From Candidatus Gastranaerophilales bacterium (GTDB taxonomy: Bacteria > Cyanobacteriota > Vampirovibrionia > Gastranaerophilales > Gastranaerophilaceae), in the NCBI GenBank assembly GCA_944325065.1, contig CALUYS010000001.1, positions 35,439 to 99,438 of the forward strand: a stretch of DNA of 64,000 bases, in the 5' to 3' direction. How positions within the stretch are numbered: the stretch's first letter is position 1; each line of letters opens with the position of its first letter. The position numbers and the translations under genes were made by a program. The notes under the pieces were generated by a model that did no database searches, was not told the DNA's origin, and was given only the letters and a program-made list of their open reading frames with translations. Shown here one piece after another: positions 1-64,000 of the stretch.

Positions 1-72
1 AGCAATTCCTGAGTTGAAAGTCTTTTATTATTTTCAAGTGAATTAATGTTACATATTTCTAATTTAGAGTCT

Positions 73-1710
73 TTAACAAACATGTTGTATCCCTAACCTC
101 TCAGCTATATTTTTATCGACTGACACTAAAGCATCTGATCTTCCTATTGGAAGTGAACTATTACCAATTGGTGCCATAAGTTTTTTTAATTCTAAATGTG
201 TTGCAAGAAAATAATTAACAACATTTTCAGCTACTTTATCAACATCAAGTCTTGCAACAAGAAGTGGATTTTGAGTTGTTATGCCAGCTGGACAATTACC
301 TGTATTACAAGCATTACACTTCCCACTATCATTACCTAAACATCCTGCTGCTTGAAGCCAAAGTCTTCCTGCAAAAATACCATTAGCCCCCAAACACATC
401 ATTTTAAATGCATCTGCAGCTAAAGCTCCTCTCATACCAAGTCCACCGCCTGCCCAAAGAGGTATTTGACCTTGTTTACCTTGATGTACAGCTGCAAGAT
501 AACAATCACGTAAACGTGAAACAATCGGATGCCCCGTATGATTTAATGATATTTCATATGCTGCACCTGTGCCACCTTGAATACCATCTAAGAAAAAACC
601 TCCAACTATATTATATGGGTCGCGAAGAAGGTTGTTATAAACCGAAACACTTGTAACAGATGCAGCCACTTTTATTGCAACAGGCACCCTAAACTTAAAT
701 GCTGAATTTAATGACAAAAACATTTTTTGTACACTTTCTTCAATAGAATATAAACCTTGATGGTTTGGAGGTGATAGTAAATCAGCCTTTGGAACACCAC
801 GTATTTCTTGAATATGACGGGCTACTTTTTTTGCCATAAGAAGTCCACCATCACCTGGTTTTGCACCTTGTCCTATTTTTATAAGAATACCACCAGGATC
901 TTCTGTCATTTCAGGCATTGTGTTTATGATTCTATTCCACCCAAAATGACCTGATGCAATCTGAAGAATCATATATTTTAAATAGCGTGATTTTAAAAGC
1001 CTTGTAGGTATACCACCTTCACCTGTACACATTCTTACTTTTAATCCACACACTTCATTTAAATATGCAGTTGCTATTGCAAGTGCTTCCCACATCCTTG
1101 TTGATAATGCTCCAATCGACATATCACCTATAATAATTGGGTAAATCCAATTTACAGGCGGCATTGATTTCGATATTTTTAAATCCCCGTCACTACTAAC
1201 CTCAAATGGTAATTCTTGAGGTGGTATGATTCGACCGAAAGGAGCAAGAACATCAAATGTATGACGCTGTGCATCAAGTGATGGATCTGTCATTTGTGAT
1301 ATTCTTCCTATTTTTATTTTATCAAGCGTTCTTCCTTCTGTGTTTAAATTCGAACGACCACCTCTTTTTATTGAATCACCGTGCTCACATTTATATTTAA
1401 TATTAAAACGACTTTCATCTTCATGAACAGCTTTTATTGCTCCATTTGGACAAACACGGCTACAAACACCACAACCTACACAATTTAAAGCATTACGTGT
1501 TATTTGTTTTATGACAGGGATTGTTGTCGTAGTAACCTTTGGGGTAGGAACATCTCCAATACTTACAACTTTTCTTCGTTTTTCAACATCAACTTTTATA
1601 GCATTAAAACTACAAGCTGCAACACATCTTCCACATAATGTACATTTTGAAGAATCATATTGTATCTGCCAATTTAAATCATCTTTTGAAATTTCGTTTA
1701 TTGTTGCCAT
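73..1710 (-). CDS. Glutamate synthase-related FMN-binding subunit (GltB domain-2 type) with N-terminal 2x[4Fe-4S] ferredoxin domain
   Basis: 545 aa ORF. Two Cys clusters (CTLCGRCVAAC, CVGCGVCSRVCP) are followed by GltS FMN-domain signatures (GEGG, KIGQGAKPGDGG, LLSPPNHQG). Its start overlaps the end of the upstream amidotransferase ORF. Confidence 0.85.
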   Translation of the reverse strand: MATINEISKDDLNWQIQYDSSKCTLCGRCVAACSFNAIKVDVEKRRKVVSIGDVPTPKVTTTTIPVIKQITRNALNCVGCGVCSRVCPNGAIKAVHEDESRFNIKYKCEHGDSIKRGGRSNLNTEGRTLDKIKIGRISQMTDPSLDAQRHTFDVLAPFGRIIPPQELPFEVSSDGDLKISKSMPPVNWIYPIIIGDMSIGALSTRMWEALAIATAYLNEVCGLKVRMCTGEGGIPTRLLKSRYLKYMILQIASGHFGWNRIINTMPEMTEDPGGILIKIGQGAKPGDGGLLMAKKVARHIQEIRGVPKADLLSPPNHQGLYSIEESVQKMFLSLNSAFKFRVPVAIKVAASVTSVSVYNNLLRDPYNIVGGFFLDGIQGGTGAAYEISLNHTGHPIVSRLRDCYLAAVHQGKQGQIPLWAGGGLGMRGALAADAFKMMCLGANGIFAGRLWLQAAGCLGNDSGKCNACNTGNCPAGITTQNPLLVARLDVDKVAENVVNYFLATHLELKKLMAPIGNSSLPIGRSDALVSVDKNIAERLGIQHVC

Positions 1711-2810
1711 CTTTCAACCTTTAAATCATTATTAATTACAACCATTTCACGTTCATTAGGATAAATATCATTATTTATATTTCTTTCAGGTAATATTTCA
1801 TTTATACCGGTAACTTCCGATGTAACAACAACTGTATCATCTGTGGAACCTATTACAATCGGCCTAAGCTTTTTTGAATCACAAGTTGTAAACATAGTTC
1901 CATCAGGCGTTACAGCAATCACAGTATTTGGACCATTTATTTCTAAGTGTGCTAATGATGATTTTATTCGAGAAAGAACTTTTGCATCTTCCCTTTTTGT
2001 CATTTCATCATATGGTAATGGAGTTATAACATGTTTAAAATACTTTAATGGCCATTTTAATACTTTATTGACATAATGAAGTGTGTATAGAAAACATTGA
2101 GAATCACTTTCAAATCCTATATAACCCTTATGAAGTTTTCTTTGAAATAATTTATTCTTTTCATAAAAAGTATTTTCACCATTTACTAAAGCACAATATC
2201 CTTGTAGAAAAAATGGATGTGCTGCATAACGGACAATATCATAATTTGTATTTTGCCTACACTGTGCTGTTATAATTTTAGCTGTAAAATCTTTATTTTC
2301 TTCCCATAAACCAAAATATGTCCCAATATCTTTAGGATCACCAATCTCTTTTAACATTAATGTATCAGGCCAAAATGAATAAACGTAACCTTCATCACTT
2401 TCACTTAATGCTTTTCTTAATTTCAAACGAGTATTTAATAATAATTCTTCTTTTTCTTCTTTTGTCGCATACTTGTATGTTTTAGGATAATTAAAAACCT
2501 CAAATACGTAATTCGGCATAGGTTCAATATTCAATTTATGAGCTTCTTCTATTTTCATATCAGGTGCCCATTGCATAACTCTTATAAAACCTATATTGTG
2601 TAATATTTTTTCAGCTATATGCATACCTTCATCTGTACAAGCCATTGAAAGAATAGGAAAATCTTTGTAATGCTCAAAAACTCCGCCTAAATTTTGCATA
2701 ACAAATGCAAAACCTGAATTATCATGTCCTTTTTGTTGAGAGCGCATAAGCTTTAATGCAACACTTGGATGCATGTAACGTTTCGATTTTAAAGCACCTA
2801 TTCTACACAT
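1698..2810 (-). CDS. Class II (Ntn-type) glutamine amidotransferase, stand-alone GltB domain-1-like subunit
   Basis: 370 aa ORF starting MCRIGA (catalytic Cys directly after Met). It overlaps the FMN subunit gene by 13 nt, suggesting translational coupling. Confidence 0.75.
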   Translation of the reverse strand: MCRIGALKSKRYMHPSVALKLMRSQQKGHDNSGFAFVMQNLGGVFEHYKDFPILSMACTDEGMHIAEKILHNIGFIRVMQWAPDMKIEEAHKLNIEPMPNYVFEVFNYPKTYKYATKEEKEELLLNTRLKLRKALSESDEGYVYSFWPDTLMLKEIGDPKDIGTYFGLWEENKDFTAKIITAQCRQNTNYDIVRYAAHPFFLQGYCALVNGENTFYEKNKLFQRKLHKGYIGFESDSQCFLYTLHYVNKVLKWPLKYFKHVITPLPYDEMTKREDAKVLSRIKSSLAHLEINGPNTVIAVTPDGTMFTTCDSKKLRPIVIGSTDDTVVVTSEVTGINEILPERNINNDIYPNEREMVVINNDLKVERWQQ

Positions 2811-2910
2811 ATTTTCCTCACCTCAAAGTACATATTTCGACTTTTATTTTTTTACATTAGGAATATAATAATTTATTTTTAATAGTTTTGTCAAGTTTTA
2901 TTTACAATAT

Positions 2911-3174
2911 TTACATCCCAAAATGTGATAATAATGCTACTAAATTTACTTGTATTAAACGTAATAAAATAAGAGCAATTATTGGTGATAAACTTAAACC
3001 ACTTGGTAATGTGGTAAATTTGCTGAAAATTTCTAAATATGGATCTACAAGTAAAGCAAGTGTTTTTGCAGGTTGATTATCCCAGTTTACATTTGGTATC
3101 CATTCTAAGAAAACTTTAATAATTATTATCCACCAGTAAATTTCAAATGCCTGATATAATAATTTTGATATCAT
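2911..3174 (-). CDS. YggT family membrane protein
   Basis: 87 aa, two hydrophobic segments and a YggT-like layout (IYWWIIIIKVFLEWIP ... LSLSPIIALILL). Confidence 0.7.
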   Translation of the reverse strand: MISKLLYQAFEIYWWIIIIKVFLEWIPNVNWDNQPAKTLALLVDPYLEIFSKFTTLPSGLSLSPIIALILLRLIQVNLVALLSHFGM

Positions 3175-3203
3175 TTTTATTACCCTTTTTATTTAAATTT
3201 TGG

Positions 3204-4004
3204 TTATAATCTGGAATTTGCTAAAGTATTTTTACACTCACATTGAGTTTCAATCGGAAGTGATTCAATTAGATTCAATAACACTTTTTTTAGATTTTCA
3301 ATATTTGAATTAAAAACTTTTATAACGTCTTGATGCGAAACAGGTGCAACATCACCTGCCAATCCACAATCATAGTCAGTAATTAGTGCAATAGTCAAAG
3401 GACACATATCCATCTCCTTAACCAAATGAACTTCCGGATATTGACTCATGTTTATAACTTCCCAACCCTGATTTGAAAAAAATTTCGATTCGGATGTTGT
3501 TGAAAATCTTGGCCCATTTATTACAACAACAGTACCTTTTTCATGATAACTAACACCTGATTTTTTACATGCCTCAATAGCATATTGTCTTAAGTTTTCA
3601 CAATATGGCAAAGCTGCACTTGTATGAGTGACAATTGGACCATCAAAAAATGTATCTTTTCTTCCTTGAGTAAAATTTACATATTGATCACATATTACAA
3701 AATCACCCGGTTTTATATGTTTTTGCAGACTGCCTGAAGCACATGGCGATATAACACGTTTAACTCCCACATGTTTCATTGCCCAAACATTTGCACGATA
3801 ATTTATCATATGTGGCAAAATGCTATGAGTTGCTCCATGCCGAGGCATAAATGCAACATTATGATTACCTATTTTCCCAACAAACAAGCTATTACTTGGT
3901 ATCCCATAAGGCGTTTCCACTTTTATTTCCTTTATATCATCTAAAAATTTATAAAATCCAGAACCACCAAAAACACCTATATCTGCTATGTTTTTATTAT
4001 ACAT
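3204..4004 (-). CDS. mtnP: S-methyl-5'-thioadenosine phosphorylase
   Basis: 266 aa. Contains IGVFGGSGFY, FMPRHG..H, INYRANVWAMKHVGVKRVISPCASGSL, all typical of MTAP / PNP family 2. Confidence 0.85.
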   Translation of the reverse strand: MYNKNIADIGVFGGSGFYKFLDDIKEIKVETPYGIPSNSLFVGKIGNHNVAFMPRHGATHSILPHMINYRANVWAMKHVGVKRVISPCASGSLQKHIKPGDFVICDQYVNFTQGRKDTFFDGPIVTHTSAALPYCENLRQYAIEACKKSGVSYHEKGTVVVINGPRFSTTSESKFFSNQGWEVINMSQYPEVHLVKEMDMCPLTIALITDYDCGLAGDVAPVSHQDVIKVFNSNIENLKKVLLNLIESLPIETQCECKNTLANSRL

Positions 4005-4028
4005 ATTTAATTCCCTTTTATTATTTAA

Positions 4029-4652
4029 TTATTCTCCATCTCTTTGAATCTTAGTCCCTGTTTCCAAAATACTATTTTCACACTGATCTTCTTCTGTTGT
4101 ATAAATCTTACCATTTGCAGAATACCTTATTTTAAAAATATTTCTCTTGCTACAATCACTATCATTTTCATTGTCATCTTTATTATTAGTTTTTACTTTA
4201 AAATATAAAGTATTTTCTGCTTCAGCATCAGTAACACCTTCCCAAACAGTTGTCCCAGAGCTATTCTCTTGTCTTTGCATCGCCTTTTGAGGTATATTTG
4301 AAATCGTTACACCATTTGCAAGTTTAAAAGAACCTGTATTCCCTTCACAATTTATATTGCCCACTGTATTTAAATAACTAGCTAAATATTGACAAAAATT
4401 TTCATTTTCTTGAATAGGAAATTTTAAAACTTCATATTGCGTTGTATCATACAAGTCTGGATTATTTACAACTGCCATCATTGCTTCTGATACTGTAAAA
4501 AATGTTTTCTTATATAAAAGCTTACTTTCTGAAGGTTTAGTCGATGTTATTGATGGCAAAATAAAAGCTAAAATAACACCCAAAATAACCATTGCTAGTA
4601 GGGTCTCTGCTAAACTAAATCCAATTTTTATTCTTTTATACATATTCCTCAT
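4029..4652 (-). CDS. Prepilin-type N-terminal cleavage/methylation domain protein (type IV pilin or pseudopilin-like)
   Basis: N-terminus KIGFSLAETLLAMVILGVILAF matches the G/F-x-L-x-E prepilin leader plus hydrophobic helix. The remainder is unrecognised. Confidence 0.7.
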   Translation of the reverse strand: MRNMYKRIKIGFSLAETLLAMVILGVILAFILPSITSTKPSESKLLYKKTFFTVSEAMMAVVNNPDLYDTTQYEVLKFPIQENENFCQYLASYLNTVGNINCEGNTGSFKLANGVTISNIPQKAMQRQENSSGTTVWEGVTDAEAENTLYFKVKTNNKDDNENDSDCSKRNIFKIRYSANGKIYTTEEDQCENSILETGTKIQRDGE

Positions 4653-4733
4653 AAATTAATTATACAAGAAAATTTAGAAAATGTAAATTTTTTAATTTAT
4701 ATTTATAGATAATACTGTTTTAAAATTTTTAAG

Positions 4734-4762
4734 TTGATTTTTTATTTTTCTTTTAGTATTAT
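4734..4762 (+). promoter_or_regulatory. Candidate sigma70-type promoter for tRNA-Leu
   Basis: TTGATT (4734-4739), a 17 nt spacer, then TATTAT (4757-4762), about 25 nt upstream of the tRNA 5' end. Confidence 0.45.
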
Positions 4763-4787
4763 AAAAATGAAACTAAAACTTATCTAT

Positions 4788-4873
4788 GCCGAAGTGGCGA
4801 AATTGGTAGACGCACCAGACTCAAAATCTGGCGTGGTTCACCCCACGTACCGGTTCAAGTCCGGTCTTCGGCA
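4788..4873 (+). tRNA. tRNA-Leu, anticodon CAA (type II, long variable arm)
   Basis: Hand fold: acceptor GCCGAAG/CTTCGGC, D arm GCG..CGC, anticodon stem CCAGA/TCTGG with loop CTCAAAA, long variable arm, T arm ACCGG-TTCAAGT-CCGGT, discriminator A. CCA is not encoded. Confidence 0.9.
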
Positions 4874-4876
4874 AAT

Positions 4877-4907
4877 ACTCCAAAAATTTTTATTAAGTTT
4901 TTGGAGT
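4877..4907 (+). terminator. Hairpin downstream of tRNA-Leu
   Basis: ACTCCAAAAA (4877-4886) pairs with TTTTTGGAGT (4898-4907); a T-rich stretch follows. Confidence 0.5.
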
Positions 4908-4941
4908 GTTTCTTATAAAGGAAAAATAATTAAATAAGATT

Positions 4942-5976
4942 ATGGAAAAACAATCTAAAGATATTAAAACTCCTTGCCTATCAATTATTTTACCTTGTTA
5001 TAATGTTGATAAATATATTGAAAAAGCATTATTATCAGTTATCAATCAGACACTTAAAAATATTGAAATAATTTGTATTAATGATGGTTCAAATGATAAA
5101 ACTTTTGACATTATTAATAAATTTGCATTAGAAGATAAACGTATTAAAGTGTTTAATCAAGAAAATCAAGGACAAGGTGTGGCTCGTAATAATGGTATAG
5201 CTTATGCAACAGCTCCATATATTGCTTTTATGGATCCTGATGATTGGGTTGCAATAGATATGTATGAAAATCTTTATAATCTCATTGTTCTCAATGATGC
5301 TGATTTTGTTGAATGTGATTTAAATAAATATTATGAAACGTCAGGTGAGTTAAAAAAGGTAAAATTTGATTATCCTGCAATGGAAAATAAAATATTTAAT
5401 TACAAAAGCGACAAAAATTACGTCTTTAAAGGAACTTCTTTGTCACCTTGCAATAAATTATTTAAAAAATCCTTTATAATCAGTAATAATATATATTTTT
5501 CAAGCAGAAAATTATCTGAAGATCAAATTTTTATTTTAAAGGCGAAAATATTTGCCAAAAAAATTATTTATACCCCTATTGCATATTATACATATAATAT
5601 ACATCCAAAGTCTTCACTGACTACACAGAAAGAAGAAAATATTCATTTTGAAAATATTATATATGAAATTAATCAATTTTTTAAATCACAAAATCTTTAT
5701 GATGAATTTAAAAAATATATTGATGAATCTATATTAAATATTGTTAGAGAACATTATACATTATGTCCTATATATTTAAGAAAGAAATTTTTAAAAAATG
5801 CTAAAAACGTACTTGGTAATGATTTGTTTAAAAAATTTAATAAAAATCGTAAAATTGAAAATAAAAATAAATTTATAGAAAATATATTTTCTTTAAAAAA
5901 TGAATATAAGTTTGGTGTAAAATATAAAAGAGTTACATTGTTGGGATTGAAATTTGAGTTTGTAATAAAAAAGTAG
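4942..5976 (+). CDS. GT2 family glycosyltransferase with C-terminal Lys-rich tag module
   Basis: LSIILPCYNVDKYIEKALLSVINQT...ICINDGSNDKT and DPDD are typical of the GT-A GT2 fold. The last 30 aa are IFSLKNEYKFGVKYKRVTLLGLKFEFVIKK. Confidence 0.85.
   Translation: MEKQSKDIKTPCLSIILPCYNVDKYIEKALLSVINQTLKNIEIICINDGSNDKTFDIINKFALEDKRIKVFNQENQGQGVARNNGIAYATAPYIAFMDPDDWVAIDMYENLYNLIVLNDADFVECDLNKYYETSGELKKVKFDYPAMENKIFNYKSDKNYVFKGTSLSPCNKLFKKSFIISNNIYFSSRKLSEDQIFILKAKIFAKKIIYTPIAYYTYNIHPKSSLTTQKEENIHFENIIYEINQFFKSQNLYDEFKKYIDESILNIVREHYTLCPIYLRKKFLKNAKNVLGNDLFKKFNKNRKIENKNKFIENIFSLKNEYKFGVKYKRVTLLGLKFEFVIKK
5884..5973 (+). other. Tag module copy 1 (C-terminal on GT2)
   Basis: IFSLKNEYKFGVKYKRVTLLGLKFEFVIKK. 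Confidence 0.8.
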
Positions 5977-5988
5977 GAAAGTTGAAAA

Positions 5989-6981
5989 ATGTTATTAATA
6001 ACTGGTGGAGCAGGGTATATAGGAAGTCATGCTGTAATTAATTTTTTAGAAGCAGGGTATGATATTTTGATTTTTGATAATCTTGAAGTTGGGCATATTG
6101 AAATAATCAACACACTAAAAAAAATAGGGAACGTCAAATTTGAAAAGGGTGATTTGAGAAATTTGGCTGATGTTGAAGAATTGTTTAGCAAATATAAAAT
6201 AGATGGTGTAATTCATTTTGCAGCACATGCCTTGGTTGGAGAAAGCATGGTAAAACCTGATAAATATTATGAAAATAATGTTGTTGGTACTTTAAATCTG
6301 CTTAACACAATGATTAAAAATGATGTAAAAAAAATTGTATTTTCATCAACTTGTGCAACTTATGGAGAACCAAATTATGTTCCAATAGATGAAAACCATC
6401 CTCAAAATCCAATAAATCCTTATGGAACTTCAAAACTTATGGTTGAAAAAATATTGGATGATTATGATAAAGCTTATGATTTAAAGTCAATAAAATTAAG
6501 ATATTTTAATGTTGTTGGAGCTGATAGCAAATGTCGTATTGGAGAATGGCACGATAATGAAACTCACTTGGTTCCTAACATATTAAAATCAGTTTTACAA
6601 GAATCAAAAGAATTTAAAATTTTTGGTAATGATTATAATACTAAAGATGGAACTTGTGTTCGTGATTATGTTAATGTGGAAGATTTAGCTTATGCTCATC
6701 GTTTAGCTTATGAATATTTGTTAAAGGAGAATAAATCAGATGTTTTTAATTTAGGGACACAAAATGGAGTAAGTGTTAAAGAAGTTTTCGAAACATGTCA
6801 AAAGGTTTTGAATAAAAAAATAAGATATAAAATTGAAAATAGAAGAACAGGAGACCCTGCAATATTATATGCTGATACTTCTAAAATTCGTCAAATATTG
6901 AATTGGAAACCAAAGCAAACTTTCGAACATAGTATCAAAACAGCTAGCAAATGGGAGCAAAAAAATGAGCAACCAAAATAA
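5989..6981 (+). CDS. galE: UDP-glucose 4-epimerase
   Basis: 330 aa. Contains ITGGAGYIGSH, STCATYGEP, YGTSKLMVE, RYFNVVGA, CVRDYVNVEDLA. Confidence 0.85.
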   Translation: MLLITGGAGYIGSHAVINFLEAGYDILIFDNLEVGHIEIINTLKKIGNVKFEKGDLRNLADVEELFSKYKIDGVIHFAAHALVGESMVKPDKYYENNVVGTLNLLNTMIKNDVKKIVFSSTCATYGEPNYVPIDENHPQNPINPYGTSKLMVEKILDDYDKAYDLKSIKLRYFNVVGADSKCRIGEWHDNETHLVPNILKSVLQESKEFKIFGNDYNTKDGTCVRDYVNVEDLAYAHRLAYEYLLKENKSDVFNLGTQNGVSVKEVFETCQKVLNKKIRYKIENRRTGDPAILYADTSKIRQILNWKPKQTFEHSIKTASKWEQKNEQPK

Positions 6982-8071
6982 AAATATAATTCCTGTTGTT
7001 TTTGCTTCGGATGATAATTATGTACCGTATTTGGCGGTTACAATAAAATCTTTGATAGAACATGTTTCAAATGAAAATTTTTATGAAATATTTATTCTTG
7101 AAAATAAAATATCTGAATATAATAAAAAAAACATTCAAAGTTTAAGTAAAATTGATAATGTAAAAATAGAGTTTATTAATGTTGCTGATTATTTAAATAA
7201 CCTTAAATCAGAAACTTTTTTTACTTCAGGTTATATAAATATTTCGTCTTATTTTCGCTGCTTTATTATTGATATTTTTAAAGATTATGATAAAATAATT
7301 TATCTTGATAGTGATATTATTATTCTAGAGGATATTGCAAATTTATATAATATAACAATTTCTAAAAATAAAGCACTTGGTGTTATTCGCGATATTGGTA
7401 TTATAAATATACTTAATAATAAATCAAGAGTTGATTTGTATAAATTTGAAAATTATTTAAAAAAAGATTTAAATCTTTCAAATCCTGCTGATTATTTTCA
7501 AGCTGGTGTTTTAGTAATGAATTTAAAAGAATTGTGTAAAATAAATTTAATAAGTTTGTGTTTTAAAAAAACAAAAGAAATAAAAACACCTTTTTATCAT
7601 GACCAATGTATTTTAAACTCTATATTTTATAATCAAGTTGAATTTCTTCCAATGAAATGGAATCTATTACCTTATTTATTGTATAATGATGACAATATGT
7701 ATTTACCTGATGATATTAAAAATAAATATTTTGAAATTATTGAAAAAAAAGAAGGTATTATACATTATGCAACTTATGAAAAACCTTGGCGATGTCCTGA
7801 TTTGCCTTTGGCTCAAATATGGTGGGAATATGCACGATTGAGTCCTTTTTATGAGGAAATAATTTACCGTAATGCAAAAGAATGGTCTAATATAACTTAT
7901 GAAGAAAAAAATTTACTTAAAAAAGAAGATTATTTTAAATTTAAATGTTTAAAATATAAATTTTTATACTTTTTATCCTTTGGCAAAAAACGTGTTTATT
8001 ATAAAGAAAAATTGAAATTGTATGAATATAATTTAAAAAGAATAGTAAAAATAAAAGCGAGGAAGATATAA
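6965..8071 (+). CDS. GT8 family glycosyltransferase
   Basis: IPVVFASDDNYVPYLAVTIKSL, the DxD motif in YLDSDIII, FQAGVLVMNL, HYATYEKPW. Confidence 0.8.
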   Translation: MSNQNKNIIPVVFASDDNYVPYLAVTIKSLIEHVSNENFYEIFILENKISEYNKKNIQSLSKIDNVKIEFINVADYLNNLKSETFFTSGYINISSYFRCFIIDIFKDYDKIIYLDSDIIILEDIANLYNITISKNKALGVIRDIGIINILNNKSRVDLYKFENYLKKDLNLSNPADYFQAGVLVMNLKELCKINLISLCFKKTKEIKTPFYHDQCILNSIFYNQVEFLPMKWNLLPYLLYNDDNMYLPDDIKNKYFEIIEKKEGIIHYATYEKPWRCPDLPLAQIWWEYARLSPFYEEIIYRNAKEWSNITYEEKNLLKKEDYFKFKCLKYKFLYFLSFGKKRVYYKEKLKLYEYNLKRIVKIKARKI

Positions 8072-11034
8072 TGTCAACTAATCCCAAGATATCTGTTATA
8101 ATGTCAAGTTATAATCGTACTCAATATATAAAAGAAGCAATTGAGTCAATATTAAATCAAACATATCAAGATTTTGAATTTATTATTATTGATGATTGTT
8201 CTAAAAAAGAAACTCAAGATGTTATTGAAAACTATGCACAGAATGATGAAAGAATAATTTTTTTGAAAAATGAATATAATATGGGTCAAGCCTTAACTCG
8301 AAATAGGGGACTTGAAATTGCAAAAGGTGAATATATTGCAATTTTGGATGATGATGATATATCTTTACCAACACGTTTTGAAAAACAGGTGGAATATATG
8401 GATAAAAACCCTGAGATTATACTTTCCGGAACTGATATCGAAACTTTTGGTGGTAATGAAATATCATCATCTTGGGTAGATTTATTTGACCCTGAAATTA
8501 TATCAGTTTTAATAAATTTTTATAATCCTTTTTGTGCTTCAACTTTAATGTTCAGAAATAATTTTATAAAAGAGCATAATATTAAATATGATAATAGTGT
8601 TTGTCATGTAGAAGACTATGATTTGTATAGGCAAATTCTTGTAGCAGGTGGAAAAATTTCTAATTTGCCTCAAGTGCTTGTAAAATATAGAGTTCATAAA
8701 CAAAGCGTGACTCAGAATAAACAAAGTCAGAAAATACAAATCCTTGCATCAGAAAAAGTTAAACAAAGGTTATTAAGTAGATTCTTTGACAATAAAACAG
8801 TAGAAAAAATTATTAATACTATAAAATCTTATCCTTTTTACAATGCTAATAATAAAAAGGATATTTATGAATATCTTATGCTTATGAAAAAAAATAATAG
8901 CAATAAAATTATTAACAATAATTCAATAGATAAAACAATTGAGTTTATATGTGGAAAATCTTCGATAATGAATATATTCTTTTCTTCTAATAATAATTAT
9001 TCTCAACATTTATGTGTATCTATTGCATCTATACTTATTAATTCTTTACCAATTGAAAATTTTAATTTTTATATTTTAGACGGAGGGATTAAAGATAAAA
9101 ATAAAGAAAAAATATTAAATTTGAAAAGAATTAAAAATTTTAATATTGAATTTATAAAAATTGACGATAAACTTTTCAAGGATTGTGATATTACTTCAGA
9201 ATGTATGCATATTTCTAAACAAACATATTATAGATATATAATTCCAAAATTGAAACCTCAAATAAAAAAATGTTTATATTTAGATTGTGATATTGTTGTT
9301 AATAATAGTTTAAATGAATTGTGGAATATAGATTTAGAAGATAATTATATTGCAGCAGTTGAAGATTTATCATTAATAACAAATGATGATGCAAAACGTC
9401 TTGAAATAAATCATTATTTTAATGCCGGTGTTCTGCTAATTAATAATGAACTTTGGATAAAAGATAATATTACGGAACTTTTATTCCAAAATACATTAAA
9501 AATAAAAGATAAAATTCGTTGGGTTGACCAATGTGTTTTAAATTATACATTTAAAGATAAAGTTTTATTTTTATCTCCGAAATATAATTTACAGCATAGT
9601 GCATATAAAGATACAAAATATAATATATATAGTAAAGACCAAATTGATTTTGTAAAAAAATTTCCTATAATTATTCATTATTCAGGTAGTGATAAACCTT
9701 GGAGTAAAAAATGTATTCATAGTTTATGGAAACAGTATTATAAATATTTAAAATATACTCCTTATAAAAAACAATATTGTACTTATAAATTAAAAAAAAT
9801 TTTAAAAAATATCTTAAGAAGTATTTTTTCAATCCAAAATATAGAATGTTATAAGCTGGTGAAATTTTTTGGTTTAAAATTTTATATTAAAAATAAACAG
9901 AAAGAATATATGTTAAAACTTGAAAATGATATAAAAAATGATATAAAAAATATTGAACATCTTATAAATGGAAATAAGATTTATATAGATGATATTGATA
10001 TTAAAATTAAGAAAAATATACTACAAAATAGTAGATTATGGGATGCTCAATGGTATTTAAAAACATACGGATATAGTTATTATAAAACGGAAGCTTTGAA
10101 TTATTATATTGAAACTGGGTGGAAGAAAAAAGAAAGTCCTTCAAAATATTTTAATACCGAATATTATCTTTTAAAATATGGTAATACTTTGAATAATGAA
10201 ATTCCTGTTATTCATTATTTAACAAAAGGTAAATATTGGTGTTATTATTTAGATAATAAGAACAATTATAAGTCAAAATTTGATGAACAAAATATAAAAA
10301 ATTATCTTGAATACAAAAATAATAGAAATGCTAAAGGTGTTATTTATACTTGTATTACGAATGATTATGATGATATATATGAAATAGAGACATATAAATA
10401 TGTTAATAAAGATTGGGATTATGTTTGTTTTACTGATAATCAAGAACATATAAAAAAGGGACAAATAGGTATTTGGCAGATAAGACCTTTGGCATATTGT
10501 GAATCTGATAACACTCGTAACAACAGGTGGCATAAAATACATCCTCATATTTTATTTCCTGAATATGAAAAAAGTATATATATTGATGCAAATATTAATA
10601 TTTTATCAAATAAATTATTTAATATAATCAATCAAAAAAATACTAATATTGTTCTACCTGAACATTTTAATACTTCTTGTATATATCAAGAACTTAATTG
10701 GGCTTTGGACTCTGGTATAGATAATTATAATATTGTGTTTAAACAATATGAACTTATAAAAAATTCTAATATGCCGAAAAATTATGGATTTACTGAAAAT
10801 AATCTTATTTATCGTAAACATAATGAAAAAAATGTTATTGATTTAATGGATGAATGGTGGTATATGGTATCAAATTATTCAAAACGTGATCAGTTATCAT
10901 TCGTATATTTATTATGGAAACGGCAAATTGATATAGAAGATATCACATTTAAAAATACAAGAATTGATGATGAAAATTTTTATGTATTTGACCATAAAAA
11001 GTTAAGGGAAAAAAGTATTGTTTGTATAAAATAA
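8071..11034 (+). CDS. Multidomain glycosyltransferase: GT2 - GT8 - internal tag module - DUF616/TOD1-like domain
   Basis: 987 aa. N-terminal ISVIMSSYNRTQYIKEAIESILNQT..IIIDDCS (GT2). Middle NIFFSSNNNYSQHLCVSIASIL..YLDCDIVV..HYSGSDKPW (GT8). Tag at 9823-9891. C-terminal GVIYTCITNDYDDI..WDYVCFTD..NRWHKIHPH..IYIDANI..RDQLSF (DUF616-like). Confidence 0.8.
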   Translation: MSTNPKISVIMSSYNRTQYIKEAIESILNQTYQDFEFIIIDDCSKKETQDVIENYAQNDERIIFLKNEYNMGQALTRNRGLEIAKGEYIAILDDDDISLPTRFEKQVEYMDKNPEIILSGTDIETFGGNEISSSWVDLFDPEIISVLINFYNPFCASTLMFRNNFIKEHNIKYDNSVCHVEDYDLYRQILVAGGKISNLPQVLVKYRVHKQSVTQNKQSQKIQILASEKVKQRLLSRFFDNKTVEKIINTIKSYPFYNANNKKDIYEYLMLMKKNNSNKIINNNSIDKTIEFICGKSSIMNIFFSSNNNYSQHLCVSIASILINSLPIENFNFYILDGGIKDKNKEKILNLKRIKNFNIEFIKIDDKLFKDCDITSECMHISKQTYYRYIIPKLKPQIKKCLYLDCDIVVNNSLNELWNIDLEDNYIAAVEDLSLITNDDAKRLEINHYFNAGVLLINNELWIKDNITELLFQNTLKIKDKIRWVDQCVLNYTFKDKVLFLSPKYNLQHSAYKDTKYNIYSKDQIDFVKKFPIIIHYSGSDKPWSKKCIHSLWKQYYKYLKYTPYKKQYCTYKLKKILKNILRSIFSIQNIECYKLVKFFGLKFYIKNKQKEYMLKLENDIKNDIKNIEHLINGNKIYIDDIDIKIKKNILQNSRLWDAQWYLKTYGYSYYKTEALNYYIETGWKKKESPSKYFNTEYYLLKYGNTLNNEIPVIHYLTKGKYWCYYLDNKNNYKSKFDEQNIKNYLEYKNNRNAKGVIYTCITNDYDDIYEIETYKYVNKDWDYVCFTDNQEHIKKGQIGIWQIRPLAYCESDNTRNNRWHKIHPHILFPEYEKSIYIDANINILSNKLFNIINQKNTNIVLPEHFNTSCIYQELNWALDSGIDNYNIVFKQYELIKNSNMPKNYGFTENNLIYRKHNEKNVIDLMDEWWYMVSNYSKRDQLSFVYLLWKRQIDIEDITFKNTRIDDENFYVFDHKKLREKSIVCIK
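9823..9891 (+). other. Tag module copy 2 (internal, shortened)
   Basis: IFSIQNIECYKLVKFFGLKFYIK, located between the GT8 and DUF616-like parts. Confidence 0.65.
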
Positions 11035-11063
11035 ATAATAATAAAAAATGATGGAGTCACGAA

Positions 11064-12017
11064 ATGAATTTATTAATAACAGGTGGAGCTGGATTTATTG
11101 GTTCTACATTAGCTGATAAATTATTAAAAATTGAAAGTAATAATATTATTGTCATTGACAATTTTAATGATTATTATTCTCCCAAGTTGAAAGAAAAAAA
11201 CATAAAACATAATTTAGATAATAAAAAATATAAATTGTATCGTGGTGATATATGCGATAAGAGTTTGTTATCAAGAATATTTAATGAAAGTAAAATTGAT
11301 ATTGTTGTTCATATAGCAGCCTCAGCTGGTGTAAGACCATCTATTGATAAACCTTTAGATTATATAAAAAATAATATAGAAGGTACGGTCAATATTCTTG
11401 AAGTGATGAAAAAAAATAACGTAAAAAAAATAGTATTTGCTTCATCAAGTTCAATATATGGCAATTGCAAGGAAAAAGTATTTTCTGAAGATTTAAAAGT
11501 TTCTGAGCCAATATCGCCTTATGCAGCTTCAAAATCAGCTTGTGAACAGTTTTTGTACACATATTCAAAATTATTTGATATTCAAGTTGTGGCATTAAGG
11601 TTTTTTACGGTTTTTGGACCAAGACAAAGGCCGGACTTGGCAATTCGTAAATTTATTGATTTAATTAAAGAAAATAAGTCAATACCAGTATATGGTGATG
11701 GTACAACAATCCGTGATTATACATATGTTGATGATATAGTTGATGGAATAATTGGTGCTATAAAATATAATGATACACAATATGAAATAATTAATCTTGG
11801 AGGCGGTGCTCCTGTTAGTTTAAATCAAATGATTGAAACAATTGAGAAAGCTTTAAATAAAAAAGCAAAAATAGAACGATTACCTATGCAACCAGGAGAT
11901 GTCAATAAAACAGTAGCTTCTATAACAAAAGCAAAAAAACTTTTAAATTATAATCCTAAAACAAGTTTTGAAAATGGTATAATAAAATTTATTGAATGGG
12001 AGAAAAATAATGAATAA
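11064..12017 (+). CDS. NAD-dependent epimerase, UDP-glucuronate 4-epimerase-like
   Basis: [66 protein letters not shown]. This pattern is typical of UDP-GlcA 4-epimerases. Confidence 0.7.
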   Translation: MNLLITGGAGFIGSTLADKLLKIESNNIIVIDNFNDYYSPKLKEKNIKHNLDNKKYKLYRGDICDKSLLSRIFNESKIDIVVHIAASAGVRPSIDKPLDYIKNNIEGTVNILEVMKKNNVKKIVFASSSSIYGNCKEKVFSEDLKVSEPISPYAASKSACEQFLYTYSKLFDIQVVALRFFTVFGPRQRPDLAIRKFIDLIKENKSIPVYGDGTTIRDYTYVDDIVDGIIGAIKYNDTQYEIINLGGGAPVSLNQMIETIEKALNKKAKIERLPMQPGDVNKTVASITKAKKLLNYNPKTSFENGIIKFIEWEKNNE

Positions 12018-13116
12018 CAATATAATTAGGATATGTATTTTACATCCTCAAGTTTCAAATGTTGATTGGATGTTTAGTTTTTTGAAAATTCCTAATGAAA
12101 AATATCATTTTGTGTGGGATGATAAAAATCCTGATTATATTATTGCATCAGAATGGGTATATTATGAATCAGAATTTTTTAACAAATTTTTATCATTACA
12201 AAAACCGAATGTTATAAATATTTTTTTTGCTGGTGAATGTCTTGAACCAGATTTAAATATTTTTGACTATGCTATAGTTTTTGATAAAAATTTAAAATAT
12301 GAAGACAGAGTTTCAAGAATCCCTACACTTCAATTTTTTGGTAAATATGTTAATGATTCTTTTTTTGAAACAGTTGAAAATCCAAAAGAGTTATTAAAAC
12401 ACAAAACAGGCTTCTGTAATTTTATATATTCAAATGGTAATGCACATCCCAATCGTGATAAATTATTTTATAAAATATCTGAATATAAAAAAGTTGATTC
12501 TTTAGGACCACACTTAAGAAATGTTGAAGTAAAAGAGCCATTAGTTCATTGGAGTGAAAAAAAACGTTATAAGTTTTCAATAGCTTGTGAAAATGCTTGT
12601 TATAAAGGATACACAAGTGAAAAAATAATAACAAGCTTTGCTGCAAATACAATACCCATTTATTGGGGAGATCCATTGGTTGAAAATTTTTTTAATCCGA
12701 AAGCTTTTATAAATGCTAATAATAAAAGTTTTGATGAAGTATTAAAAATTGTTCAAGAAATTGACAATAATGATCAGTTGTGGTGTAAAATAATAGCTGA
12801 ACCTCATATTTTAGATTGGCAAAAAGAAAATTTTATAAAAGAGAAAGAAGAATTTCAACAATTTTTATACAATATTTTTGATCAAGAAATTGAACAAGCA
12901 AAAAGAGTTGGACAAGGATATCATCCAACAAATTATCGTAAATGGTTTAGAACATTAACAACAAAGGATGTTTATGGAAATTATGAATGTATAATTAAAA
13001 AAAATAATTTTTTACAAAATGTATTTTCTGTAAGAAATTCATTTGAAGCAAATCAAAAAAGGAAAATAATAAGTTTATTTGGTATTAAATTTAAATTCAA
13101 GACGAGCAAGGTTTAA
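12010..13116 (+). CDS. GT10 family alpha-1,3/4-fucosyltransferase-like protein with C-terminal tag module
   Basis: CNFIYSNGNAHPNRDKLF and KFSIACENACYKGYTSEKI resemble the conserved GT10 FucT motifs. I prefer the ATG at 12010, which follows GGGAGA; the ORF track starts at TTG 11992. Confidence 0.65.
   Translation: MNNNIIRICILHPQVSNVDWMFSFLKIPNEKYHFVWDDKNPDYIIASEWVYYESEFFNKFLSLQKPNVINIFFAGECLEPDLNIFDYAIVFDKNLKYEDRVSRIPTLQFFGKYVNDSFFETVENPKELLKHKTGFCNFIYSNGNAHPNRDKLFYKISEYKKVDSLGPHLRNVEVKEPLVHWSEKKRYKFSIACENACYKGYTSEKIITSFAANTIPIYWGDPLVENFFNPKAFINANNKSFDEVLKIVQEIDNNDQLWCKIIAEPHILDWQKENFIKEKEEFQQFLYNIFDQEIEQAKRVGQGYHPTNYRKWFRTLTTKDVYGNYECIIKKNNFLQNVFSVRNSFEANQKRKIISLFGIKFKFKTSKV
13021..13113 (+). 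other. Tag module copy 3 (C-terminal on GT10)
   Basis: VFSVRNSFEANQKRKIISLFGIKFKFKTSKV. Confidence 0.75.
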
Positions 13117-13142
13117 GATAAAAAATTGAGGAGTAAGTAAAA

Positions 13143-14216
13143 ATGACTAAAACTATTATAATAACAGGTTCAGGTGGGTTGATTGGTTCAGAAGCAACTA
13201 AATTTTGGCATGAAAAGGGATATAATATTGTTGGTATTGATAATGATATGCGGGCTTATTATTTTGGAATTGAAGCATCGACAAATAAAAATGTGCTAAA
13301 ACATAAGGAAACATTATCTAATTATCAACACTATAATATTGATATAAGAGATTATAATTTACTTGAAAAAATTTTTAAAGATTATAATAATGATATTCAA
13401 GGTATAGTTCATACTGCAGCACAACCTTCACATGATTGGGCTTGTCGTGAGCCTTTAACTGATTTTGGTGTTAATGCTCAAGGAACTTTAAACATGCTTG
13501 AACTAACGCGTCAATATGCAGAAAATGTTCCGTTTATATTTACTTCAACAAATAAAGTATATGGTGATACACCTAATTATTTACCTCTAATTGAACTTGA
13601 GACACGTTATGAAATAGATAAAAATCATAAATTCTACGAAAAAGGTATTGATGAAACAATGTCAATTGACAATTCTAAACATTCCATTTTTGGAGCAAGT
13701 AAAGTTGCAGCTGATGTGATGGTTCAAGAATATGGTAAATATTTTGGTATGAAAACGGTTGTATTTAGAGGCGGTTGTTTGACAGGTCCGACACATTGTG
13801 GTGCTCAACTTCACGGATTTTTAGCTTATTTAATTAAATGTGCTTGTAATAAAAGTGAATATACAATCTTTGGTTATAAAGGTAAACAAGTTCGTGATAA
13901 TATACATTCTCATGATTTGATTAATGCGTTCTGGCATTATTTTCAAAATCCTAAATCAGGTGAAGTATACAATATGGGGGGAAGTCGTTATTCAAATGTT
14001 TCAATGATTGAAGCTATAAGTAAAATAGAAAATATTTTGGGTTATAAAATAAAATATGTGCTAACTGAGGAAGCACGTATTGGTGATCATATATGGTACA
14101 TTTCAGATGTTTCAAAATTTCAAAAAGACTATCCAAATTGGCATTATGAGTATGATTGTGATAAAATTATAAACGAAATGGTTGAAAATGCTTTACAACA
14201 AATGGCTTTAAAATAG
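13143..14216 (+). CDS. Extended SDR NAD-dependent sugar epimerase/dehydratase (CDP-paratose 2-epimerase-like)
   Basis: [46 protein letters not shown]. Confidence 0.6.
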
Positions 14217-14229
14217 GATATAATGTATA

Positions 14230-15315
14230 ATGAAAATTTTAGAAAAAATAATATCTATTAAAAATCAATATAATAATGGTTATAAATACAAAAAATTGAA
14301 TATTTTAGGAATAAAAATTAAACATAAATCTGGAGAGCAATTTTTTAAAGAAAAAAGAAAAATTGATAAAATAAGAAATAATTTCACAATTGATATTAAT
14401 AAATTTTCTAAAAAATATAAAACTAATAAAATATATCCATTTTTAGTAAACCATATTTCCCATATTGATGAAATAAACGAGTTTTTATACAGTAAATTAT
14501 CTTATGTTGATAAAAAAACTTTTATAGAATTTCTTTTTAAACGATATGCACAAGTTGAAGTTATAGCAGACAATGAAAAACAAAAACTTGATAAAATATT
14601 TAAACAAATTGATAAATTACTATTAGCTAGAAAAAATATTTATGAACCAGTTGAGATAGAAAGTGATATTTTTAATTGTGGCAAAAAGGTAATTAAATTT
14701 ATAACAGGTAAAGAAAATGTTGAGCAAATTGGTGAAATATGTGCTTGTTATAATATAGTTCATTCATTTATTTTAAACGAATATTTTTTAGATGGTTTTT
14801 TGCCTGAAAATGGTAAGGTAATATTAGATTGTGGAGCAGCTATGGGGGATACTGCAATTGTATTTTCAAAACAATATCCTGATTCAAAAATTTATAGTTT
14901 TGAATGTATTGGAAAAAATATTGAGTTATTAAATAAAAATTTAGAATTAAATAATATATCTAACGTTATTCCAATAAAGACTTTTTTAGCGTCAAAAACT
15001 GGTAAAATTAATATTGATAGTATAGAATATGATTCAATATCAATCGATGATTATGTTAAGAAAAATAATATTAATAATATTGGACTTATTAAGTTTGATA
15101 TTGAAGGTGCTGAGTTAGAAGCATTAAATGGAGGCATAAATACTATTAAAGAACACAAACCACTATTATACATTCCTATATATCATTTGGAAACTGATAT
15201 ATATGAAATCCCTAAATTTATATATAATTTAGGTTTAAGAACCAAGTTCGGATTAAAATGGGTTGAAAAAAGAATTTGGGGAGTTGATTGCGTTTTATTT
15301 TGTAAGTTTGTGTAA
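14230..15315 (+). CDS. FkbM family methyltransferase with N-terminal tag module
   Basis: LDCGAAMGDTAIVF and IKFDIEGAELEAL are FkbM signatures. The tag lies at aa 7-33. Confidence 0.75.
   Translation: MKILEKIISIKNQYNNGYKYKKLNILGIKIKHKSGEQFFKEKRKIDKIRNNFTIDINKFSKKYKTNKIYPFLVNHISHIDEINEFLYSKLSYVDKKTFIEFLFKRYAQVEVIADNEKQKLDKIFKQIDKLLLARKNIYEPVEIESDIFNCGKKVIKFITGKENVEQIGEICACYNIVHSFILNEYFLDGFLPENGKVILDCGAAMGDTAIVFSKQYPDSKIYSFECIGKNIELLNKNLELNNISNVIPIKTFLASKTGKINIDSIEYDSISIDDYVKKNNINNIGLIKFDIEGAELEALNGGINTIKEHKPLLYIPIYHLETDIYEIPKFIYNLGLRTKFGLKWVEKRIWGVDCVLFCKFV
14248..14328 (+). other. Tag module copy 4 (N-terminal on FkbM MTase)
   Basis: IISIKNQYNNGYKYKKLNILGIKIKHK. Confidence 0.75.
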
Positions 15316-15323
15316 AATACATT

Positions 15324-16148
15324 TTAATTTTTACAAACCGCAATAAGTTTTTCATATGAAGAACATATCCCAACTTCAACTATTTCTGTTTTTAAAGGAT
15401 TGGGTAAAGAATATAGTTTTACATCTTTATAATACATTTTTAAAATAAAGTAAAGCTCGCCTGCATCAAATTCTTGAGTATGATATTTATAAGGAGGTGC
15501 TACAATTTCTTCTTTTTTATAATATCGATCTCTGTTTGGTGTTGCAATAATTGCATAATCTGATAATTGAACAAATTTATCTAAAAATGACTTATAATCT
15601 TTTATATGTTCAATAACGTCTATTGAAATGGCAAGATCAAATTTTTGAGGATATTTTTCAAGAATTTCTTCTATACTATAATCACAATAAGTTACATTTT
15701 GTATGTTTCTATTTTCAATTACCCACCTTGTTGAGCTTTGATCCATTTCAGAAGCTAAAAAATTAATATTAGGATAAATTTTTGCGTTATAATATTCAAA
15801 AGTTCCAACACCACTTCCAATATTTACAATATTTTTTACACCATTTAAAAAATTCATACCTATAACTTTATTACAGTTTATCATATCTTCCCATTCAAAA
15901 ACACCACCATTTTTGACTCTTTCTAGTTTTATTTCTATATTGCCACATCCTAATTCATTTTCATTACCTTTATATTTATATCCGCATTGTGAAATTAAAT
16001 TACTATTATATATACTTGATGGTGATAAGATTTTTGTATAATTATATTTTTGTTTAAACTTTATATTTAAGCCTAAAATATTTATGATTTTATGTTTTTT
16101 ATTATTCTTATATTCATTTTTAATAGAAAATACATTTTTTAAATTCAT
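15324..16148 (-). CDS. Class I SAM-dependent methyltransferase with N-terminal tag module
   Basis: VNIGSGVGTFE (motif I) and DLAISIDVIEHI. The tag lies at aa 6-32. Confidence 0.7.
   Translation of the reverse strand: MNLKNVFSIKNEYKNNKKHKIINILGLNIKFKQKYNYTKILSPSSIYNSNLISQCGYKYKGNENELGCGNIEIKLERVKNGGVFEWEDMINCNKVIGMNFLNGVKNIVNIGSGVGTFEYYNAKIYPNINFLASEMDQSSTRWVIENRNIQNVTYCDYSIEEILEKYPQKFDLAISIDVIEHIKDYKSFLDKFVQLSDYAIIATPNRDRYYKKEEIVAPPYKYHTQEFDAGELYFILKMYYKDVKLYSLPNPLKTEIVEVGICSSYEKLIAVCKN
16053..16133 (-). other. Tag module copy 5 (N-terminal on class I MTase)
   Basis: VFSIKNEYKNNKKHKIINILGLNIKFK. Confidence 0.85.
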
Positions 16149-16169
16149 AACTTACCTTTCATAAAATTT

Positions 16170-18047
16170 TTAATTAAAGCTACAATTTTTACATTCTTTA
16201 TTAATTCGTCCATGTTTTTTATGAAAATTTCTAATTGATTCATAAATTCCATTTGTATAAGTATTTAATATTTTTGAATTTTTTATATTTTTCTTTATAA
16301 TGCCTTCTGCATCAAAACAACAAAGAGCAAAATCTCCATTACTCAATATGCTTATTGTTCTATATAAAATTTCACATGGTTTTTTTAATAAATTATTTTT
16401 TTGCGGACAGTTATTTTTTTTCTCTTTATTTACCCATTGACCCAATTTAATAATACGAATATTTGCAAAATTCTCAAATTTATTTTTAAAATTTGAAACC
16501 ATATCTTTATTGTCAATGTGTGAAACGATTGATACATTTATTTTTATGTCACTTTTTAGCTTTTGTTTTAATTTAAATAATAAATTAAGATTATTCAGTG
16601 TGAGATTCAAATCTAGTCCCATTATTTTATTATATTCAACTTCATCAAGAGAATTGATACTTACTGTTATTTCATCAAGTTTGGCTTCTAATATTTCATA
16701 AAGTAATTTTTCATTTGCAAGTTGTAAATTTGTTGTAAATCTTATTGGTATTTGAGGAAAATTTTCTTTTAATTTTTTAATTCGACTGACAATTTTTTTA
16801 TCAAGCAAAGGTTCACCATTTAAATGTAGAATAAATTGCGTTACTTTGATTTTTTCATCTTTAATTCTTTTTATTATTAAATTAAAAATTTCATCAGTCA
16901 TAAAATTTTTTTTTCTTACAAGATTTGGATTTGGACAAAATTTACATTTTGCATTACAAAAACTTGTTGTTTCAATTTCTATTTCAAAATTCAATTTGTT
17001 TGTTTTTAGTAAATAATCTTTAGATGAATTTAATGAAAGCAAATTTTGACTTTTCGTTTTTATTAAATTTAAAAAATTATTTTTCTTATTTTCTATTTTT
17101 AATAATTTTCCGAGTTCATAATCCCACTCGATTGGTTCAAAAGCTTCCATGCCATTGCCTGGATAAAAAGTGACTTCACTAAAATAAATTTGATTGTTTA
17201 CATTATAAAAATCAACACGTGCAAATTGAAAATCTTTACCTAGAATCTCGGCAAGTTCTACTAATTTATTTAAATTTTGAGGTTTTTTTATACCGTTTGG
17301 TGAATTTTTATATAGTCTTTCAAAAGGTAATTTATTCCAATTTATATCATAAAAATCTACATATAAATTATTTTTTCGATTTGAAACAACAAATAAATTT
17401 TTAACTTTTCCATTGTAGCACATAAATTTATAGTCATATAAATCATTATTTAGTTGTTGTATATATTTTTCGCATATTATTTTGGGTTTAATATTTTTAT
17501 AAGACCATTCAAAAGAATAAAAATAGTGATTTGAACGCGGCTCAAGCCACTCATTTAATTTAGTCTTTGTTTCTTCTATATTTAATTGTGACTTATCTTT
17601 AACAATAATATTTTGTCCACTACCCCAATTAACTTTTAGTACAAATTGATTGGGTAAAGCACTAAAATCAATTTCATCAGGATTATTGTAAACTCCAATT
17701 AATGGTATAAGGTATTCTTCTCCTATTTTTTCTTTAATATAATTTCGAACAAGATATTTATCCGCACACTTAGTCAATAGTGGATCTTCATTATACAATT
17801 TTAGCCATTGCATTTTTTCATTAAATGTTTTTGGGCTATCAATATTTGGTTTATAGCCAACCTGCTCTTCAAATTGTTTTTCAACTATTAATTTTTTTTC
17901 TTTTATTGAAATATCTGGACTATATCTTTTATTTAGAGCTTTTTCATATTTTGAAAATAATCTCAATTTGAGTTTTAATCCTAAAATATTTATAACTTTA
18001 TGTTTTTTGTTATTTTGATATTCATTTTTTATTGATAGTAATTTCAT
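16170..18047 (-). CDS. Fusion protein: N-terminal tag, TupA-like ATP-grasp domain, then radical SAM (SPASM-like Cys-rich C-terminus)
   Basis: TFNEKMQWLKLYNEDPLLTKCADKYLVRNYI..FVLKVNWGSGQNIIVKDK (ATPgrasp_TupA-like). ETTSFCNAKCKFCPN (CX3CX2C). C-terminal CEILY..CCFDAEG..CKNC. Likely start is ATG 18047, after GGGAGA; the ORF track starts at TTG 18059. Confidence 0.75.
   Translation of the reverse strand: MKLLSIKNEYQNNKKHKVINILGLKLKLRLFSKYEKALNKRYSPDISIKEKKLIVEKQFEEQVGYKPNIDSPKTFNEKMQWLKLYNEDPLLTKCADKYLVRNYIKEKIGEEYLIPLIGVYNNPDEIDFSALPNQFVLKVNWGSGQNIIVKDKSQLNIEETKTKLNEWLEPRSNHYFYSFEWSYKNIKPKIICEKYIQQLNNDLYDYKFMCYNGKVKNLFVVSNRKNNLYVDFYDINWNKLPFERLYKNSPNGIKKPQNLNKLVELAEILGKDFQFARVDFYNVNNQIYFSEVTFYPGNGMEAFEPIEWDYELGKLLKIENKKNNFLNLIKTKSQNLLSLNSSKDYLLKTNKLNFEIEIETTSFCNAKCKFCPNPNLVRKKNFMTDEIFNLIIKRIKDEKIKVTQFILHLNGEPLLDKKIVSRIKKLKENFPQIPIRFTTNLQLANEKLLYEILEAKLDEITVSINSLDEVEYNKIMGLDLNLTLNNLNLLFKLKQKLKSDIKINVSIVSHIDNKDMVSNFKNKFENFANIRIIKLGQWVNKEKKNNCPQKNNLLKKPCEILYRTISILSNGDFALCCFDAEGIIKKNIKNSKILNTYTNGIYESIRNFHKKHGRINKECKNCSFN
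17961..18041 (-). other. Tag module copy 6 (N-terminal on ATP-grasp/radical SAM fusion)
   Basis: LLSIKNEYQNNKKHKVINILGLKLKLR. Confidence 0.85.
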
Positions 18048-18065
18048 TTTATCTCCCAATATTTT

Positions 18066-18218
18066 TTACATAATTTTTATTATCGTTACCTTGGTAAAAT
18101 CCCCTACATATATTAACACAAAAAAATTATAACTTATATAAATAATATTTCTTTATTATGAAATAAAAAAATGTATTATTAAGGCACTTATCTGGTAACG
18201 ATAATAAAAATTATGTAA
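18066..18218. repeat. Perfect 25 bp inverted repeat (18066-18090 / 18194-18218) flanking a 103 bp AT-rich spacer in a divergent promoter region
   Basis: TTACATAATTTTTATTATCGTTACC on the left is the exact reverse complement of GGTAACGATAATAAAAATTATGTAA on the right; I checked it base by base. The arms end 18 nt and 15 nt from the two divergent start codons. Confidence 0.9.
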
Positions 18219-18233
18219 GAATGGTTTTTTAAA

Positions 18234-19208
18234 ATGGGAGAACATAAAAATAATATAAAAATCGCTTTTTGTTTTGATAATAATTTGATGAAACAAATTT
18301 GTGTTACGGTTGCAAGTTTGCTTGATGCTAGTAAAAATAGTTGTTCTCATTACGATATTTATTGTATATGTTCCAATGGAGCAGAAAAAGTTGAAAATAA
18401 GTTAAAAAAAATTGTTAAAAAACGCGATAAATTTTCAAATATATTCCTATATCCAGTAGAAAATAAATATGCAAATGGTTATGAAATTAGAAAAATTACA
18501 AGTGGTGCATATTTAAGACTTCAATTGCATAATATTTTATCAAATCTTGATAAAATTATTTATTGCGATGTAGACATTTTATTTAAAAATAATTTGCAAG
18601 AAATTTGGGATATTCCTATTGATCACAACTATTTTATGGGGGTAAAAGGAGCTAATAATTTAAGTCATATTTGGAATGAAAATCTTATAAAATTTAATTA
18701 TTGGAATAAATTTGACAAAAATACTTATATTAATAGTGGGGTAGTTGTTATGAATTTACAAAAAATTCGTGATGACAATCTTGAAAAACAATGGGAAAAC
18801 ATGGTAAATGATGCTTATTTTTACGTGGATCAAGACATTATTAATATTGTTTGTAAAAATAAAATAGGATTTTTGCCTTTAAAATATAACATTCCTGCAT
18901 ATTTAGATAATAATACTCTTTTAAATTATGAAAAAGAAAATATATATGAAAAATCTTTCATTGAAGATGCAATAAATAATCCATCAGTTATTCACTATGC
19001 AGGAGAAAAACCTTGGGATAATCCAAATATATTAAATAGTTATTATTGGATTAATTATGTAAAAAGTCAAAAGGATTTGAAAAAAATGTTTAAAACAAAA
19101 CAAAAAATAAAATTATTTAGCATAAATAATGAATATTCAAATAATAAAAAATACAAAGTTATTACTTTATTTGGAATAAAAATAAAACTACGATGTAAGA
19201 AAGGGTAA
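18234..19208 (+). CDS. GT8 family glycosyltransferase with C-terminal tag module
   Basis: IKIAFCFDNNLMKQICVTVASLL, YCDVDILF (DxD), NSGVVVMNL, HYAGEKPW. Confidence 0.8.
   Translation: MGEHKNNIKIAFCFDNNLMKQICVTVASLLDASKNSCSHYDIYCICSNGAEKVENKLKKIVKKRDKFSNIFLYPVENKYANGYEIRKITSGAYLRLQLHNILSNLDKIIYCDVDILFKNNLQEIWDIPIDHNYFMGVKGANNLSHIWNENLIKFNYWNKFDKNTYINSGVVVMNLQKIRDDNLEKQWENMVNDAYFYVDQDIINIVCKNKIGFLPLKYNIPAYLDNNTLLNYEKENIYEKSFIEDAINNPSVIHYAGEKPWDNPNILNSYYWINYVKSQKDLKKMFKTKQKIKLFSINNEYSNNKKYKVITLFGIKIKLRCKKG
19113..19205 (+). other. Tag module copy 7 (C-terminal on GT8)
   Basis: LFSINNEYSNNKKYKVITLFGIKIKLRCKKG. Confidence 0.85.
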
Positions 19209-19210
19209 AA

Positions 19211-20530
19211 ATGTTAAATTATAAAAAAATATTACTTATAAATCCTTATATCAAACTAGATCGAGAAAATCCAATCGCTATACTTGATATGGCTCCATAT
19301 TTTAGAAAATGTGGTATAGAAGTTGATGTATGTAATTTTCCCGATCTACCTGAGTTTAAAGATTATGATATGATAGGTATAAGTTGTATTTCAAGTGAAG
19401 GCGGATATATTTTTGAGCAACTTAAAGTTATTCGCGAACATTTTCGAGGAAAGAAAATAGTTATTGGTGGAAAATGGTCAACAACAATGACAGAGGAAGA
19501 AGCTTTAAAATTGCAGACTTTAAATATTGAAGTTGAAACAGGCAAAGGAGAACTTGTTTATACAAATGATAAAGTTATAAATTTTGAAAAGTATCCTTCA
19601 TGGGATAAAAATGATTTTGAAATTCTGTGTGCCAATAATATAATGATGACATCTCGTGGTTGTCCTTTTCATTGTAATTTTTGCAATAATACCGAAGAAA
19701 AAGTAAGTTATTTTACTGCTAAACGAACTGTAGATAATCTTGAACTTATTTTGAGTAAAAATAATGATGTATACTTTGTAGATGATATTTTTGTTACAAA
19801 TTATGAACATGCAAAAGCAATTTATGATGAATGTAAACGACGTAAAATTAAAATTGAAAACCATAATAAATTTTTTGTACATCTAAATACGGTTAATGAT
19901 AAAACTATTAAAATAATCAAATTGTTTAAACCCAAAATGGTTAATGTTGGCATTGAGTCAGGTAATGATTCAATGCTAAAAAAGATGAATAAAAAAACAA
20001 GTGTTGAAAAAATAAGAAAAAATGTAAAAACTCTTTCAAAATATACAAATGTCCATGGTTTATGGATGGTCGGTTATCCTTATGAAACAATTGATACACT
20101 TAAAAATTCTTGGAATTTAATGAAGGAACTTGCTCCATACATACATTCAAATTGGATAAGTCATTATATTCCCTTGTATGCTACAGTTGGATATCATATG
20201 GCAATGGAAGAAGGTGGTAAATTTAATCAAGGTATTGATAATCGTCATGTTGCTTATATACCTAAAGGTTTAACTCAAGACATTTTAATTGAATATAGAA
20301 CAAAAATGATGCAATTTAATAATATTTTATTTAAAAGACAAAATATATACAAATATTACTTTTATAAAATTGTTTCAAAAATTTCAATAGGTAAATTAAG
20401 AAAAAAAGTTAAGGCAAAGTATAAAACATTAAAGTCGCAATTCTCTCCCCCCCCCCCGATAAAATCCAATATTTTAGATTTAATTTATATTCTAAGATTA
20501 TCTTGTTTTTTAAATGTTTTTTATATTTGA
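19211..20530 (+). CDS. B12-binding-domain radical SAM enzyme (class B-like)
   Basis: The N-terminal ~130 aa have a Rossmann-like B12-binding layout, followed by MTSRGCPFHCNFCNN (CX3CX2C) and VGIESGND. The 3' end contains a C11 tract. Confidence 0.7.
   Translation: MLNYKKILLINPYIKLDRENPIAILDMAPYFRKCGIEVDVCNFPDLPEFKDYDMIGISCISSEGGYIFEQLKVIREHFRGKKIVIGGKWSTTMTEEEALKLQTLNIEVETGKGELVYTNDKVINFEKYPSWDKNDFEILCANNIMMTSRGCPFHCNFCNNTEEKVSYFTAKRTVDNLELILSKNNDVYFVDDIFVTNYEHAKAIYDECKRRKIKIENHNKFFVHLNTVNDKTIKIIKLFKPKMVNVGIESGNDSMLKKMNKKTSVEKIRKNVKTLSKYTNVHGLWMVGYPYETIDTLKNSWNLMKELAPYIHSNWISHYIPLYATVGYHMAMEEGGKFNQGIDNRHVAYIPKGLTQDILIEYRTKMMQFNNILFKRQNIYKYYFYKIVSKISIGKLRKKVKAKYKTLKSQFSPPPPIKSNILDLIYILRLSCFLNVFYI
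20447..20457 (+). repeat. Homopolymeric C11 tract inside the 3' end of the B12-radical SAM gene
   Basis: Counted directly: ttctct + 11 C + gat. It encodes SPPPP in the called frame. Confidence 0.95.
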
Positions 20531-20548
20531 GAAATGAGGTAATTTAAG

Positions 20549-21454
20549 ATGAAATTTATTTCTTTTAAAAACGAGTATTTAAACGATAAAAAGTATAAAG
20601 TTTTAACTTTATTTGGAATAAAATTTAGATTTAAGTCAAAAAAACAAAATCAAATAAACAATTGTAATTATTTGCAAACATTACCCCGCTTGGAGATTCA
20701 TGTATGTGATAAATGCAATTTAAATTGTCGTGGTTGTACACATTATTGTAATGTTGCACAAGAAGATAGATTTGTTGATATAAGTAATTTTGAAAAGGAT
20801 ATAAAAGAAGTTGCTAAAAAACTTAATTTTTATGAAATCAAACTTTTGGGTGGTGAACCTTTGCTACATCCTAATTTAATTGAATTCTTTAGATTAACTC
20901 GTCAAGCATTTCCAACAAGTAAAATTATTTTAACAACGAACTTAATTTTGCTTGATACGATGAAAGAAAATTTTTGGGAAGCTATGAAGAAACACAATAT
21001 TGTTTTTCAATTGACAAAATATCCTCCAATGAATGAAAAATTTGTTCACTATTTGGATTTAATTGCTTCTCATAATATTATTATCGACAATATTCATGTT
21101 GCAAATGAGTTTTGGTTGTTTAAAAATCCGAATGGAGATTCAAATTCTCAAGAAGTTTATAAACAATGTCCTGAAGCTTATTGCCGACAACTTCGTGACG
21201 GAAGATTATATATTTGCCCTGATGCTTGTTATATGGATTATTATAATAAATACTTTAGTAAAAATATTCCAGTTGACAAAGGAATAGATGTTTATAAACA
21301 TTCAAGTGAGGAAATTTATAATTATTTGACAACACCGAAAGAAACTTGTAAATTTTGTTTTGCAAAGGACAAATTTAAATACGTACCTTGGGAAAAATCA
21401 CAAAAAAAATATGATGAATGGGATGGAGAAGTGGCAAATGAAGTTATTGTTTAA
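20549..21454 (+). CDS. Radical SAM enzyme with N-terminal tag module
   Basis: LEIHVCDKCNLNCRGCTHY (CX3CX2C), LLGGEPLLHP. The tag lies at aa 3-29. Confidence 0.7.
   Translation: MKFISFKNEYLNDKKYKVLTLFGIKFRFKSKKQNQINNCNYLQTLPRLEIHVCDKCNLNCRGCTHYCNVAQEDRFVDISNFEKDIKEVAKKLNFYEIKLLGGEPLLHPNLIEFFRLTRQAFPTSKIILTTNLILLDTMKENFWEAMKKHNIVFQLTKYPPMNEKFVHYLDLIASHNIIIDNIHVANEFWLFKNPNGDSNSQEVYKQCPEAYCRQLRDGRLYICPDACYMDYYNKYFSKNIPVDKGIDVYKHSSEEIYNYLTTPKETCKFCFAKDKFKYVPWEKSQKKYDEWDGEVANEVIV
20555..20635 (+). other. Tag module copy 8 (N-terminal on radical SAM)
   Basis: FISFKNEYLNDKKYKVLTLFGIKFRFK. Confidence 0.85.
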
Positions 21455-21490
21455 GTTTAAGCTTATTAGATAATAATGAAGAGGTATAAA

Positions 21491-22351
21491 ATGAATACAA
21501 TAAATAAAAATGGAATATCAGAAGTAACGACGTCACAATTTGGTGAGGATATTATTGTTAATTACTTAATAAAATTATTAAAAAACAACAATATTATTAA
21601 TGATATGACATATATTGATATTGGAGCTTGTGATCCTGTTAGAAATAATAATACAATTAGATTTTATGAACAAAATTTAAATACAAATATGATGTTGAAA
21701 AGTGTTTTAATTGAAGCAAATCCTTATCAATATGAAAGATGTAAAAAAAATCGTCCTAATGATATAGTTCTTAATGCAATAATTGTTGATAAAAAAAATG
21801 ATAATAAAAAAATACCATTTTATGTATTTGCGAATGAATCTGGTTTGAATACAATGTCAAAAATTCAAGCTGAAAGTATATTAAAAGAATTACCTAATGT
21901 ATTTACTCATTATGATACTGTTATGGTTGATACAATAACGATAAATGAAATAATAGACAAATATTTTAATAATAAACCACCAGTTTTTATAGATCTAGAT
22001 ATCGAAGGAATAGAGTTAAAAATATTAAAATCTTTTAATTTTAAAAAATCCAAACCTTTGATATGGTGTATTGAAACATCTGAATTAATTACTGACTTTG
22101 AAGTTGGGAAAAAAGAGAATGACATAGTAAGTTTTATGAAAAGTAAAGGCTATGAGGTATATGCTGATACTTATTTAAATACTATTTTTATAGATAAAAA
22201 TATTTTAAAAAAACTTGTCCGCAAGCATAGTATGAAAAATAGTTGTATAAATATAGAAAAGATATTTTCTATAAAAAATAAATATTCAAATAATAAAAAA
22301 CATAAAATTTTGACTATTTTTGGTGTAAAATTTAAGATAAGATGTAAATAG
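21491..22351 (+). CDS. FkbM family methyltransferase with C-terminal tag module
   Basis: YIDIGACDPV and FIDLDIEGIELKIL. I prefer the ATG at 21491, after GAAGAGG; the ORF track starts at 21476. Confidence 0.7.
   Translation: MNTINKNGISEVTTSQFGEDIIVNYLIKLLKNNNIINDMTYIDIGACDPVRNNNTIRFYEQNLNTNMMLKSVLIEANPYQYERCKKNRPNDIVLNAIIVDKKNDNKKIPFYVFANESGLNTMSKIQAESILKELPNVFTHYDTVMVDTITINEIIDKYFNNKPPVFIDLDIEGIELKILKSFNFKKSKPLIWCIETSELITDFEVGKKENDIVSFMKSKGYEVYADTYLNTIFIDKNILKKLVRKHSMKNSCINIEKIFSIKNKYSNNKKHKILTIFGVKFKIRCK
22262..22348 (+). other. Tag module copy 9 (C-terminal on FkbM MTase)
   Basis: IFSIKNKYSNNKKHKILTIFGVKFKIRCK. Confidence 0.85.
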
Positions 22352-22366
22352 AAAAAGGGTTGTATA

Positions 22367-23299
22367 ATGAAACAAATATTAATTACAGGTGGGGCAGGTT
22401 TTATAGGGAGTCATTTATGTGAAAGATTATTAAATGAAGGCAATGAAGTTATATGTCTTGATAATTTTTTTACAGGTTCAAAAGAGAATATAAGACATTT
22501 ACTTGATAATAGTAGGTTTGAACTTGTTCGTCATGATGTAACAAACGAGTATTATGCTGAAGTTGATCAGATATATAATATGGCATGCCCAGCATCTCCT
22601 CCGCATTATCAATACAACCCTATAAAAACAATAAAAACATCTGTTTTGGGGGTTATGAACATGCTTGGACTTGCTAAACGTTGTTGTGCAACAATATTAC
22701 AAGCTTCGACATCAGAAGTGTACGGAAATCCACTTATTCACCCTCAAACAGAAAATTATTGGGGAAATGTTAATCCTATTGGAATAAGAAGTTGTTATGA
22801 TGAAGGAAAAAGATGTGCGGAAACTTTAATGATGGACTATTATCGACAAAACAAAGTTGATAGTCGGATAATTAGAATTTTTAACACCTATGGACCAAAT
22901 ATGGATCCAAATGACGGTCGAGTTGTTTCTAATTTTATTGTCCAAGCATTGAAAAACAAAGATATAACTATGTATGGTGATGGAAGTCAAACAAGATCTT
23001 TTTGTTATGTTTCAGATTTAGTTGATGGCATAATCAAAATGATGAACAATGAACAAAAGTTTATTGGGCCTGTTAATTTGGGTAATCCAAGTGAAAGAAC
23101 TGTGTATAACCTTGCAGAATTAATTATTAATTTGACAAATTCAAATTCAAAAATAAAATTTAAACCATTACCTCAAGACGATCCGCTCCAAAGAAAACCT
23201 GATATATCTTTGGCTAAAAAAGAACTTAACTGGGAACCAAAAGTTGATATTAAAGAAGGTCTATTAAAAACAATTGAATATTTCGCAAAAAAAATATAA
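22367..23299 (+). CDS. uxs: UDP-glucuronate decarboxylase (UDP-xylose synthase)
   Basis: [79 protein letters not shown]. Confidence 0.9.
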
Positions 23300-23313
23300 A
23301 AAGGAGTTTAATT

Positions 23314-24288
23314 ATGCAACTTATTGATTTAGAAAAAGAAAATATAAATAAATACAATGAGTTAAAACCAATAATCGGCGGTGTAATTTCACAATCTTGT
23401 GAACAAGTTAATTTTTTATCATATTTAATAAAAAAATATAAACCTCAAAAAGTATTAGAACTTGGAGTCGCATCAGGTGCATCAAGTATTGTTATATTAA
23501 ATACATTAAAAGAAATACTGAATAATTATCATCTTTATTCAATAGATTATTTATCTTATTGGTATGCAAACCCTAATAAAAAAACAGGTTTTTTAGTTGA
23601 AGAAAAAACGCCTGAATTAATAGATAAGTGGACTTTAAAAACGGGTGGTCTTGCTTGTGAATTTATGGATAAAATATGTCCGAATGGTGAAAATGATATT
23701 GATTTTTGTTTCATTGACACAATGCATATGCGTCCTGGTGAAATATTAGATTTTCTAATGGTGTTACCTTATTTAAAGAAAAACGGTGTTGTTGTTTTTC
23801 ATGATACTGTTTTACAGACATTGGGTGAAAAATATAAAAATTATGATTGCAATTGTATATTATATAGTGCTATTAAAGGAATAAAATATCAACCTTTAAA
23901 AGATACTTCATATCCTTCAAATATTGGTGCTGTTATATTGGATGAAAATATAAAAGATAATCTTTATGATATATTTAGTTTGTTATTGCTAAGTTGGTTT
24001 TATAAAATAGAGGAAAATGAATATTTACAAATTTTATATTATTTTGAAAAACATTACAATTCGTATTTGATAGAAATTTATAAACAAGCTTATTATTACA
24101 ATAATGCTTTAGTAGATAAAAAATTAAAAAATGGTAAATTAACCAATAAAGATATTTGTAAAATGTATAAGTATATGATATTATCAAAGTTAGGGATAAA
24201 AAAATATAAAGATAAATTAAATAATTATAAAGAAAAAATTTGGGTTAAAACAAAAAAAATAATTGAAAAGGAGTTAATTTTATCATGA
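23314..24288 (+). CDS. Class I SAM-dependent methyltransferase-like protein
   Basis: VLELGVASGASSIVIL and FCFIDTMH..NGVVVFHDT fit a Methyltransf_24-like layout. The C-terminal ~100 aa are unrecognised. Confidence 0.55.
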   Translation: MQLIDLEKENINKYNELKPIIGGVISQSCEQVNFLSYLIKKYKPQKVLELGVASGASSIVILNTLKEILNNYHLYSIDYLSYWYANPNKKTGFLVEEKTPELIDKWTLKTGGLACEFMDKICPNGENDIDFCFIDTMHMRPGEILDFLMVLPYLKKNGVVVFHDTVLQTLGEKYKNYDCNCILYSAIKGIKYQPLKDTSYPSNIGAVILDENIKDNLYDIFSLLLLSWFYKIEENEYLQILYYFEKHYNSYLIEIYKQAYYYNNALVDKKLKNGKLTNKDICKMYKYMILSKLGIKKYKDKLNNYKEKIWVKTKKIIEKELILS

Positions 24289-25610
24289 AAGTATGTGTAA
24301 TAGGCACAGGATATGTTGGTTTAGTAGCAGGCACGTGTCTTGCTGAGATGGGAAATGATGTAATCTGTGTTGATAATAACCTTGAAAAATTGAGTCAACT
24401 CAAAAATGGTATTATACCAATTTATGAACCTGGGCTTGAAGAACTTATAAAAGCGAACGTTTCTGAAGGAAGATTATTTTTTACCTCAAATTTAAAAGAA
24501 GCTGTTGAACAATCACTTGTTTGTTTTATTGCTGTTGGGACTCCTCAAGGTGAAGATGGTGAAGCTGATTTAAAATATGTATATGAAGTTGCAAAAAGTA
24601 TCGGACAATCAATTAATGATTATAAAGTTATAGTTGATAAATCAACTGTTCCTGTTGGAACAGCTGATGCTGTTAGTAAAATTATTAAAGAACAAACAAA
24701 CATTGAATTTGATGTTGTCTCTAATCCTGAATTTTTGAAACAAGGTGCAGCTGTGGATGATTTTTTGAAACCTGATAGGGTTGTAATTGGTTCAAACTCT
24801 CAAAGGGCAACTGAGATAATGCAAGAATTATATTCACCATTTTTGCGTACCGGAAATCCAGTTATTATTATGGATGTAAAATCAGCTGAAATGACAAAAT
24901 ATGCAGCTAATTCATTTTTGGCTGTTAAAATATCATATGCAAATGAAATAGCAAATATCTGTGAGCAAGTTGGTGCTGATGCTGAAATGGTGCGTATTGG
25001 AATGTGTTCAGATAAAAGAATAGGTTCACAGTTTTTGTTTCCAGGGTTGGGCTATGGAGGCAGTTGTTTCCCCAAAGATGTAAAAGCTCTTCTTAAGACA
25101 GCAAAAAAAAATAATTGTGATTATCAACTTCTTCAAGCTGCTGATAATGTTAACAAAAAACAAAGACAAGTTTTTCTTAATAAAATTTTAAATAAATATG
25201 GCAATGATTTAAATGGAAAAACATTTGCAATTTGGGGATTAGCTTTTAAACCTAAAACTAATGATATGAGAGAAGCACCTGCCATAACAATTATTAATGC
25301 TTTGTTAGAAAGAGGAGCTAAAATTCAAGCTTATGACCCAAAAGCAATGGATAGTGCAAAAGAAATTTTTGACAATAAAATAACTTATTCTAAATCAGCT
25401 TATGATGCTTTAAATAATGCTGATTGCATGCTTTTACTTACTGAATGGAATGAATTTCGTCGCCCTGATTTTGATAAAATAAAGTCATTGATGAAAGAGC
25501 ATGTTATTTTTGATGGACGTAACCAATATAATTCAAAACGATTAATTGAAAAAGGTTTTGAATATTATCAAATTGGTAAACAAACAAATAATGTCTTAAT
25601 TAGTATTTAG
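24285..25610 (+). CDS. ugd: UDP-glucose 6-dehydrogenase
   Basis: MKVCVIGTGYVGLV, NPEFLKQG, GYGGSCFPKD (catalytic Cys), LAFKPKTNDMREAP. ATGA start/stop overlap with the previous gene. Confidence 0.9.
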   Translation: MKVCVIGTGYVGLVAGTCLAEMGNDVICVDNNLEKLSQLKNGIIPIYEPGLEELIKANVSEGRLFFTSNLKEAVEQSLVCFIAVGTPQGEDGEADLKYVYEVAKSIGQSINDYKVIVDKSTVPVGTADAVSKIIKEQTNIEFDVVSNPEFLKQGAAVDDFLKPDRVVIGSNSQRATEIMQELYSPFLRTGNPVIIMDVKSAEMTKYAANSFLAVKISYANEIANICEQVGADAEMVRIGMCSDKRIGSQFLFPGLGYGGSCFPKDVKALLKTAKKNNCDYQLLQAADNVNKKQRQVFLNKILNKYGNDLNGKTFAIWGLAFKPKTNDMREAPAITIINALLERGAKIQAYDPKAMDSAKEIFDNKITYSKSAYDALNNADCMLLLTEWNEFRRPDFDKIKSLMKEHVIFDGRNQYNSKRLIEKGFEYYQIGKQTNNVLISI

Positions 25611-25620
25611 ATAATCTAGT

Positions 25621-27407
25621 TTAATCAAAGCAAGAATTAAAAACATTATCAAGAGAAACATCGTTTTGTTGGTATTTTTTCTCAAAATTATTAGTTATCT
25701 CTTCTTGGTTAATAGTTTGTGACGTTTTATAATATGTGTCGACTTTATAATATGTATAAGTGTTGTTATTATTTTTAAATCTCAAATAGTTCCAAGCATG
25801 TCCCCCATTATCAATAGCACATGCTTGGAGATTTTCTAATTCTGAATTATTTATTAAGTGGTTAACAAGTGTAGCCATATGTCGACAAACACCCAAACCA
25901 TAAACTAAACCTACCATGTTATCATCAAAAACATTACATTCTTTTTCTCGTTCTATTTCACCTAATAAACAATGTTGTAATAAATTATCATTATCCTTGG
26001 GATAAAATTCATTAATTGTCTCTTGTAAACTTTGTATAATATTTTCTGGTGTTCTATTATTAGCAATTTTATTTTTAAAGCATTCTAAAGCTTTATTTTT
26101 TTGTTTATCAATTTCTTGTTTTATAGTATTATTATTTATAATATTTAAAATACTTTTTATATGTGATATATTTCCTTTGTGTTGAGATAATAAACGAACA
26201 ATTTCTTCTTGTTTACTTTTAAATGGTATATTTTGATTTAAATAATTTTTAAATTTTTCTTGTTCTTCAATTCCTAATTCAATTGATGATGTTTTTTTTT
26301 TATTGGTTCAGTATTTTGTGATATTTTATAACTATTATTATTAAAATCGAAAATATGTGTTTTATCACTAGTTCTATAAACTAATTTATAATCATCTAAA
26401 GTATAATTTTTTAATTTATCATTATCTATTAAATTTTTTATTAATGTAATTATTTTATTTTTAGTAATAATTTCATATTGCAATAACGCATCATCAACTT
26501 TTTTATCAGAATTATTTAAATTTTTGAAAGTTAGTTCTTGAAGATATGTCATTACTTGACTAGGATCATTAGGTGTTTCCATTCTTAAAAGAGGAGCAGT
26601 TATATTGTTTTCTAAAGATAAAATTTCTTGCTCATTTCTTTTTGTATTATTCAATATTGTTTTTAGTATTTTATCAATATTATTATTATCATTTTCATGA
26701 ACTTCTAATAACGTTTCTATAAATTCTTTTTTATAGTCAGTTGAAGCACTACTTTGTAAAATCTTTTTTAAACTTTTATTGTTTTTTTCAAAATCTTTTG
26801 AAAGTTTGCTTTTTGCTTCTAATAAATTCTTATTTGCATTTAAGGTATTACAAATTTCATCAAACCCCTCTACACCATTAAAAAAATCTTGAGTAAAATT
26901 AATATAATTATTTAAATATTGAATACGTTCGGCAATTTTCATATTTTTGCATTCTATTATTTTTTTAAAATGTGCATTAATACAATCAATAATTTTAATT
27001 GATATTTCTTCTTCTGGTTCTTTTTTTAATAAACTATTTAATTCTTCAATATTTTTTGCAAGTTGTTTATGATCAATTTTTGGCTCATTTAAACATTTAA
27101 CATAGTCATCAATGGATTTTTCTTTGATTTTTGGAAGTTTTTCTTTTATTTCTTCATTATTAAATGTTTTTTTAATTTTTTTACCGTTAAAGTAACAAAC
27201 ACCTGTAACTATAGCTAAACCCAAAGTACAAGCACTTGCTATTATCCAATTACGTTTTGTTTTTGATGATTTTTTTTCATCTTTATTTCTTAAAGAAATA
27301 TATTCATCATTTGAAATACCAAACTTTATATGTTTATTTTGTTGACATATATTGTTAGTATTAATGTTATTATTATTATTATTTATACTATTTACATTCA
27401 TATACAT
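25621..27407 (-). pseudogene. Membrane-anchored protein with C-terminal transglutaminase-like Cys-His-Asp domain, split by a frameshift at an A10 run (T10 at 26292-26301 on the plus strand)
   Basis: ORF 26274-27407 (TM segment WIIASACTLGLAIVTGVCYF) stops just after the run. My hand translation shows a second frame open without an ATG from 26307 down to 25621. That frame ends in GLGVCRHMA..GGHAWNYL..VDTYY. Adding one A fuses the two frames. Confidence 0.65.
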
Positions 27408-27847
27408 TAATATAAAAGTACGTCAAAAAAAAAATTAACGTACTTTTAAATAAAATTAATAAAAATTTACAATAGTTATTATGTATTACATTTTTTATTA
27501 TTTTTACTTTCAATCCAAACATAAGTTTGATTAAAAGCATTATTAAATGGGTTATATCTAAAATTTTTATTTGTAAAAGGATTACTAGCTTTACAATCAA
27601 AATTAATGATTTTATTCAAAATTACTTTAAAATATTTATATAAATTCATAAAATTAAAAACTTCCACTTTAAATTACAAATTTATTATGCATTTTTTTTC
27701 AAGTAATATAATTAGACAAATGGGTTAAATTTAATTTTTCAAAAGCATAATTTTTAAATTTATAATAAATAGAGAGAAAAATAATAGTTGCAATATATAA
27801 AAAAAAGCTGTATACTTAACATAGGTTTTAAATAGGGAGATTAGGAC

Positions 27848-28180
27848 TTGGTTGATAACAGTTCATCTTTTAAGAACGTTGGTACCTCGGGAATCAATTT
27901 TAAGGATGCACAAAGTAATGCAGGTAAGTTAAATGATGAAAAAATGGGATCAGAAGCACAATATTATTCACAAGAACAGGAGGAAGAAAATAACGAAGAA
28001 AATATAGAGCAAAAGTCACCTTACGTAGATAGAAGTGCACAATTGAATGCTTCGTTAAACTCACTTGCTATGATGAATGTTATTAAAGTATTAAAAAAAG
28101 GTAAAGATAAAGAAAAATTTTTAAGAGAATTTGATTTTAGAAAGGAAGAAGTAAAAAGTGTTGAAAGTGATGAAGAATAA
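27848..28180 (+). CDS. Small acidic hypothetical protein (TTG start)
   Basis: 110 aa, with GGGAGA 7 nt upstream of the TTG. Glu-rich. Overlaps the start of the SLH gene. Confidence 0.45.
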   Translation: MVDNSSSFKNVGTSGINFKDAQSNAGKLNDEKMGSEAQYYSQEQEEENNEENIEQKSPYVDRSAQLNASLNSLAMMNVIKVLKKGKDKEKFLREFDFRKEEVKSVESDEE

Positions 28181-29324
28181 TTTAAGAAAAATTTTATTGT
28201 CTTTTTTTATTTTTTTTGTAAGCTCATTGTTTATTAATGTATATGCATTTAATGATATGGATAAAACACATTGGGCTTATAATTATATAAATCAACTTGA
28301 AAAAGATGGTGTTGTTGTAGGATATCCAGATGGTAATTATCGTCCAGAACAATTTGTAACACGTGCTGAGTTTGCAACAATGGTTGTAAAGGCATTAAAT
28401 CAAGGTAATTATGAGGTTAGTGAAATAACAAATTTTTCAGATGTTGATACTGGTTTTTGGGGATATGATAATATTCAAAGAGCTGTATATTTAGATGTTA
28501 TGAAAGGTTTGCCAAATGGTACATTTTTACCTCAAAACCATATATCAAAAGCTCAAGCAATAGCAATTGTTGTAAGCTCTTTAAAGACTGATGATATGAC
28601 TGAAAGTGAAGCTAAAAGTATTTTAAATAATTCATATTCGGATGTTGAAAATGTTGAAAGTTGGGCTTTAATTCCAACTGGAAAAGCTAAAAGTATGGGA
28701 CTTATTGTTGATGTGCCAGGTTTTGATGGCAAATTAGCACTTAATGAGAATGCTACTCGAGCTGAGTTGGCTGCATATTTATCCAATATGATAGAATGGA
28801 CAAAAAAAATCCCAAATGAAAAAATTGAAGAAACTATGAAACGCAAAGCTGATAATGGGTATGTTGTTCAAGGTGTACAGTTTGATGGTAAATATGCTAT
28901 TATTCCAAAAGGTACTTTATTACCTGTGGCAATGAATCAAAAGGTTTCTACACAAACATTTAAAAATACCCAAGAACTTGGTGGATATTTACCTCAAAAT
29001 ATTATAAGTGAAGATTATTACCTTTTACTTGATGAAAAGTCTCAAATATATGGTCAATCACTTCAAGTTAAAAAAGCTTGGTTATTTATAAGAAATGGAA
29101 AACTTGTTATTGAAACACGCAATATAAGAACCCCAATCCCACAAGTTTCATATTTTTGGGCTTTATCTGAACAATATCCTACCTATAAGTCAAGCTTTAC
29201 TGAATTTTTAAGAAAAATATTTAAAGGAGCTAAAATAGAAGTTCAAAAAGATGAAGTTATAAATGTTAAACTCTTAGAAGATATTCGTATTGATTTAACA
29301 ACAGGGAAAATTGTTCATTATTAA
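28170..29324 (+). CDS. Secreted protein with three N-terminal SLH domains and an unrecognised C-terminal domain
   Basis: Signal peptide MKNNLRKILLSFFIFFVSSLFINVYA. Three SLH-like repeats: FNDMDKTHWAYNYINQL..VTRAEFATMVVKAL, FSDVDTGFWGYDNIQ..ISKAQAIAIVVSSL, YSDVENVESWALIPTGKA..ATRAELAAYLSNMI. Confidence 0.75.
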   Translation: MKNNLRKILLSFFIFFVSSLFINVYAFNDMDKTHWAYNYINQLEKDGVVVGYPDGNYRPEQFVTRAEFATMVVKALNQGNYEVSEITNFSDVDTGFWGYDNIQRAVYLDVMKGLPNGTFLPQNHISKAQAIAIVVSSLKTDDMTESEAKSILNNSYSDVENVESWALIPTGKAKSMGLIVDVPGFDGKLALNENATRAELAAYLSNMIEWTKKIPNEKIEETMKRKADNGYVVQGVQFDGKYAIIPKGTLLPVAMNQKVSTQTFKNTQELGGYLPQNIISEDYYLLLDEKSQIYGQSLQVKKAWLFIRNGKLVIETRNIRTPIPQVSYFWALSEQYPTYKSSFTEFLRKIFKGAKIEVQKDEVINVKLLEDIRIDLTTGKIVHY

Positions 29325-29344
29325 AAAAGATAAGTTACAAAAAA

Positions 29345-30342
29345 AGAATTCCACTATAAAAACTAGACAAAATAAAAAGGATGTATAAAGAAACAATTAA
29401 TAAATGACTTCTGTTTTGTGCAGAAGTCATTTTATTGCTAATCTATGGATACCTTTTATTGTTATAATATTTCATATATTTATCTATTTTTCTTAACAAC
29501 TTCTTTAAAAGTTTGACGATTTTTGTAATTAATCTTATCTTTATAATGTCACAAAAAGCTTTCTATAAGAATATTATCTATGCAATTCCATTTTCTAGGC
29601 ATTGATTAAAAATATTATTGTCTTTAATATTTGTATAAATTGTATGTTCTTACATGTTTTCCATAACATATTTGCCAAAATTTCATTTATAAACGAGAGT
29701 TTTAGTATTATATTTATTTATTTATTTATTAATCTTTTAATTGTCTTACAATTCATTATTATTTCAATTTTGTATTAATAATAACAATTGCGATTAAGTT
29801 TGAAACAATCAGAACGAAAGAAGATACTTAATGATGGTTGGATATAAAATCAATAAATTCAAATTTTTAAGTTAAATCTTTTAAAATCCTGTCTTGGTAA
29901 TTTTTTAGAGATTCTACCTATTGTTTGAGAGTTTCATTTTTTATTCGAGATTTGGCAATTTTTCTTCTAGTATAAAAGTTGTATTTCTTTGTTATCTATT
30001 ATTTCCAAGTCATATATTTTCTTTTAAGATTCTTTATATTTCAATGGGAGTAACATTAATTTGTTTTTAACGATACTCAAAGAATGTTATGGTTGTTCTC
30101 GCCCTAAGATATTTAAATCTATTTCTGCTTCAATAAATATTTTCAATAGAAATTTCCCTGTCAAGTATTCACAAATTGCAAAAACTTTAAATTCTTTTAA
30201 ATATATAGCACTTAAAGTTGCAACTTATACCACTACTTTTGATGAAGAAAATAAAGTTTTCTTTTCATTTTGCCTCCTTATTTATTTAAAACCTTAAAAC
30301 CGACTTTTTTTACTTTGTCTAGTTTTAGGGTTGGAGTTCACA
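29345..30342 (-). mobile_element. Decayed IS3-family insertion sequence (OrfA/OrfB remnants with many stops and frameshifts, imperfect terminal inverted repeats)
   Basis: Minus-strand hand translation gives AAGGAGG-ATG MKRKLYF.. (OrfA-like start near 30270). Near 29600-29420 it gives ..IFNQ / SMPRKWNCIDNILIESF / ..IDKYMKYYNNKRYP..MTSAQNRS, matching the IS3 OrfB C-terminal pattern (SRKGNCxDNAxxESFF...YYNxxR). The ends share GAAyTCCA....AAAACTAGACAAA (29345-29372 versus the reverse complement of 30312-30342). Confidence 0.7.
29402..29432 (+). terminator. 12 bp hairpin downstream of the SLH gene (lies inside the IS relic)
   Basis: AAATGACTTCTG (29402-29413) pairs with CAGAAGTCATTT (29421-29432); the T-tract is weak. 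Confidence 0.35.
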
Positions 30343-30357
30343 AATTTAGATCTTTTT

Positions 30358-31230
30358 TTATTTATATCTATTTTCTAAATTAGCTTCAAATTCTTTAAGT
30401 GTTTTATCTCCAACAAGTTTTTCTAATGAACTTCTTTTTAGTACAAAATCAGATTTAGCTTTTTCATAATTATCGCATGCAGTTTTATAATATGCATCAG
30501 CTATTAAAATATGAGATTTATCATTTAATTTTATTGCATAATTATAACGTTTATTGCGATACTCAAGTGTAGAATTTGAAAGTTTTAGTTGATTGTAAGC
30601 TCCCATATAATCAAAATAATTTTTAGCAAGTTTTTTTTGAAGCTCGTCAATTTTTCTCATTAAAACAATCATATCAGCATCAGTTACTTTTGTATATTTA
30701 TAATTTAAATCATTATCAGTAATGCTTAACTGACCAAGTAGAGCACCAGATGCTATTGCAGCAGTTGAAATAAAAGGATCACCAAGTCCCATTCCAGCAA
30801 TTGATGTAAAACTTGCAAGTGGTTTTATTATTTTTTTTACCATAGTATCATCTTGTTTTCCTCCATCTGGATTGGAAAGTTTATAAATGGCATATTTTAT
30901 TGATTCACTTAAAGATGCTGCTCCATTCCATAATAATTGTAAATCACTTGTAATATCACTTTGATTATCATTAAGGTCATAAGTAATTTCATTTGATATA
31001 TTTTTTAAAGACAATTTTGTCCAATCAATCTGGTGAGTTCTTGTTATTTTACCATGTAATTCTTTTAATTTTGTGTTTTCAATTTTTTTATAACGACTTT
31101 CAATTTTATCATTTGTCCCAACACGATAAAAATTTGGTTTAATAACTTCTATATCATCCAAAACGACTTGTGTTTGAACTTTATTAATGTTTAATAATAA
31201 AACTATAAGTAATATTAATTTTTTAGTCAT
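30358..31230 (-). CDS. Secreted hypothetical protein, paralog A (coiled-coil-rich, central Gly/Ala/Ser hydrophobic segment)
   Basis: 290 aa with a signal peptide. Clearly paralogous to the next gene (LQLLWNGAASLSESIKYAIYKL vs IEILWNATVERNEVIKFALQKI; SSLEKLVGDK vs YNLQRLAGNK). Confidence 0.7.
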   Translation of the reverse strand: MTKKLILLIVLLLNINKVQTQVVLDDIEVIKPNFYRVGTNDKIESRYKKIENTKLKELHGKITRTHQIDWTKLSLKNISNEITYDLNDNQSDITSDLQLLWNGAASLSESIKYAIYKLSNPDGGKQDDTMVKKIIKPLASFTSIAGMGLGDPFISTAAIASGALLGQLSITDNDLNYKYTKVTDADMIVLMRKIDELQKKLAKNYFDYMGAYNQLKLSNSTLEYRNKRYNYAIKLNDKSHILIADAYYKTACDNYEKAKSDFVLKRSSLEKLVGDKTLKEFEANLENRYK

Positions 31231-31242
31231 TTGTGGAATCCT

Positions 31243-32073
31243 TTATATTTTTTCAAAAATTTCAGTATTAAACTTATACTGATATAAATTAAGCTTACTT
31301 ATTGCCTTATTGCCAGCTAATCTTTGTAAATTATACTGATACACTTTTGCATTATTTAATAATTTAGTTTCTTCAATTAATAAATCATCATACAAAGAAG
31401 AAGATATTGTAATTTCAATTTCATCTTTATTTTTAATAGCATTATGATAATTTTTATTATAAAGAAGTAATTTTTCTCTTAACCGCATAAGTTGTTGAAG
31501 AGTAATTTTGTAATTATAGTAATTTGAAACAATATCATCTTGTAAAGTTTCAATCATTGAAGCAAGTTCAATAAGTTCTGTATCCGTTAAGGTAGATTCT
31601 TTTGGCATAGCATCACGATTTATAAAATTTTGAGCTAAACGACCAGTAGCAAAAGAAGCCGATTGGATTAATGAATTTGACCCCATAAGAGATGGAAGAT
31701 AAGCAGCACCTGTAATTAATGCACTAACAGTTTTAGCCATTAACGATGATTGCATCCTATGTTGTGACTGAGGAGTCATTATTTTTTGTAAAGCAAACTT
31801 AATGACTTCATTTCTTTCAACTGTTGCATTCCACAAAATTTCGATATCTTCAAAATCTTTATTTTTTTGTAATTCAATAAGTTCATTTAACTTATCATCG
31901 TTTATATTCAATTTTAAAGTATCAGTCGATTTTTTTAAGCTTTCATTATATTTAATTTTATGAGTTTCTACATTATTTAATATTATTTCTTGAGCTAAAG
32001 CAAAACTATTAAAATATATAAGGTTTAAAATTAAAGGTAATAACAGTAATTTTTTAAAACAAAAAGCTTTCAT
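31243..32073 (-). CDS. Secreted hypothetical protein, paralog B
   Basis: 276 aa with a signal peptide. See paralog A. Confidence 0.7.
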   Translation of the reverse strand: MKAFCFKKLLLLPLILNLIYFNSFALAQEIILNNVETHKIKYNESLKKSTDTLKLNINDDKLNELIELQKNKDFEDIEILWNATVERNEVIKFALQKIMTPQSQHRMQSSLMAKTVSALITGAAYLPSLMGSNSLIQSASFATGRLAQNFINRDAMPKESTLTDTELIELASMIETLQDDIVSNYYNYKITLQQLMRLREKLLLYNKNYHNAIKNKDEIEITISSSLYDDLLIEETKLLNNAKVYQYNLQRLAGNKAISKLNLYQYKFNTEIFEKI

Positions 32074-32116
32074 ATTCTAGTTATAGCATATAATTTATTG
32101 ACTATCAATTTATAAA

Positions 32117-32404
32117 TTATATCCTATTTTCCCAAACGCCGCCTTTACGGTCAACAACAGCATCATAACAACTCCAAATACGAAAAATACCTGTTAAACC
32201 AAGAAGAGCATGGCAACCACACTTTTCAGCTGGTTCATCATTCATAAGCTGTCCTATACCAGGCCATATAAGAAGAGATAAAGCACCTGCACCAATAGAT
32301 TTTGGAGTTACTTTACCATTACGACCGTGTGTCCCAGCAAATGACATATCTGCATTTAATAATAAAACTGTTAATAACATAGTTAAAGTGATTATTTTTT
32401 TCAT
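32117..32404 (-). CDS. Small secreted/membrane protein
   Basis: 95 aa with a signal peptide, then GAGALSLLIWPGIGQLMN and a hydrophobic, Cys-containing C-terminus. First gene of the three-gene minus-strand unit. Confidence 0.55.
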   Translation of the reverse strand: MKKIITLTMLLTVLLLNADMSFAGTHGRNGKVTPKSIGAGALSLLIWPGIGQLMNDEPAEKCGCHALLGLTGIFRIWSCYDAVVDRKGGVWENRI

Positions 32405-32460
32405 ATTCCCCTCGTAATTTTATTTATAATTATTAATTTTATATATAAATAATTATAAAA

Positions 32461-34065
32461 TCAAGTCAATTTTTTTATAATGTCCAATGAAGCAGCTTCG
32501 CCTGTTTGAAAAGCTGATATCTGAACTCTTATAGAACTTTGTGCTTCAAAATCAGCACTTAAACAACGACCGACAATATATAAATTTTTAAATTTTTTAG
32601 ATCTAATACTTTCAATCGGTAAAAAATAATTTATATTTTCTTTATGACAATCATAATTTTCACTATGAATGTCAAATGGGTAATTTGAAGAAAATACCTC
32701 ATTTTGAAATCGTCTTGAATTTAACATATCATCTTTTGTAAAAATGTATTCTCCTTCAATCATATTTGTAACTCGAACACCAAGAGAATTAGCTATTTCA
32801 CTAATATATGCATTTTTAAAGCCAGGAACATAGTTTTTACAGAATAAAAACAATTTATATAATCTCTGCCTACCTTCAATTAATGCAAGACTTTTATTTT
32901 TAATACTATCATGATTTTGATAAATTCTTGGACAATTAAAAGCAATTGCATTTTTACGATTAGCAACTGTAAAAATTTGAAAGTAGGCTAAATCTTTTTT
33001 TGTAAGTATATTTTTTTCAATAGCTTTTTTAAAAATCTTATAAAAAGACCATTTTTCTTTTGTATTATATGTATAAGCACTACTTAAATGAATATCGTGT
33101 TTAATTTTATATATTGGTTCATCAGTTTCAGATTTACGATATTTTTTAATATATTTAGCAAGTTTATTAATATCCACATTTTCAACAATAAATCTTAATG
33201 TTGAAAATTGTCGTTTATTTTTGTTGTTTATATTATTACATTTTGATATCATACTTAAAGCAGCATCTGCTGTAGCATCAATAAAATAGTGAGCTTCTAT
33301 TTTAAAACCTTTTATTGTATAATTTTTAATAATATCGCAATAGTTCTTATCGAGATATACTGATAAAAAATTGTTATTTTTCATTTCTTCATTTAATGAT
33401 GAATTTAAGTTAAGTTTATAATTCTTAGGAATTGTATAACTTATATCATTAAAGTATTGAGATAAATATATATTTAAGCATGTACAACAATTTGAATGAT
33501 AATCCTTATTATTTGTATTTATATTAAAATTTTTTATTAATTTAAGATTTTTATCTGTTATTTTATTATTATAAGTCGTATCGATATATAATGATAAAAT
33601 ATCATCTTCATTATTATAATTACAACAAGTGAAATCAGTTTCAAGGAGTTTAATATTTGTAACATCATAATTAGTAGGTATTATACTCACTGCAATTAAT
33701 TGATTTATTTTCTGATAAGAAGCATTAACAAGGGAATTATAAAATATTGTACAATTTACATCATTTAACATTTCCTCGAACACTATTTTACATAATTGTG
33801 GTTCCATCCAAAAATTATTATTATTCATTGGAAAGGTTATTTGAGCATTATATTTCTTCAGTTTAATTAATAAATCGTCTAAAAATATAGAATTTATATT
33901 TTCACCTGTTTTCATAGCTGGAATGACAAGAGATGATGTTATAGCCCCTCCTAAAAATGATTCTTTTTCAATAAGCAATGTTTTAAGACCATTTTTTGAA
34001 GCAATATATGCTGCAGCGATTCCTGAAACACCTCCTCCACAGACAATTACATCATATTTTTCCAT
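32461..34065 (-). CDS. FAD-dependent oxidoreductase with a long Asn-rich insertion
   Basis: The N-terminal YDVIVCGGGVSGIAAAYIASKNGLKTLLIEKESFLGG is a dinucleotide-binding fold. Overlaps the mnmD-like gene by 19 nt. Confidence 0.7.
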   Translation of the reverse strand: MEKYDVIVCGGGVSGIAAAYIASKNGLKTLLIEKESFLGGAITSSLVIPAMKTGENINSIFLDDLLIKLKKYNAQITFPMNNNNFWMEPQLCKIVFEEMLNDVNCTIFYNSLVNASYQKINQLIAVSIIPTNYDVTNIKLLETDFTCCNYNNEDDILSLYIDTTYNNKITDKNLKLIKNFNINTNNKDYHSNCCTCLNIYLSQYFNDISYTIPKNYKLNLNSSLNEEMKNNNFLSVYLDKNYCDIIKNYTIKGFKIEAHYFIDATADAALSMISKCNNINNKNKRQFSTLRFIVENVDINKLAKYIKKYRKSETDEPIYKIKHDIHLSSAYTYNTKEKWSFYKIFKKAIEKNILTKKDLAYFQIFTVANRKNAIAFNCPRIYQNHDSIKNKSLALIEGRQRLYKLFLFCKNYVPGFKNAYISEIANSLGVRVTNMIEGEYIFTKDDMLNSRRFQNEVFSSNYPFDIHSENYDCHKENINYFLPIESIRSKKFKNLYIVGRCLSADFEAQSSIRVQISAFQTGEAASLDIIKKLT

Positions 34066-35087
34066 TTTTTACTTCCTTTATATTTTTTTATATAACTACT
34101 TGTTGATTGTATATCATTGTTGTTTATATAAATTTCTCGATTATTAATAATTTCATTATCTTCTAAATTTAAACTTTTATCATGAAACATAACACCACAA
34201 CGAGTATTTAACAACCCCAATTCATATTCGTTTAGTGGGTATTTGATTAAATTATTATTTAATGAAGCAATTGTACCTATTATTTTGTTTTTTTTATTAT
34301 TTATAATATTGCCTAAAGCTAATCCATTATTGATTAATGTATTGCGATAGCTTGAAGATATAGAATATGTAATAAGTTTACTATTAAATGTCATATGTTC
34401 TTTTAATAATTTAATAAATTCAAATGTCCATAATTTGGGTGATTTTATTGGTGTAAATGCATCAAGATAAATAACATCAAAAGATTTATTAGTTTTTTTA
34501 ATAAATTGTCTTGCATCATCAATAATAAAGTCAATATTAATAGACTTTAATAATCTTATTAATGTACCATTTTTCGAACTATCTGATATATACTGATAAT
34601 ATATATTATGTAAGAATATATTTTTATTGCTGTTATATAAACTATTATCTAAATAATTATAATAGAGCTTGTTATTTATTATAGCTTTTATATAATTTAC
34701 AAAATCTTCTTGAAATTGATTCGCAATGAAAAAACACATTATGTCTTTAATAAAATTATCATACTGAGGCACTTTTACAAAAGGTGACAAAAAAACAAGA
34801 TTTTTATCAATTTCAATACTTGTTATATTTATTTTTTTTCCTCTATTATTATATTTTTTTACAAATTCGTTTATAACAGACTTTGTGTTATACCCAATTC
34901 CATAGCATATATCAAGTATATTTATTTCGTCCTTTTCCTTAAATAGTTCACTATACTCACTAGGCAAAATAAATTTTTCATAACTTTCACTATATGCTCC
35001 ACTTGAAGCATGATATATATCATCAACAATTTTATTATATAACCCCAATGAACCATCATCTGTAAATTTGAAATCAATATTTTTCAT
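34047..35087 (-). CDS. mnmD: MnmD/MnmC methyltransferase-domain (DUF752) protein, tRNA mnm5(s2)U34 methyltransferase-like
   Basis: FTDDGSLGLYN..IYHASSGAYSES, ILDICYGIGYN, and FDVIYLDAFTPIKSPKLWT, which matches the conserved D-x-x-x-L-D-x-F-x-P-x-K-x-P-x-x-W block of the MnmC methyltransferase domain. Confidence 0.7.
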   Translation of the reverse strand: MKNIDFKFTDDGSLGLYNKIVDDIYHASSGAYSESYEKFILPSEYSELFKEKDEINILDICYGIGYNTKSVINEFVKKYNNRGKKINITSIEIDKNLVFLSPFVKVPQYDNFIKDIMCFFIANQFQEDFVNYIKAIINNKLYYNYLDNSLYNSNKNIFLHNIYYQYISDSSKNGTLIRLLKSINIDFIIDDARQFIKKTNKSFDVIYLDAFTPIKSPKLWTFEFIKLLKEHMTFNSKLITYSISSSYRNTLINNGLALGNIINNKKNKIIGTIASLNNNLIKYPLNEYELGLLNTRCGVMFHDKSLNLEDNEIINNREIYINNNDIQSTSSYIKKYKGSKKWKNMM

Positions 35088-35112
35088 ATTACAATTATAT
35101 ATCTATAATAAT

Positions 35113-35144
35113 AAAAACATTCATTTTTATAAATGAATGTTTTT
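35113..35144 (-). terminator. Rho-independent terminator (second of a tandem pair)
   Basis: AAAAACATTCATTT / AAATGAATGTTTTT forms a 14 bp stem with a 4 nt loop. T-runs sit on both sides. Confidence 0.7.
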
Positions 35145-35190
35145 ATCGATATATATCTCTAAGAGCTATAATTCTTTACTCTTTAATTAA

Positions 35191-35235
35191 AAACATTATC
35201 AATATAGTTCAATTAGAAATATATTGATAATGTTT
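35191..35235 (-). terminator. Rho-independent terminator downstream of the 35273 gene
   Basis: AAACATTATCAATATA / TATATTGATAATGTTT forms a 16 bp stem with a 13 nt loop, followed on the minus strand by TTTTTAATT. Confidence 0.65.
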
Positions 35236-35272
35236 CAGATCTTAATATTATACCAATAAACAAAAATAATTA

Positions 35273-35647
35273 TTAATTATTATGACGATTTTTGTCATCT
35301 TTTAAATATTGGCATATTTCCTCAAGTCTATTATTTTCCATTGCATCAATTAGTTTTTTTATATTATCAAACTTATTTAAAGCGAAACCTATTTCTGCTT
35401 TTAAAACACAATCATTACATAAACGATAATCACCATATTGAATAGAACCAGCAAGTGTTTGATTTTTGCCACAACAATCACAATTAAAATATTCTTTAAC
35501 TATATTAGGATCTTCCTCAATATCATCAAGTTTCATCTGTGTGACAACTTGCTGCATTTCTTCAATAATTTTTATTTGTTCATTTTTATCCATAATCGTA
35601 TTATAATTTAAACATGAAAAATAATCGAGAAAATTACTTAAATTCAA
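35273..35647 (-). CDS. Small Cys-rich (zinc-ribbon-like) hypothetical protein
   Basis: CDCCGKN..(17)..CNDC four-Cys pattern. The start is uncertain: ATG at 35593 (MDKNEQ..) would avoid the overlap with alr. Confidence 0.5.
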   Translation of the reverse strand: MNLSNFLDYFSCLNYNTIMDKNEQIKIIEEMQQVVTQMKLDDIEEDPNIVKEYFNCDCCGKNQTLAGSIQYGDYRLCNDCVLKAEIGFALNKFDNIKKLIDAMENNRLEEICQYLKDDKNRHNN

Positions 35648-36759
35648 AACGAGATGCTTGGGTTGAAATAAATTTAAATGCAGTTGAACATAATGTCTGT
35701 GAATTTAAAAAGTATTTAAAATATAATTCCAAATTACTTGCAGTTGTTAAAGCAGATGCTTATGGTTGTGGTGCTTGCATGATTGCAAATACTTTGCTTG
35801 CTTCAGGAGTTTCAATTTTAGGTGTTGCTTCTATTGATGAGGGCATGCAACTTCGTCTAGCTAAAATAGATGCACCTATTTTAATTTTGGGAGCGTGTCC
35901 AACTTGGGCTTTTGAATTTGCTGCTAAAAACAATATTATGATTTCTATTTTTACAAAAGAACATTTGGATGCTTTAAAAATGGTTTATATTAAATCTCAA
36001 ATAAAACCAAAAGTTCATGTAAAAATTGATACGGGAATGAATCGTATTGGAGTTTCTTGTGATAATTCTTTTAATTTCATAAAAGAAGTTATGAATGCTG
36101 ATTATCTAGATTTAAGAGGTGTTTTTACTCATTTAGCTTGTGTTGAAAATGAAGAAAAAACAAAAAAACAAATAAATTTATTTAAGTCAATAGTTGATAA
36201 ATTTGAACTTAAGCACTTAGATATTCATTTTTTAAATACTGCAGGGATTTTAGCATATAATAGTGAATCAGCATATAATTTAGCTCGGCTAGGTATTGGT
36301 ATTTATGGTGCTATTCCTGAATTACCTCAAGATCGACAGGTTGATATAAAACTTAAAAATGTTCTTTCTTTAAAGGGTCGGATTGTTAATATACACAATG
36401 CTTTTAAAAACGAAGGTGTAAGTTATTCACATACTTATATTGCTAATAAGAATATAAAAATTGCAACAATACCAATTGGTTATGCTGACGGTGTCGATAG
36501 AGGTTTATCAAATAAAATTTATGGAATTTTAAATGGTAAGTTTGTCAAGCAAATAGGTAATATCACAATGGATCAAATGATGTTTAATATAACAGATGTT
36601 GATAATGTTCATCAGGGCGATATAATTACTCTTTTAGGTGAAGATAATATAAATGGATTAAGTTTAAATATCCAAAATTGGGCTAAAATTTTAAATACTA
36701 TTGATTATGAATTATTATGTCGTTTAAAAGTCCGCTTGTCACGTGTTTATACAAGATAA
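35614..36759 (+). CDS. alr: Alanine racemase
   Basis: AWVEINLNAVEHNV, AVVKADAYGCGA (PLP lysine motif), THLAC, GIGIYG, PIGYADG. Confidence 0.85.
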   Translation: MKNNRENYLNSKRDAWVEINLNAVEHNVCEFKKYLKYNSKLLAVVKADAYGCGACMIANTLLASGVSILGVASIDEGMQLRLAKIDAPILILGACPTWAFEFAAKNNIMISIFTKEHLDALKMVYIKSQIKPKVHVKIDTGMNRIGVSCDNSFNFIKEVMNADYLDLRGVFTHLACVENEEKTKKQINLFKSIVDKFELKHLDIHFLNTAGILAYNSESAYNLARLGIGIYGAIPELPQDRQVDIKLKNVLSLKGRIVNIHNAFKNEGVSYSHTYIANKNIKIATIPIGYADGVDRGLSNKIYGILNGKFVKQIGNITMDQMMFNITDVDNVHQGDIITLLGEDNINGLSLNIQNWAKILNTIDYELLCRLKVRLSRVYTR

Positions 36760-36930
36760 TTAGTATGTGTTAAGTTTTATAAAGTAATTAAATATTCTTA
36801 TTCTGCAAGTATATTAAGTGTTTTTATAACATTTTTAAAATTTTTATATTTTCTTTATATATAAAACTAGCAAATTTTTTTTTTATGGTATTTATATAAA
36901 CAGATTAATATATTTTATGAAAGTGAAATT

Positions 36931-38474
36931 ATGAGTTTACAAATTAATAATTTAAACATCAATGAGCATTTAAAAACTAAACAAAAAAGTATTAATAATA
37001 ATAATAATAAGAATGGTTCTCAAAGTTTTGGTGGTGCTGCAGATGTAATGACATCTGTATTTAAATGGTGTGATACACATCCTGTTGGTGGGGTTATTGG
37101 AATAGATATTGTTTCAACTGATATTCCAAGGACATATATTGATTTAAAAACTACAGGTCCAGCTGCAGCAATTGAAACATTAAGACGTGAAATATCTGGA
37201 ACTTTTGTTGATTGCATTATGCCAGGTTTTATTGTTTTAGCAGCTGGAAAATTATTAAATTCTTCTTTTATGAAAAAATTTAATACTAATATGTCTAGTT
37301 CTTGGTCTAGTGAAGAAGCTTTGAATAAAATGGCGTCTATTTTTAAAAACACAAAAAAACTGGAATAGAAAAAACTAATGAATTTGTAGAAAATACACTT
37401 AAAACGTTAAATGGTTTGGATGTTGATAAGTGGGTAGATTTTTCTCAAATAGACAAAAAGAAAATGAAAGAAATAGTACAGAAACTTTCTGATACTATTA
37501 ATAATGATAAATTAAGCAGTAAAGATACTAAAAAAGCTATAAAAGAAGTATACAAAATTATTACTGATGAAACAAACTGTTCAAATATTCTTCGATTTAA
37601 AGGTGATAGTAAAAATTATGGAAGTAATTTGGATGATTTGTTACGTGATATGGTGGATTTAGGTCGAAAATTTAAGAATGAAAAAGTTAGTTCAAATTTA
37701 GACGATTTTATTAAATCTTCAAAAAAAATGTTAACAACAAAAAGTTTAATTGGATTAGCTATAACTTTGCCTATTGCAATGTCTTTACAAACAATAAATC
37801 GTATGTTGACAAGAAAACAATATAATGTTGAAGGTGCTCCTATCTATAAAGATTTTGAAAAAGGTAATTCTAATCATAAAAAAATGAATGAGAACGAAAA
37901 GAAAAAATTTTTTATGGAAAAAATTTTTACGTCAATTGCTATGACAGGTCTTGCTGCTTTATCCTTGGACAAAAAACCTAGTTTAAGCATGTTGCAATTT
38001 AAAGGTTTATTTCCTTCTATGGATCAATGTCGTCTTATTTCTCTTGCCACTTTTATTAGTAGACTATTTGCTTCTGAAGATAAAAATGAACTAAGAGAGA
38101 CTTTTGTTCGTGATACTATTTCTTTCATATCATTCTATTTTATGGGTGATTATATTGCAAAAGCAACAGCTTCATTAATTGAAAAATATAATAAAGATAT
38201 AAACTTAATAAATAGATTGGCAAAAAGTTCAAAGGACGATAATATATTTAAAAAGTTTAAAATTTGGGCTAGTGATACAGCTTTAAAATCGTTTGATGAA
38301 ATTAAAGGGAAAAAAGCAACAAATTTAAGAGGTATTGCTCAGGGTGCTGGTTTATTATTTTCTCTTGTTACTTTAGGTATTGTATTGCCTATTTATAATA
38401 GAAAAATTACTGAAAAAAAAGTTCAGCGACAAAAAGAAATGGAAAAAAAACAACAAAATATGTTAAATATTTAA
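36931..38474 (+). pseudogene. Multi-pass membrane protein of unknown function, split into 145 aa and 352 aa ORFs by a frameshift at an A7 run (37353-37359)
   Basis: ORF1 ends ..KNTKKLE*. The frame of ORF2 (called from TTG 37416) is open back to the A-run, reading TGIEKTNEFVENTLKTLNGLDVDKW. One extra A, or a -1 slip on A_AAA_AAA, joins them. Confidence 0.6.
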
Positions 38475-38500
38475 ATTTTTGATAAAATATAATATATACT

Positions 38501-40303
38501 ATGAAAAAAATTGAACTTTTATCACCTGCTAAAAATGCTAAGTTAGCTATATGTGCTATTGATTATGGTGCTGATGCTGTTTATATAGGTGCAAATTCTT
38601 ATGGGGCTAGAGTTAATGCTGGAAATCCAATTGAGGATATTATTAAAGTTGTTGAATATGCACATAAATTTAATTCTAAGGTATATGTTACAGTCAACAC
38701 AATTTTAAATAATAATGAAATTAAGAATGCTCAAAAATTGATTTATGATTTATATTCTATAAATGTTGATGCAATTATATTTCAAGATATGGGATTACTC
38801 GAATTGGAATTGCCTCCAATAAAATTATTTGCTTCTACACAATGTCATAATGTAAGCTTTGAAAAAGTGAAATTTTTAGAACAATGTGGCATTTCACGTA
38901 TTATTTTAGCTCGTGAATTATCTTTAGAGCAAATTAAAAATATATGTCAAAATACTAATTGTGAAATTGAGACATTTATACATGGTGCTTTATGTGTTTC
39001 ATATTCAGGGCAATGTTATCTAAGTGCTTATAATGGGAATAGAAGTGCAAATCGCGGTAATTGTGCTCAAGTTTGTCGAAAAAAATATTCTTTATTAAAT
39101 TCAGAAAATAAAATTATTAAAAAAGACAAGTATTTATTATCGTTAAAAGATTTTAATGCCTCTAATTATCTTGAAAAGTTAATTAATGTAGGTGTTACAT
39201 CTTTTAAAATTGAAGGACGATTAAAAAATGAAAATTATATAAAAAACGTTGTTGCTTTCTATCGACAAAAACTTGATGAAATTATTCAACAAGAACAAAG
39301 ACCATCTTATGGTAACGTTGTGTTTGACTTTAATCCTGATATAAATAAAACTTTTAATAGAGGATTTTGTGATTATTTTCTTGATGGAAAAAGAAAGAAT
39401 ATTGCAAATTTTGATACCCCAAAAGCTATTGGTGAGAAAATAGGGATTGTTATTGAAGCTAAGAATAAGTATTTTATATTGGATAATAATTTTTTAAATA
39501 ATGGTGATGGCATTTGTTTTTATGATGAAAATAAAAATTTAGTCGGTACAAATATTAATAAAGTTATTAATAATAAAATTTATCCTAATAGTTTTGATAA
39601 GATAAAAAAAGGAGTTGTTATATATCGCAATTATGATATTAATTTTGAAAAAACTTTAAAAAATAGTCGAGTTAAACGAAAAATACCATGTAATATAATT
39701 TTTGAATATAATAATGATGATTATATAATAACAATTAAAGATAGGTATTTCAGTTACCAAATGATTGTTAAGAATGAATTTGAATTGGCAAAAAAACAAA
39801 ATGAAGCATACGATACAATCATTAAACAATTTTTAAAATCAGCAGATTCTGAGTTTATGGTTAATTATGTTTTTGTTAATTTAGTTAAATTTCCTTTTAT
39901 ATCTGTTTCAAAATTAAATGAAATTCGAAGAGAGTTATTTAATAAATTTTCAAATTATAGACTTCAAAACTATAAATATCAAACAAAAAAAAATTTAATA
40001 ACAAATCATTCTTATATAAAAAAAGATATTTCATATAAAGAAAATGTTTTTAATGATTTTGCAAAAAAATTTTATATGAGGCATGGTGTTGAAAATATTG
40101 ACCTAGCATTTGAAGAAAATCATCTACAAAATATTAAATATGAACTTATGAGAACAAAACATTGTATTTTATATTCTTTAAATTTATGTAAAAAACAAAC
40201 AAAACTTAATGATACCTATTTTTTAGTGGATGATAAAAATAAAAAATATAAACTTAAATTTGACTGTAAAAATTGTGAGATGATTGTTTTAAATACAGAT
40301 TAA
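38501..40303 (+). CDS. Peptidase U32 family protein
   Basis: MKKIELLSPAKNAKLAICAIDYGADAVYIG, ILARELSLEQI, ETFIHGALCVSYSGQCYLS, FKIEGRLK. Confidence 0.8.
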   Translation: MKKIELLSPAKNAKLAICAIDYGADAVYIGANSYGARVNAGNPIEDIIKVVEYAHKFNSKVYVTVNTILNNNEIKNAQKLIYDLYSINVDAIIFQDMGLLELELPPIKLFASTQCHNVSFEKVKFLEQCGISRIILARELSLEQIKNICQNTNCEIETFIHGALCVSYSGQCYLSAYNGNRSANRGNCAQVCRKKYSLLNSENKIIKKDKYLLSLKDFNASNYLEKLINVGVTSFKIEGRLKNENYIKNVVAFYRQKLDEIIQQEQRPSYGNVVFDFNPDINKTFNRGFCDYFLDGKRKNIANFDTPKAIGEKIGIVIEAKNKYFILDNNFLNNGDGICFYDENKNLVGTNINKVINNKIYPNSFDKIKKGVVIYRNYDINFEKTLKNSRVKRKIPCNIIFEYNNDDYIITIKDRYFSYQMIVKNEFELAKKQNEAYDTIIKQFLKSADSEFMVNYVFVNLVKFPFISVSKLNEIRRELFNKFSNYRLQNYKYQTKKNLITNHSYIKKDISYKENVFNDFAKKFYMRHGVENIDLAFEENHLQNIKYELMRTKHCILYSLNLCKKQTKLNDTYFLVDDKNKKYKLKFDCKNCEMIVLNTD

Positions 40304-40305
40304 AT

Positions 40306-41322
40306 TTAAAATTTTAATAAACGTCTTAAGTTTTGTTTAATCATTTCAAGTTCATTTTTGTTTTCAATATGATTTAAAGCATCTTTTAAAATTTTAATAG
40401 CCTCCTCTTCTTTCTGAATTAACTCATAAGTAAGGCTTAAGTTTAAATAAATTTCACTTGTTTGTTTAGGTTCAATTTTTATTGCAAGTTCAAAATAATA
40501 TATTGCTTCTTCAAATTTATTAAGATGATAAAATAAAATACCCATATTATAATTAGCATCAAAAGAACTAGGAAATGATTTTAATGCATTTTTACAATAT
40601 TTCAAAGCTTCTTGATAATTTTTTATTTTTTTAAAACATTTCATTATACGATAATTTGCATCATAACTCAATTCATCAAAAATAAGAATTTTTTTATAGA
40701 CTTCAATAGCAAATAAAAGATAGTCAAGATTTAGATTAAATTGCTCATTATATTTTTTTTCAAATGTAGAACCTAAATTTAATAAATATTCAAGTGTTTT
40801 ATATTCTTTAGGATTAACCGTTTTGAGAATAAGTTCAATAGCCTGATCAAATTTTTTTAAATGAGCTAAAACAAATGATAATGAAATATAAATATTAACA
40901 TCTTCCTTTAAATTTAAAGTTTTTTCAAAATGTTCTACAGCTTTTTCATAATTTTCAATATTTTCATAACATAATGCAATATTATAATGTACATCAGGAT
41001 TTTGAGAATCTAGTTTTAAGAATTTTAAATAATAATTTATAGCTTCTTTATATTCTAATGATAATTGAAGATTTAATGCATAGTTATATAAAGTATCTAA
41101 ATCATTTGGACGAAGGAAATGAGCTTTTGCAAAACATTTAGAAGCTAAAAAAAATTTTTTTTCATTATAAAGATCAATTCCTTTTTCATATAATTCATCA
41201 AATGATGCAAATAATATTGGTGTATCTAATAAATCTAAAAATTTTAACCATAAAATTTGATAATCCATATAAGATAAGTTTAAAAATTTATTTTTGGATT
41301 TAAGCACATTAAAAATATTCAT
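40306..41322 (-). CDS. TPR repeat protein
   Basis: Repeated 34-residue pattern (..A..Y.KAL.L.P......N.....Y......A...F..A....). Confidence 0.7.
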   Translation of the reverse strand: MNIFNVLKSKNKFLNLSYMDYQILWLKFLDLLDTPILFASFDELYEKGIDLYNEKKFFLASKCFAKAHFLRPNDLDTLYNYALNLQLSLEYKEAINYYLKFLKLDSQNPDVHYNIALCYENIENYEKAVEHFEKTLNLKEDVNIYISLSFVLAHLKKFDQAIELILKTVNPKEYKTLEYLLNLGSTFEKKYNEQFNLNLDYLLFAIEVYKKILIFDELSYDANYRIMKCFKKIKNYQEALKYCKNALKSFPSSFDANYNMGILFYHLNKFEEAIYYFELAIKIEPKQTSEIYLNLSLTYELIQKEEEAIKILKDALNHIENKNELEMIKQNLRRLLKF

Positions 41323-41377
41323 AGTATCATTTTAATATAAAATTAATAATAGACAAAATATTAAGTTGAAGGAAAAA

Positions 41378-42004
41378 ATGTACGAATATTTAAATGGTAA
41401 ACTTGTTGCTAAATATAAAAAGTCATATAAGAATGCATATATGGTATTGGATATTAATAATATTGGATACCAGATTATAACAAATGATAGAATTATAGAT
41501 GAATTGTGTGAAATTAATAGATTTATTAAGGTATATATTTCACTAATTCACAAAGAAGATCAAATGATATTTTGTGGTTTTTTGAAAAGAGAACAAAGAG
41601 ATATTTTTAATATTTTGCAAAGTGTTTCAGGTATTGGTATGAAAGTTGCATTGGAGTTGTTAAATGAATTTGATTATCGTGATTTAATTTTTTATGTTTT
41701 AAATGAGGATTATAAAACTGTATCTAAAACCAAAGGAGTAGGAACAAAGCTCGCACAAAAGATTATTATTGAATTAAAAGATAAACTTATAAATTACAAA
41801 TCAGATGATGAAGTTGTTAATTTAAAATATGAAATCGAGCCAAAATTATGTGAAATTTCACATGTGTTAATTACACTTGGTTATAATAAAGATGAAATTG
41901 AAAGAGCTTATAGTTATTTATTTAAGAATAATAATTTTGGTTTAGAAGATACAAATGATTTACTAAAACAAATTTTAAATTATTTAACAAAAGAAGGGAG
42001 ATAA
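41378..42004 (+). CDS. ruvA: Holliday junction DNA helicase subunit RuvA
   Basis: MYEYLNGKL.., HhH motifs SVSGIGMKVALELL and KTKGVGTKLAQKII. ATG 41378 is preferred over TTG 41366. Confidence 0.75.
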   Translation: MYEYLNGKLVAKYKKSYKNAYMVLDINNIGYQIITNDRIIDELCEINRFIKVYISLIHKEDQMIFCGFLKREQRDIFNILQSVSGIGMKVALELLNEFDYRDLIFYVLNEDYKTVSKTKGVGTKLAQKIIIELKDKLINYKSDDEVVNLKYEIEPKLCEISHVLITLGYNKDEIERAYSYLFKNNNFGLEDTNDLLKQILNYLTKEGR

Positions 42005-42009
42005 ACTAA

Positions 42010-43461
42010 ATGAAAATATTATTTGCTTCAAATGAAGTGGCACCTTTTTCAAAAGCTGGTGGTTTAGGCGATGTTATGGGAAGTTTGCCGAAAGAACTTA
42101 TAAAGGAAAAAGATGTTGAAATAGCAATATTTACTCCTTTACACGGTTGTATAAATAAAGATAAATATAATATAAAAGAATTACCTAATTCAACGCTTAA
42201 AATTTTATTTGGTCATCAAATGCGAGAATTTAAATTATATATTACTAAACTACCAGAAACTAATATAAACGTGTTCTTTGTTGATTCAATGTATTATTTT
42301 GGTTGTTTTAATGAAGTATATCCAAAATGGTTATATCAAGATTATGAGCATGAAAGATACATTGCATTTTCACAAGTAGTATTAGAATATGCAAAATATT
42401 TGAACTTTAGACCAGATATTATTCATACAAATGATTGGCACACAGCAATTATACATAGTTATCTTGTTTCAAATTATAATATGGATGAATTTTATCGAGA
42501 AACAAAAACTATATTTTCTATTCACAATCTTGCATACCAAGGTGTAACAGATTCTTCCATACTTGATTTTACAAACATGCAAAAACATAGAGTTTATCAT
42601 CATTTGGGAATAGAACATTTTGGACATGTTAATTGGATGAAAGGTGCTATAAATTTTGCTCATAGAATAATTGTAGTGTCACCTAAATATGCATCTGAAA
42701 TCATGACTGATGAATTTGGAGAAGGTATGGATTTTACTTTGCGTTGTGTATCTTATAAAATACGAGGAATTTTAAATGGGATTGATTATAAAGTTTTTAA
42801 CCCCCAAACAGACAAAGCTCTAATTCAAAACTATGATATAAATACAATAGAAAATAAAGAAAAAAATAAAGAAGAAATTTTAAACATGTTCGGTTTTAAC
42901 AATAAAGACAAAAAAAGACCTCTCATTGCAATTATTTCAAGGCTTGTGAATCAAAAAGGTCTTAATTTAATACGTGATATGGAATATGAACTTCAAAAGC
43001 TTAATGCAAATTTTGTAGTACTTGGTTCTGGTGATAAAGATTTAGAAAATTTATTTATTTGGCTTTCAAATAATACTCAAAATATAAGAGCACAAATAGG
43101 TTATAACGAACAATTGGCTCATAAAATATATGCTGCATCTGATATGTTTTTAATGCCTTCAAAATTTGAGCCTTGCGGTCTTGGACAACTTATTGCCATG
43201 AGATATGGAAGTTTGCCAATCGTGCGTGCGGTTGGAGGACTTGATAATACAGTTGTTGGTTATCCTCTAGACAATTCAACAGGCTTTAAGTTTTGGAGAT
43301 TTAATGGTTATGACATGCTAGATGCTATAAAATGTTCATTAAATGTTTATAATGATAATTACACTTTTAATGCAATGAGAAAATCAGCAATGACTGCTAA
43401 TTTTACTTGGGAAAAAAGTGCAAAAGAATACTTAAAAGTTTATCGAGAGCTAAAAACTTAA
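42010..43461 (+). CDS. glgA: Glycogen synthase
   Basis: MKILFASNEVAPFSKAGGLGDVMGSLPKEL, HTNDWHTA, HNLAYQG, PSKFEPCGLGQL. Confidence 0.88.
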   Translation: MKILFASNEVAPFSKAGGLGDVMGSLPKELIKEKDVEIAIFTPLHGCINKDKYNIKELPNSTLKILFGHQMREFKLYITKLPETNINVFFVDSMYYFGCFNEVYPKWLYQDYEHERYIAFSQVVLEYAKYLNFRPDIIHTNDWHTAIIHSYLVSNYNMDEFYRETKTIFSIHNLAYQGVTDSSILDFTNMQKHRVYHHLGIEHFGHVNWMKGAINFAHRIIVVSPKYASEIMTDEFGEGMDFTLRCVSYKIRGILNGIDYKVFNPQTDKALIQNYDINTIENKEKNKEEILNMFGFNNKDKKRPLIAIISRLVNQKGLNLIRDMEYELQKLNANFVVLGSGDKDLENLFIWLSNNTQNIRAQIGYNEQLAHKIYAASDMFLMPSKFEPCGLGQLIAMRYGSLPIVRAVGGLDNTVVGYPLDNSTGFKFWRFNGYDMLDAIKCSLNVYNDNYTFNAMRKSAMTANFTWEKSAKEYLKVYRELKT

Positions 43462-43483
43462 TAAAGAAATAAGATATGATTAT

Positions 43484-44086
43484 TTATTGTTTTTCAACAA
43501 CTTCCGATGGTACATCATTGTTATTGTGAGTTGTTGTTATTTTGTGTCTTTTTTTGTATAAAATAACAAAAAATAGAATAATAATAAGTGTAACAATAAA
43601 GATTATAAGTTCAATATACTGCTTAACGGCTTCACCAAAAAACATCAATACAAGACTTACAATGAAAAAACGCATACCACGACCTATGACACTTGCAAGA
43701 GTAAATTGCCAAAAGTTCATATTCATAATCCCGCTTGCAATAGTAAAGACTTTATAAGGTATTGGGGTAAAAGCAGCAAATAAAACAGCTATTGCTCCAT
43801 ATTTATTATATAAAGTTTCAACTTTTTCAAATTGACCGTGTTTATTACGGAATAAAAAATTAAAAATAGGTCTTCCACCAAATTTACCGATAAAATATCC
43901 AACAATTCCACCCAAAGTTGAAGCAATTGTGCATATAAAAGCATAAAATATAGCTTTTTTAGGATTAGCTAGATCTAGTATTATAAGCAAAAAATCAGGT
44001 GGAGGAACAAGAAAAAAACTTTCAATAAATGAATTGATTGCTAATCCTAAAATACCTAGTGATTTATAAAATTCTATATCAAACAT
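43484..44086 (-). CDS. DedA/YqaA family membrane protein
   Basis: 200 aa, multiple TM segments, SFFLVPPPDFLLI..GGIVGYFIGKFGGRP. Confidence 0.6.
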   Translation of the reverse strand: MFDIEFYKSLGILGLAINSFIESFFLVPPPDFLLIILDLANPKKAIFYAFICTIASTLGGIVGYFIGKFGGRPIFNFLFRNKHGQFEKVETLYNKYGAIAVLFAAFTPIPYKVFTIASGIMNMNFWQFTLASVIGRGMRFFIVSLVLMFFGEAVKQYIELIIFIVTLIIILFFVILYKKRHKITTTHNNNDVPSEVVEKQ

Positions 44087-44238
44087 ATAAGTAATTTACC
44101 TTCTTTCTTATAAAACAATTAATCCACATTTAAAAAGTATCATAAAACTTAAAAATTGTCATTTATTTATAAAAATAAATATTTTAATACAAAATAATAT
44201 AAATGTGCTAAAATAATTAAAGGAAAATTTTAATATAA

Positions 44239-45291
<1,053 letters not shown>

Positions 45292-45304
45292 TGGGTTTAA
45301 ATAT

Positions 45305-45341
45305 AAAAACGGGTTAGAAATAACCCGTTTTTTTATTTTTT
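45305..45341 (+). terminator. Rho-independent terminator of ilvC
   Basis: AAACGGGTTA (45307-45316) / TAACCCGTTT (45321-45330) with a GAAA loop, followed by a T-run. Confidence 0.8.
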
Positions 45342-45479
45342 GCAAGTGTTCAATAAATAATCGCGACACTATCGCTTAAGAAGAATTGGAATAGCAAAAA
45401 TAGGCAATAGTAATGATGAAACAATTTGAGAACATTTATGTTCTAGCGAATTAGATAAAATAATGGTAACTCAAAGCTA

Positions 45480-45880
45480 ATGGATATTGTCAATAAGAAA
45501 AATAACTTAAAATATGGATATTCCCTAATAAGAAAATTATGGCATTTATTATTAAGACGTCCAAATGGAAGACAAACAAAAATACTTGGAAGATTCATAT
45601 ATCATGGAACAAAAAATAATACCCCAAATAGAAGTAGATATAGATTTAAGAATGGAAGAAGCAAATAAACGAATAGACAAATAGAAATAGGGCATTTTGA
45701 GACGATAAATAATTAGACTGTTTAACCAGTAATGGTTAATAGATTTAGTCAGTAAAAATAATAAAAGAAAAAATCGCATATCTTGAAAATTGGATTAACA
45801 ATAGACTGATGCAAATTCTTAATTATATTCCACCTGAACAAGCTTTTCAAACTTTATATTGTTGCGATTGCTTCTTGAAT
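45480..45880 (+). mobile_element. Decayed IS30-family transposase relic (boundaries approximate)
   Basis: Fragments spread over several frames: ..NKRIDK / IEIGHFET.. (compare the GHWExD block of IS30 transposases) and LENWINNRLMQILNYIPPEQAFQ (compare the C-terminal LNxRPRKxLxYxTPxExF). Many stops; no intact ORF. Confidence 0.55.
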
Positions 45881-45997
45881 TCACCGACATTTTTTTGTAA
45901 AGATTTGTAACAATTATGCTTTAGTTGTCAATTATTAAAAAAAAATTGTTTTTATTAATATATAGAGGTAAAATATAAGAAAAAAGGAGCTTTGAAA

Positions 45998-46270
45998 ATG
46001 TTTAAAACACAAATAAAAATACATTTTATGCGACTTCGTAGGTTTTTAAACTTTTCAATGCGTTACTTTGATAGACATAAACCTCTACAAACTTTTCAAG
46101 CTAGTATTATAAATACCATAAAAGATATTTTAGGTATTTATAAAAAGGCTAAAATGGCTAAATTTCGTGTAACGTATCAACAATATCAACTTAATAAAAT
46201 GGAAAAACTTATTGCTCAAAGTAATGAACATTTTTTCTTAAAAGGACAGCAGTTAAACGAAACAAGATAA
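45998..46270 (+). CDS. Small basic hypothetical protein
   Basis: AAGGAG lies 8 nt upstream of ATG 45998. 90 aa, Lys/Arg-rich. Confidence 0.45.
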   Translation: MFKTQIKIHFMRLRRFLNFSMRYFDRHKPLQTFQASIINTIKDILGIYKKAKMAKFRVTYQQYQLNKMEKLIAQSNEHFFLKGQQLNETR

Positions 46271-46282
46271 AGGTGAACAAAA

Positions 46283-46603
46283 ATGTCTGAATTAACGGCA
46301 ACAAATATATTAAATCAAAATATTTATAACGGGCAAAAACAATATTGGGAAATGGTTAAAAAGAACTATGATGCCCAATTACTAAGTCTTCAATCGCAAG
46401 CAACAGATTTAGGTACTTATATACAAAATCTTTCTGCTTCAAATCCTTATTCACCTGATTTACAAAGACTTCAAATGATGGCTAATAATATTGCTATTAC
46501 TCAACAACAGCTCCAACCTTTAGTTGAAAATGCTCAACAACATATTGAAATAGCTCAACAAGCTGCACAAAGGCTTGGTGGTAGTCGTGGTGGTGGATGG
46601 TAG
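46283..46603 (+). CDS. Small Gln-rich hypothetical protein ending GGSRGGGW
   Basis: 106 aa, AGGTGA RBS, helical Q/L-rich sequence with a Gly-rich tail. Confidence 0.5.
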   Translation: MSELTATNILNQNIYNGQKQYWEMVKKNYDAQLLSLQSQATDLGTYIQNLSASNPYSPDLQRLQMMANNIAITQQQLQPLVENAQQHIEIAQQAAQRLGGSRGGGW

Positions 46604-46611
46604 GATATTTT

Positions 46612-47178
46612 CTATTGCTTTCTAATTAACAATAAACCACCATCAAAATTTAATAATTCGCATTGATAATTTTCATTATTTTTAACATAATTTATAAAAT
46701 TTTCAACTTTTTTATAATGTGATGTAACATTATCGGCTATAATTATTGCATTTTCTGTAATTTTTGGCTCAAGTTTAAGAAAATAAGCCAAATATTCAGG
46801 TTTACTTGCATCAATAAATACAAAATCAAAAGTGTTATTTTCAAACTCATCAATCACACTTAACGCACTTCCTTGATGGATAGTAATTATATCAAGTAAA
46901 TTAGCTTTTTTAAAATTTTCAACTGCCAAATCTATACGCTTTTGATAAAATTCTATTGTATCAAGTTTACCACCTGTTTCAAGAAGTGCTTTTGCTATCC
47001 AAATTCCCGAATATCCATTTGAAGTGCCAATTTCAAGGACACGCTTTGCTTTTGAAATTTTTATTAAAATATTTATAAAATTAGCACTTTCATGTGGTAA
47101 GTTCCAAAATTCTTTTCTAGTTTCTTCAAGTCTATTTAAAATATCTTTTGTTTTTAAGTCGAAATTACAACCGTTCAT
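46612..47178 (-). CDS. Class I SAM-dependent O-methyltransferase (family 3, caffeoyl-CoA OMT-like)
   Basis: VLEIGTSNGYSGIWIAKAL, GKLDTIE, FDFVFIDASKPEY. Confidence 0.8.
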   Translation of the reverse strand: MNGCNFDLKTKDILNRLEETRKEFWNLPHESANFINILIKISKAKRVLEIGTSNGYSGIWIAKALLETGGKLDTIEFYQKRIDLAVENFKKANLLDIITIHQGSALSVIDEFENNTFDFVFIDASKPEYLAYFLKLEPKITENAIIIADNVTSHYKKVENFINYVKNNENYQCELLNFDGGLLLIRKQ

Positions 47179-48802
47179 TTATATTTTTCTCAACAATTAC
47201 AATATCTGATAAATTTGTATCAATTGGTACTTTTTGTATTGTTTTTTTCTTATCTAAATCAAAAATCAAATAATTTTTTTCAACAACATTTGTAATTAAT
47301 GCAATATTTGAGTTATTATTTAATCTTGTTATTTTATTACAAAACCCATTAATAGGTAACTTTATTATCATTTCTACATCTAAAGAATCAGTATTTACTA
47401 TATAAAGTTCATTTTCTTTTGCACAAAGTACATACAAAAGTTTATTATATTCAATCATATCAATAGGTTTTGGAGCAACCATAACTTCTTTTAAAAATTG
47501 TGCACGATAAAAATTTGGATCTTCTTCTTCTAAAGAAGACTTACGTTTCCTATATAACTTTATCATCCCTTCTTGATATCTTTTACTATATACTTTTTTG
47601 TGTGCATCTTTTTTTAATTTCTTCTGTTCATTTTCGTATTCTTCAACCGTTTTACCGCTTCTTATTTCATTTACAAAATGTTCTTCTTCAGTTGGTGGTT
47701 TTTTAGTTATTTTATATTTTTCAAGTAAATTTTTTGTTCTTGAAATCAAATATAAATTATCATTATCATTTATTACTATCTTTGATACATTTGAAGTATC
47801 ACAAAACTCATCAACACGATAATTCTCATCAACGGTAATACTAAATAACTTAGAAGTATTTTTATCAATGTATATAATTCTATTTCCATCACTTGAAAGT
47901 GTTAAATTTTCAGGAACACCTGTAATTTTTATTTTTTCAACAAGTGTTACATCCTTGCAATCTATTTTATATAAAGAATTTTCTTCATTTGTTGCAACAT
48001 ACGCTACATTATTTATATTATCAACAACTATTTCAGAAGGTTCAACATTAAAATCAAGTTGACGAGCAACACTTTCATCTTTTAAATCGACTATGTCAAT
48101 ATGGTCTTTGCCTCGAAGTAGAACAAATAAATACCTTTCATTATCAAATGGTTTAATACTTTTAGGCATACCATTTAAATTTAATGTATAAATAGCTTTA
48201 CTTGTCTTTGCATCAAATACACGTATTAAATTTGAACTAAAATATGTTGTCAAATATAATTTGTTATTAACACTTTTATCAATATTTGAATATTTTTTAG
48301 AAGTAATAATAAGTTTTTTTCCAATACTGACCTCAGATACCAATGGAATTACTAAATCTCCCATAATACCTTTAATATGGTCAGGTACTATTAAACCTGA
48401 AGGAACGAGCATATCTTGTGGTAAAAGACCTGTTTTTACGCTCATTGGTAAGTCTTCATAACTACACAATGTATATTTTTCATCATCAATTGGTATAACT
48501 TTAATCAATGAATAATTATTGTTAAAAACAATAACCTCAGGACGTTCTTTTAATTGTTTTTTATTAGGGTATGTATATTCTATCTTTACTTTAGTAACCT
48601 TATCACTTACGCTTGGTGTAACGGGTAAATAACGACTTCCATCAGGAAAAGTAACAAGTCCGTCAAATCTTATTTCAACATTCGGTTCTTGTTTTAACAA
48701 ATATTTTCTTAGTTTTGGTTCAAAGTTATATGCAAAAACACTATTACATATAAATAAAGATATAAATATACTTATAACTATTAATAGTTTAAATTTATTC
48801 AT
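47165..48802 (-). CDS. Secreted beta-propeller-like repeat protein (YVTN/YncE-like)
   Basis: Signal peptide, then repeated ..YV.....N.L..ID.. units (for example NNVAYVATNEENSLYKIDCKD). Overlaps the OMT gene by 14 nt. Confidence 0.5.
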   Translation of the reverse strand: MNKFKLLIVISIFISLFICNSVFAYNFEPKLRKYLLKQEPNVEIRFDGLVTFPDGSRYLPVTPSVSDKVTKVKIEYTYPNKKQLKERPEVIVFNNNYSLIKVIPIDDEKYTLCSYEDLPMSVKTGLLPQDMLVPSGLIVPDHIKGIMGDLVIPLVSEVSIGKKLIITSKKYSNIDKSVNNKLYLTTYFSSNLIRVFDAKTSKAIYTLNLNGMPKSIKPFDNERYLFVLLRGKDHIDIVDLKDESVARQLDFNVEPSEIVVDNINNVAYVATNEENSLYKIDCKDVTLVEKIKITGVPENLTLSSDGNRIIYIDKNTSKLFSITVDENYRVDEFCDTSNVSKIVINDNDNLYLISRTKNLLEKYKITKKPPTEEEHFVNEIRSGKTVEEYENEQKKLKKDAHKKVYSKRYQEGMIKLYRKRKSSLEEEDPNFYRAQFLKEVMVAPKPIDMIEYNKLLYVLCAKENELYIVNTDSLDVEMIIKLPINGFCNKITRLNNNSNIALITNVVEKNYLIFDLDKKKTIQKVPIDTNLSDIVIVEKNINERL

Positions 48803-48804
48803 AA

Positions 48805-49947
48805 TTAATCTTTACCACTACCCAATACTTGTTTAACTTTATCTATTATACTATCATTATGTATTTGTTTTTTTGATTGTAATTCATAAAGTTTAGCATA
48901 CAACTTTTTCTCTTCATCGGTAATTTGATTTGGTGTTTTTATAATAACTTGCACAAAGTGGTCTCCACGTTTATTATTGCTGCCTATAAATGGGACGCCG
49001 TGATATTTTAGGGTTAATATTTTTCCATATTGTGTTGAAGGTGGTATTTTTAAAACTTTTTCGCCATCTAGTGTTTCAACTTTAACTTCATCACCTAAAA
49101 CAGCTTGAGGCATTGTAATTTCAACTTTCGAATGAATATTATATCCGTCACGTATATATTTATCACTTTCTTCAACATATACAACTAAATATAAATCACC
49201 ATTTAACCCGCCATTGATGCCACAGTCACCTTCGCCGCTTATGCGTATCTTTGCTCCACTATCAACACCTTGAGGTATTTTTACTTTTATTATTTTTTGA
49301 GTTTCAATTCGCCCAACTCCATGGCATTTAGGACAAGGTTGTTCTATTTTTTGCCCAGTACCATTACAATGTGGGCACATAGTAACTTGTGTAAAACTAC
49401 CTAAAGCTGTTCTTGTTGTTTGCTGGATACGTCCGTGTCCTTTACAAGTTGGACAAACTATAGGCGTTGTTCCATCTTTACAGCCTGTTCCATGACATGC
49501 TTCACATTTTTCAAGATGTTCAACTTTTATTTCTTTTTCAATTCCGAAAATTGCTTCTTCAAATTTAAGTTTTATATTCATTCTTAGATCAGAGCCACGT
49601 CTTGGTGCATTAGGACTTTCATCTTCAAAACCACCCATGCCGCTAAAACCACCGCCAAAAAATGATTCAAATATATCATTTAAACCACCAAATCCAAAAT
49701 CAAACGGCCCTTGATTTGTATATCCTGAATTTTGAAGCCCATCTTCACCATATCGATCATATACGGCTCGTTTATCATCATCGATTAAGGTTTCATATGC
49801 TTTACCAAGTTCTTTAAATTTTTCCTCAGCATCAGGTGCTTTATTAACATCAGGATGCAATTGTCTAGCTTTTTTACGAAATGCTCTTTTTATTTCATCC
49901 TTTGATGCATTTTTTTCAATTTCTAATATACTATAATAATCACTCAT
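48805..49947 (-). CDS. dnaJ: Molecular chaperone DnaJ
   Basis: J domain with HPD (DYYSILEI..LHPDVN), G/F region, and four CxxCxGxG zinc-finger repeats. Confidence 0.95.
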   Translation of the reverse strand: MSDYYSILEIEKNASKDEIKRAFRKKARQLHPDVNKAPDAEEKFKELGKAYETLIDDDKRAVYDRYGEDGLQNSGYTNQGPFDFGFGGLNDIFESFFGGGFSGMGGFEDESPNAPRRGSDLRMNIKLKFEEAIFGIEKEIKVEHLEKCEACHGTGCKDGTTPIVCPTCKGHGRIQQTTRTALGSFTQVTMCPHCNGTGQKIEQPCPKCHGVGRIETQKIIKVKIPQGVDSGAKIRISGEGDCGINGGLNGDLYLVVYVEESDKYIRDGYNIHSKVEITMPQAVLGDEVKVETLDGEKVLKIPPSTQYGKILTLKYHGVPFIGSNNKRGDHFVQVIIKTPNQITDEEKKLYAKLYELQSKKQIHNDSIIDKVKQVLGSGKD

Positions 49948-49967
49948 ACTCGTTTATTCTTCCAATT

Positions 49968-50573
49968 TTAACTGTTTACGGCTACATTTACTAAAGTTGG
50001 TCTTAAAACTTTATCTTTTAATTTATATCCTTTTTGAAGTTCATTTAAAATGGTTTGATCTTCAACTTCATTATTTGGAGTTTGCATAACTGCTTCATGA
50101 AAATTAGGGTCAAATTTTTCATTTTCTGTATTTATTATCTCAAGTCCTAATTTTTTCAAATTTTCAAACACTTGATTATAAAGAACATCAAAACTTTTTA
50201 AAGCTGCTTCACAATCATTTATTCCTTCCATTGCTTTTTTTGCACGGTCAAAATTATCTAAAACTTCAATCATTTTTAATAATGCATTTTCAAGCCCCAT
50301 ATTTATTAGTTCTATTTTTTGTGCCTCCATTCTTTTGCGATAATTATCAAAATCAGCAGCTAAACGAACATACTGATTATTCAATGCTTCATACTTTTCC
50401 TTTAAATTATCATTATTACCTTCTATATTTTCATTTACTTGTTCGTTTTTAGTTTCATTATTTTCCTCAATATTTTCAATTTCATCATTTTTTTTTGTTT
50501 CTTCATGATTTATATTATCATTTTCTTTAAATGGGTTTTCACCATGATTTTGATGTTTATGTTTTTTACTCAT
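49968..50573 (-). CDS. grpE: Nucleotide exchange factor GrpE
   Basis: Acidic N-terminus, YVRLAADFDNYRKR, FDPNFHEAV, GYKLKDKVLRPTLV. Confidence 0.9.
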   Translation of the reverse strand: MSKKHKHQNHGENPFKENDNINHEETKKNDEIENIEENNETKNEQVNENIEGNNDNLKEKYEALNNQYVRLAADFDNYRKRMEAQKIELINMGLENALLKMIEVLDNFDRAKKAMEGINDCEAALKSFDVLYNQVFENLKKLGLEIINTENEKFDPNFHEAVMQTPNNEVEDQTILNELQKGYKLKDKVLRPTLVNVAVNS

Positions 50574-50671
50574 TTTTTTATATTCCTTTATATATTAATA
50601 ATCTAATTATATTATAATTTAAGAAACTTTTTACTTAAAGGTTTTTAATTTTTTTTTAACATTTATTGACA

Positions 50672-51100
50672 TTATTTTATTTGAAATGTGCATTTTGAAC
50701 AATTAGCTTTGGGGTGAAGTATTAAATTATCTTCCAAATCATACATTTTGGCTATACGAGTGTTCAAAGTACTTTTGCATTTTGGACATAAAATCTCGTT
50801 TTCATTATTTAATATTCTAAATTTTATATTCTCAATTTCTTCAAATGAAAGAGGAGTTTCAATATTAAAATCTTTTTCATATATTTTTATATCATTGGGA
50901 TTAAGTTTTAAACCTTTTGCCAATTTTTGTCTAACAGTTGAACTTAAAAACAATTCTTGACCAAGCTCAATGCTTTCAATTGTTTCTTCTGTCAAATTAC
51001 AAAGTTTGGCAAGACCAGATTTTGAAAACCCAAGCTTTTCTCTTGAATTTGATACAAATTGAGCAAGTGATATAGTTTCGTTTATTTGTTGTTTAGTCAA
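50672..51100 (-). CDS. XRE-family HTH protein with C-terminal Cys4 zinc-ribbon
   Basis: LGFSKSGLAKLCNLTEETIESIELGQ (HTH), then CPKC..(30)..CSKC. The ORF track start (51199) overlaps secF; I prefer TTG at 51100. Confidence 0.55.
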   Translation of the reverse strand: MTKQQINETISLAQFVSNSREKLGFSKSGLAKLCNLTEETIESIELGQELFLSSTVRQKLAKGLKLNPNDIKIYEKDFNIETPLSFEEIENIKFRILNNENEILCPKCKSTLNTRIAKMYDLEDNLILHPKANCSKCTFQIK

Positions 51101-51110
51101 TTTTCTAACC

Positions 51111-52091
51111 CTACTTAGTTTTAATTCTATTTTTATTAACAATATCATTATGCCATGCAAGAAGCATTCCTGCCACAAAAATGCTACTATATGTTCCAAT
51201 TATTATTCCAAGTAACATAGCTAACACAAAATCTTTTGTTGTTGTTCCTCCAAAGAAATATAATGCAAGAAGTGTTAAAACTGTTGTTAATGATGTATTT
51301 ATACTTCTTGCAAGTGTCTGGTTAACTGATGCATTTATAATATCATCATAACTTAACTTTCTTCCATAAAATTTGCAGTTTTCACGAACACGGTCAAATA
51401 CAACAATTGTATCATGGACTGAGAAACCAATAACTGTAAGTAAAGCCGTTATAAACAAACTGTCTATTTGAACATGATAAAATATACCAAGAAGTGAAAA
51501 TGCTCCAATAACAAAAATAGCATCATGCACTAGGGTATATAATGCAATAATTGCATACTTAGGTTCAAATCGTAATGAAAGATACACTGATATCCCTAAA
51601 AATGCAAGCATCATTGCTATAAAAGAATTTTTAAAAAGTTCTTTACCCAAAGTCGGTCCAATTGAACTTATCTGAACAAGTTCACCTTGTTTAAATTCAC
51701 TATTTATTATTGATTTTATATTTTCAAGTTGTTTTTGATTATGTTCATCGATAAATTTTGTTCGTATAGAAATAATATTACTTGTTTTATTTTCATTAAT
51801 GTTATTATCTTGAATAACTTGGATTATTGGATGTTGTATTCCGTTTTCTTCTAAATTACTCCTCAATTTTGAGATTTGATTATTATTTACATTTTTATCA
51901 ATTTTATACTGTAAAATTGTCCCTCCAGTAAAATCAATACCAACATTTAAAGGATAATGATTTTCATTTGTGAAAGATGAATAAACCATTGCAACAATAC
52001 CTGGAACTACTAATATAAATGATAATATAAACCATACATATCGATATTTTACAACATCTATTATTTGTTTTTGTTTTGATATATCAAACAT
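51111..52091 (-). CDS. secF: Protein translocase subunit SecF
   Basis: GIDFTGGT, HDAIFVIGAFSLLG, VHDTIVVFDRVREN. Confidence 0.9.
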   Translation of the reverse strand: MFDISKQKQIIDVVKYRYVWFILSFILVVPGIVAMVYSSFTNENHYPLNVGIDFTGGTILQYKIDKNVNNNQISKLRSNLEENGIQHPIIQVIQDNNINENKTSNIISIRTKFIDEHNQKQLENIKSIINSEFKQGELVQISSIGPTLGKELFKNSFIAMMLAFLGISVYLSLRFEPKYAIIALYTLVHDAIFVIGAFSLLGIFYHVQIDSLFITALLTVIGFSVHDTIVVFDRVRENCKFYGRKLSYDDIINASVNQTLARSINTSLTTVLTLLALYFFGGTTTKDFVLAMLLGIIIGTYSSIFVAGMLLAWHNDIVNKNRIKTK

Positions 52092-52115
52092 AATTTATTT
52101 TTCTCCTTAAAAAGT

Positions 52116-53429
52116 TTACTCGATTAATCCATATTTTGCGTTATCTTCTCCATTATTATCATTGTTATTTTTATTATTGGAAATATCACTTTCTTTTAAA
52201 CCAAACCAGAATGGATGGTTTAAATTACATTTATCAAATAAAATATGCATAAAATTACGAGTTACTGTTATAGCGGTAAACATAGAAACTATTACCCCAA
52301 TTGCAAGTGTAACTGCAAATCCTTTAACAATACTTGTTCCAAGCATATATAAAATAGCACAGGTTATTATTGTTGTCATGTTTGAATCAAATATACTTGT
52401 AAATGCCCGATCAAAACCACTATTTATTGCTGCAAAAAAGGTTTTACCAGATTTTAATTCTTCCTTTGTCCGCTCAAAAATTAAAATATTTGCATCTACA
52501 GCCATACCAACGCTTAAAATAAAACCTGCGATACCAGCTAAGGTAAGTGTAACAGGGATTGTTTTAAATAAAGAAAACAAAATAAATCCGTAAACAATCA
52601 AGGCAAAATCCGCAATCAATCCAGGTAAGCGATAATATAAAAGCATAAAGAGCATAACAAGCCCAATACCAATAATGGCGGCAAATTCACTTTTTTTAAT
52701 ACTATCAGCCCCTAAAGTTGGTCCAACTGTATTTTCTTGAATTATTTTAGCAGGAACAGGCAACGCACCTGCGTTTAATAAATCCACCATTTGTTTAGCT
52801 TCTTCATGTTTAAATCCACCCTGTCCGCCTGTTATTTGGGCATGTCCACCAATTATGGCTTCTTGAATAACAGGTGCGGATTTTAATTCTCCATTAAAAA
52901 ATATTGCCATTGGCTGACCTACAAGTTGTTGGGTAATTTCTGCGAATTTTCTTGAACCTTTATCATTAAATTCAAGCCCAACAACCCATTCACCGTTGCT
53001 TGGATTTGTTGATAAAATTGCTCTTTTTAAATCATCACCGCTTAAACCTGTTGGACTCCACTGAAATGAACCATCAAAAGATTTTATTTGCTTTTTAAAT
53101 TCAAGTTGTGCAGTTTCACCTAAAAACTCACGTGCTTTTTTAGGATCATTAATATTGGGTATCTCAACAAGAAGACGTTTTTCTCCAACTTGTTGTACAA
53201 GTGTTTCTGCTACACCCATGGCGTTAACTCTGTTTTCAATGGCAAATTGTAAACTATCCATCATGTCTTTTGTAATCGTACCAATTGTATCGCTTGTTTG
53301 GGCTTCCAAAACAATACGAGAACCACCAACTAAATCAAGCCCCAATTTTGTTGGCTTGAATATAACTGTGATTATTGATGTTACAAATATTGCAAAAATA
53401 ATCCAAAACGTTACCAAGCGTTTATTCAT
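52116..53429 (-). CDS. secD: Protein translocase subunit SecD
   Basis: LGLDLVGGSRIVLEA, GPTLGADSI, GIAGFILSVGMAVDANILIFER. I prefer the start at MNKRLVTF (53429), which avoids overlap with yajQ. Confidence 0.9.
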   Translation of the reverse strand: MNKRLVTFWIIFAIFVTSIITVIFKPTKLGLDLVGGSRIVLEAQTSDTIGTITKDMMDSLQFAIENRVNAMGVAETLVQQVGEKRLLVEIPNINDPKKAREFLGETAQLEFKKQIKSFDGSFQWSPTGLSGDDLKRAILSTNPSNGEWVVGLEFNDKGSRKFAEITQQLVGQPMAIFFNGELKSAPVIQEAIIGGHAQITGGQGGFKHEEAKQMVDLLNAGALPVPAKIIQENTVGPTLGADSIKKSEFAAIIGIGLVMLFMLLYYRLPGLIADFALIVYGFILFSLFKTIPVTLTLAGIAGFILSVGMAVDANILIFERTKEELKSGKTFFAAINSGFDRAFTSIFDSNMTTIITCAILYMLGTSIVKGFAVTLAIGVIVSMFTAITVTRNFMHILFDKCNLNHPFWFGLKESDISNNKNNNDNNGEDNAKYGLIE

Positions 53430-53448
53430 TTTTATATCCCCATTTTTA

Positions 53449-53949
53449 TTATCTGTAATTTTGAAATTGAAGTGGTATTTTATACTCATCTTCCTTTTCT
53501 CGAATTAGCTTTATTACATCCTGTAAATCATCTTTACTTTTTCCTGAAACTCGAACTTGCTCGCCCTGAATAGAACTTTGTACTTTTAATTTTGATGATT
53601 TTATATCTGCAACTATTCTTTTTGCCAACTCTTGTGTTAGACCTTTTTTTAGTTTAAATATTTGACGGACATTTCCACCTAAAGCATTTTCAATACTTTG
53701 TGGATCAAGTATCTTTATTGATAAATTTCTTTTAACCATTTTTGATTGCAAAATATCCAAAATATTTTTTAATTTTGTATCATCTTCAGTTGTTATAATG
53801 ATCTGAGTGTCACTTTCCAAAACAACATCTGATTTTGAATCTTTTAAATCAAATCGTGATAAAATTTCTTTTTTGGTTTGCTCAACTGCATTAACAAGTT
53901 CCATTTTATCAAACTCAGATACTATATCAAAACTGCAATCTTTTGCCAT
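53449..53949 (-). CDS. yajQ: YajQ family nucleotide-binding protein (UPF0234)
   Basis: SFDIVSEFDKMELVNAVEQTKKEILSRFDLKDS and a C-terminal LQFQNYR-type ending. Confidence 0.8.
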   Translation of the reverse strand: MAKDCSFDIVSEFDKMELVNAVEQTKKEILSRFDLKDSKSDVVLESDTQIIITTEDDTKLKNILDILQSKMVKRNLSIKILDPQSIENALGGNVRQIFKLKKGLTQELAKRIVADIKSSKLKVQSSIQGEQVRVSGKSKDDLQDVIKLIREKEDEYKIPLQFQNYR

Positions 53950-54033
53950 AATTGTTCTTGTCTCCTCTTTACCCTTTTTAATTATAATATTTAAAAAAAT
54001 TATAACAGAATTATAATATTTATAGCAAATATT

Positions 54034-55413
54034 TTACATATTATTTTTTATATTTGACAAATCAATTGCTATATTTGGTTTGTTTTTTAATGCATCTTTT
54101 ATTTTTTCATAGGAATACATAATTGTTGTATGTTTTTTATTCAATACTTTTGCTATATGAGAAAAACTATCTCCATTTAATTCTCGACATAAATAAATTA
54201 CAAGCTGCCTAGCTAGAGATATTTTATTACTTCGCATACTTGATTGAATATCAGATGGTTTTAAATCATAATATGAAGATACTTTTTCAATAATATCTTC
54301 AATACTAAGCTTTCTATCTGTTTGTTTTAAATTTAAGATTTTATTTGCAAGTTCTTCGGTTAATACAACATTATTAATTTGACAATAAGCATTTAATCGA
54401 ATAAACGCTCCCTCAAGTTCTCGAATGTTTTTATTGTATGTTTTAGCAAGAAGAAAAATAACATTATTTGAAAATTTTACTTCTGTATTAAGGCATAATT
54501 TTGAAACAATTGCAGCTCTGGTTTCAAGATCTGGCACTTGAATATCTGCCATTAAACCCCATTCAAAACGACTTTTTAATCTATCGGATAAATTAGGTAT
54601 GGCATTTGGGGGTCTATCAGAAGTTAAAACTATTTGTTTACCAGCATTATATAATGTTTCAAATGTGTTAAAAATTTCAATTTCAGTTCGTTCTTTTCCT
54701 TCTATAAATTGTATGTCATCAATTAATAGAACATCTACACTTCTATATTTTTGACGAAAAGAATTCATTTTGTCATTTTTTCCACTATCTTTAAATACAG
54801 AATTAATATAATCGTTTATAAAATCCTCAGTTTTAATATATTTTACTTTTAATTTTGGATGTTTATGCAATACATAGTGTCCTATTGCTTGCATCAAATG
54901 GGTTTTACCAAGTCCTACACCACCATAAATAAATAAAGGATTATAACTTTTGCCTGGATGTTCAGCTACACTTTGTGAAGCAACATAAGCTAGTTTGGAA
55001 TTATCTCCAACAACAAAATTGTCAAAATTATATTTTAAATTCAAATTTGCACTTGATTGCATTTGTTTCAATGCTTCATATTTATCTTCATCAGTGCTAT
55101 CTTTTGTTATTGGTTTTAATTGTGTTTTAGTTTTTCTTTTGGAAAGTTGTTTTCGGATATTATCATCATAAATAATGTTAAACTCAATTTCTTTACCCAA
55201 TTCTTTTGAAATAGCATTTTTTATTATATCATAATAATTTTTGTTTAAAATTTGTATAGCAAGATTGTGTCCTGACAATATATTAAATCCATTTTCATCA
55301 TACGATTGTGGAACTAATGGTAAAATCCAAGGTTCAAAAGTTGATGATGGAATATCTTTTTCCAAAGTTTTTAATATATTTATCCAACATTTATTTATAT
55401 CAAATTCTTCCAT
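54034..55413 (-). CDS. dnaA: Chromosomal replication initiator DnaA
   Basis: Walker A (NPLFIYGGVGLGKTHL), LLIDDIQF, SDRPP, and the C-terminal DNA-binding region (ARQLVIYLCREL..S...IAK.LN.KHTTIMYS). Confidence 0.95.
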   Translation of the reverse strand: MEEFDINKCWINILKTLEKDIPSSTFEPWILPLVPQSYDENGFNILSGHNLAIQILNKNYYDIIKNAISKELGKEIEFNIIYDDNIRKQLSKRKTKTQLKPITKDSTDEDKYEALKQMQSSANLNLKYNFDNFVVGDNSKLAYVASQSVAEHPGKSYNPLFIYGGVGLGKTHLMQAIGHYVLHKHPKLKVKYIKTEDFINDYINSVFKDSGKNDKMNSFRQKYRSVDVLLIDDIQFIEGKERTEIEIFNTFETLYNAGKQIVLTSDRPPNAIPNLSDRLKSRFEWGLMADIQVPDLETRAAIVSKLCLNTEVKFSNNVIFLLAKTYNKNIRELEGAFIRLNAYCQINNVVLTEELANKILNLKQTDRKLSIEDIIEKVSSYYDLKPSDIQSSMRSNKISLARQLVIYLCRELNGDSFSHIAKVLNKKHTTIMYSYEKIKDALKNKPNIAIDLSNIKNNM

Positions 55414-55463
55414 ATATTTATTTTATTATAAACATGTTTTGGATAATATATTTTATTTATTTT

Positions 55464-55829
55464 TTATTGTGTAATTTTAATTTTAAAATTTTGTATTTTT
55501 TCACCTAGTACAAGTTTTTTCTTATTCTGCATAGTATTTTTTATAGCAAAAATCCAACCTGTTTTTGGATTGACGAATAACAAAAATCCTGCTTCACTTT
55601 CAATAAGTTTTTGAAGATTGTCAATCTGAAGCTCACCTTTATCCGAAAGTTCAAATAAAGTAAAAGAAAGCGGATTTGTAATTTGACTGTCAATGTAACA
55701 ATCAAATTTACTATTTCTCAATTTTGTTGTATCACGAATAATTGGTGTACCTTGATATGTTGTAATATTTTGATATAAAAAAGTTATTAAATCATCTAAA
55801 TTATAATTTTGTTTATTATTGTTGTTCAT
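55464..55829 (-). CDS. Hypothetical protein
   Basis: 121 aa. Its start overlaps the 3' end of the GGDEF/HD-GYP gene by 14 nt, consistent with coupling. No motif recognised. Confidence 0.5.
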   Translation of the reverse strand: MNNNNKQNYNLDDLITFLYQNITTYQGTPIIRDTTKLRNSKFDCYIDSQITNPLSFTLFELSDKGELQIDNLQKLIESEAGFLLFVNPKTGWIFAIKNTMQNKKKLVLGEKIQNFKIKITQ

Positions 55830-57729
55830 TTTCTATCATATATAAAAATTTATCAACGAGTTGAGAATTCCATTTTTTATCAGATTCTTTCTTTAAAATC
55901 CTTAAGGCATCTTCTTTTGAATATGCTTGTCGATAAGGGCGATTATTAATTAAAGCAAAATATGCATCGACAATTAGAATAATTTGTGACGTTATAGGTA
56001 TGGCTTGTCCTGATTTTTTATATGGATAACCTGAACCATCCCAATTTTCATGGTGATTTTCAATTATAGGCATAATTTCAGATATTTTATTCCCCAAAGG
56101 TTGAAGAAGTTGTTTTGTTGCAATTAACGGATGTTTTTGTATTTTTAATTTTTCTTCATATGTTAAAAGTTGAGGTTTGTTGAAAATTTCTTCAGGTACC
56201 ATTATATTGCCTATATCATAAAGTAATAAAGCTATTTTTAAATCATCTATATCTTCTTTTTGAAGTTCAAGAAATTTTGCAAAATTTAAAGCTGTTTGAA
56301 CTTTTTTTTGTGTTTCACCATTTAAATGGTTGTAGTTATAAGTTTGAATCAATGAATCAACAACTCCATATAGTGTTTCATTTGTGTTTTTACCTTCAAT
56401 TAATGTTTTATTTAATTTATCTGTTAAATTTTGAGTTAAAGCTGAAGAAAGAGGAATTTTATTTGACGATAAAATGTCCAAAAATGCCTTTAAGGCAACT
56501 TCTTGCCAATTTGATTGCATTTTATTTTTGGACACACAAACTTGATTACGACCATTTAGTTTTGCTTTATACATAGCCTGATCAGCAAGTTCAAGCAATT
56601 CATCAGGATTATCAGTATGTTCCAAAAATGTAACAACTCCTATACTTGCTGTAATTTGTCCTATTGTGTTAATTTTTTTACTAGCTATTGCAACACGAAT
56701 ACGCTCTGCAGCTAATTTTGCACCAACCGAGTCAATGCCTGGAAGTAAAATGTTAAATTCTTCTCCTCCAAAACGAGATGGTATATCAACAGAACGAGCA
56801 TTTTGTTTTAATACCTTCGATATTGTTTGTATCGCTAAATCACCGTACTGATGACCATATTTATCATTAATTTTTTTTAAATAGTCTAAATCTATTGAAA
56901 TTATAGAAAAAGGCTGATTTTGTCTTTTTGAACGATCAATTTCTCGATAAAGTGATTCTTCAAAATATCTTCTATTGTATAATTCTGTTAATGGATCTGT
57001 AACTGCTTGTTTTTTTACTTTTTCAAATAACCCTGCAATAACAATTGCTTGCTCAATTTGATGTGCAAAAAGCTTTAAAAAACTAATTTCATTTTCTTTT
57101 ATATTATCTCGAGAAGAATAAACTAAAAGAACTCCTTTTTGTTCTTGGTTTGGTAATATCGGTACTATTATTATAGTTTCAACGTTTGATGTTTTAAAAA
57201 AAGATTCTAAAACATTTAAAGGTATTGTTGGAAGAATTTGAGAGAAAAAATCAACACAATTTGTAGTATGAATAACTTCATTATTTGATAATGCTTTATC
57301 CAAATATCCGTTTTTTGTGTTTTTAAATTTATTAAATCCAATATTTATAGCAAAAGCACAAGATAATTTTTGTGCAAAATCACTTTTGGAAATAGCACGT
57401 GAAACAAAATATTTATTATTTTCGTATTTACCACACTCAATTTTTAATATAGAAGAATGAATGTATCCAAATTCACCTTTTAATCCATCAACAATACTTG
57501 TTAATACACTTGATAAAGGTTTATCGGAATTCATCATTTCCCATACATTTTGCAAAGTTACAAATGTTTTATTAGCTTTTTCTAGTTCATTTGTTCTTTC
57601 AAGTATTTCTTTTTCAAGCTGTATATTTTTTTCATAAACTTCTAAATATGTAGCTTTTGTGTCTAATACACTAGCTTCAAATTTATTTACACTATTTACT
57701 AGGTTAATTATTTTATCAATAAACTTCAT
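55816..57729 (-). CDS. GAF-like sensor - GGDEF diguanylate cyclase - HD-GYP phosphodiesterase composite protein
   Basis: DPLTELYNRRYF, RFGGEEFNILLPG (GGEEF active site), ASIGV, then HHENWDGSGYP (HD-GYP). Confidence 0.85.
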   Translation of the reverse strand: MKFIDKIINLVNSVNKFEASVLDTKATYLEVYEKNIQLEKEILERTNELEKANKTFVTLQNVWEMMNSDKPLSSVLTSIVDGLKGEFGYIHSSILKIECGKYENNKYFVSRAISKSDFAQKLSCAFAINIGFNKFKNTKNGYLDKALSNNEVIHTTNCVDFFSQILPTIPLNVLESFFKTSNVETIIIVPILPNQEQKGVLLVYSSRDNIKENEISFLKLFAHQIEQAIVIAGLFEKVKKQAVTDPLTELYNRRYFEESLYREIDRSKRQNQPFSIISIDLDYLKKINDKYGHQYGDLAIQTISKVLKQNARSVDIPSRFGGEEFNILLPGIDSVGAKLAAERIRVAIASKKINTIGQITASIGVVTFLEHTDNPDELLELADQAMYKAKLNGRNQVCVSKNKMQSNWQEVALKAFLDILSSNKIPLSSALTQNLTDKLNKTLIEGKNTNETLYGVVDSLIQTYNYNHLNGETQKKVQTALNFAKFLELQKEDIDDLKIALLLYDIGNIMVPEEIFNKPQLLTYEEKLKIQKHPLIATKQLLQPLGNKISEIMPIIENHHENWDGSGYPYKKSGQAIPITSQIILIVDAYFALINNRPYRQAYSKEDALRILKKESDKKWNSQLVDKFLYMIENEQQ

Positions 57730-57854
57730 CCTAATTATTATACAACTTTTTTATGAAATATGAAAGTGCTTTTTAATTCTTATAGTGGAGTTTTATAATT
57801 TTTATTTAATTTATTATATTATAGTAAATTTATTAATAAGCAGGTGATTTATTT

Positions 57855-58094
57855 ATGAAATTTAATAATGCAAGTTTAGAATTTCAAATTTTAAAATGTA
57901 AACATGAACTTGATGCACTTTTACCAAATATTTCAAAAAACGAAATTACCGCTCAATTATACAACTCAATTTTAATAAAAAAAGCTATATTGGTTAAAAA
58001 ATTAAAAAATAAAAAACTAAATTTTTTTTCAAAAATTTTAAAAAAGATTAATTTAAAAAAAGAAAAATTAATATGTGATTATTTTATATCATAA
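57855..58094 (+). CDS. Small hypothetical protein
   Basis: 79 aa, with AGGTGA upstream of the ATG. Its convergent 16 nt overlap with the bioD end lowers confidence. Confidence 0.35.
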   Translation: MKFNNASLEFQILKCKHELDALLPNISKNEITAQLYNSILIKKAILVKKLKNKKLNFFSKILKKINLKKEKLICDYFIS

Positions 58095-58780
58095 AGAAAA
58101 TCTAAATTTATATTTTTCTTAAATATTTTTTTTATATTTGAAATATTAGTTTTGATATCAATTTCAGGTATCGTACCAAGAATTTTTGAATTACAATGTT
58201 TTTCTAGTTCTTTTTTTAAATGTATTATTGATAAATCATTAGTTTTTAGGGGATATTTATTTATAATTATACCAATTATGTTTATACCAATTTTCTTAGC
58301 ATATTCAACGGTTAAAATTGTATGGTTTATTGTCCCTAAATTACTTCGAGTAACAATAATTGTTGGAATATTAAGTATTTTAATAAAATCTGATATTAAA
58401 TATTTATCATCAATTGGAACACATAACCCACCTGACCCTTCAATAAATGTTATATCATTGTGTTTTGAAAAATTTTCAATATCTTTTTTGGCAAAATCTA
58501 AATCAATTTTTTTATTGTCAATCTTTGACGCTACAGAAGGTGCAGCTGGAGCTTTTAAAAGATAAGTTGTTTTTGTATTTATCCCATTTGAGTATTTTTT
58601 TATAAAATTTATGTCAACTTCGTTTAAATCTGTTGAATTTTCAACTTCTGCTCCACTTTGAAATGGTTTAATGACCCCTGTTTTCAAGCCTTCATTTTGA
58701 GTCAAAAGACTTAAACCCAAAGTTACAAAAGTTTTTCCAATATCTGTGTCCGTTCCTGTTATAAAAATCTTATTAATCAT
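58079..58780 (-). CDS. bioD: Dethiobiotin synthase
   Basis: IFITGTDTDIGKT (P-loop), IEGSGGLCVP. ATG 58780 overlaps the bioA stop by 8 nt. Confidence 0.85.
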   Translation of the reverse strand: MINKIFITGTDTDIGKTFVTLGLSLLTQNEGLKTGVIKPFQSGAEVENSTDLNEVDINFIKKYSNGINTKTTYLLKAPAAPSVASKIDNKKIDLDFAKKDIENFSKHNDITFIEGSGGLCVPIDDKYLISDFIKILNIPTIIVTRSNLGTINHTILTVEYAKKIGINIIGIIINKYPLKTNDLSIIHLKKELEKHCNSKILGTIPEIDIKTNISNIKKIFKKNINLDFLYDIK

Positions 58781-60137
58781 TTGGCAACACCTCATTTAGT
58801 GCTTTATAGGCAATATCAACAAGTTTTTTTATTTCTTTTTCTTTTATTATGTAAGGAGTAAAAAAATAGATACAATTTCCTATAGGACGCAATATGGCAC
58901 CGAGTTTTAAAGCTTGATTATATATTTGTTTTTGAATTCTTTCTTCGTATTTAAATGGTTCTTTTGTTTCTTTATTTTTCACTATTTCAATTGCACAAAT
59001 CATGCCAATTTGACGTACATCTCCAACATTTTTATGAATTTTAAATTTTTGAAGTTCTTTTTCAAAACATTTAATTTTAGGTTTTAAATAATTTTCAATA
59101 TCCATTTCTTTCAAAATTTTTAAATTTTCCAATGCTACACTTATTGCAAGTGGATTGGCAGTGTAACTATGACCATGGTAAAAAGTTTTAAATCCATCAA
59201 TATCGTCATCATAAAAAGTATTATAAATTTCATCTGTAGTTATTGTGACAGAAAGTGGTAAATATCCAGCTGTAATACCTTTTGCTGCACAAATTATATC
59301 AGGTACAATGTTAGCATGTTCATAAGCAAAAAGTTTTCCTGTGCGATAAAAGCCCATAGCAACTTCATCGTCAATGAGTAAAACGTTATATTGGTTACAC
59401 AATTCTCTAAGTTTTGTAAGATATTCAGGTTTATACATCACCATTCCACCTGCAGCTTGTACAAGTGGTTCCACTATTATGCCTGCAATTTCTCCTGATT
59501 TTTCCTTAAAAATATTTTCAAGTTGATTTAGACATTTTAAATTACAAGTTTCTTTTTGACATCGCATTGGACAACGATAACAATTAGGACTCATAATTTG
59601 TATCATGTCAAATAAAAGAGGTTTGTATATTTTGTGGTATAAATCAACCCCACCAACCGAAACTGCACCAATTGTATCACCATGGTATGAGTTTTTTAAA
59701 GCTACAAATTTGGATTTTTGAGGTTTTCTTTTCAACACCCAATATTGATATGCCATTTTTAAAGCTACTTCAACAGCAGTTGATCCGTTATCTGAATAAA
59801 ACACATGTTTTAAATCATTATTAATCATTTTAACAAGCTTTTTTGCCAGTTTTATGGCACCAATATGAGTAAAACCTGCAAAAAGAACATGTTCAATCTC
59901 TTTTGATTGTTCATATAAAGCCTTGTTTAAACGTCTATTTGAATGTCCAAGGGTATTCACCCACCATGATGAAATAGCATCTATATATTTATTTCCATCA
60001 ATGTCTTCAAGATAAATTCCTGTCCCTTTTTTTATAATAATTGGTTTATTATTTTCATTTTCAAGATGTTTCATTTGGGTAAAAGGATGCCATATGTATT
60101 TTAAATCATCTTCTAAAAGTTCATTTTTTTTATTCAT
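58773..60137 (-). CDS. bioA: Adenosylmethionine-8-amino-7-oxononanoate aminotransferase
   Basis: WHPFTQM, SSWWVNTLGH, DNGSTAVEVALKMA, LIDDEVAMGFYRTG, AAKGITAGYLPLS (PLP lysine). Confidence 0.9.
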   Translation of the reverse strand: MNKKNELLEDDLKYIWHPFTQMKHLENENNKPIIIKKGTGIYLEDIDGNKYIDAISSWWVNTLGHSNRRLNKALYEQSKEIEHVLFAGFTHIGAIKLAKKLVKMINNDLKHVFYSDNGSTAVEVALKMAYQYWVLKRKPQKSKFVALKNSYHGDTIGAVSVGGVDLYHKIYKPLLFDMIQIMSPNCYRCPMRCQKETCNLKCLNQLENIFKEKSGEIAGIIVEPLVQAAGGMVMYKPEYLTKLRELCNQYNVLLIDDEVAMGFYRTGKLFAYEHANIVPDIICAAKGITAGYLPLSVTITTDEIYNTFYDDDIDGFKTFYHGHSYTANPLAISVALENLKILKEMDIENYLKPKIKCFEKELQKFKIHKNVGDVRQIGMICAIEIVKNKETKEPFKYEERIQKQIYNQALKLGAILRPIGNCIYFFTPYIIKEKEIKKLVDIAYKALNEVLPND

Positions 60138-60180
60138 TTTATTCTCTTTCTTATTTTTTATTAAGTTATATTATATAAGT

Positions 60181-61110
60181 ATGAAAATAACACATGACTT
60201 ATTAATTAAATTATACAACTTAAAACTTGAACAGTTACTAAAAGAAGCTTCAAATTATACAAACAATGAAGTGGAGTTTTGTTCGCTCATTTCAGCAAGA
60301 ACAGGAAAATGTTCGCAAAATTGTAAATATTGTGCACAAAGTTCTTATTATAACACAAAATGCTACACTCATCCGTTGGTATCAAAAAATGAAATTAAAA
60401 ATGCAGCTTTGCATTCAAAAAATAATATGGCAATAAGGTTTGCCATTGTAACATCTGGTAAAACACCTGATGAAAGTGACTTTGATACAATGCTTGAACT
60501 TATCCAAACAATAAATGATATTGAAGGCATGAAAAGTTGTGCAAGTATTGGTATTTTAAATGAACAACAGACAAAGAAACTTAAAGAAGCAGGTTTAACT
60601 AGGTTTCATCATAACATAAATACTTGTAAATCTTATTACAAGGATATTTGCACAACTCATACTTATCAAGATCGAATTAATACAGTAAATCTTGTTAAAA
60701 AATATGATATGGAACTTTGTTGCGGTGTGATAATCGGCATGGGAGAAAGTGTTGAACAGCGTATTGAAATGGCATTAGAATTAGCAATGATAAATCCAAA
60801 TAGCATTCCTGTCAACTTTTTAACACCTATAAAAGGAACACCTTTTGAAAATTATTGGGATAAAATTGATGAAGAAAATATACTCCGAACACTTGCTATA
60901 TTTAAAATAGCAAATCCAAATTCTCAAATACGCTATGCTGGAGGTCGACAAATAAGATTAAGCAAAGCAAATATGGAACTTGCTTTAAAATATTGCGTCG
61001 ATGGAATACTAATAGGAAATTATCTCACAACTATAGGAATTGACCCAAAAGATGATATTGAATCTGTTAAAAAAGTTGGTAAAAAAATTCTTAAGAATAA
61101 TATTCAATAA
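60181..61110 (+). CDS. bioB: Biotin synthase
   Basis: GKCSQNCKYCAQS (radical SAM cluster), FHHNINT, YQDRINT, CCGVIIGMGES. ATG 60181 is preferred; the upstream part of the called ORF is low-complexity and overlaps bioA. Confidence 0.9.
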   Translation: MKITHDLLIKLYNLKLEQLLKEASNYTNNEVEFCSLISARTGKCSQNCKYCAQSSYYNTKCYTHPLVSKNEIKNAALHSKNNMAIRFAIVTSGKTPDESDFDTMLELIQTINDIEGMKSCASIGILNEQQTKKLKEAGLTRFHHNINTCKSYYKDICTTHTYQDRINTVNLVKKYDMELCCGVIIGMGESVEQRIEMALELAMINPNSIPVNFLTPIKGTPFENYWDKIDEENILRTLAIFKIANPNSQIRYAGGRQIRLSKANMELALKYCVDGILIGNYLTTIGIDPKDDIESVKKVGKKILKNNIQ

Positions 61111-63268
61111 CCCTAAATTCTTTTTTTTCGCTATTAAATAATTTGGGGTAATAATCAAATAAAGCTATTTGATCTGTATTTGAACTATTTGGTTCTTGAA
61201 CTCGTAATCCATATTTTTGTATTCCAATAATTGATTGTGCATGACGTGAAATCAATCCACCTTCTGGCTGTATATTATCAAAATTATAATTCATTCCATT
61301 GAGTGCAATTTCTGGATATTCTTTTTGGGTTAATCTATTCACAAATTTAGTTTTTGTTTTATATCCAAAAGCTCTTGCTACTTCACCTTGGTATCCTGCT
61401 TCAATAGTATTAAATCCATTGATTCTTAAATTTAATAATTTACGAAAAGTCTGATTAAAAACAACATCATCTCCAATTCTAATAGATGAAACATAATCTT
61501 TATAATAATTTTCTTTTTCTGTTTTATTGTTAAATTTTGGTAATTCACTATCATTTTTTTCTAAAAATGGTGTTAAATATAGAATAATATCGAAAAATTT
61601 ATATGGATCTATACCTTCTTTAAATTGATTATAATCTTTATCTGAAATAAAATTTTTATCATGTAGTTGTTCCAAATATTGAGTTCCCAGTTCTTCAATC
61701 TTTTTAGAAGTATATTCTAAAACAGTAGCTATTTCTTTGTTCTTAGATAATTTTTTTATTCGCTCATCCAAAGATAACGTTGTATCAAAAAGATCTTTCT
61801 TAATAGTTAATTTATATTTTTTTACTAATTTCTTTATATCATTAGGAATTAAATCACTTTTTTCAGTTGCTTCTAATCTATCTATTATACGATTTACACA
61901 ATAAACTTCTTCTAACATTAGAAAACCAGTTGAACCAATTAATGAACCATAATTATATTTTATTAAAGAATCGTTGTTTGGAAATAAATAATTAGAAAGT
62001 TCTTGTAATATACCGCCTTTTGAATTTAAAAAAGACTTAATTCCATTTTCTTTTGTAATATCATTTGGATTAATTTTATATGATAAATAATATTTTAAAT
62101 TAGGATATTTTACTTTAATATATTTTCCATCTTTTGTTTTAACTTCTTTAAAGCATTTGTAAAGTTTTATTCTACCTTTATCATTAAGTAACATTTGATT
62201 AAAAACATTTACAAGATAGCAATCCCCAACGTTTTGTACTGGAAAATCAGTTGAAAATAAAATACGTAAATTTTCAGGCGAAATAAATACTTTATCAATT
62301 TGCTTGTTATCTTTTATAACAGATGTATTGTATTTACTATTTTCATTTATTTTTTGATATTTTTCTTTTGAAGAGTTTGGGGCTATATATATTTTAGGAC
62401 AACAATTCATTTCAATGCGGAATTTATTTTGCTCTAATTGATTTATTTCATCCTCTGCAGATTCATAAGCAACACGTAAAGCTCCTTCTTTATTCTGATA
62501 ATACATATCATCTATTAAATTTTTATTTTTATATTTAAGCTTTATATAATTTGGATTTCCCTTATTTAAATTAGCTAAAGCTATTTTTTTATCAATTTTA
62601 TTTAATTTATATTTTTTGTTAAATTTAACTCTTTCACTAAATTCTTTTAAATTTAAGTTATCTATTATTAAAGATAATTCATTAAGACTATTATTTATTT
62701 CTGGTTTTCTTTTAGTTAAATATTTGTTGTTTTGTAATTCTTTTAATAACTTTTTAATATTTAAAATTTCATCTCCAATCAATTGTTCAGATATTGAAGG
62801 CATATAACTACTTTTACTAAAATTAGAATTTATATTGAGAAGTTTATTTATTGATTGGTATAATTCAGATAAACAATAATAGTAAATAATTTTAGATTTT
62901 ATATTAAAATTAATATAGAATAAAAATTTATTATATTTACTTTCGTTAACACTTTTTAACTCTGCTTCAAAAATATTTTTAACTCTATCAAAGCAAGTTT
63001 CAAATTTAGTTTTAAATTTTAAATATTTTTTATTTATATAATCAATATTCTTGCGAAATTGAATTCTGTTTTTATCCTTGTGTTTTGTTAAATGCCATAA
63101 ACCATCTTTATCTTGATAAATTTCATTATTAGAAAGCGAAACCATTTCTTTATCATAAGAAGAATGAAAAAAAGAATTAAATTCCATTTTATTGTAAGCT
63201 TTAATTGTTTTCTTAGTAAAATCAAAATTAATCATTTTTGATGGATAATTTAAAGCATTATAAAACAT
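61091..63268 (-). CDS. Large hypothetical protein with a tentative calpain/papain-like cysteine peptidase signature in the C-terminal half
   Basis: 725 aa. FPVQNVGDCYLVNVFNQM (Gln..Gly-Asp-Cys), then near the C-terminus SRHAQSIIGI..GLRVQEPN (His..Asn spacing resembling GHAYS..LRNPW). No signal peptide is obvious. Confidence 0.6.
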   Translation of the reverse strand: MFYNALNYPSKMINFDFTKKTIKAYNKMEFNSFFHSSYDKEMVSLSNNEIYQDKDGLWHLTKHKDKNRIQFRKNIDYINKKYLKFKTKFETCFDRVKNIFEAELKSVNESKYNKFLFYINFNIKSKIIYYYCLSELYQSINKLLNINSNFSKSSYMPSISEQLIGDEILNIKKLLKELQNNKYLTKRKPEINNSLNELSLIIDNLNLKEFSERVKFNKKYKLNKIDKKIALANLNKGNPNYIKLKYKNKNLIDDMYYQNKEGALRVAYESAEDEINQLEQNKFRIEMNCCPKIYIAPNSSKEKYQKINENSKYNTSVIKDNKQIDKVFISPENLRILFSTDFPVQNVGDCYLVNVFNQMLLNDKGRIKLYKCFKEVKTKDGKYIKVKYPNLKYYLSYKINPNDITKENGIKSFLNSKGGILQELSNYLFPNNDSLIKYNYGSLIGSTGFLMLEEVYCVNRIIDRLEATEKSDLIPNDIKKLVKKYKLTIKKDLFDTTLSLDERIKKLSKNKEIATVLEYTSKKIEELGTQYLEQLHDKNFISDKDYNQFKEGIDPYKFFDIILYLTPFLEKNDSELPKFNNKTEKENYYKDYVSSIRIGDDVVFNQTFRKLLNLRINGFNTIEAGYQGEVARAFGYKTKTKFVNRLTQKEYPEIALNGMNYNFDNIQPEGGLISRHAQSIIGIQKYGLRVQEPNSSNTDQIALFDYYPKLFNSEKKEFRVIEYYS

Positions 63269-63382
63269 GAAAAATAACCTAAAATTATAATATTAAATAT
63301 TATAAAATAAAAATAATAAAAAACTGCTAAATTTTTAGCAATTTTTTATTATTATTTACAAATTTTAACATTAAAAGAAAAT

Positions 63383-63679
63383 CTACCTAACTTCAACAGG
63401 TTTTAAAGTTTTATTTTTGTAGTCAATCAAGCATTTTGCAAGTTGGTCAGGGCAACTTGTTGGTTTACTTCCACAAGTAATTCCTTGAAGTTGCTCAATA
63501 ATAATATCAATGTCTTTTCCTATAATCAAATTACGTATACCAAGGAGATTACCGGCACATCCACCCATAAATTCTACGTCTTTAATTTTATTATCACATA
63601 TATGAATATACATAACTTTACAACATACGCCTTTTGTTTCGTATTTAATAATTTCAACTTTATTTGTCTCAATACTCAT
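63383..63679 (-). CDS. TSCPD domain protein (TIGR03905-like)
   Basis: 98 aa with GVCCKV, GGCAGN, GITCGSKPTSCPDQLAKCL. Confidence 0.7.
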   Translation of the reverse strand: MSIETNKVEIIKYETKGVCCKVMYIHICDNKIKDVEFMGGCAGNLLGIRNLIIGKDIDIIIEQLQGITCGSKPTSCPDQLAKCLIDYKNKTLKPVEVR

Positions 63680-63756
63680 AATAATATCTCCTCATCCAAA
63701 ATAAAAATATACTAGTAACAAATTAACATCTATTCAAAATAAAGTCAAATTGAAAG

Positions 63757-63784
63757 TTGTATAAAAATTTTTTTTTTGTATAAT
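63757..63784 (+). promoter_or_regulatory. Candidate promoter for nadA
   Basis: TTGTAT (63757-63762), a 16 nt spacer that includes a T10 run, then TATAAT (63779-63784), 30 nt upstream of the ATG. Confidence 0.45.
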
Positions 63785-63813
63785 TTAACTTATATTGATG
63801 TGAGAAAAAAAAA

Positions 63814-64000
63814 ATGGATTTTAATAAAGAATTAGTTCAAAAAATTATAAATCTAAAAAAAGAAAAAAATGCCATTATTTTAGCCCATTGCTATCAAAAT
63901 ATTGAAATTGACGAAGTTGCAGATTATGTAGGCGATTCTTTATATTTAAGTCAAATGGCTGCAAAAACTGATGCTAAAATTATTGTTTTTGCAGGTGTTT
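63814..64000 (+). CDS. nadA: Quinolinate synthase NadA (5' part; runs off the window)
   Basis: [47 protein letters not shown] matches the NadA N-terminus pattern (ILAHYYQ..E.Q..AD..GDSL.L). Confidence 0.8.

Follow-up and report, generated by a model that had tools for sequence, protein, structure and literature searches.

Nine enzymes encoded in a glycan-biosynthesis locus of the analyzed 64-kb stretch of DNA (hereafter, the window), which comes from an uncultured gut bacterium, share a lysine-rich cationic tag of about 27 residues, which is a genuine, portable, position-independent module under selection at the peptide level and is restricted to glycan enzymes without membrane-spanning segments. 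Most likely, it keeps soluble enzymes at the site of glycan building, whether on the membrane or bound to one another; the best reading, in which we place middling confidence, is that it is a peripheral membrane-targeting module. The locus, the nine copies (each, except copy 2, with the score of the HMM built from all nine followed by the leave-one-out score) and the untagged genes are the following:

4942..25610: glycan-biosynthesis locus of 17 genes, 9 tagged and 8 untagged (Pfam and NCBIfam scans)
5884..5964, plus strand: copy 1, IFSLKNEYKFGVKYKRVTLLGLKFEFV, C-terminus of a GT2 glycosyltransferase (gene 4942-5976; Pfam GT2 domain ends at residue 178); 47.8 and 36.1 bits (shuffle maximum 15.5)
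9823..9891, plus strand: copy 2, IFSIQNIECYKLVKFFGLKFYIK, short-loop variant (loop four residues shorter than in the other copies), internal in a 987-aa GT2 + GT8 + TOD1/MUCI70 protein (gene 8071-11034), between GT8 and the third domain
13021..13101, plus strand: copy 3, VFSVRNSFEANQKRKIISLFGIKFKFK, C-terminus of a GT10 fucosyltransferase-like protein (ORF 11992-13116; Pfam FucT_N and GT10 domains end at residue 266); 46.9 and 33.1 bits
14248..14328, plus strand: copy 4, IISIKNQYNNGYKYKKLNILGIKIKHK, N-terminus of an FkbM-family methyltransferase (gene 14230-15315; FkbM domain, residues 197-335); 40.9 and 33.1 bits
16053..16133, minus strand: copy 5, VFSIKNEYKNNKKHKIINILGLNIKFK, N-terminus of a class I SAM methyltransferase (gene 15324-16148; methyltransferase domain, residues 103-210); 46.5 and 46.3 bits
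17961..18041, minus strand: copy 6, LLSIKNEYQNNKKHKVINILGLKLKLR, N-terminus of a TupA-like ATP-grasp + radical SAM/SPASM fusion (ORF 16170-18059); 47.9 and 50.4 bits
19113..19193, plus strand: copy 7, LFSINNEYSNNKKYKVITLFGIKIKLR, C-terminus of a GT8 glycosyltransferase (gene 18234-19208); 50.9 and 52.7 bits
20555..20635, plus strand: copy 8, FISFKNEYLNDKKYKVLTLFGIKFRFK, N-terminus of a radical SAM protein (gene 20549-21454; radical SAM domain from residue 52); 47.9 and 42.5 bits
22262..22342, plus strand: copy 9, IFSIKNKYSNNKKHKILTIFGVKFKIR, C-terminus of a second FkbM methyltransferase (gene 21476-22351; FkbM domain, residues 48-227); 48.8 and 50.5 bits
6965-8071: untagged GT8, putative glycan-acting enzyme
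19211-20530: untagged B12-radical SAM protein, putative glycan-acting enzyme
23314-24288: untagged Methyltransf_24 protein, putative glycan-acting enzyme
5989-6981, 11064-12017, 13143-14216, 22367-23299 and 24285-25610: five untagged nucleotide-sugar enzymes

Each of the nine copies claimed by the initial annotation is found where it had been placed and translates exactly as quoted there, and the split into four N-terminal, four C-terminal and one internal copy is correct. For the gene that carries copy 6, the 625-aa gene call in L001, together with the call in P0001, suggests a start with the ATG at 18047 rather than at the ORF start at 18059.

The nine-copy HMM scores its own members at 29-51 bits, and the next best match across all six reading frames of the window has 8.8 bits. 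A leave-one-out scan of the window recovers eight copies at 25-45 bits; in direct leave-one-out scoring, eight copies reach 33-53 bits compared to at most 17.5 bits for composition-matched shuffles (2000 per tag), so that, in this comparison proposed by the initial annotation, a low-complexity artefact is excluded for those eight. Copy 2, which is located at a domain junction like the internal tags of other proteins, is not significant in window-only leave-one-out scoring (8.0 bits, with a shuffle maximum of 9.7) and is recognized only when the HMM is family-wide, with 201 instances of the tag from databases as its basis (20.2 bits vs a window background maximum of 9.3). The weaker look-alikes suggested at the C-termini of the three untagged putative glycan-acting enzymes score negatively with both HMMs and are not copies of the tag. 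Pairwise, the copies share 30-70% of their amino acids and 52-79% of their nucleotides, and synonymous differences are frequent at conserved residues (Ser TCT/TCA/AGC, Leu TTA/CTA/TTG, Arg AGA/CGA/AGG), which indicates selection on the peptide rather than a DNA repeat. At 25% GC, the genome makes K, I, N and F abundant, and the copies are located at gene ends, as would suit, respectively, a chance effect of composition in a Lys/Ile/Asn-rich proteome or a non-functional DNA-level repeat at gene boundaries. However, the shuffle scores and the six-frame background (no more than 9 bits) argue against coincidence, the nucleotide divergence with its many synonymous changes argues against a repeat, and the occurrence of the tag in 931 independent protein clusters (exhaustive search), with loop lengths that vary almost only by two-residue steps, is at odds with either; we therefore reject this explanation, the probability of which is negligible.

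An AlphaFold2 (AF2) model of the GT8 protein with copy 7, obtained with an 85-row alignment, contains three strands in the tag region (residues 295-302, 305-312 and 315-320; pLDDT 77-92) that form an antiparallel sheet and are preceded by an 8-residue linker of lower confidence. A Foldseek comparison of this model with LgtC aligns only about 286 columns, so that the tag lies outside the GT8 fold. At about 23-29 residues, the tag would thus be a self-contained unit with the predicted structure of a small three-stranded antiparallel sheet. Strand 1 would correspond to x-F-S-[IV]-K-N and be followed by a variable hairpin tip, strand 2 to K-[HY]-K-[VI]-[IV]-T-[IL]-[LF], ending in a tight turn at the conserved glycine, and strand 3 to [IL]-K-[IF]-K-[FL]-K. 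Of 215 tags, 208 have an N-to-G spacing of 10, 12, 14 or 16 residues and just 7 an odd one, indicating that indels are paired, as a hairpin demands. The hydrophobic moment shows beta periodicity (0.6-1.6 at 180 degrees vs 0.1-0.5 at 100 degrees), the net charge is +3 to +8, and conservation reaches 97% at F2, S3, N6 and K23 and 95% at G29. Given the predicted strand boundaries, one face would be purely hydrophobic (F2, I4, I25, I27, I30, I32, F34) and the opposite face would be a Ser/Thr/Lys ladder. The amphipathic cationic beta-hairpin originally proposed is thereby refined: AF2 yields a three-stranded antiparallel meander instead of a simple two-strand hairpin, and what had been read as an Asn/Lys turn mostly lengthens the first hairpin.

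Searches of Pfam, NCBIfam and PDB identify no entry covering the tag, in agreement with the initial annotation, which knew of no named family for it, and literature searches with tag sequence strings yield no match; apparently, this is an unnamed module. Among 156 database proteins, the tag is found at N-termini, at C-termini, at domain junctions and in tandem. A sample of the 931 clusters includes more than 20 glycan-enzyme families, and the 25 host families encountered most often all build or modify glycans. This diversity of positions and hosts, together with Pfam and NCBIfam domains that end before the tag, supports the description of a portable tag outside the catalytic domains. Of 96 tagged proteins with 200 aa or more, 95 lack membrane-spanning segments, the exception being a CLC/GT8 chimera. 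In the window, the hosts do represent unrelated folds, although "at least six" is a slight overstatement: seven Pfam families fall into about five fold classes, namely GT-A (GT2, GT8), GT-B (GT10), class I methyltransferase (FkbM, Methyltransf_23), ATP-grasp and radical SAM.

Both HMM scans and the domain scans agree that the tag is missing from all five nucleotide-sugar enzymes of the locus, and the tagged set consists entirely of glycan-acting enzymes; nevertheless, the tag does not mark every such enzyme, given the untagged GT8, B12-radical SAM protein and methyltransferase. Every tagged terminus carries a charge of +6 to +11 per 40 residues, and the untagged trio bear tails of other kinds, cationic or hydrophobic (+12; +5, the end being hydrophobic; and +8), unlike the termini of the nucleotide-sugar enzymes (-5 to +4). 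Across the locus, only the C-terminus of the B12-radical SAM protein shows a membrane-spanning segment, and this one is weak.

Several indirect lines of evidence favor membrane or anionic-lipid targeting: the amphipathic beta periodicity and net positive charge, the three-strand model with its paired loop indels, the near-universal lack of membrane-spanning segments in hosts whose frequent families are all glycan enzymes, and the cationic or hydrophobic tails that distinguish glycan-acting enzymes, tagged or not, from nucleotide-sugar enzymes. The closest catalytic homologs of the tagged GT8 of the window, from Lachnospiraceae (about 45% identity), have no tag; their C-terminus is a cationic tail, GPTxWERxxRKxKKxxSKEKL, whose amphipathicity is helical (0.45 at 100 degrees vs 0.1 at 180), so that a cationic amphipathic helix takes the place of the tag. 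For LgtC (GT8), the membrane anchor is taken to be its basic helical C-terminus, and for Helicobacter alpha-3-fucosyltransferases (GT10) a pair of C-terminal amphipathic helices (PMC4202792). Cationic amphipathic beta-hairpins, such as those of anti-LPS factor, tachyplesin and arenicin, are established binders of anionic lipids and lipid A (PMC10672452); both precedents favor the same reading. We infer that the tag binds the membrane or an anionic lipid. It has been shuffled onto either terminus or between the domains of soluble enzymes for building or decorating a lipid-linked glycan, and most likely it keeps them on the cytoplasmic side of the inner membrane, beside the anionic lipid-linked acceptor, a task for which GT8 and GT10 enzymes of other bacteria use cationic amphipathic helices. 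Against membrane targeting, polar positions are conserved beyond the needs of generic membrane affinity, which hints at a specific fold or partner, and most of the lysines are opposite the hydrophobic face, so that both faces could not contact the bilayer at once.

As the main alternative, tags might pair with each other, as a face-to-face beta-sandwich or by edge-to-edge strand augmentation, and so dock or oligomerize the enzymes into a multi-enzyme glycan assembly line, a possible but rather doubtful scenario that can be compatible with electrostatic membrane binding via the cationic outer faces. With seven large hydrophobic residues exposed, a three-stranded sheet should be unable to remain monomeric in water, and it should also be unable to pack in a conserved manner on more than 20 unrelated host folds. 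The identity-level conservation of F2, S3, N6, K23 and G29 and the concentration of nine tagged enzymes in a single locus fit docking as well. Tandem tags recur, with a period of about 41 residues and up to four in a row, and a tag-only 43-aa ORF overlaps (ATGA) an upstream GT2-GT2 gene that itself ends in a tag; such arrangements are explained by tag-tag pairing no less well than by anchoring, but both are infrequent in an unbiased genome sample (6 of 202 ORFs with tandem tags, 4 of 206 tags free-standing). Tags from one genome share loop length in 46% of cases compared to 30% by permutation, a modest excess that favors docking and counts against membrane targeting, although it is weak and could be explained by paralogy. 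The same motif at both termini, with no complementary partner class, counts against docking, and the amphipathic helix that replaces the tag in orthologs points to membrane binding.

It is improbable that the tag is an address label, either for a lineage-specific receptor encoded elsewhere (a membrane scaffold or exporter) or for direct binding of Und-PP-glycan or lipid A-core through its Ser/Thr/Lys face. One lineage is strongly enriched, with Gastranaerophilales/Melainabacteria contributing 67 of the 110 sampled assemblies among the matches listed and gut members of this lineage accounting for most of these matches, but the sampling employed a DNA pattern that favors AT-rich genomes. The matches listed further include metagenome-assembled genomes of gut Alphaproteobacteria, Muribaculaceae, Treponema, Endomicrobium and Clostridia, so that a receptor would have to travel along with the tag. 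The hydroxyl/lysine ladder, as placed by the AF2-derived register and conservation, would suit phosphate binding, the phosphates of lipid A are bound by cationic beta-hairpins (PMC10672452), and one free-standing tag ORF is located directly upstream of an ABC exporter gene. However, Pfam and NCBIfam scans of the window detect neither a flippase, a polymerase nor an ABC exporter, and no initiating phosphoglycosyltransferase; they reveal no scaffold gene or other receptor candidate either, and no such candidate is identified in related loci.

Among known systems, MinD and FtsA carry portable membrane-targeting sequences. The tag resembles these sequences and the anchors of LgtC and Helicobacter fucosyltransferases in being a short, terminal, cationic amphipathic appendage of a soluble enzyme acting on a lipid-linked acceptor. 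In GT8 and GT10 it occupies the same C-terminal position as the known anchors (PMC4202792) and, like helical anchors, is absent from proteins with membrane-spanning segments. Its periodicity, however, is that of a beta-strand rather than a helix, and it is a homologous motif conserved across more than 20 families, whereas helical anchors are family-specific tails; furthermore, it may be attached at either terminus or at a domain junction and can be tandem. With the anti-LPS factor loop, tachyplesin, polyphemusin and arenicin, the tag shares antiparallel beta-hairpins with alternating hydrophobic and basic residues, and some such peptides dimerize on membranes (PMC10672452). These peptides, however, are secreted, disulfide-stabilized and involved in host defense, whereas the tag is cytoplasmic, covalently attached to enzymes and three-stranded, with no conserved cysteine and no sequence relationship to them. 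The docking domains of NRPS and PKS are short terminal peptides, portable between catalytic modules, that have been proposed to order pathway enzymes, in part through beta-strand augmentation. Portability between unrelated modules is common to the tag and these domains (including the beta-hairpin type), but theirs are complementary N/C pairs that set module order, whereas the tag, only a candidate for docking, is the same motif at both termini. Choline- or cell-wall-binding repeats (Pfam CW_binding_1) are likewise beta-hairpin targeting modules of about 20 residues on enzymes and form tandem arrays, but they are extracellular, aromatic-rich and always in long arrays, whereas the tag, which has no Pfam match, is usually single and belongs to cytoplasmic proteins.

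The initial annotation described a Lys-rich tag of about 27 residues on nine enzymes of a glycan-biosynthesis locus, and this observation is confirmed. The relevant features of the window are as follows.

4942-25610, the glycan-biosynthesis locus, 17 genes
8071-11034, the 987-aa fusion protein with the internal tag copy
11992-13116 (+), the GT10 gene as mechanically called
16170-18059 (-), the ATP-grasp/radical SAM gene as mechanically called
18234-19208, the tagged GT8 gene, with its C-terminal tag copy at 19113-19193 (+)
4029-4652 (-), flanking the locus, a pseudopilin-like protein whose N-terminus is of the prepilin type and which matches nothing in Pfam
26274-27407 (-), flanking the locus, an Asn-rich hypothetical protein of 377 aa that has a single membrane-spanning segment and matches no Pfam family
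28158-29324 (+), flanking the locus, an SLH-domain protein

The quoted peptides of all nine copies exactly match the translation of the respective intervals. An HMM built from these copies and run against all six reading frames of the 64 kb gives 29-51 bits for its own members and 8.8 bits for the next best match. In leave-one-out scans of the window, eight of the nine copies are found again with 25-45 bits and, when scored directly, eight copies reach 33-53 bits, compared to at most 17.5 bits in composition-matched shuffles (2000 per tag). This control, which was proposed along with the tag, excludes a low-complexity artefact for these eight copies in the very AT-rich window (GC content of about 25%). 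The internal copy in the 987-aa protein, which has a loop shorter by four residues, is unsupported by the window-only model (8.0 bits) and obtains 20.2 bits, with a background maximum of 9.3, from a family-wide HMM derived from 201 database tag instances. The three weak look-alikes that had been noticed at the C-termini of 6965-8071, 19211-20530 and 23314-24288 receive negative HMM scores and are discarded. The DNA identity between the window copies is just 52-79%, and synonymous codons often differ at conserved residues, so that conservation acts on the peptide; a DNA repeat or a recombination cassette is thereby excluded.

Comparison with Pfam and NCBIfam identifies the tagged proteins of the window as a GT2 glycosyltransferase; a fusion of GT2, GT8 and TOD1/MUCI70 domains; a GT10 enzyme with a FucT N-domain; two FkbM methyltransferases and one class I methyltransferase; a fusion of a TupA-like ATP-grasp with a radical SAM/SPASM domain; a GT8 glycosyltransferase; and a radical SAM protein. 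Residues ~765-965 of the 987-aa protein form its third domain, which is TOD1/MUCI70 glycosyltransferase-like (PF04765, 37.4 bits with a cut-off of 21.4), so that the layout of this protein is GT2, GT8, tag, TOD1/MUCI70. The hosts thus belong to seven families of Pfam and to about five classes of fold, rather than to the six or more unrelated folds originally proposed. For two tagged genes, 16170-18059 and 11992-13116, the mechanically assigned TTG starts are probably too far upstream: the most likely start of the ATP-grasp/radical SAM gene is the ATG at 18047 (MKLLSIKNEY...; a 625-aa call in the retrieved locus L001), and the ATG at 12010 is the probable start of the GT10 gene.

The tag is missing from all five nucleotide-sugar enzymes of the locus (three SDR epimerases/dehydratases, UXS and UGD), as originally noted. 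The corollary that it marks only enzymes expected to act on the glycan agrees with the nine hosts; it does not mark all of them, since three putative glycan-acting enzymes are untagged, namely the B12-radical SAM protein, the Methyltransf_24 protein and another GT8. These three possess other cationic or hydrophobic C-terminal tails (net charge over 40 residues of +12 for the GT8, +5 for the B12-radical SAM protein, whose end is hydrophobic, and +8 for the Methyltransf_24 protein), compared to +6 to +11 for the tagged termini (40 residues) and -5 to +4 for the termini of the nucleotide-sugar enzymes. Altogether, the locus encodes three radical SAM enzymes (one of them B12-dependent), four methyltransferases and one TupA-like ATP-grasp. 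Pfam and NCBIfam scans of the 64-kb window detect no flippase, polymerase, ABC exporter or initiating phosphoglycosyltransferase; the composition of the locus suggests that its product is a heavily modified glycan, with the export genes located elsewhere.

The tag does not correspond to any curated family in Pfam-A 2025 or NCBIfam 20.0. No domain extends to the tag in scans of the hosts, and searches with isolated tags find no families even at E<=10. Likewise, no Pfam family is common to most of the 92 tagged database proteins, the most frequent one being GT2 (44 of the 92). The four-tag array of the database protein P0013 (residues ~425-590) produces nothing beyond sub-threshold matches at chance level, such as one to DUF3098 in two stretches (24.1 bits with a cut-off of 25), which is probably compositional. 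Two different tag profiles retrieve no PDB chains at E<=10, a tblastn comparison with plasmids yields no match, and full-text searches find neither papers containing tag sequence strings nor relevant literature on glycosyltransferases of Gastranaerophilales.

Beyond the window, an exhaustive HMMER search against the representatives of 1.84 billion clusters identifies at least 931 tagged proteins at E<=0.001 and at least 33 at E<=1e-10, both numbers being lower bounds given that the profile is only 27 residues long. Because all these protein clusters carry the tag without annotation, it merits a profile-family entry. Word-indexed homology searches retrieve 12 short proteins with a flanked tag as the query and two matches with a four-tag query. 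Comparison of 201 tag instances on 156 retrieved proteins yields the consensus I-F-S-[IV]-K-N-x(2-9)-K-[HYR]-K-[VI]-[IVL]-T-[ILV]-[LF]-G-[ILF]-K-[IFL]-K, in which F2, S3, N6 and K23 are each conserved in 97% of the tags, G29 in 95% and K31 in 89%. In the retrieved proteins of at least 200 aa, 82 tags are internal, 41 C-terminal and 14 N-terminal; the internal ones usually occur in the layout [enzyme]-tag-[enzyme]-tag. Tandem tags have a period of about 41 residues, with four consecutive copies in one protein.

The tag is common to more than 20 enzyme families. The Pfam assignments for the 92 hosts include GT2 (44), GT8 (16), RgpF and FkbM (5 each); DUF4422, polysaccharide pyruvyl transferase, GT1/GT4 and radical SAM (3 each); TupA ATP-grasp, Gly_transf_sug and Caps_synth (2 each); and GT-D, Stealth, LicD, GT92 and GT11 (1 each). 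Every one of these families is involved in glycan building or modification. Membrane-spanning segments are absent from 95 of 96 tagged hosts. The exception, P0112 (499 aa), is a chimera in which the N-terminal part of a CLC chloride channel is joined to the C-terminal ~90 residues of a GT8, tag included; it is due either to misassembly or to a real fusion by deletion. Since its C-terminal part is a GT8 fragment, the idea that an integral membrane channel of the CLC type carries the tag is rejected.

Identical coding of the window GT8 is present on human-gut metagenome contigs. A degenerate DNA pattern scanned against one genome per GTDB species matches at least 120 loci in at least 110 assemblies; among the matches listed, 116 of the 120 loci contain at least one HMM-confirmed tag, with up to six tags in 8 kb. 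As this pattern matches one of the nine window copies and favours TTT and AT-rich codons, the taxon counts are a sample and not a census: among the matches listed, 67 of 110 assemblies are labelled Gastranaerophilales, Melainabacteria, 'Cyanobacteria UBA', Vampirovibrio or Adamsella, 8 are gut Alphaproteobacteria MAGs, and a few each come from Muribaculaceae, Bacteroides, Treponema, Endomicrobium, Clostridia, Bacilli and Lacinutrix. In this AT-biased sample, the tag is apparently enriched in the uncultured gut lineage Gastranaerophilales/Melainabacteria. A Gastranaerophilales origin of the window would also agree with its low GC content and with its SLH-domain and pseudopilin-like genes.

The AF2 model of the window GT8, computed with an 85-row alignment of GT8 homologues, tagged homologues and tag fragments in which the tag columns were checked, has a mean pLDDT of 94.5, compared to 35 for the single-sequence run without an alignment. 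In this model, an 8-residue linker is followed by predicted antiparallel strands at 295-302, 305-312 and 315-320, and the mean pLDDT of the 10-residue blocks over the tag (291-320) is 77, 92 and 89. A Foldseek search started with the model identifies the GT8 structures WbbM and LgtC; the alignment to LgtC (about 286 columns) stops at the catalytic domain, so that the tag is an appendage rather than an integral core strand of the catalytic fold, which had been named as the observation that would speak against a portable tag. At the sequence level, independent support for a hairpin comes from the spacing that separates the conserved Asn from the conserved Gly. Among the 215 tags of the window and the listed matches (loci L005-L124), it is even in 208, namely 10 (77 tags), 12 (62), 14 (65) or 16 (4), and odd in 7; such steps of two indicate that insertions and deletions come in pairs, as the lengthening or shortening of a hairpin requires. 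In the window, the 14-spacing class comprises eight of the nine tags, and the classes are mixed in most other genomes. The hydrophobic moment of the tag is 0.6-0.74 at 180 degrees and 0.08-0.14 at 100 degrees, that is, the periodicity is of the beta rather than the helical type, and the net charge is +3 to +8. The proposed amphipathic cationic beta-hairpin accordingly stands with respect to periodicity, charge and antiparallel arrangement, with three predicted strands instead of two. In the register derived from the predicted strand boundaries, one face would consist of F2, I4, I25, I27, I30, I32 and F34, flanked by the conserved N6-K23 pair, and the opposite face would carry the cross-strand ladders S3/T26/K31, K5/V24/K33 and H22/K35. 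In the window GT8, the hydrophobic face would be made up of F295, I297, I310, L312, I315, I317 and L319.

The reading of this peptide as a portable tag is supported; its specific mechanism we infer. To our knowledge, little is understood of how soluble glycan enzymes find one another and their membrane-bound acceptor, and the known anchors of soluble glycosyltransferases are family-specific tails. The most probable function of the tag extends a familiar principle: we see about an even chance that it is a peripheral module for membrane-proximal or anionic-lipid targeting, which would bring soluble glycan enzymes to the lipid-linked acceptor at the membrane. The near-universal solubility of the hosts points in this direction, and the host classes are exactly those that need access to a lipid-linked acceptor. 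The basic amphipathic C-terminal helices of LgtC (GT8) and Helicobacter FucT (GT10) are regarded as membrane anchors (PMC4202792). Like these tails and MinD-type membrane-targeting sequences, the tag is a terminal cationic amphipathic appendage on soluble hosts, with the C-terminal position in the GT8 orthologues being identical; unlike them, it does not show the helical periodicity of ~100 degrees. The closest untagged catalytic relatives of the window GT8, from Lachnospiraceae (about 45% identity), contain at the tag position a cationic amphipathic-helix tail whose hydrophobic moments are reversed relative to the tag (helical over beta periodicity). The hydrophobic moments of the tag and the strands predicted by AF2 speak against a helical membrane-targeting sequence. 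Binding to anionic lipids and lipid A is established for cationic amphipathic beta-hairpins (PMC10672452), and the tag resembles them in the antiparallel hairpin, the alternation of basic and hydrophobic residues and the IKIKFK pattern. Those peptides are disulfide-stabilised and secreted, whereas the tag consensus has no conserved Cys and the tagged hosts have no signal-peptide-like segments. A C-terminal sorting signal (LPXTG, PEP-CTERM or GlyGly-CTERM) is rejected given that the tag is N-terminal in four of the nine window copies and internal in many others, and lacks a membrane-spanning helix.

Docking or oligomerisation through the tags is a possible, less probable explanation, compatible with membrane targeting rather than mutually exclusive with it. 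It would account for the identity-level conservation of polar tag positions and for the exposed hydrophobic face, which needs burial somewhere; tandem tags and rare free-standing tag mini-ORFs also fit, although tandem tags occur in only 6 of 202 ORFs and small frames hold 4 of 206 tags in an unbiased sample. Tag pairs from the same genome share the loop length in 46% of cases compared to 30% by permutation, a modest excess that also fits docking and possibly reflects paralogy; strong within-genome co-evolution of the tags is rejected. In a form that we put forward tentatively, a docking code would have the tags pair with each other, with a scaffold or with the anionic lipid-linked acceptor, and so unite enzymes of the GT-A, GT-B, methyltransferase, ATP-grasp and radical SAM types in a single complex for glycan assembly, having evolved and expanded mainly in gut Melainabacteria. 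Such a code, if real, would be the glycan counterpart of the docking domains of NRPS/PKS systems. In these systems, complementary motif classes connect an upstream C-terminus with a downstream N-terminus; the tag, in contrast, shows no complementary pairs, and one HMM fits N- and C-terminal tags at similar scores. Binding of the tag to a dedicated receptor or to the acceptor is unlikely.

Thus, the tag appears to be an undescribed, beta-type portable module for localisation or co-localisation that is common to many enzyme families, one short conserved element spanning more than 20 of them where the known anchors are family-specific. As a clear feature of these proteins it can be annotated and tested, and it has potential for engineering. 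Should its role be targeting or docking, it would provide a signature to tell, in gut lineages that are uncultured, the enzymes of growing lipid-linked glycans from those of soluble precursors; a minimal tag of the beta type, for membrane attachment or assembly, with which glycan pathways could be engineered; and, through deletion or exchange of the tag, a direct handle on a physical organisation of the glycan assembly lines of bacteria.

Several minor observations pertain to individual proteins. The Lachnospiraceae/Clostridia homologues of the window GT8 (P0167-P0275) share the conserved tail (Y)HGPTxWERxxRKxKKxxSKEKL. The tag mini-ORFs (4001-4114 in loci L125-L127, 3274-3405 in L128 and 4001-4132 in L129) include P0002 (37 aa, tag only, with its own AGGAGG site), which is located between the genes for a PS_pyruv_trans/TPP protein and an ABC exporter and has a 61-aa counterpart, P0003, in another strain; and P0005 (43 aa, tag only), which overlaps by ATGA with the stop of a GT2-GT2 gene that itself already ends in a tag. 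Mini-ORFs of the P0002 and P0005 types are conserved across samples; they could function as tags in trans or be remnants of decay. In P0017, P0026 and P0043, the tandem tags precede long heptad regions that are coiled-coil-like and rich in Gln, Asn and Lys, and which recall the coiled-coil rulers known from O-antigen chain terminators.

Follow-up and report, generated by a model that had tools for sequence, protein, structure and literature searches.

In the LPS O-antigen pathway of Helicobacter pylori, WecA, GT10 FucT enzymes, Wzk and WaaL act together from scattered genes, and poly-C tracts phase-vary the fut genes. GT8 enzymes and WaaH-like GT2 enzymes are typical of direct LPS-core extension, for which no primer, flippase or ligase is required. 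Sugar-acting radical SAM enzymes such as the dehydrogenase BtrN and class B methylases (e.g., GenK) carry CX3CX2C clusters and work in antibiotic pathways rather than on surface glycans. In Campylobacter jejuni, the glucuronamide module of the HS:2 capsule comprises Cj1438, with a TupA-like C-terminal part, the aminotransferase Cj1437 and the phosphatase Cj1435, and the TupA-like Cj1438C amidates GlcA (PMC11800379). Gut invertons include Bacteroides capsule loci with invertible promoters (Jiang et al. 2019, as reported in PMC7672463), and GT116 enzymes, known from plant pectin synthesis (RGGAT1/MUCI70), use UDP-GalA (PMC13010939).

The window analyzed here is a 64,000-nucleotide stretch of DNA from a 98%-complete Gastranaerophilales MAG that encodes LpxC. 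It represents an uncultured gut bacterium related to the cyanobacteria, and its nearest relatives carry the name Candidatus Gastranaerophilales or Melainabacteria. Its glycan island (4942-25610) holds 17 ORFs, all confirmed at the coordinates given below (plus strand unless noted); domain calls were made with Pfam and NCBIfam profiles and refined by PDB sequence searches. By domain count over the 17 genes, the island encodes seven glycosyltransferase domains (GT2, three GT8, GT10 and those of a GT2-GT8-TOD1/MUCI70 giant), with five nucleotide-sugar enzymes and a tailoring set of four methyltransferases, three radical SAM domains and one TupA ATP-grasp. These families match the inventory of a first-pass annotation, which had also seen no export or priming genes in reach; indeed, no export, priming or polymerase gene was found among the ORFs of 100 aa or more scanned in the window. 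None of the 17 island proteins has more than one hydrophobic segment, and none is an integral membrane protein.

Sugar supply is provided by GalE, a UDP-glucose 4-epimerase (5989-6981; TIGR01179, 434 bits against a cut-off of 262), Ugd, a UDP-glucose 6-dehydrogenase (24285-25610; TIGR03026, 475 bits; TuaD model, 550 bits), and UXS, a UDP-glucuronate decarboxylase (UDP-xylose synthase; 22367-23299) in the conserved right edge, which matches human UXS1 (E = 5e-124) as the earlier uxs call anticipated. The three share 91%, 95% and 94% identity, respectively, with their counterparts in the sister species G002. An SDR at 11064-12017 falls under the GalE cut-off (219 versus 262 bits) and, as first proposed, resembles UDP-glucuronate 4-epimerases (B. 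cereus 6ZL6/6ZLA, E = 1.6e-59; 5U4Q, 8e-69); from this similarity it would be the source of UDP-GalA. The annotation's "further SDR" is real and can now be refined to a CDP-tyvelose 2-epimerase-like enzyme (13143-14216; PDB 1ORR, 6e-37; 9RL0, 9e-35), linked to rfbF/G/H, which sit on another contig (C5).

Among the transferases, the GT2 enzyme (4942-5976; PF00535, E = 1e-36) lies at the conserved left edge, with 70% identity to its G002 counterpart, and ends in a Lys-rich tag (residues 309-344; tag HMM, 53.6 bits). Two GT8 enzymes follow the retaining, soluble and peripheral pattern of the enterobacterial waa outer-core GT8s and of the lipooligosaccharide (LOS) loci of Neisseria, Haemophilus and Campylobacter: GT8a (6965-8071; PF01501, E = 3e-44), 98% identical to that of G002, and GT8b (18234-19208; PF01501, E = 1e-32), with a C-terminal tag (58.3 bits). 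The island GT8 matches fall far under equivalog cut-offs. The GT10 fucosyltransferase-like enzyme (11992-13116; PF00852 and PF18025, 58.7 bits) likely starts at the ATG at 12010, since its homologues are 368 aa long, as the shortened product would be. It matches H. pylori FucT (2NZW) in sequence (E = 1e-21) and in its AF2 model (pLDDT 88.9; Foldseek E = 3e-17, TM 0.59-0.64), and, like H. pylori FucT, has a basic C-terminal appendage: it ends in the tag, and residues 345-370 are modeled as a three-stranded beta unit after a disordered linker. The 987-aa giant (8071-11034) runs from GT2 (Pfam, 3e-36) through GT8 (5e-50) and an internal tag (residues 579-610, 38.2 bits) to a TOD1/MUCI70 (DUF616, GT116-like) part at residues 581-987 (TOD1_MUCI70, 37.6 bits against a cut-off of 21.4); in G002 and L110 the counterpart lacks the DUF616 part and is 617 aa long. 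The joint presence of TOD1_MUCI70, GT8 and UDP-GalA/GlcA/Xyl supply recalls plant pectin GT116 enzymes, GT8 uronosyl and xylosyl transferases and LARGE1-type bifunctional polymerases, but this is a predicted bacterial cytoplasmic protein with three domains fused and a modest TOD1_MUCI70 match.

The tailoring enzymes include two FkbM-family methyltransferases, one at 14230-15315 (TIGR01444, 76 bits; N-terminal tag, 53.6 bits) and one at 21476-22351 (PF05050, E = 2e-16; C-terminal tag, 58.7 bits) that strain L109 encodes in two pieces of 131 and 142 aa, and two class I methyltransferases, one on the minus strand at 15324-16148 (PF13489 and PF08242; N-terminal tag, 54.3 bits) and a Methyltransf_24 enzyme at 23314-24288 (PF13578, E = 9e-14; 85% identity with G002). 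A single minus-strand protein at 16170-18059, whose true start is likely the ATG at 18047 (625 aa), joins the tag to a TupA-like ATP-grasp (PF14305, 195 bits) and radical SAM/SPASM domains (PF04055, PF13186). The radical SAM part has BtrN (4M7T) as its sole, weak PDB sequence match (E = 4e-6), and the full fusion is restricted to close relatives and rare others (e.g., P0097 and P0015). As in the C. jejuni HS:2 module, a TupA-like ATP-grasp thus lies in a uronic acid-supplying locus, and the sister loci G002 and L103 add an aminotransferase and HAD module adjacent or fused to TupA, comparable to Cj1437/Cj1435. Here, unlike in HS:2, the ATP-grasp is fused to radical SAM/SPASM, and this strain lacks the aminotransferase, the phosphatase and a kps-type ABC exporter. 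The Cj1438C analogy (PMC11800379) and these sister modules lend support to the suggestion that the glycan is possibly amidated. Like the sugar-acting enzymes, the radical SAM set of the island carries CX3CX2C clusters. It has two further members. The 301-aa protein at 20549-21454 (PF04055 and PF13353; N-terminal tag, 52.4 bits) matches PDB 7WZV (E = 1e-13), while that at 19211-20530 (PF04055) is a divergent class-B-like enzyme with weak PhpK/HpnJ-type NCBIfam matches. First described as a B12-binding radical SAM protein, the latter retains the radical SAM assignment; its B12-binding domain is weakly supported (PF02310, 16.9 bits, under the 32.1 cut-off), and remote homologues do have PF02310, as class B methylases would.

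The tag HMM finds the Lys-rich tag on nine proteins, every one in the island (4942, 8071, 11992, 14230, 15324, 16170, 18234, 20549 and 21476), and the five nucleotide-sugar enzymes all lack it. In a set of 77 TupA-bearing loci spanning many phyla, it is confined to Gastranaerophilales. The tag may mark peripheral enzymes that act at a membrane-bound acceptor.

Comparison with related genomes revealed a species-variable cassette locus with conserved edges and a swapped center. The G002 locus shares its PNP and SLH flanks with this one, with edges 70-98% identical and a different center; in L103 and L110 the center differs again. GT10, the 13143 SDR and the 14230 FkbM gene occur or are missing jointly as a three-gene cassette, and the TupA domain, found in every variant, is a constant of the locus. 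Variation also occurs between strains. Between two divergent tailoring operons lies an invertible element (18066-18218, no strand), whose 103-bp spacer (18091-18193) is bounded by perfectly matching 25-bp inverted repeats at 18066-18090 and 18194-18218. Five independent assemblies (L109, L111, L112, L113 and L114), from ~98%-identical strains, carry the spacer as an exact reverse complement with 0 mismatches and collinear flanks, so that both orientations are observed. The 19211 gene contains a poly-C tract (20447-20457) whose length varies among assemblies: C11, C10 and C13 versions encode 439, 416 and 403 aa, respectively. Judged from these sequences, the locus is phase-variable through DNA inversion and the poly-C tract. 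The element presumably sets promoter direction; our scan for a promoter inside the switch gave a score not above that of shuffled sequence, and no invertase lies adjacent or could be assigned. The cassettes, the inversion, the poly-C tract and the link of the extra SDR to rfbF/G/H had been missed in the first-pass annotation. As in the Bacteroides capsule loci, a short repeat-bounded segment of a gut bacterium's DNA precedes surface-glycan operons; unlike them, the repeat is unique within the genome, no invertase is at hand, and the lineage is Melainabacteria. The poly-C tract is a likeness to H. pylori, although here a radical SAM gene, rather than the GT10 gene, carries it.

Searching the whole genome for export, priming and GDP-fucose genes returned no Bac_transf primer, no ABC2_membrane (Wzm-type) permease and no gmd above cut-off, in keeping with the lack of GDP-fucose genes noted for GT10 and unlike H. 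pylori. The two Glycos_transf_4 matches are MraY, in the mur cluster, and a WecA-like primer (TIGR02380, 146 bits, under the cut-off of 326). One Polysacc_synt protein is a Wzx-like flippase, where H. pylori has an ABC exporter, and one Wzy_C protein, IctB-like (under the curated cut-off), lies beside the rfaE kinase; no other Wzy was found genome-wide. All three genes are single and unlinked to the island, and they are candidates for the functions that the annotation had supposed might lie elsewhere. Scattered primer and ligase genes, no Wzy and no Wzm/Wzt are also features of H. pylori. Other glycosyltransferases are few and scattered, which makes the island the only multi-transferase cluster of the genome.

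We propose, with a probability of about 0.5, that this is the phase-variable LPS-type surface-glycan locus of an LPS-making gut bacterium of the Melainabacteria, with its export genes unlinked. We infer its acceptor, order of steps and radical SAM chemistry as follows. Untagged soluble enzymes would supply UDP-Gal, UDP-GlcA, UDP-Xyl and probably UDP-GalA, and the 13143 SDR would act on a C2-epimerized CDP-sugar fed by rfbF/G/H from the other contig. Tagged peripheral enzymes, namely the GT2, GT8, GT10 and GT116-like transferases, the FkbM and class I methyltransferases, the TupA-radical SAM fusion and a further radical SAM enzyme, would build and tailor a uronic acid/xylose/hexose hetero-oligosaccharide on a membrane-bound acceptor, the ATP-grasp domain amidating the carboxylate of a uronic acid. 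Export would most likely start with the WecA-like primer and proceed through the Wzx-like flippase to the Wzy_C/IctB-like ligase, which would ligate a single Und-PP-linked unit outside the inner membrane. Against this, the WecA-like and IctB-like matches lie under curated cut-offs, and the three unlinked genes could serve another polymer, e.g., a pyruvylated wall polymer for SLH proteins. Further, the multi-domain GT2-GT8 protein points to polymerization in the cytoplasm, and no Wzx flippase is known to handle a polymer made there.

An alternative hypothesis, possible but rather doubtful, is direct growth of the glycan on lipid A-core: the tagged transferases would add sugars on the cytoplasmic side of the inner membrane, after which MsbA would flip and Lpt would move the product. 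Primer, Wzx, Wzy and ligase would then be unnecessary, leaving the WecA-like, Wzx-like and Wzy_C-like genes to some other function. For the three GT8 proteins, the best or sole NCBIfam match is LPS 3-alpha-galactosyltransferase NF011718, and the 4942 GT2 aligns over its full length with NF007482/PRK10073, which we take to be the E. coli YibD/WaaH model, although all of these matches are far under cut-offs. LpxC and the rfaE kinase are encoded in the genome, and the lack of membrane proteins in the island is also consistent with this route. Distant loci with the TOD1_MUCI70, GT8, TupA and GT10 set likewise have no export genes within 8 kb. The waa and LOS loci share the lack of export genes and the strain-to-strain and phase variation, and a homopolymer tract with on/off variation is typical of LOS loci; radical SAM enzymes, ATP-grasp, UDP-Xyl supply and an invertible element set the island apart from them. 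This route would also leave the orphan primer, flippase and ligase-like set without any other evident transferase cluster to act with.

It is unlikely that the glycan decorates a pilin, flagellin or SLH/S-layer protein, whether in the cytoplasm, where export genes would not be needed, or from an Und-PP donor with the Wzy_C-family protein as O-oligosaccharyltransferase. The Wzy_C family does include PglL/PilO-type transferases, but the protein here is IctB-like and beside an LPS heptose gene. A divergent prepilin-like gene (4029-4652; weak ComGE and N_methyl matches) adjoins the island and is far more variable than its neighbors across the sister comparison (59-62% identity, against 90-93% for PNP), and an SLH protein adjoins the other side. 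Flagellar genes are present in the genome (bioRxiv 10.64898/2026.04.24.720558), but no flagellin gene is adjacent. Less probable still is a wall polymer or capsule made by an unrecognized route, either a secondary cell wall polymer anchoring SLH proteins, as the adjacent SLH gene might suggest, or a chain polymerized in the cytoplasm by the polymerase-like GT2-GT8(-GT116) protein and then translocated by a PglK/Wzk-type ABC exporter, following the H. pylori precedent and the absence of any Wzy besides the Wzy_C protein, since the genome lacks an ABC2-type permease and the SLH gene, conserved while the island varies, is tied to it by position only.

For the LPS-type locus that we favor, the placement of the element between two divergent operons means that inversion may choose between two tailoring sets rather than turn the whole locus on or off. 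The 103-bp switch would thus select between tailoring operons within a strain, and the poly-C tract would change one radical SAM protein, in a gut bacterium whose surface glycan may also differ by cassette between species.

The island at 4942-25610 holds 17 close-set ORFs in very AT-rich DNA (window G+C content of 20-35%). Pfam and NCBIfam scans of these ORFs upheld all of the families named in the first-pass annotation: a GT2, GalE (TIGR01179; 434 bits, over its cut-off), two GT8 proteins that stand alone, a 987-aa GT2-GT8 protein with a TOD1_MUCI70/DUF616 match over its final 400 residues (37.6 bits; cut-off 21.4), a GT10, four methyltransferases (two FkbM, two class I), one protein in which a TupA-like ATP-grasp is joined to a radical SAM and SPASM domain, two further radical SAM proteins, and one Ugd. 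PDB sequence searches identified the protein at 22367-23299 as a UDP-xylose synthase (human UXS1; 417 bits, E = 5e-124, residues 2-309), placed UDP-glucuronate 4-epimerase structures nearest to the protein at 11064-12017, and matched the SDR at 13143-14216 to CDP-tyvelose 2-epimerase (hereafter TyvE-like). The proposal that 19211-20530 (+) encodes a B12-binding radical SAM enzyme stood for the radical SAM core (PF04055; CPFHCNFC), but the B12 domain was weak (16.9 bits, under its cut-off of 32.1). This class-B-like protein had no match in a PDB sequence search; its remote homologues (25-30% identity) are B12-binding radical SAM proteins with PF02310. The 301-aa radical SAM protein found its best PDB match in 7WZV.

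In the sister species G002, a locus of similar size occupies the same site, between PNP/pilin-like genes and an SLH gene. Its left edge (GT2, GalE, GT8a, GT2-GT8 and uronate epimerase) is 70-98% identical to the window and its right edge (UXS, Methyltransf_24 and Ugd) 85-95% identical, while the centre instead carries a radical SAM/SPASM protein and two other methyltransferases, along with a separate TupA protein and a 909-aa protein that combines an aminotransferase with a HAD phosphatase. The centre of another variant, L110, comprises only a class I methyltransferase and the TupA-radical SAM fusion, and a third, L103, has a GT10/epimerase/FkbM cassette and a 925-aa TupA-aminotransferase-HAD fusion. 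A TupA domain was found in all locus variants compared. The locus thus has the makeup of O-antigen and capsule loci, with a constant core and interchangeable cassettes around it. Whether the island is conserved or variable among related genomes, a question raised from the sequence at first reading, has a divided answer: the edges are kept and the centre is swapped between species.

GT8a (6965-8071) is 98% identical between two species (L018:3838-4956, a locus in another genome), with neighboring locus genes at 70-91%, which suggests that it was recently exchanged between species. A prepilin-like gene divergent from the island (4029-4652) is 59-62% identical between sister species, with the adjoining PNP at 90-93%, and looks like a fast-evolving surface protein beside the glycan locus. 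Past the island, in the region 25621-27407, a 377-aa ORF (26274-27407) stops just past a T10 run; its homologue is a single 592-aa gene in the ~98%-identical strain L109 and 436-448 aa long in other relatives. The window ORF therefore looks truncated, with a frameshift or a miscalled homopolymer as the apparent cause. Two adjacent paralogues of 290 and 276 aa (30358-32073), with signal-peptide-like starts and no Pfam match, are 92-96% conserved in the same-genus genomes G002 and G004. The dnaA gene lies at 54034-55413, near SecDF, biotin genes, and a GGDEF-HD protein, which puts the island ~30 kb away from the region where replication probably originates.

The TupA domain matches PF14305 at 195.1 bits against 25, over profile positions 1-240 of 241. 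The Campylobacter jejuni protein Cj1438 has a TupA-like domain that joins serinol phosphate or ethanolamine phosphate to the GlcA carboxylate as an amide, and the amines are made by an aminotransferase and trimmed by a phosphatase (PMC11800379). The same TupA/aminotransferase/phosphatase trio recurs in the sister loci, and uronic acid amidation is therefore the best-supported of the predicted tailoring steps: by analogy with Cj1438, the TupA domain would amidate a uronic acid carboxylate in an ATP-dependent reaction. In contrast to C. jejuni and the sister loci, the window strain has a radical SAM/SPASM domain where the amine-supply module was. The only PDB sequence match to this domain is the sugar dehydrogenase BtrN (E = 4e-6), and an AF2 model of the radical SAM half made without an alignment had a pLDDT of 55.7, too low for a fold search. 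The fusion (16170-18059, minus strand) occurs in only 2 of 30 related genomes, and our literature search found no paper connecting radical SAM enzymes, UDP-xylose, and O-antigen.

The fusion belongs to a leftward operon that also includes a methyltransferase, and a rightward operon encodes GT8b (18234-19208), two radical SAM proteins, FkbM, and onward. Between the two operons lies a 153-bp element (18066-18218) whose arms are perfect 25-bp inverted repeats separated by a 103-bp spacer. We compared the window with five independent metagenome assemblies of strains ~98% identical (L109 and L111-L114): in each, the spacer is present as its perfect reverse complement (0 mismatches) between flanks collinear with those of the window. 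The element is an inverton in the sense that inverted repeats enclose a segment present in both orientations, and an assembly artifact is unlikely because the repeats are merely 25 bp long. The 25-bp repeat is unique in the genome, and a locus variant without the rightward cassette has a single repeat arm. The minus strand of the segment bears a TTAATA-16-CATAAT site and a perfect TATAAT, and this strand points toward the fusion operon in the window and toward the GT8b operon in the five other assemblies; in a sigma-70 scan of the switch region, such promoter-like sites were no commoner than in shuffled sequence. As a candidate invertase, we considered the one large serine recombinase in the genome (C27:15508-16962) and rejected it, as it is CcrB/XisF-like and resembles an element integrase rather than a small invertase. 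A tyrosine-recombinase motif was found in three proteins of the genome (by regular expression only), and a 459-aa protein with this motif lies at C37:392-1771; no recombinase could be assigned as the cognate invertase. Both C27 and C37 are small contigs, and the serine recombinase and the 459-aa protein may be mobile elements.

A further source of variation may lie within the rightward operon. The class-B-like radical SAM gene contains a poly-C tract of C11 in the window, L111, and L114, C10 in L112, and C13 in L109, giving products of 439, 416, and 403 aa, respectively, with an altered C-terminal tail. On these assemblies it is a coding homopolymer of varying length that alters its product, as in simple-sequence contingency loci, with homopolymer assembly error a possible cause. 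One strain has a split FkbM gene.

Nine island proteins share a Lys-rich tag of ~30 residues, placed at a protein end or a domain junction, that occurs on no other protein of the genome; a second radical SAM and FkbM pair outside the island (C6:52954-55215; 281 aa, ArsS/ScmF-like, and 398 aa) is without it. The tag is on 0 of 5 nucleotide-sugar enzymes versus 9 of 12 transferase and tailoring proteins, a split by function with a chance probability of ~0.009 (hypergeometric, counted by hand). Among 77 TupA-bearing loci of many phyla, an HMM built from the nine tags matches Gastranaerophilales loci only, and a strict regular expression found next to nothing outside the genus. The idea that tags of this sort are common in Firmicutes was dropped, as it found no support in the data. 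In the AF2 model of the GT10 protein, the tag folds with moderate confidence (pLDDT 57-71) as a small three-stranded β unit behind a disordered linker. Its position at gene or domain junctions is consistent with a module that may change owner by fusion or fission. Three homologues of the class-B-like radical SAM protein (P0242, P0244, and P0249) have a tag-like N terminus; at window positions 19150-19250, the tag instead forms the C terminus of GT8b, whose gene lies upstream and ends two bases ahead of the radical SAM gene.

We infer that the tag is an address that brings enzymes to a membrane-bound acceptor or to one another. Read as an address, it would place the methylation and radical SAM steps on the glycan rather than on nucleotide sugars. 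A more far-reaching reading is that a lineage-specific, tethered, Lys-rich β module of Gastranaerophilales directs transferases, methyltransferases, and radical SAM enzymes to a single membrane-bound glycan, and that in this strain the switch picks between two radical-SAM-containing tailoring sets, one of which includes a TupA-radical SAM enzyme that would modify a uronic acid amide in a novel way. As a joint claim this is tentative, with a probability of roughly one in five; if true, it would represent both new chemistry and a new organizing principle for bacterial surface glycans.

How such a glycan might reach the surface was sought across the genome (1.86 Mb in 37 contigs, 98.4% complete), whose closest relatives are Candidatus Gastranaerophilales/Melainabacteria, including the human-gut MAG UMGS1657. 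The genome encodes LpxC and therefore makes LPS. Housekeeping genes flank the island on both sides, and the island is the sole multi-transferase cluster, since other glycosyltransferases are few and dispersed over the genome. No flippase, polymerase, ABC permease, primer, or chain-length regulator was present among the window ORFs scanned (those of 100 aa or more), which bears out the earlier remark that no export, priming, or polymerase genes were in reach, and island proteins have one hydrophobic segment at most. The locus has neither the Wzx flippase and Wzy polymerase of a Wzx/Wzy-dependent O-antigen or capsule locus nor the membrane-embedded processive GT2 of a synthase-dependent one; a PgaC-like membrane GT2 synthase (C2:105167-106582) and a small polyprenyl-phosphate sugar synthase-like GT2 (C4:102076-102768) are both unlinked to it. 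For the ABC-transporter-dependent type, ABC-2 permeases (Wzm/KpsM/TagG type; PF01061) gave 0 matches in the 98.4%-complete genome, in a search whose controls matched in 14 of 14 genomes. The sole Polysacc_synt (Wzx-type flippase) gene, separate from MurJ, is on contig C10, and the sole Wzy_C gene, which is IctB-like, lies next to the rfaE heptose kinase gene, ~36 kb past the window end. A genome-wide family search returned no Bac_transf primer and two Glycos_transf_4 genes: MraY within the mur cluster and a stand-alone WecA-like gene unlinked to the island (C2:97299-98378; 146 bits, below the cut-off of 326).

In the route that we prefer, the WecA-like enzyme would prime undecaprenyl phosphate, the tagged enzymes would assemble and tailor one unit, the Wzx-like protein would flip it, and the Wzy_C/IctB-like protein would ligate it. 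Its chief competitor is an LOS-type route that extends lipid A-core directly, for which the GT8 content of the island, a WaaH-like GT2, and similar modules in distant bacteria without nearby export genes all argue. Protein glycosylation is less likely, with the unusual variability of the adjacent pilin-like gene in its favor; a wall polymer or an H. pylori-like route is likewise less probable.

The GT10 protein matches PF00852 (58.7 bits; C-terminal domain) and PF18025 (35 bits; FucT N-domain), and resembles Helicobacter pylori FucT (2NZW) by sequence (E = 1e-21) and by Foldseek (E = 3e-17; TM 0.59-0.64), its AF2 model (pLDDT 88.9) matching the GT-B fold of that enzyme. Residues E200, N201, Y207, E210, and K211 are invariant across 45 homologues. 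The reported lack of GDP-fucose genes for this enzyme extends to the whole genome, in which no gmd scored above cut-off; a GDP-L-fucose donor might still come from salvage. A mannose-1-phosphate guanylyltransferase-like gene scores under its cut-off, and a motif search for a GHMP kinase (Fkp-type fucose salvage) had no match, though it is too crude to weigh as evidence. The only other extended SDRs in the genome are RfbG and a 284-aa RmlD/Fcl-like protein (C6:28151-29005). RfbF, RfbG, and RfbH form the pathway to CDP-4-keto-3,6-dideoxyhexose, and their genes are located at C5:64281-67556, far from the island, with rfbG a CDP-glucose 4,6-dehydratase equivalog (472 bits). This pathway could feed the TyvE-like enzyme of the island, with the 284-aa SDR as its missing reductase, and the CDP-sugar genes could be the source of an alternative GT10 donor. 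A 309-aa GT2-like gene lies near rfbF, rfbG, and rfbH (C5:58524-59453).

The GT10 gene and the neighboring TyvE-like epimerase gene are gained and lost together across variants. The idea that this epimerase supplies the GT10 donor stays weak because distant GT10 homologues, found beside TupA, GT8, and TOD1_MUCI70, have no such epimerase in their neighborhoods. In loci of distant bacteria (L106, L107, and L108), GT10 homologues 51-60% identical lie immediately 3′ of the gene for a TupA ATP-grasp and close to TOD1_MUCI70, GT8, and Ugd genes, with no export genes within 8 kb; the set looks like a recurring module.

Gastranaerophilales are uncultured, nonphotosynthetic relatives of cyanobacteria from human and animal guts, and to our knowledge nothing is known of their surface. 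What papers on the group report is limited to enriched nucleotide-sugar and LPS pathways. Each enzyme family in the island is already known, as are glycan loci with unlinked export genes; new are the lineage for such a locus, three radical SAM domains (including the TupA-radical SAM fusion) in one surface-glycan locus, the tag, and an inversion seen in both states between two tailoring operons. Three tractable enzyme questions follow: the product of the TupA-radical SAM protein, the action of the two further radical SAM enzymes on a surface sugar, and the donor of a GT10 without GDP-fucose synthesis. The tag and the DNA inversion are both open to direct test. The locus provides a concrete picture of the Gastranaerophilales surface as species-variable and probably switching within a strain, with abundant uronic acids, xylose, and methyl groups in the predicted glycan, and such variation bears on how these bacteria are recognized by the host immune system and by phages.

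Follow-up and report, generated by a model that had tools for sequence, protein, structure and literature searches.

Known invertible switches at surface loci

The Escherichia coli fimS switch is a 314-bp segment with 9-bp repeats that is inverted by FimB and FimE, tyrosine recombinases encoded by adjacent genes, and gives ON and OFF subpopulations. In Campylobacter fetus (sapA promoter inversion) and Salmonella (Hin/fljBA), one invertible promoter picks between two surface products. The C. fetus element is kilobases long and inverts by homologous recombination between sap cassettes, and the Hin segment is about 1 kb, contains its own recombinase and works through a repressor. Sites of the Hin/Gin/Cin type measure about 26 bp and are dyad-symmetric about a core of 2 bp, and the recombinase gene lies inside or adjoining the segment. 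The capsule invertons of Bacteroides have invertible segments of roughly 170-190 bp that are acted on by the recombinases Mpi and Tsr; the recombinase can be unlinked, and inverted repeats of the Mpi type contain the core motif ARACGTWCGT.

Promoter invertons of capsular polysaccharide loci have been described in Bacteroides fragilis and B. thetaiotaomicron (PMC8748976, PMC11892184). The cps1 inverton of Akkermansia muciniphila lies beside a capsule locus, is conserved across strains and was found in both orientations in sequence data and in stool (PMC13343947). Clostridioides difficile has small invertible segments (the flgB, cwpV and pdcB switches) that are flipped by a tyrosine recombinase, RecV, giving ON and OFF subpopulations (PMC7446863, PMC9286219). 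In Haemophilus influenzae, a variable intergenic element co-controls the two divergent surface-structure genes hifA and hifB (van Ham et al. 1993, as summarized in PMC11868660). The literature searched contains no report of promoter invertons in Melainabacteria, Gastranaerophilales or Cyanobacteria; an hsdS "epigenetic inverton" is the only one listed for Melainabacteria (PMC7672463).

Comparison with a locus in Gastranaerophilales

We analyzed a 64-kb stretch of Gastranaerophilales DNA, referred to here as the window, in which a 103-nt segment between inverted repeats separates two divergent units of glycan genes (Table 1). Like the Bacteroides capsule invertons, it is a short intergenic segment with inverted repeats of about 20-25 bp, located at a surface-polysaccharide operon of a gut commensal, and it contains a candidate promoter. 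Unlike those elements, the segment is only 103 bp long and lies between two divergent operons, with arms that adjoin both start codons and a predicted OFF/ON reciprocity. The phylum also differs (Melainabacteria), and no recombinase gene is adjacent. We do not classify the element as Mpi-type: the arm (TTACATAATTTTTATTATCGTTACC) lacks the ARACGTWCGT motif and the host is a member of Gastranaerophilales, not Bacteroidales.

The similarity to Akkermansia cps1 is that an invertible element is conserved at a surface-sugar locus and is seen in both orientations. The cps1 element has a different inverted-repeat motif (CGGATT..AATCCG), controls one locus and has experimental support, whereas the element described here is known from sequence alone. 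As in fimS and the C. difficile switches, a small invertible segment is bounded by short inverted repeats. There is no adjacent recombinase of the kind found at fimS. Each C. difficile switch controls a single downstream operon, in some cases via leader RNA, whereas two operons are served here.

The predicted toggle is like those of C. fetus and Hin, but here a cassette of 153 bp that contains no gene is connected directly to both operons. It is not of the Hin/Gin/Cin type, given that the 103-nt segment contains no gene, no recombinase is nearby and the arms have no clear dyad. At hifA/hifB, the length of a TA repeat alters the spacing between -35 and -10 and both genes are ON or OFF together; here the change is an inversion and the predicted outcome is reciprocal.

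Table 1. Features of the invertible element and its flanking genes, in window coordinates
Feature	Position	Strand	Basis or observation
SAM-dependent methyltransferase, second and last gene of leftward unit	15324-16148	-	Pfam
ATPgrasp_TupA + Radical_SAM + SPASM fusion, first gene of leftward unit	16170-18047	-	Pfam; ATG at 18047
Left inverted-repeat arm, presumed recombination site	18066..18090	.	Identical in 13/13 related assemblies; 23/25 in L105
Invertible segment, 103 nt	18091..18193	.	Both orientations among assemblies
G-run GGGG, predicted transcription start	18104->18101	-	5 nt downstream of the -10, spacing conserved in L105; predicted
Extended -10 TGTTAATAT, best promoter candidate	18118->18110	-	Motif scan and conservation in L105; predicted
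Right inverted-repeat arm	18194..18218	.	Identical in every related assembly reaching that arm; L105 copy degenerate
GT8 glycosyltransferase, first gene of rightward operon	18234-19208	+	Pfam
Radical SAM, rightward operon	19211-20530	+	
Poly-C tract C11, inside radical SAM gene 19211-20530	20447..20457	+	Length differs between assemblies
Radical SAM, rightward operon	20549-21454	+	
FkbM methyltransferase, rightward operon	21476-22351	+	
UXS-like epimerase/dehydratase, rightward operon	22367-23299	+	
Methyltransferase, rightward operon	23314-24288	+	
UDP-glucose dehydrogenase (UGD), rightward operon	24285-25610	+	

An inverted repeat between two divergent glycan units

The left arm is TTACATAATTTTTATTATCGTTACC and the right arm is its exact reverse complement, on which direct reading, a repeat finder and a pattern search are concordant. 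The spacer between them is very AT-rich and gene-free. Pairing of the arms can be extended to 28 nt with one mismatch (18063-18090 / 18194-18221). Arms and spacer occupy 153 bp of an intergenic region of 186 nt, with 18 nt between the left arm and the start codon of the ATP-grasp gene and 15 nt between the right arm and that of GT8. This is the geometry of an inverton, a short intergenic segment between paired inverted repeats.

At a tolerance of up to three mismatches, the pattern search found two arm copies in the 64 kb, namely these two arms, and no copy was present in 100 dinucleotide-preserving shuffles. The perfect 25-nt inverted repeat is beyond chance expectation. A sequence-only reading made earlier had described a perfect 25-bp repeat around a 103-bp spacer, judged it far beyond chance, put its arms 15-18 nt from start codons and placed the element between two divergent glycan units. 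Three checks reproduce the repeat, and the shuffles, the measured distances and the gene calls with Pfam agree with the other points.

The bases just outside the arms are unlike (T at 18065, against the complement of the G at 18219), so that k-mers of at least 27 are orientation-specific. The arms lack the clear internal dyad that is common in recombinase sites, a point against the inverton reading; the best arrangement pairs 8 of 13 positions, which is weak and uninterpretable in AT-rich DNA. The region has no match to an Rfam family even at E <= 1 and no intrinsic terminators were found in it. Comparison of the spacer with the other intergenic regions of the window gave low-complexity chance matches only.

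The leftward unit has two genes and is bounded by a convergent gene (14230-15315, +). Its ATP-grasp fusion gene is preceded by a Shine-Dalgarno sequence (GGGAG, 18053-18057) and is called identically in the public contigs. The GT8 gene has no clear Shine-Dalgarno sequence. Upstream of it is a mini-ORF of three codons (ATG GTT TTT TAA, 18221-18236) that stops one base before the GT8 start codon. A T6 run within it (18225-18230) is T5 in contigs L021 and L022, and the ATG of the mini-ORF would there be in frame with GT8.

Other repeats occur in the window. A 91-nt inverted repeat with 74% identity (14238-14328 / 16053-16143) consists of paralogous N-terminal coding segments of the two convergent methyltransferase genes (14230-15315, +, and 15324-16148, -). 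Arms of 47 nt form a further, imperfect inverted repeat (77%; 27392-27438 / 28206-28252) around 767 nt, situated between a gene for a hypothetical protein (26274-27407, -) and a gene for an SLH-domain protein (28158-29324, +). The SLH-domain protein fits a diderm lineage, and proteins with 90% or more identity to DnaA, IlvC and DnaJ of the window carry NCBI names of Candidatus Gastranaerophilales or Candidatus Melainabacteria MAGs. Two metagenome contigs (L009 and L011) end inside a 987-aa GT2+GT8 fusion gene (8071-11034), which suggests strain-level variation, or another feature that breaks assemblies, in the upstream glycan cluster.

Both orientations among related assemblies

We gathered the public contigs that encode exactly the GT8 or ATP-grasp proteins of the window, followed by those encoding close allelic variants of the ATP-grasp protein. 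Orientation A is the spacer as it stands in the window, and orientation B is its exact reverse complement. Four assemblies have A (the window, L020, L021, and L022) and nine have B (L001/L006, L002, L003, L004, L017, L018, L019, L103, and L104), with identical arms and flanks. The first four of the B carriers are metagenome contigs from four samples, and L017 derives from the NCBI MAG GCA_949292415.1. Contigs L001-L008 are essentially 100% identical to the window outside the spacer. Both orientations thus occur with unchanged flanks in real sequence data, and the inverton-type phase variation proposed by the sequence-only reading is directly supported by near-identical strains that share identical arms and flanks.

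One ATP-grasp protein allele is present with A (in the window) and with B (in L006). A SNP in the spacer (18107 C>T) is likewise found in A (L020) and in B (L017), and these two contigs also share a fusion of the GT8 and radical SAM genes. As the same allele and the same spacer SNP are associated with both orientations, inversion must have happened more than once, and not just as a single old event.

In three contigs, which come from three samples and were built by two assemblers, the sequence breaks off exactly where an arm meets the spacer: L005 begins with base 18194, and the last base of both L007 and L008 is 18090. Because assembler k-mers are longer than the arms, such breaks point to mixed orientations in the reads and are a third indication of recurrent switching; they are indirect evidence that both orientations may coexist within samples. 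Two B contigs (L018 and L019) end mid-spacer and not at an arm, one of them beside a T7 run; low coverage or the homopolymer are possible causes.

In related strains, the ATP-grasp gene differs by 2.2-3.9% at the nucleotide level and both arms are unchanged. The 186-nt intergenic region of these diverged strains has at most one substitution or one 1-nt indel. We regard it as almost certain that the 103-nt segment is a real DNA inversion switch.

Recombinase genes and other copies of the arm

Essentially every window ORF of 100 aa or longer was scanned with Pfam and NCBIfam, and none was identified as a recombinase, which upholds what the sequence-only reading had stated. The unannotated ORFs of the window, when checked for hydrophobicity and inspected by eye, also showed nothing recombinase-like. 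Nor was a recombinase found in the flanking DNA, of which 10 kb on the left side and about 2.7 kb on the right side were covered.

The exact 25-mer of the arm has no match in 185,579 GTDB species genomes. In JGI metagenomes, the inner 20-mer has two unrelated chance matches, neither with a partner repeat. The nearest GTDB match to the ATP-grasp gene is in a Gastranaerophilales MAG, and a search for related loci with the ATP-grasp/radical-SAM protein returned 78 loci. Upstream of the gene, there is no inverted repeat in the nearest Gastranaerophilales relatives, L025 (69% identity, restricted to the ATP-grasp domain) and L059. The nearest GT8 homologue outside the species (P0188 on L106, 58% identity) is part of a glycan locus that is unrelated and has no repeat of this kind.

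Promoter candidate and sister locus

The organism uses sigma-70-type promoters, as indicated by the promoter of the tRNA-Leu gene in the window (TTGATT-17-TATTAT). A PWM scan of the spacer found promoter-like hexamers on both strands. In the sense upstream regions of the window, which has a GC content of about 25%, there is no enrichment of extended -10 or -35/-10 patterns. Motif scans have low power here for this reason, and we used comparison with the contig L105 instead.

L105 is syntenic and bears P0069, the next full-length relative of the ATP-grasp/radical-SAM protein (80% protein identity). Its left arm matches at 23 of 25 positions, and the adjoining approximately 58 nt of spacer align in the A arrangement. 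Of the right arm there is only a degenerate copy (23 nt, 78%), so that L105 has one intact arm. The opposing operon of L105 begins at uxs and has a promoter of its own (TTGACC-17-TAAGAT).

The counterpart of the candidate -10 in L105 is TGTTATTAT, in the same place and on the strand that faces the ATP-grasp gene. On that strand, the window and L105 have in common the pattern TGTTAWTAT-N5-G-run, followed by the arm and then by GGGAG. A rival element on the + strand (TGGTAAAAT, 18092-18100) is destroyed in L105, and the motif scan found no good outward promoter at the right end of the spacer. The candidate -10 lies 71 nt upstream of the ATP-grasp start codon in A; in B, it would precede the GT8 start by about 68 nt.

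Based on this one sister-locus comparison, a single outward promoter at the CCCC/GGGG end of the spacer is most likely. We predict that the ATP-grasp/radical-SAM and methyltransferase pair is ON in state A. In state B, which is the majority among the public assemblies, the seven-gene GT8 operon is predicted to be ON.

Poly-C tract and variable gene content

No G/C homopolymer of 7 nt or more occurs in the 64-kb window apart from the C11 tract in the first radical SAM gene of the rightward operon. The window, L001, and L003 all have C11, which gives a product of 439 aa; in L002 the tract is C10, with a frameshift and a product of 416 aa. Contig L004 stops at the base before the tract. A homopolymer within a coding sequence whose length varies between populations, with a shift of frame, is what defines a simple-sequence contingency locus, and the tract is probably a slipped-strand contingency tract that adds a second layer of phase variation.

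Close strains also differ in which genes the rightward operon contains. L017 and L020 share a 590-aa fusion of GT8 with radical SAM, uxs comes immediately after GT8 in L021 and L022, and L105 is without GT8. The inverton is kept in L017, L020, L021, and L022 but not in L105. The glycan locus behaves as a contingency locus at several levels.

Three proteins from related loci (P0072, P0073, and P0078; 640-940 aa) combine GT8, radical SAM/SPASM and ATP-grasp domains in single polypeptides. P0078 is 49% identical to the GT8 of the window and 71% identical to the ATP-grasp part, and a short motif at the C-terminus of the window GT8 (…KKYKVITLxGxKIK…) recurs in its linker. Such architectures suggest that the two divergent units may be parts of one modular enzyme family. 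The fusions also hint that the units might work together in a single pathway and not be alternatives to each other.

Proposed mechanism

As the arms adjoin both start codons, the promoter of either unit is expected within the spacer or would have to read across it. We propose that a site-specific recombinase, presumably encoded elsewhere in the genome, pairs the 25-bp arms and inverts the 103-bp segment. The segment would carry one dominant outward promoter, the extended -10 listed in Table 1, with transcription starting at the G-run. In orientation A, this promoter would read through the left arm, as part of the 5'UTR, into the ATP-grasp/radical-SAM and methyltransferase genes. In orientation B, the same promoter would read through the right arm into the genes for GT8, two radical SAM proteins, FkbM, UXS, a methyltransferase, and UGD.

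A population may consist of cells that each bear one of two alternative surface-glycan decorations, and the poly-C tract in the second gene of the GT8 operon could provide a further on/off layer. We infer the identity and direction of the promoter, the reciprocal expression, the catalysis by a recombinase, and the phenotype from the arrangement of the locus. Taken as a whole, the best explanation, and one that we consider likely, is an inverton in which one dominant promoter is redirected between the two divergent glycan units.

Alternative explanations

The main live rival to the toggle, which we think unlikely, is an inverton with two promoters, one in each direction, where inversion swaps the stronger for the weaker. 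Both operons would always be transcribed and the effect would be a graded re-balancing. Candidates are present on both strands: the inner TTACC of the arm plus one base forms a -35-like hexamer at both ends of the spacer, and 17 nt after these hexamers is TATATT (18109, +) or TACATT (18175, -). These inward-facing candidates would be convergent, however, and would overlap within 103 bp. Separate divergent promoters do occur in L105, but the + strand candidates of the window are conserved there in neither sequence nor spacing, and at the right end of the spacer no outward-facing promoter of good quality was found. The occurrence of GT8, radical SAM, and ATP-grasp domains as fusions in relatives is in favor of two promoters, as co-expression might be needed.

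It is very unlikely that the two orientations represent a rare, essentially fixed strain polymorphism that arose when homologous (RecA-type) exchange occasionally took place between the 25-bp repeats, in which case there would be neither a dedicated recombinase nor a regulatory role. This would fit the lack of a recombinase in the window, in the 10 kb to its left, and in the approximately 2.7 kb to its right, and also that no single assembly has been shown with both orientations as full contigs. It is at odds with the finding of the same protein allele and the same spacer SNP in both orientations, with three contigs that break exactly at the arm edges, and with arms that are perfectly conserved beside diverged coding flanks. 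Moreover, repeats of 25 bp just reach, or fall short of, the length usually needed for efficient RecA-dependent exchange.

Another possibility, highly improbable in our judgment, is that the arms are primarily two operator or leader copies bound by one regulator that co-controls both operons, and that inversion is incidental. Identical 25-nt sequences at near-equal distances from both start codons, which would lie in both 5'UTRs, favor this reading. The recurrent, exact inversion bounded by the arms is left unexplained, and L105 works with one intact copy. The sequence-only reading had offered a static shared operator or leader as an alternative, and this does not account for the flipping. Operator and recombination-site roles of the arms are mutually compatible.

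An assembly artefact or a MITE-like insertion, the latter also raised by that reading, is hardly credible: a 153-bp unit with terminal inverted repeats does look MITE-like and inverted repeats can confuse assemblers, but the flanks have no target-site duplication (…ATATTTT / GAATGGT…), there are no dispersed copies of the arm in the window or the 185,579 GTDB species genomes and chance matches only in JGI, k-mers are orientation-specific at the k values of assemblers, and independent assemblies from different pipelines agree on the two forms (nine B, four A). The cruciform that the reading had also considered is implausible with a loop as long as 103 nt.

We conclude that the element is probably a promoter toggle between two glycan-decoration modules. 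A broader proposal is that the 153-bp cassette combines a reciprocal toggle with poly-C slippage in Melainabacteria and is served by an unlinked recombinase that may control further switches; we consider the chances that all of this holds to be evenly balanced.

Implications for Gastranaerophilales

Gastranaerophilales are uncultured gut bacteria for which metagenomes are the sole source of knowledge, and Melainabacteria are the non-photosynthetic sister lineage of cyanobacteria. To our knowledge, almost nothing is known about how Gastranaerophilales deal with host immunity or phages. The new aspect is probably the presence of a promoter-type inverton in a lineage for which the literature searched has no earlier description; the class itself is well known.

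Assemblies of MAGs break at this locus or fix its orientation arbitrarily, and the deposited orientation should not be equated with the state of the organism. A compact switch between two operons would be a clean natural example of a two-state toggle and is a candidate part for synthetic biology. For Gastranaerophilales, the locus would place DNA-inversion phase variation and homopolymer slippage together on a surface-glycan cluster, a strategy documented until now mainly in Bacteroides, Akkermansia, Clostridioides, and Proteobacteria.

Follow-up and report, generated by a model that had tools for sequence, protein, structure and literature searches.

Most of what is known about phase variation by homopolymer slippage comes from a small number of cultured pathogens. 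Its classical poly-G/C contingency loci are capsule, LOS and flagellar-glycosylation genes of Campylobacter, Helicobacter (futA/futB), Neisseria and Haemophilus. Translational coupling via hairpins that sequester a ribosome-binding site is known from the MS2 coat/replicase genes and from the ribosomal-protein and atp operons of E. coli. In C. jejuni, the cj0045 gene carries a poly-G tract at its 3′ end that alters the length of the encoded protein slightly; in its long form the ORF runs up to the downstream start or overlaps it, and a coupling effect on the downstream gene cj0044 is suspected (PMC8355987). In H. pylori, the length of a G-repeat in the mRNA, the target of RepG, tunes a co-transcribed LPS glycosyltransferase post-transcriptionally (PMC8295292).

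Here we describe a C11 homopolymer (20447..20457, + strand) as a candidate slipped-strand tract in a 64-kb window, by which we mean the whole stretch of DNA analysed. The closest apparent precedent is Campylobacter cj0045/cj0044, which resembles the present locus in having a G/C homopolymer at the 3′ end of an ORF, an AT-rich genome and a suspected action on the next gene. The present locus differs from it in belonging to another phylum and an uncultured host, in involving glycan-modifying radical SAM genes and in being known from sequence alone; here the downstream ribosome-binding site is also locked in a predicted 26-bp hairpin, which would give a two-ON, one-OFF logic. With the classical poly-G/C loci it shares a G/C run of at least 8, a surface-glycan locus, length differences among closely related genomes and frame-dependent products. 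However, the classical tracts usually lie early or midway in the ORF and turn the enzyme ON or OFF by truncation, whereas here the enzyme is complete in every frame. As in the MS2 and E. coli examples, the downstream Shine-Dalgarno sequence and AUG are predicted to pair with distal upstream coding sequence, but coupling in those systems is constitutive, while the reach of the ribosome here would depend on a mutable homopolymer. The H. pylori RepG system has in common with this locus a homopolymer in the mRNA and a glycosyltransferase operon context; it is graded and works by small-RNA pairing in the 5′ leader, in contrast to the 3′-end coding tract described here, for which the window yielded neither a small RNA nor a complementary partner.

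The poly-C tract and the gene that carries it

The run (window letters CCCCCCCCCCC, encoding (S)PPPP) lies at the 3′ end of a gene (19211..20530, + strand; 439 aa in the C11 state) for a radical SAM protein whose N-terminal half is B12-binding-like. The preliminary description of this DNA had called it a compositional outlier, and this was borne out. The window has 25.7% G+C over its 64 kb, and the run is its only G/C run longer than 6, located in a glycan locus; the runner-up is a single G6 within a coding region. Base composition would give about 1.8e-5 G/C runs of length 11 or above in 64 kb. Because CCC accounts for 3.8% of the proline codons in the window (18/468), proline coding does not explain four successive CCC codons. 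The flanks and tract recur in metagenome contigs of a Candidatus Gastranaerophilales species, at least 16 of them independent, and their occurrence in many independent assemblies made with differing assemblers rules out an assembly artefact of this record. The assignment of the organism comes from named members in clusters of housekeeping proteins.

The search for G/C tracts of 7 or more also covered the 3′ ends of more distant homologues (L026 and L027), the L012 locus of the sister lineage and the rest of ~40 kb of related DNA, and none was found. The observed repertoire is one such tract in the 64 kb and none in these ~40 kb. A search for a paralogue of the 91-nt segment following the tract found none.

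The product matches Pfam Radical_SAM (E=7e-15, 56 bits) and carries the CxxxCxxC motif (CPFHCNFC) at residues 151-158. Its B12-binding match reaches 16.5 bits against a cut-off of 32.1, and PF02310 is present in more distant homologues. The top NCBIfam matches were class-B radical SAM methyltransferases (PhpK, HpnJ and B12-rSAM families), all far under their cut-offs. In the AlphaFold2 model (mean pLDDT 88), the fold is confident to about residue 370 and is followed by a helix of lower confidence to residue 410, whereas residues 411-419, at the tract, have pLDDT <50 and the tail 41-55. Homologues with 54-63% identity stop near window residues 377-390, that is, 20-35 residues before the tract. 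By model and alignment, then, the tract sits outside the predicted enzyme fold, in agreement with the earlier proposal that the catalytic core is untouched in every tract state. Homologues carry a tag-like N-terminus, an observation taken up below.

The three translations worked out by hand in the preliminary description were reproduced exactly. In the C11 state the protein ends in ...SPPPPIKSNILDLIYILRLSCFLNVFYI* with a TGA stop at 20528..20530 (+ strand), 18 nt before the downstream ATG. In the C10 state it ends in ...SPPPR* at a TAA (20460..20462, + strand) that also serves the frame of C13 length. In the C12 state it ends in ...SPPPPDKIQYFRFNLYSKIILFFKCFLYLRNEVI* at a TAA (20545..20547, + strand), 1 nt before the ATG at 20549.

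A predicted hairpin at the downstream gene start

New at this locus is a predicted 26-bp RNA hairpin that occludes both the Shine-Dalgarno sequence and the start codon of the following gene. The hairpin (20491..20549, + strand; 23 contiguous pairs, 7 G.U pairs, 5-nt loop; -22.0 kcal/mol) includes in its 3′ arm the downstream Shine-Dalgarno sequence and the A of the AUG. Because of the 7 G.U pairs it is specific to the sense RNA, and the opposite strand folds at 0.0 kcal/mol. It has z ~ -6.5 against 500 shuffles, ranks among the 5 most stable of 10,656 windows of 72 nt on both strands, is the centroid structure in a 161-nt context, and makes the downstream start the most structured among 48 gene starts. 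The Shine-Dalgarno GAGG (20536..20539, + strand) pairs with 20501-20504, and its predicted unpaired probability in free mRNA is <=0.01. When the 5′ arm was held open, weak pairing of the Shine-Dalgarno sequence with downstream coding sequence was still predicted; at only -9.1 kcal/mol over 90 nt, this fold lies in the range of the background. The available copies of the hairpin all show almost no sequence differences, and the region is missing altogether from more distant relatives.

The C11 and C12 stops fall inside the hairpin, the former within its 3′ arm, while the C10 stop lies 28 nt upstream of its base; tract length should therefore turn translational coupling on or off for the downstream radical SAM gene, if the predicted fold forms. 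That coupling to the next gene might change had been raised in the preliminary description. The idea now has a concrete mechanism, a very stable predicted hairpin that the ribosome would reach in the C11 and C12 states and not in C10, and the effect on expression stands as a prediction.

The downstream gene (20549..21454, + strand; 301 aa; Pfam Radical_SAM and Fer4_12), the presumed target of the switch, begins with a tag, to which the tag HMM aligns over residues 1-35 with 54 bits. The cassette with the tract-bearing gene is bracketed by a direct repeat of tag-coding sequence, the left copy at the 3′ end of a GT8 gene (19123..19187, + strand) and the right copy at the 5′ end of the downstream radical SAM gene (20565..20629, + strand); both align to L012 8893-8957. 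In sister lineages the downstream radical SAM enzyme is fused to the GT8 glycosyltransferase in GT8-tag-rSAM proteins of 589-598 aa, and relatives with the fusion have no tract/hairpin region. The neighbourhood encodes glycosyltransferases (GT2, GT8 and GT10), sugar epimerases and dehydratases, a UDP-glucose dehydrogenase, methyltransferases and radical SAM enzymes, and the locus is a surface-glycan operon. The locus has an independent switch as well: a 103-nt segment (18091-18193) flanked by 28-nt inverted repeats, immediately upstream of the operon, which lies in the opposite orientation in six other contigs.

We put at about even the chance that the tract is a hypermutable contingency homopolymer that gates translation of the next gene and not the enzyme in which it lies. 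Under this model the C run would slip, probably reversibly and at high frequency, and the B12-type radical SAM enzyme would stay active in all states, while the length of the tract would set the position of the stop relative to the predicted hairpin. In the C11 frame (also C8 and C14) and the C12 frame (also C9), the ribosome would translate through the 5′ arm and terminate within the hairpin or at its very 3′ end, opening the ribosome-binding site so that the tagged radical SAM gene would be translated by coupling. In the C10 frame (C13 by length), it would stop before the hairpin and the ribosome-binding site would stay closed, so that the downstream enzyme would be made poorly or not at all. 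We infer that the hairpin, if it forms as predicted, limits translation of the downstream gene; the altered C-terminal tail of the upstream protein would be a by-product.

The leading alternative is a hypermutable tract without effect on function. Slippage would have lengthened a C run in a 3′ extension that the gene can do without, the run would be tolerated because both enzymes work in every frame, and the hairpin would serve mRNA stability, processing or the like. The location of the tract after the conserved fold, its absence from more distant homologues, the lack of resemblance of any of the three tails to known sequence and the ordinary hydrophobicity of the C11 tail (88th percentile) all agree with it. 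Nevertheless, we consider it unlikely. A neutral origin of a run of 11-13 C at 25.7% GC is very improbable, the tract lies exactly between the end of an ORF and the most occluded ribosome-binding site of 48 genes, and the invertible segment provides a second phase-variation device in the same locus.

Tract length among related contigs

Tract lengths were counted by exact flanks in 15 contigs that span the tract, with the window kept separate. The contigs go back to the ONAT22-1 samples SAMEA6814502, SAMEA6814672, SAMEA6814674, SAMEA6814675, SAMEA6814677, SAMEA6814685, SAMEA6814688 and SAMEA6814689, to runs ERR4096267, ERR4096330 and ERR4096377, and to BRZ_* assemblies ERZ247732xx and ERZ247733xx. 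C11 was present in 8 contigs and in the window, and C10 in 5 of the 15, from two projects and with perfect flanks every time; C13 occurred in 2 contigs, from two samples of one lineage, where it had arisen via the substitution T20446C. C12 was not seen in this census. Apart from the tract, two of the C10 contigs (L019 and L020) matched the window at 100% identity, with 0 mismatches, over 1.3-1.5 kb. As controls, 11 A7-8 runs in the same 4 kb gave 0 variants in 130 observations, and two A/T9 runs gave 0 in 9. Both the 439-aa product and the 416-aa product of the C10 frame (P0122, from metagenomes) are held in the public protein collection, in which no C12 or C9 product was found. The comparison of related contigs proposed earlier thus did reveal differences in assembled tract length between near-identical genomes (C10, C11 and, by substitution, C13), with the C10 calls at low coverage.

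All C10 calls come from short, low-coverage contigs, at 1.7-1.9x in the BRZ contigs. Dense substitutions or apparent read errors adjoin the tract in L010 and L018, within less than one read length of sequence, and the tract is a break point in several assemblies. L021 begins directly after it, and L001 ends with 91 nt of unplaced sequence that replace everything from the first C onward. This 91-nt tail matched neither the window nor any locus. It is most likely a contig-end artefact, because it is shorter than one read and because contig L018 of the same sample opens with a garbled tract. At a practical level, assemblies break or become corrupted at the tract, and the same gene has been called as 403, 416, 422 or 439 aa owing to it. 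Scans of JGI metagenomes with the left tract flank and with the L001 tail gave zero matches for either, and the sole return from a scan of GTDB species representatives for orthologous loci was a 32%-identical Omnitrophota protein.

Given the coverage of about 2x, the error clusters and the assembly breaks, the difference between C10 and C11 could partly or wholly be sequencing error. In the full form of this explanation the tract is fixed at C11 (C13 in one lineage), and the C10 calls, contig breaks and substitution clusters are all sequencing or assembly errors; the occurrence of -1 variants only is what deletion-biased error would give. Against this stand the repeated recovery of C10 in two projects without a flaw in the flanks, the invariance of the A7-9 runs in the same contigs, and the T20446C allele common to two samples, which indicates that the tract does evolve. 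On balance, we judge it improbable that error explains the whole pattern.

Altered tails, nucleic-acid signals and implications

A likeness of the three tails to anything known was sought and none was found. The preliminary description had suggested that the C12 tail might be a short form of the tag module. For this comparison, a tag HMM was built from the nine tags in the window, which are ~35 aa long (..IFSIKNEY.NNKKYKVITLFGIKFKFK..). True tags score 37-57 bits on this model and the best random out-of-frame peptide 8.4 bits; the C12 tail scored -1.0 to -1.5 bits, and the suggestion was abandoned. A Smith-Waterman pairwise comparison of the C12 tail with the short tag was not significant either (shuffle p = 0.11), and the C11 and C10 tails scored no better than the C12 tail on the tag HMM. 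The tag-like N-terminus of the homologues had prompted the idea that the C-terminus preceding the tract (residues 376-411) is a relocated tag. This region scored -0.9 to -2.4 bits on the tag HMM and -3.2 bits on an HMM of the homologues' N-termini, and the idea was rejected.

The tails could matter in another way if the switch acted on the protein itself, with C11 adding a proline linker and a hydrophobic C-terminal helix that C10 removes, thereby changing membrane association. The C11 tail does contain a 19-residue stretch with a Kyte-Doolittle mean of 1.81 that is modelled as a helix, and one homologue (P0013) has a hydrophobic C-terminal extension. However, 12% of the random out-of-frame peptides of this genome are equally or more hydrophobic, and the tail is modelled with low confidence. 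The hydrophobic residues are explained by T-richness, since the sequence encoding the tail is the 5′ arm of the hairpin. A role of the C11 tail as a membrane anchor was therefore unsupported, its hydrophobicity being ordinary for out-of-frame peptides here, and we regard a protein-level switch as quite doubtful. It is very improbable that the tract acts as a DNA or RNA signal (a promoter spacer, a C-rich Rho-loading site or the target of a G-rich small RNA): a TAAAAT hexamer lies just 3′ of it and homopolymer length in mRNA controls a glycosyltransferase operon in H. pylori (PMC8295292), but no intrinsic terminator or promoter spanning the tract was reported, promoter-like sites in the region were no commoner than in shuffles, Rfam returned nothing at E <= 1 over 17900-21000, and the window holds no complementary G-rich element, just the G6 in a coding region.

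Returning to the tract as a gate for the next gene, it may be combined with the invertible segment in a two-layer stochastic switch. In this tentative and less probable extension, inversion of the 103-nt promoter-region segment and poly-C gating of translational coupling, with two frames ON and one OFF, would together yield combinatorial glycan modification. If so, the Melainabacteria/Cyanobacteria lineage would have its first described simple-sequence contingency locus, and the locus would be a cleaner mechanistic case of a 3′-end tract controlling the next gene than the suspected one of cj0045/cj0044. Our literature search found no paper tying homopolymer phase variation to Gastranaerophilales or Melainabacteria. 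The arrangement of tract, stop codon and hairpin offers a simple test bed for control by 3′-end tracts, which is so far only suspected in C. jejuni.

Gut Gastranaerophilales are uncultured, and what is known of their surface biology comes from genomes. Should the tract switch, stochastic diversification of surface glycans would be expected in these commensals, as in Campylobacter and Bacteroides, and it would bear on phage and immune pressure in the gut.

The C11 tract and its length across related contigs

An uninterrupted run of eleven C's was present at positions 20447-20457 (+ strand) near the 3′ end of the radical SAM gene, as the preliminary description had reported, where TCT CCC CCC CCC CC. 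encodes Ser-Pro4. Its description as a compositional outlier was also borne out: the G+C content of the 64-kb window is 25.7%, the next-longest G or C run is a single G6, and ~1.8 × 10−5 G/C runs of ≥11 are expected per window from base composition. Because CCC accounts for 18 of the 468 proline codons among the window's genes, the run is unexplained by coding need. The three hand translations were exactly reproduced. The C11 state encodes a 439-aa product (stop at 20528-20530), C10 a 416-aa product with the C-terminus SPPPR (stop at 20460-20462 in window numbering), and C12 a 445-aa product whose stop at 20545-20547 lies 1 nt ahead of the downstream ATG at 20549.

When the tract was read directly in contigs retrieved through three neighbouring genes, the lengths differed, which is the polymorphism that the preliminary description had proposed to look for: C10 was found in five contigs (L008, L009, L019, L020 and L028) and C11 in eight (L003, L004, L005, L006, L007, L016, L017 and L022) and the window, in a census where Logan runs may partly duplicate samples of ENA assemblies. 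The exact 439-aa product was recorded from nine contigs and the 416-aa product from two, and no C12 or C9 product was found in this protein's 90% cluster. Apart from the tract, the C10 contigs L019 and L020 were identical to the window over 1.3-1.5 kb. L002 and L010 contained a 13-C run produced by a T20446C substitution, so that total length and frame are the same as in the C11 state. Because these two contigs also have in common SNPs, the loss of 11 bp from the next-but-one gene and, at 26292, a T8 run in place of T10, T20446C is a real lineage allele. Within the same 4 kb, no length variants were observed in eleven A7-8 runs (130 observations) or in two A/T9 runs (nine observations). The C tract is certainly real, and no other homopolymer nearby varies nearly as much in length from one assembly to another.

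The C10 calls may nevertheless result from read error rather than true length change. The C10 contigs from the BRZ metagenome project have a coverage of 1.7-1.9×, and low-coverage assemblies were corrupted at the tract (L010 11165-11234, L018 1-62 and L001 4209-4299, corresponding to window ~20375-20446 and onward). Dense substitutions in L010 and L018 were limited to some 70 nt 5′ of the tract, a pattern expected of reverse-strand reads just past a poly-G. In L010, 17 substitutions in 70 nt introduced an early stop codon, so that the gene was called at 403 aa, and L018 has a garbled tract at the contig start. L021 begins right after the tract. The match of L001 ends at the first C and is followed by 91 unplaced nt for which no match was found anywhere. 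The resulting gene call of 422 aa is now the cluster representative, and the L001 junction, TCTCT|AAAATCC.., has 7 nt in common with the true post-tract sequence. The anomalies in L010, L018 and L001 are probably read or chimera artefacts.

A predicted hairpin ahead of the downstream gene

RNA folding of 20420-20580 yielded one dominant element, a sense-RNA hairpin at 20491-20549 with 26 bp (23 of them contiguous; 7 G·U pairs overall), a 5-nt loop and a free energy of −22.0 kcal/mol. The complementary strand folded at 0.0 kcal/mol, so the hairpin belongs to the sense RNA rather than reflecting a palindrome in the DNA. None of 500 shuffles reached −22 kcal/mol (−7.6 ± 2.2), and of the 10,656 windows of 72 nt folded across the two strands, a single other place (4.8-4.9 kb) exceeded it in stability. 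The RNA or DNA structure predicted there, at 4800-4930, reaches −25 kcal/mol per 72 nt whichever strand is folded. It precedes ORF 4942-5976, with which the glycan locus opens, contains a 17-nt inverted repeat (4873-4889 and 4895-4911), and might act as a terminator or have some other regulatory role.

Among 48 gene starts in the window, the upstream structure at the downstream tagged radical SAM gene (20549-21454, +) was the most stable (−22.0 versus −17.9 kcal/mol for the second-ranked start; most were no stronger than −7). The GAGG Shine-Dalgarno of this gene (20536-20539, +) lies within the hairpin 3′ arm, which ends at the A of the AUG (20549), and the predicted unpaired probability of the Shine-Dalgarno bases was ≤0.01. 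The C10 stop precedes the hairpin base by 28 nt, the C11 stop falls in the 3′ arm shortly after the loop, and the C12 stop is at the hairpin 3′ end.

We propose that the hairpin would hold the downstream gene untranslated by default, and that ribosomes finishing the upstream ORF would melt it and permit downstream translation. Tract length would set the frame and with it how far upstream ribosomes travel: the two genes would be coupled at C11-type and C12-type lengths and uncoupled at C10-type lengths. The changed tail would be a side effect of the T-rich 5′ arm being read in different frames. One modelled detail weakens this mechanism: when the 5′ arm is kept unpaired, weak pairing of the Shine-Dalgarno with the downstream coding sequence is still predicted, at a background level (−9.1 kcal/mol over 90 nt).

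The glycan locus and the tract-bearing enzyme

Exact matches to the DnaA, DnaJ, IlvC, SecD and GlgA proteins encoded in the window belong to clusters in which the named members are 'Candidatus Gastranaerophilales bacterium' or 'Candidatus Melainabacteria bacterium'. The tract sits in an extended locus for glycan biosynthesis (~4.9-25.6 kb) that encodes GT2, GT8 and GT10 glycosyltransferases, NDP-sugar epimerases/dehydratases, UDP-glucose dehydrogenase, FkbM-type and other methyltransferases and three radical SAM enzymes. Nine enzymes of the locus, including glycosyltransferases, methyltransferases, radical SAM enzymes and an ATP-grasp fusion, carry a ~35-aa tag (..IFSIKNEY.NNKKYKVITLFGIKFKFK..), placed N-terminally, C-terminally or where two domains join. 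A tag HMM detected exactly nine sites in all six frames of the window (37-57 bits; next best, 8.4). The tag is C-terminal in ORFs 4942-5976, 11992-13116, 18234-19208 and 21476-22351, N-terminal in ORFs 14230-15315, 15324-16148(−), 16170-18059(−) and 20549-21454, and internal (residues ~593-624) in ORF 8071-11034.

The tract-bearing gene (19211-20530, +) encodes a CxxxCxxC motif, and its best similarity, which was sub-threshold, was to cobalamin-dependent class B methyltransferases. Its homologues P0002-P0008 (54-63% identity) stop at window residues ~377-390, 20-35 residues short of the tract. In an AlphaFold2 model built from 19 sequences (mean pLDDT 88), pLDDT was >90 to about residue 370, ~70 in a long helix to residue 410, <50 at residues 411-419 (the Pro4 segment) and 41-55 in the tail. 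Because homologues end before the tract and model confidence drops there, the enzyme is intact in all three frames, in agreement with the earlier proposal that the catalytic core is unaffected.

The C12 tail had been suggested to resemble a short form of the tag. It scored −1.0 to −1.5 bits against the HMM of the nine tags, where the best of 2,271 six-frame peptides reached 8.4. Local alignment to the short tag gave a score of 32 (shuffle p = 0.11), equalled by 3.5% of similar-length out-of-frame peptides. Neither the HMM score nor the alignment supports the C12 tail as a tag. The C11 tail is hydrophobic (Kyte-Doolittle mean 1.81), and 12% of the out-of-frame peptides from this T-rich genome are at least as hydrophobic. 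The preliminary interpretation as a whole is partly supported: the contingency-tract and coupling ideas were strengthened by the length variation and the hairpin/stop layout, and the tag idea was rejected.

A 103-nt segment (18091-18193) between 28-nt inverted repeats (18063-18090 and 18194-18221, 96% complementary) separates the divergent genes 16170-18059(−) and 18234-19208(+), the latter being the first in the operon that holds the C tract. The segment was exactly reverse-complemented with identical flanks in six independent contigs (L001, L002, L003, L008, L010 and L022) from strains ~99% identical, the sequence signature of a putative site-specific invertible (promoter) switch. Within the segment is a weak promoter-like site (TTAATA-16-CATAAT, 18182-18155) directed leftward in the window orientation, and no recombinase gene was seen nearby. 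At 26292-26301, a T10 run (A10 in the minus-strand gene) differs in length with an altered reading frame: A10 (window, L003 and L004) ends the gene at 377 aa and leaves a distinct ORF of 98 aa after it (26274-27407(−) and 25621-25917(−)), and A8 (L002 and L010) gives a single 592-aa ORF. Replacing the window run by 8 T restored an open 594-aa frame. The C-terminal part of this gene has a Cys/His/Asp-type motif (..GVCRHMATLVNH..DNGGHAWN..). In the C13-allele lineage, the 11-bp deletion (AAAGAATTACC) breaks up the tagged FkbM-type methyltransferase 21476-22351, the next-but-one gene after the tract, leaving ORFs of 131 and 142 aa (L002 10356-11205 and L010 12281-13130).

Cassette history and relation to known systems

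In sister lineages (~87% DNA identity), the GT8 (18234-19208) and the downstream radical SAM enzyme form one 589-598-aa fusion (P0126 and others) joined via a single tag (L012 8001-9782). When L012 was aligned to the window, 65 nt of tag-coding DNA matched both 19123-19187 and 20565-20629. The tract gene, tract, hairpin and downstream start therefore constitute a ~1.4-kb cassette bracketed by these direct repeats. The cassette was either inserted or lost by relatives via recombination between tags, and tag-coding DNA seems to act as a site of recombination through which enzyme modules are inserted, deleted or fused. Remoter homologues of the tract-bearing enzyme occur in other contexts with their own tag-like N-terminus, and none of them has a G/C run. 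Together with the fusion in relatives, this indicates that the tract is recent and lineage-specific, an origin typical of contingency tracts.

The tract would belong with the general class of poly-G/C contingency loci in glycan genes of Campylobacter, Helicobacter, Neisseria and Haemophilus. Its closest precedent is Campylobacter jejuni cj0045, where a poly-G tract near the gene's 3′ end is suspected of affecting the downstream cj0044 by translational coupling (PMC8355987). In the H. pylori RepG/G-repeat system, mRNA homopolymer length tunes a co-transcribed glycosyltransferase post-transcriptionally, but it does so via a small RNA (PMC8295292). The literature searched contained no link between Gastranaerophilales and phase variation, and a single paper, on hsdS invertons, was its sole link between Melainabacteria and phase-variable systems. 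The plausible coupling mechanism proposed here is more explicit than that in cj0045, and the C tract is a candidate contingency tract of the simple-sequence class, in a new lineage.
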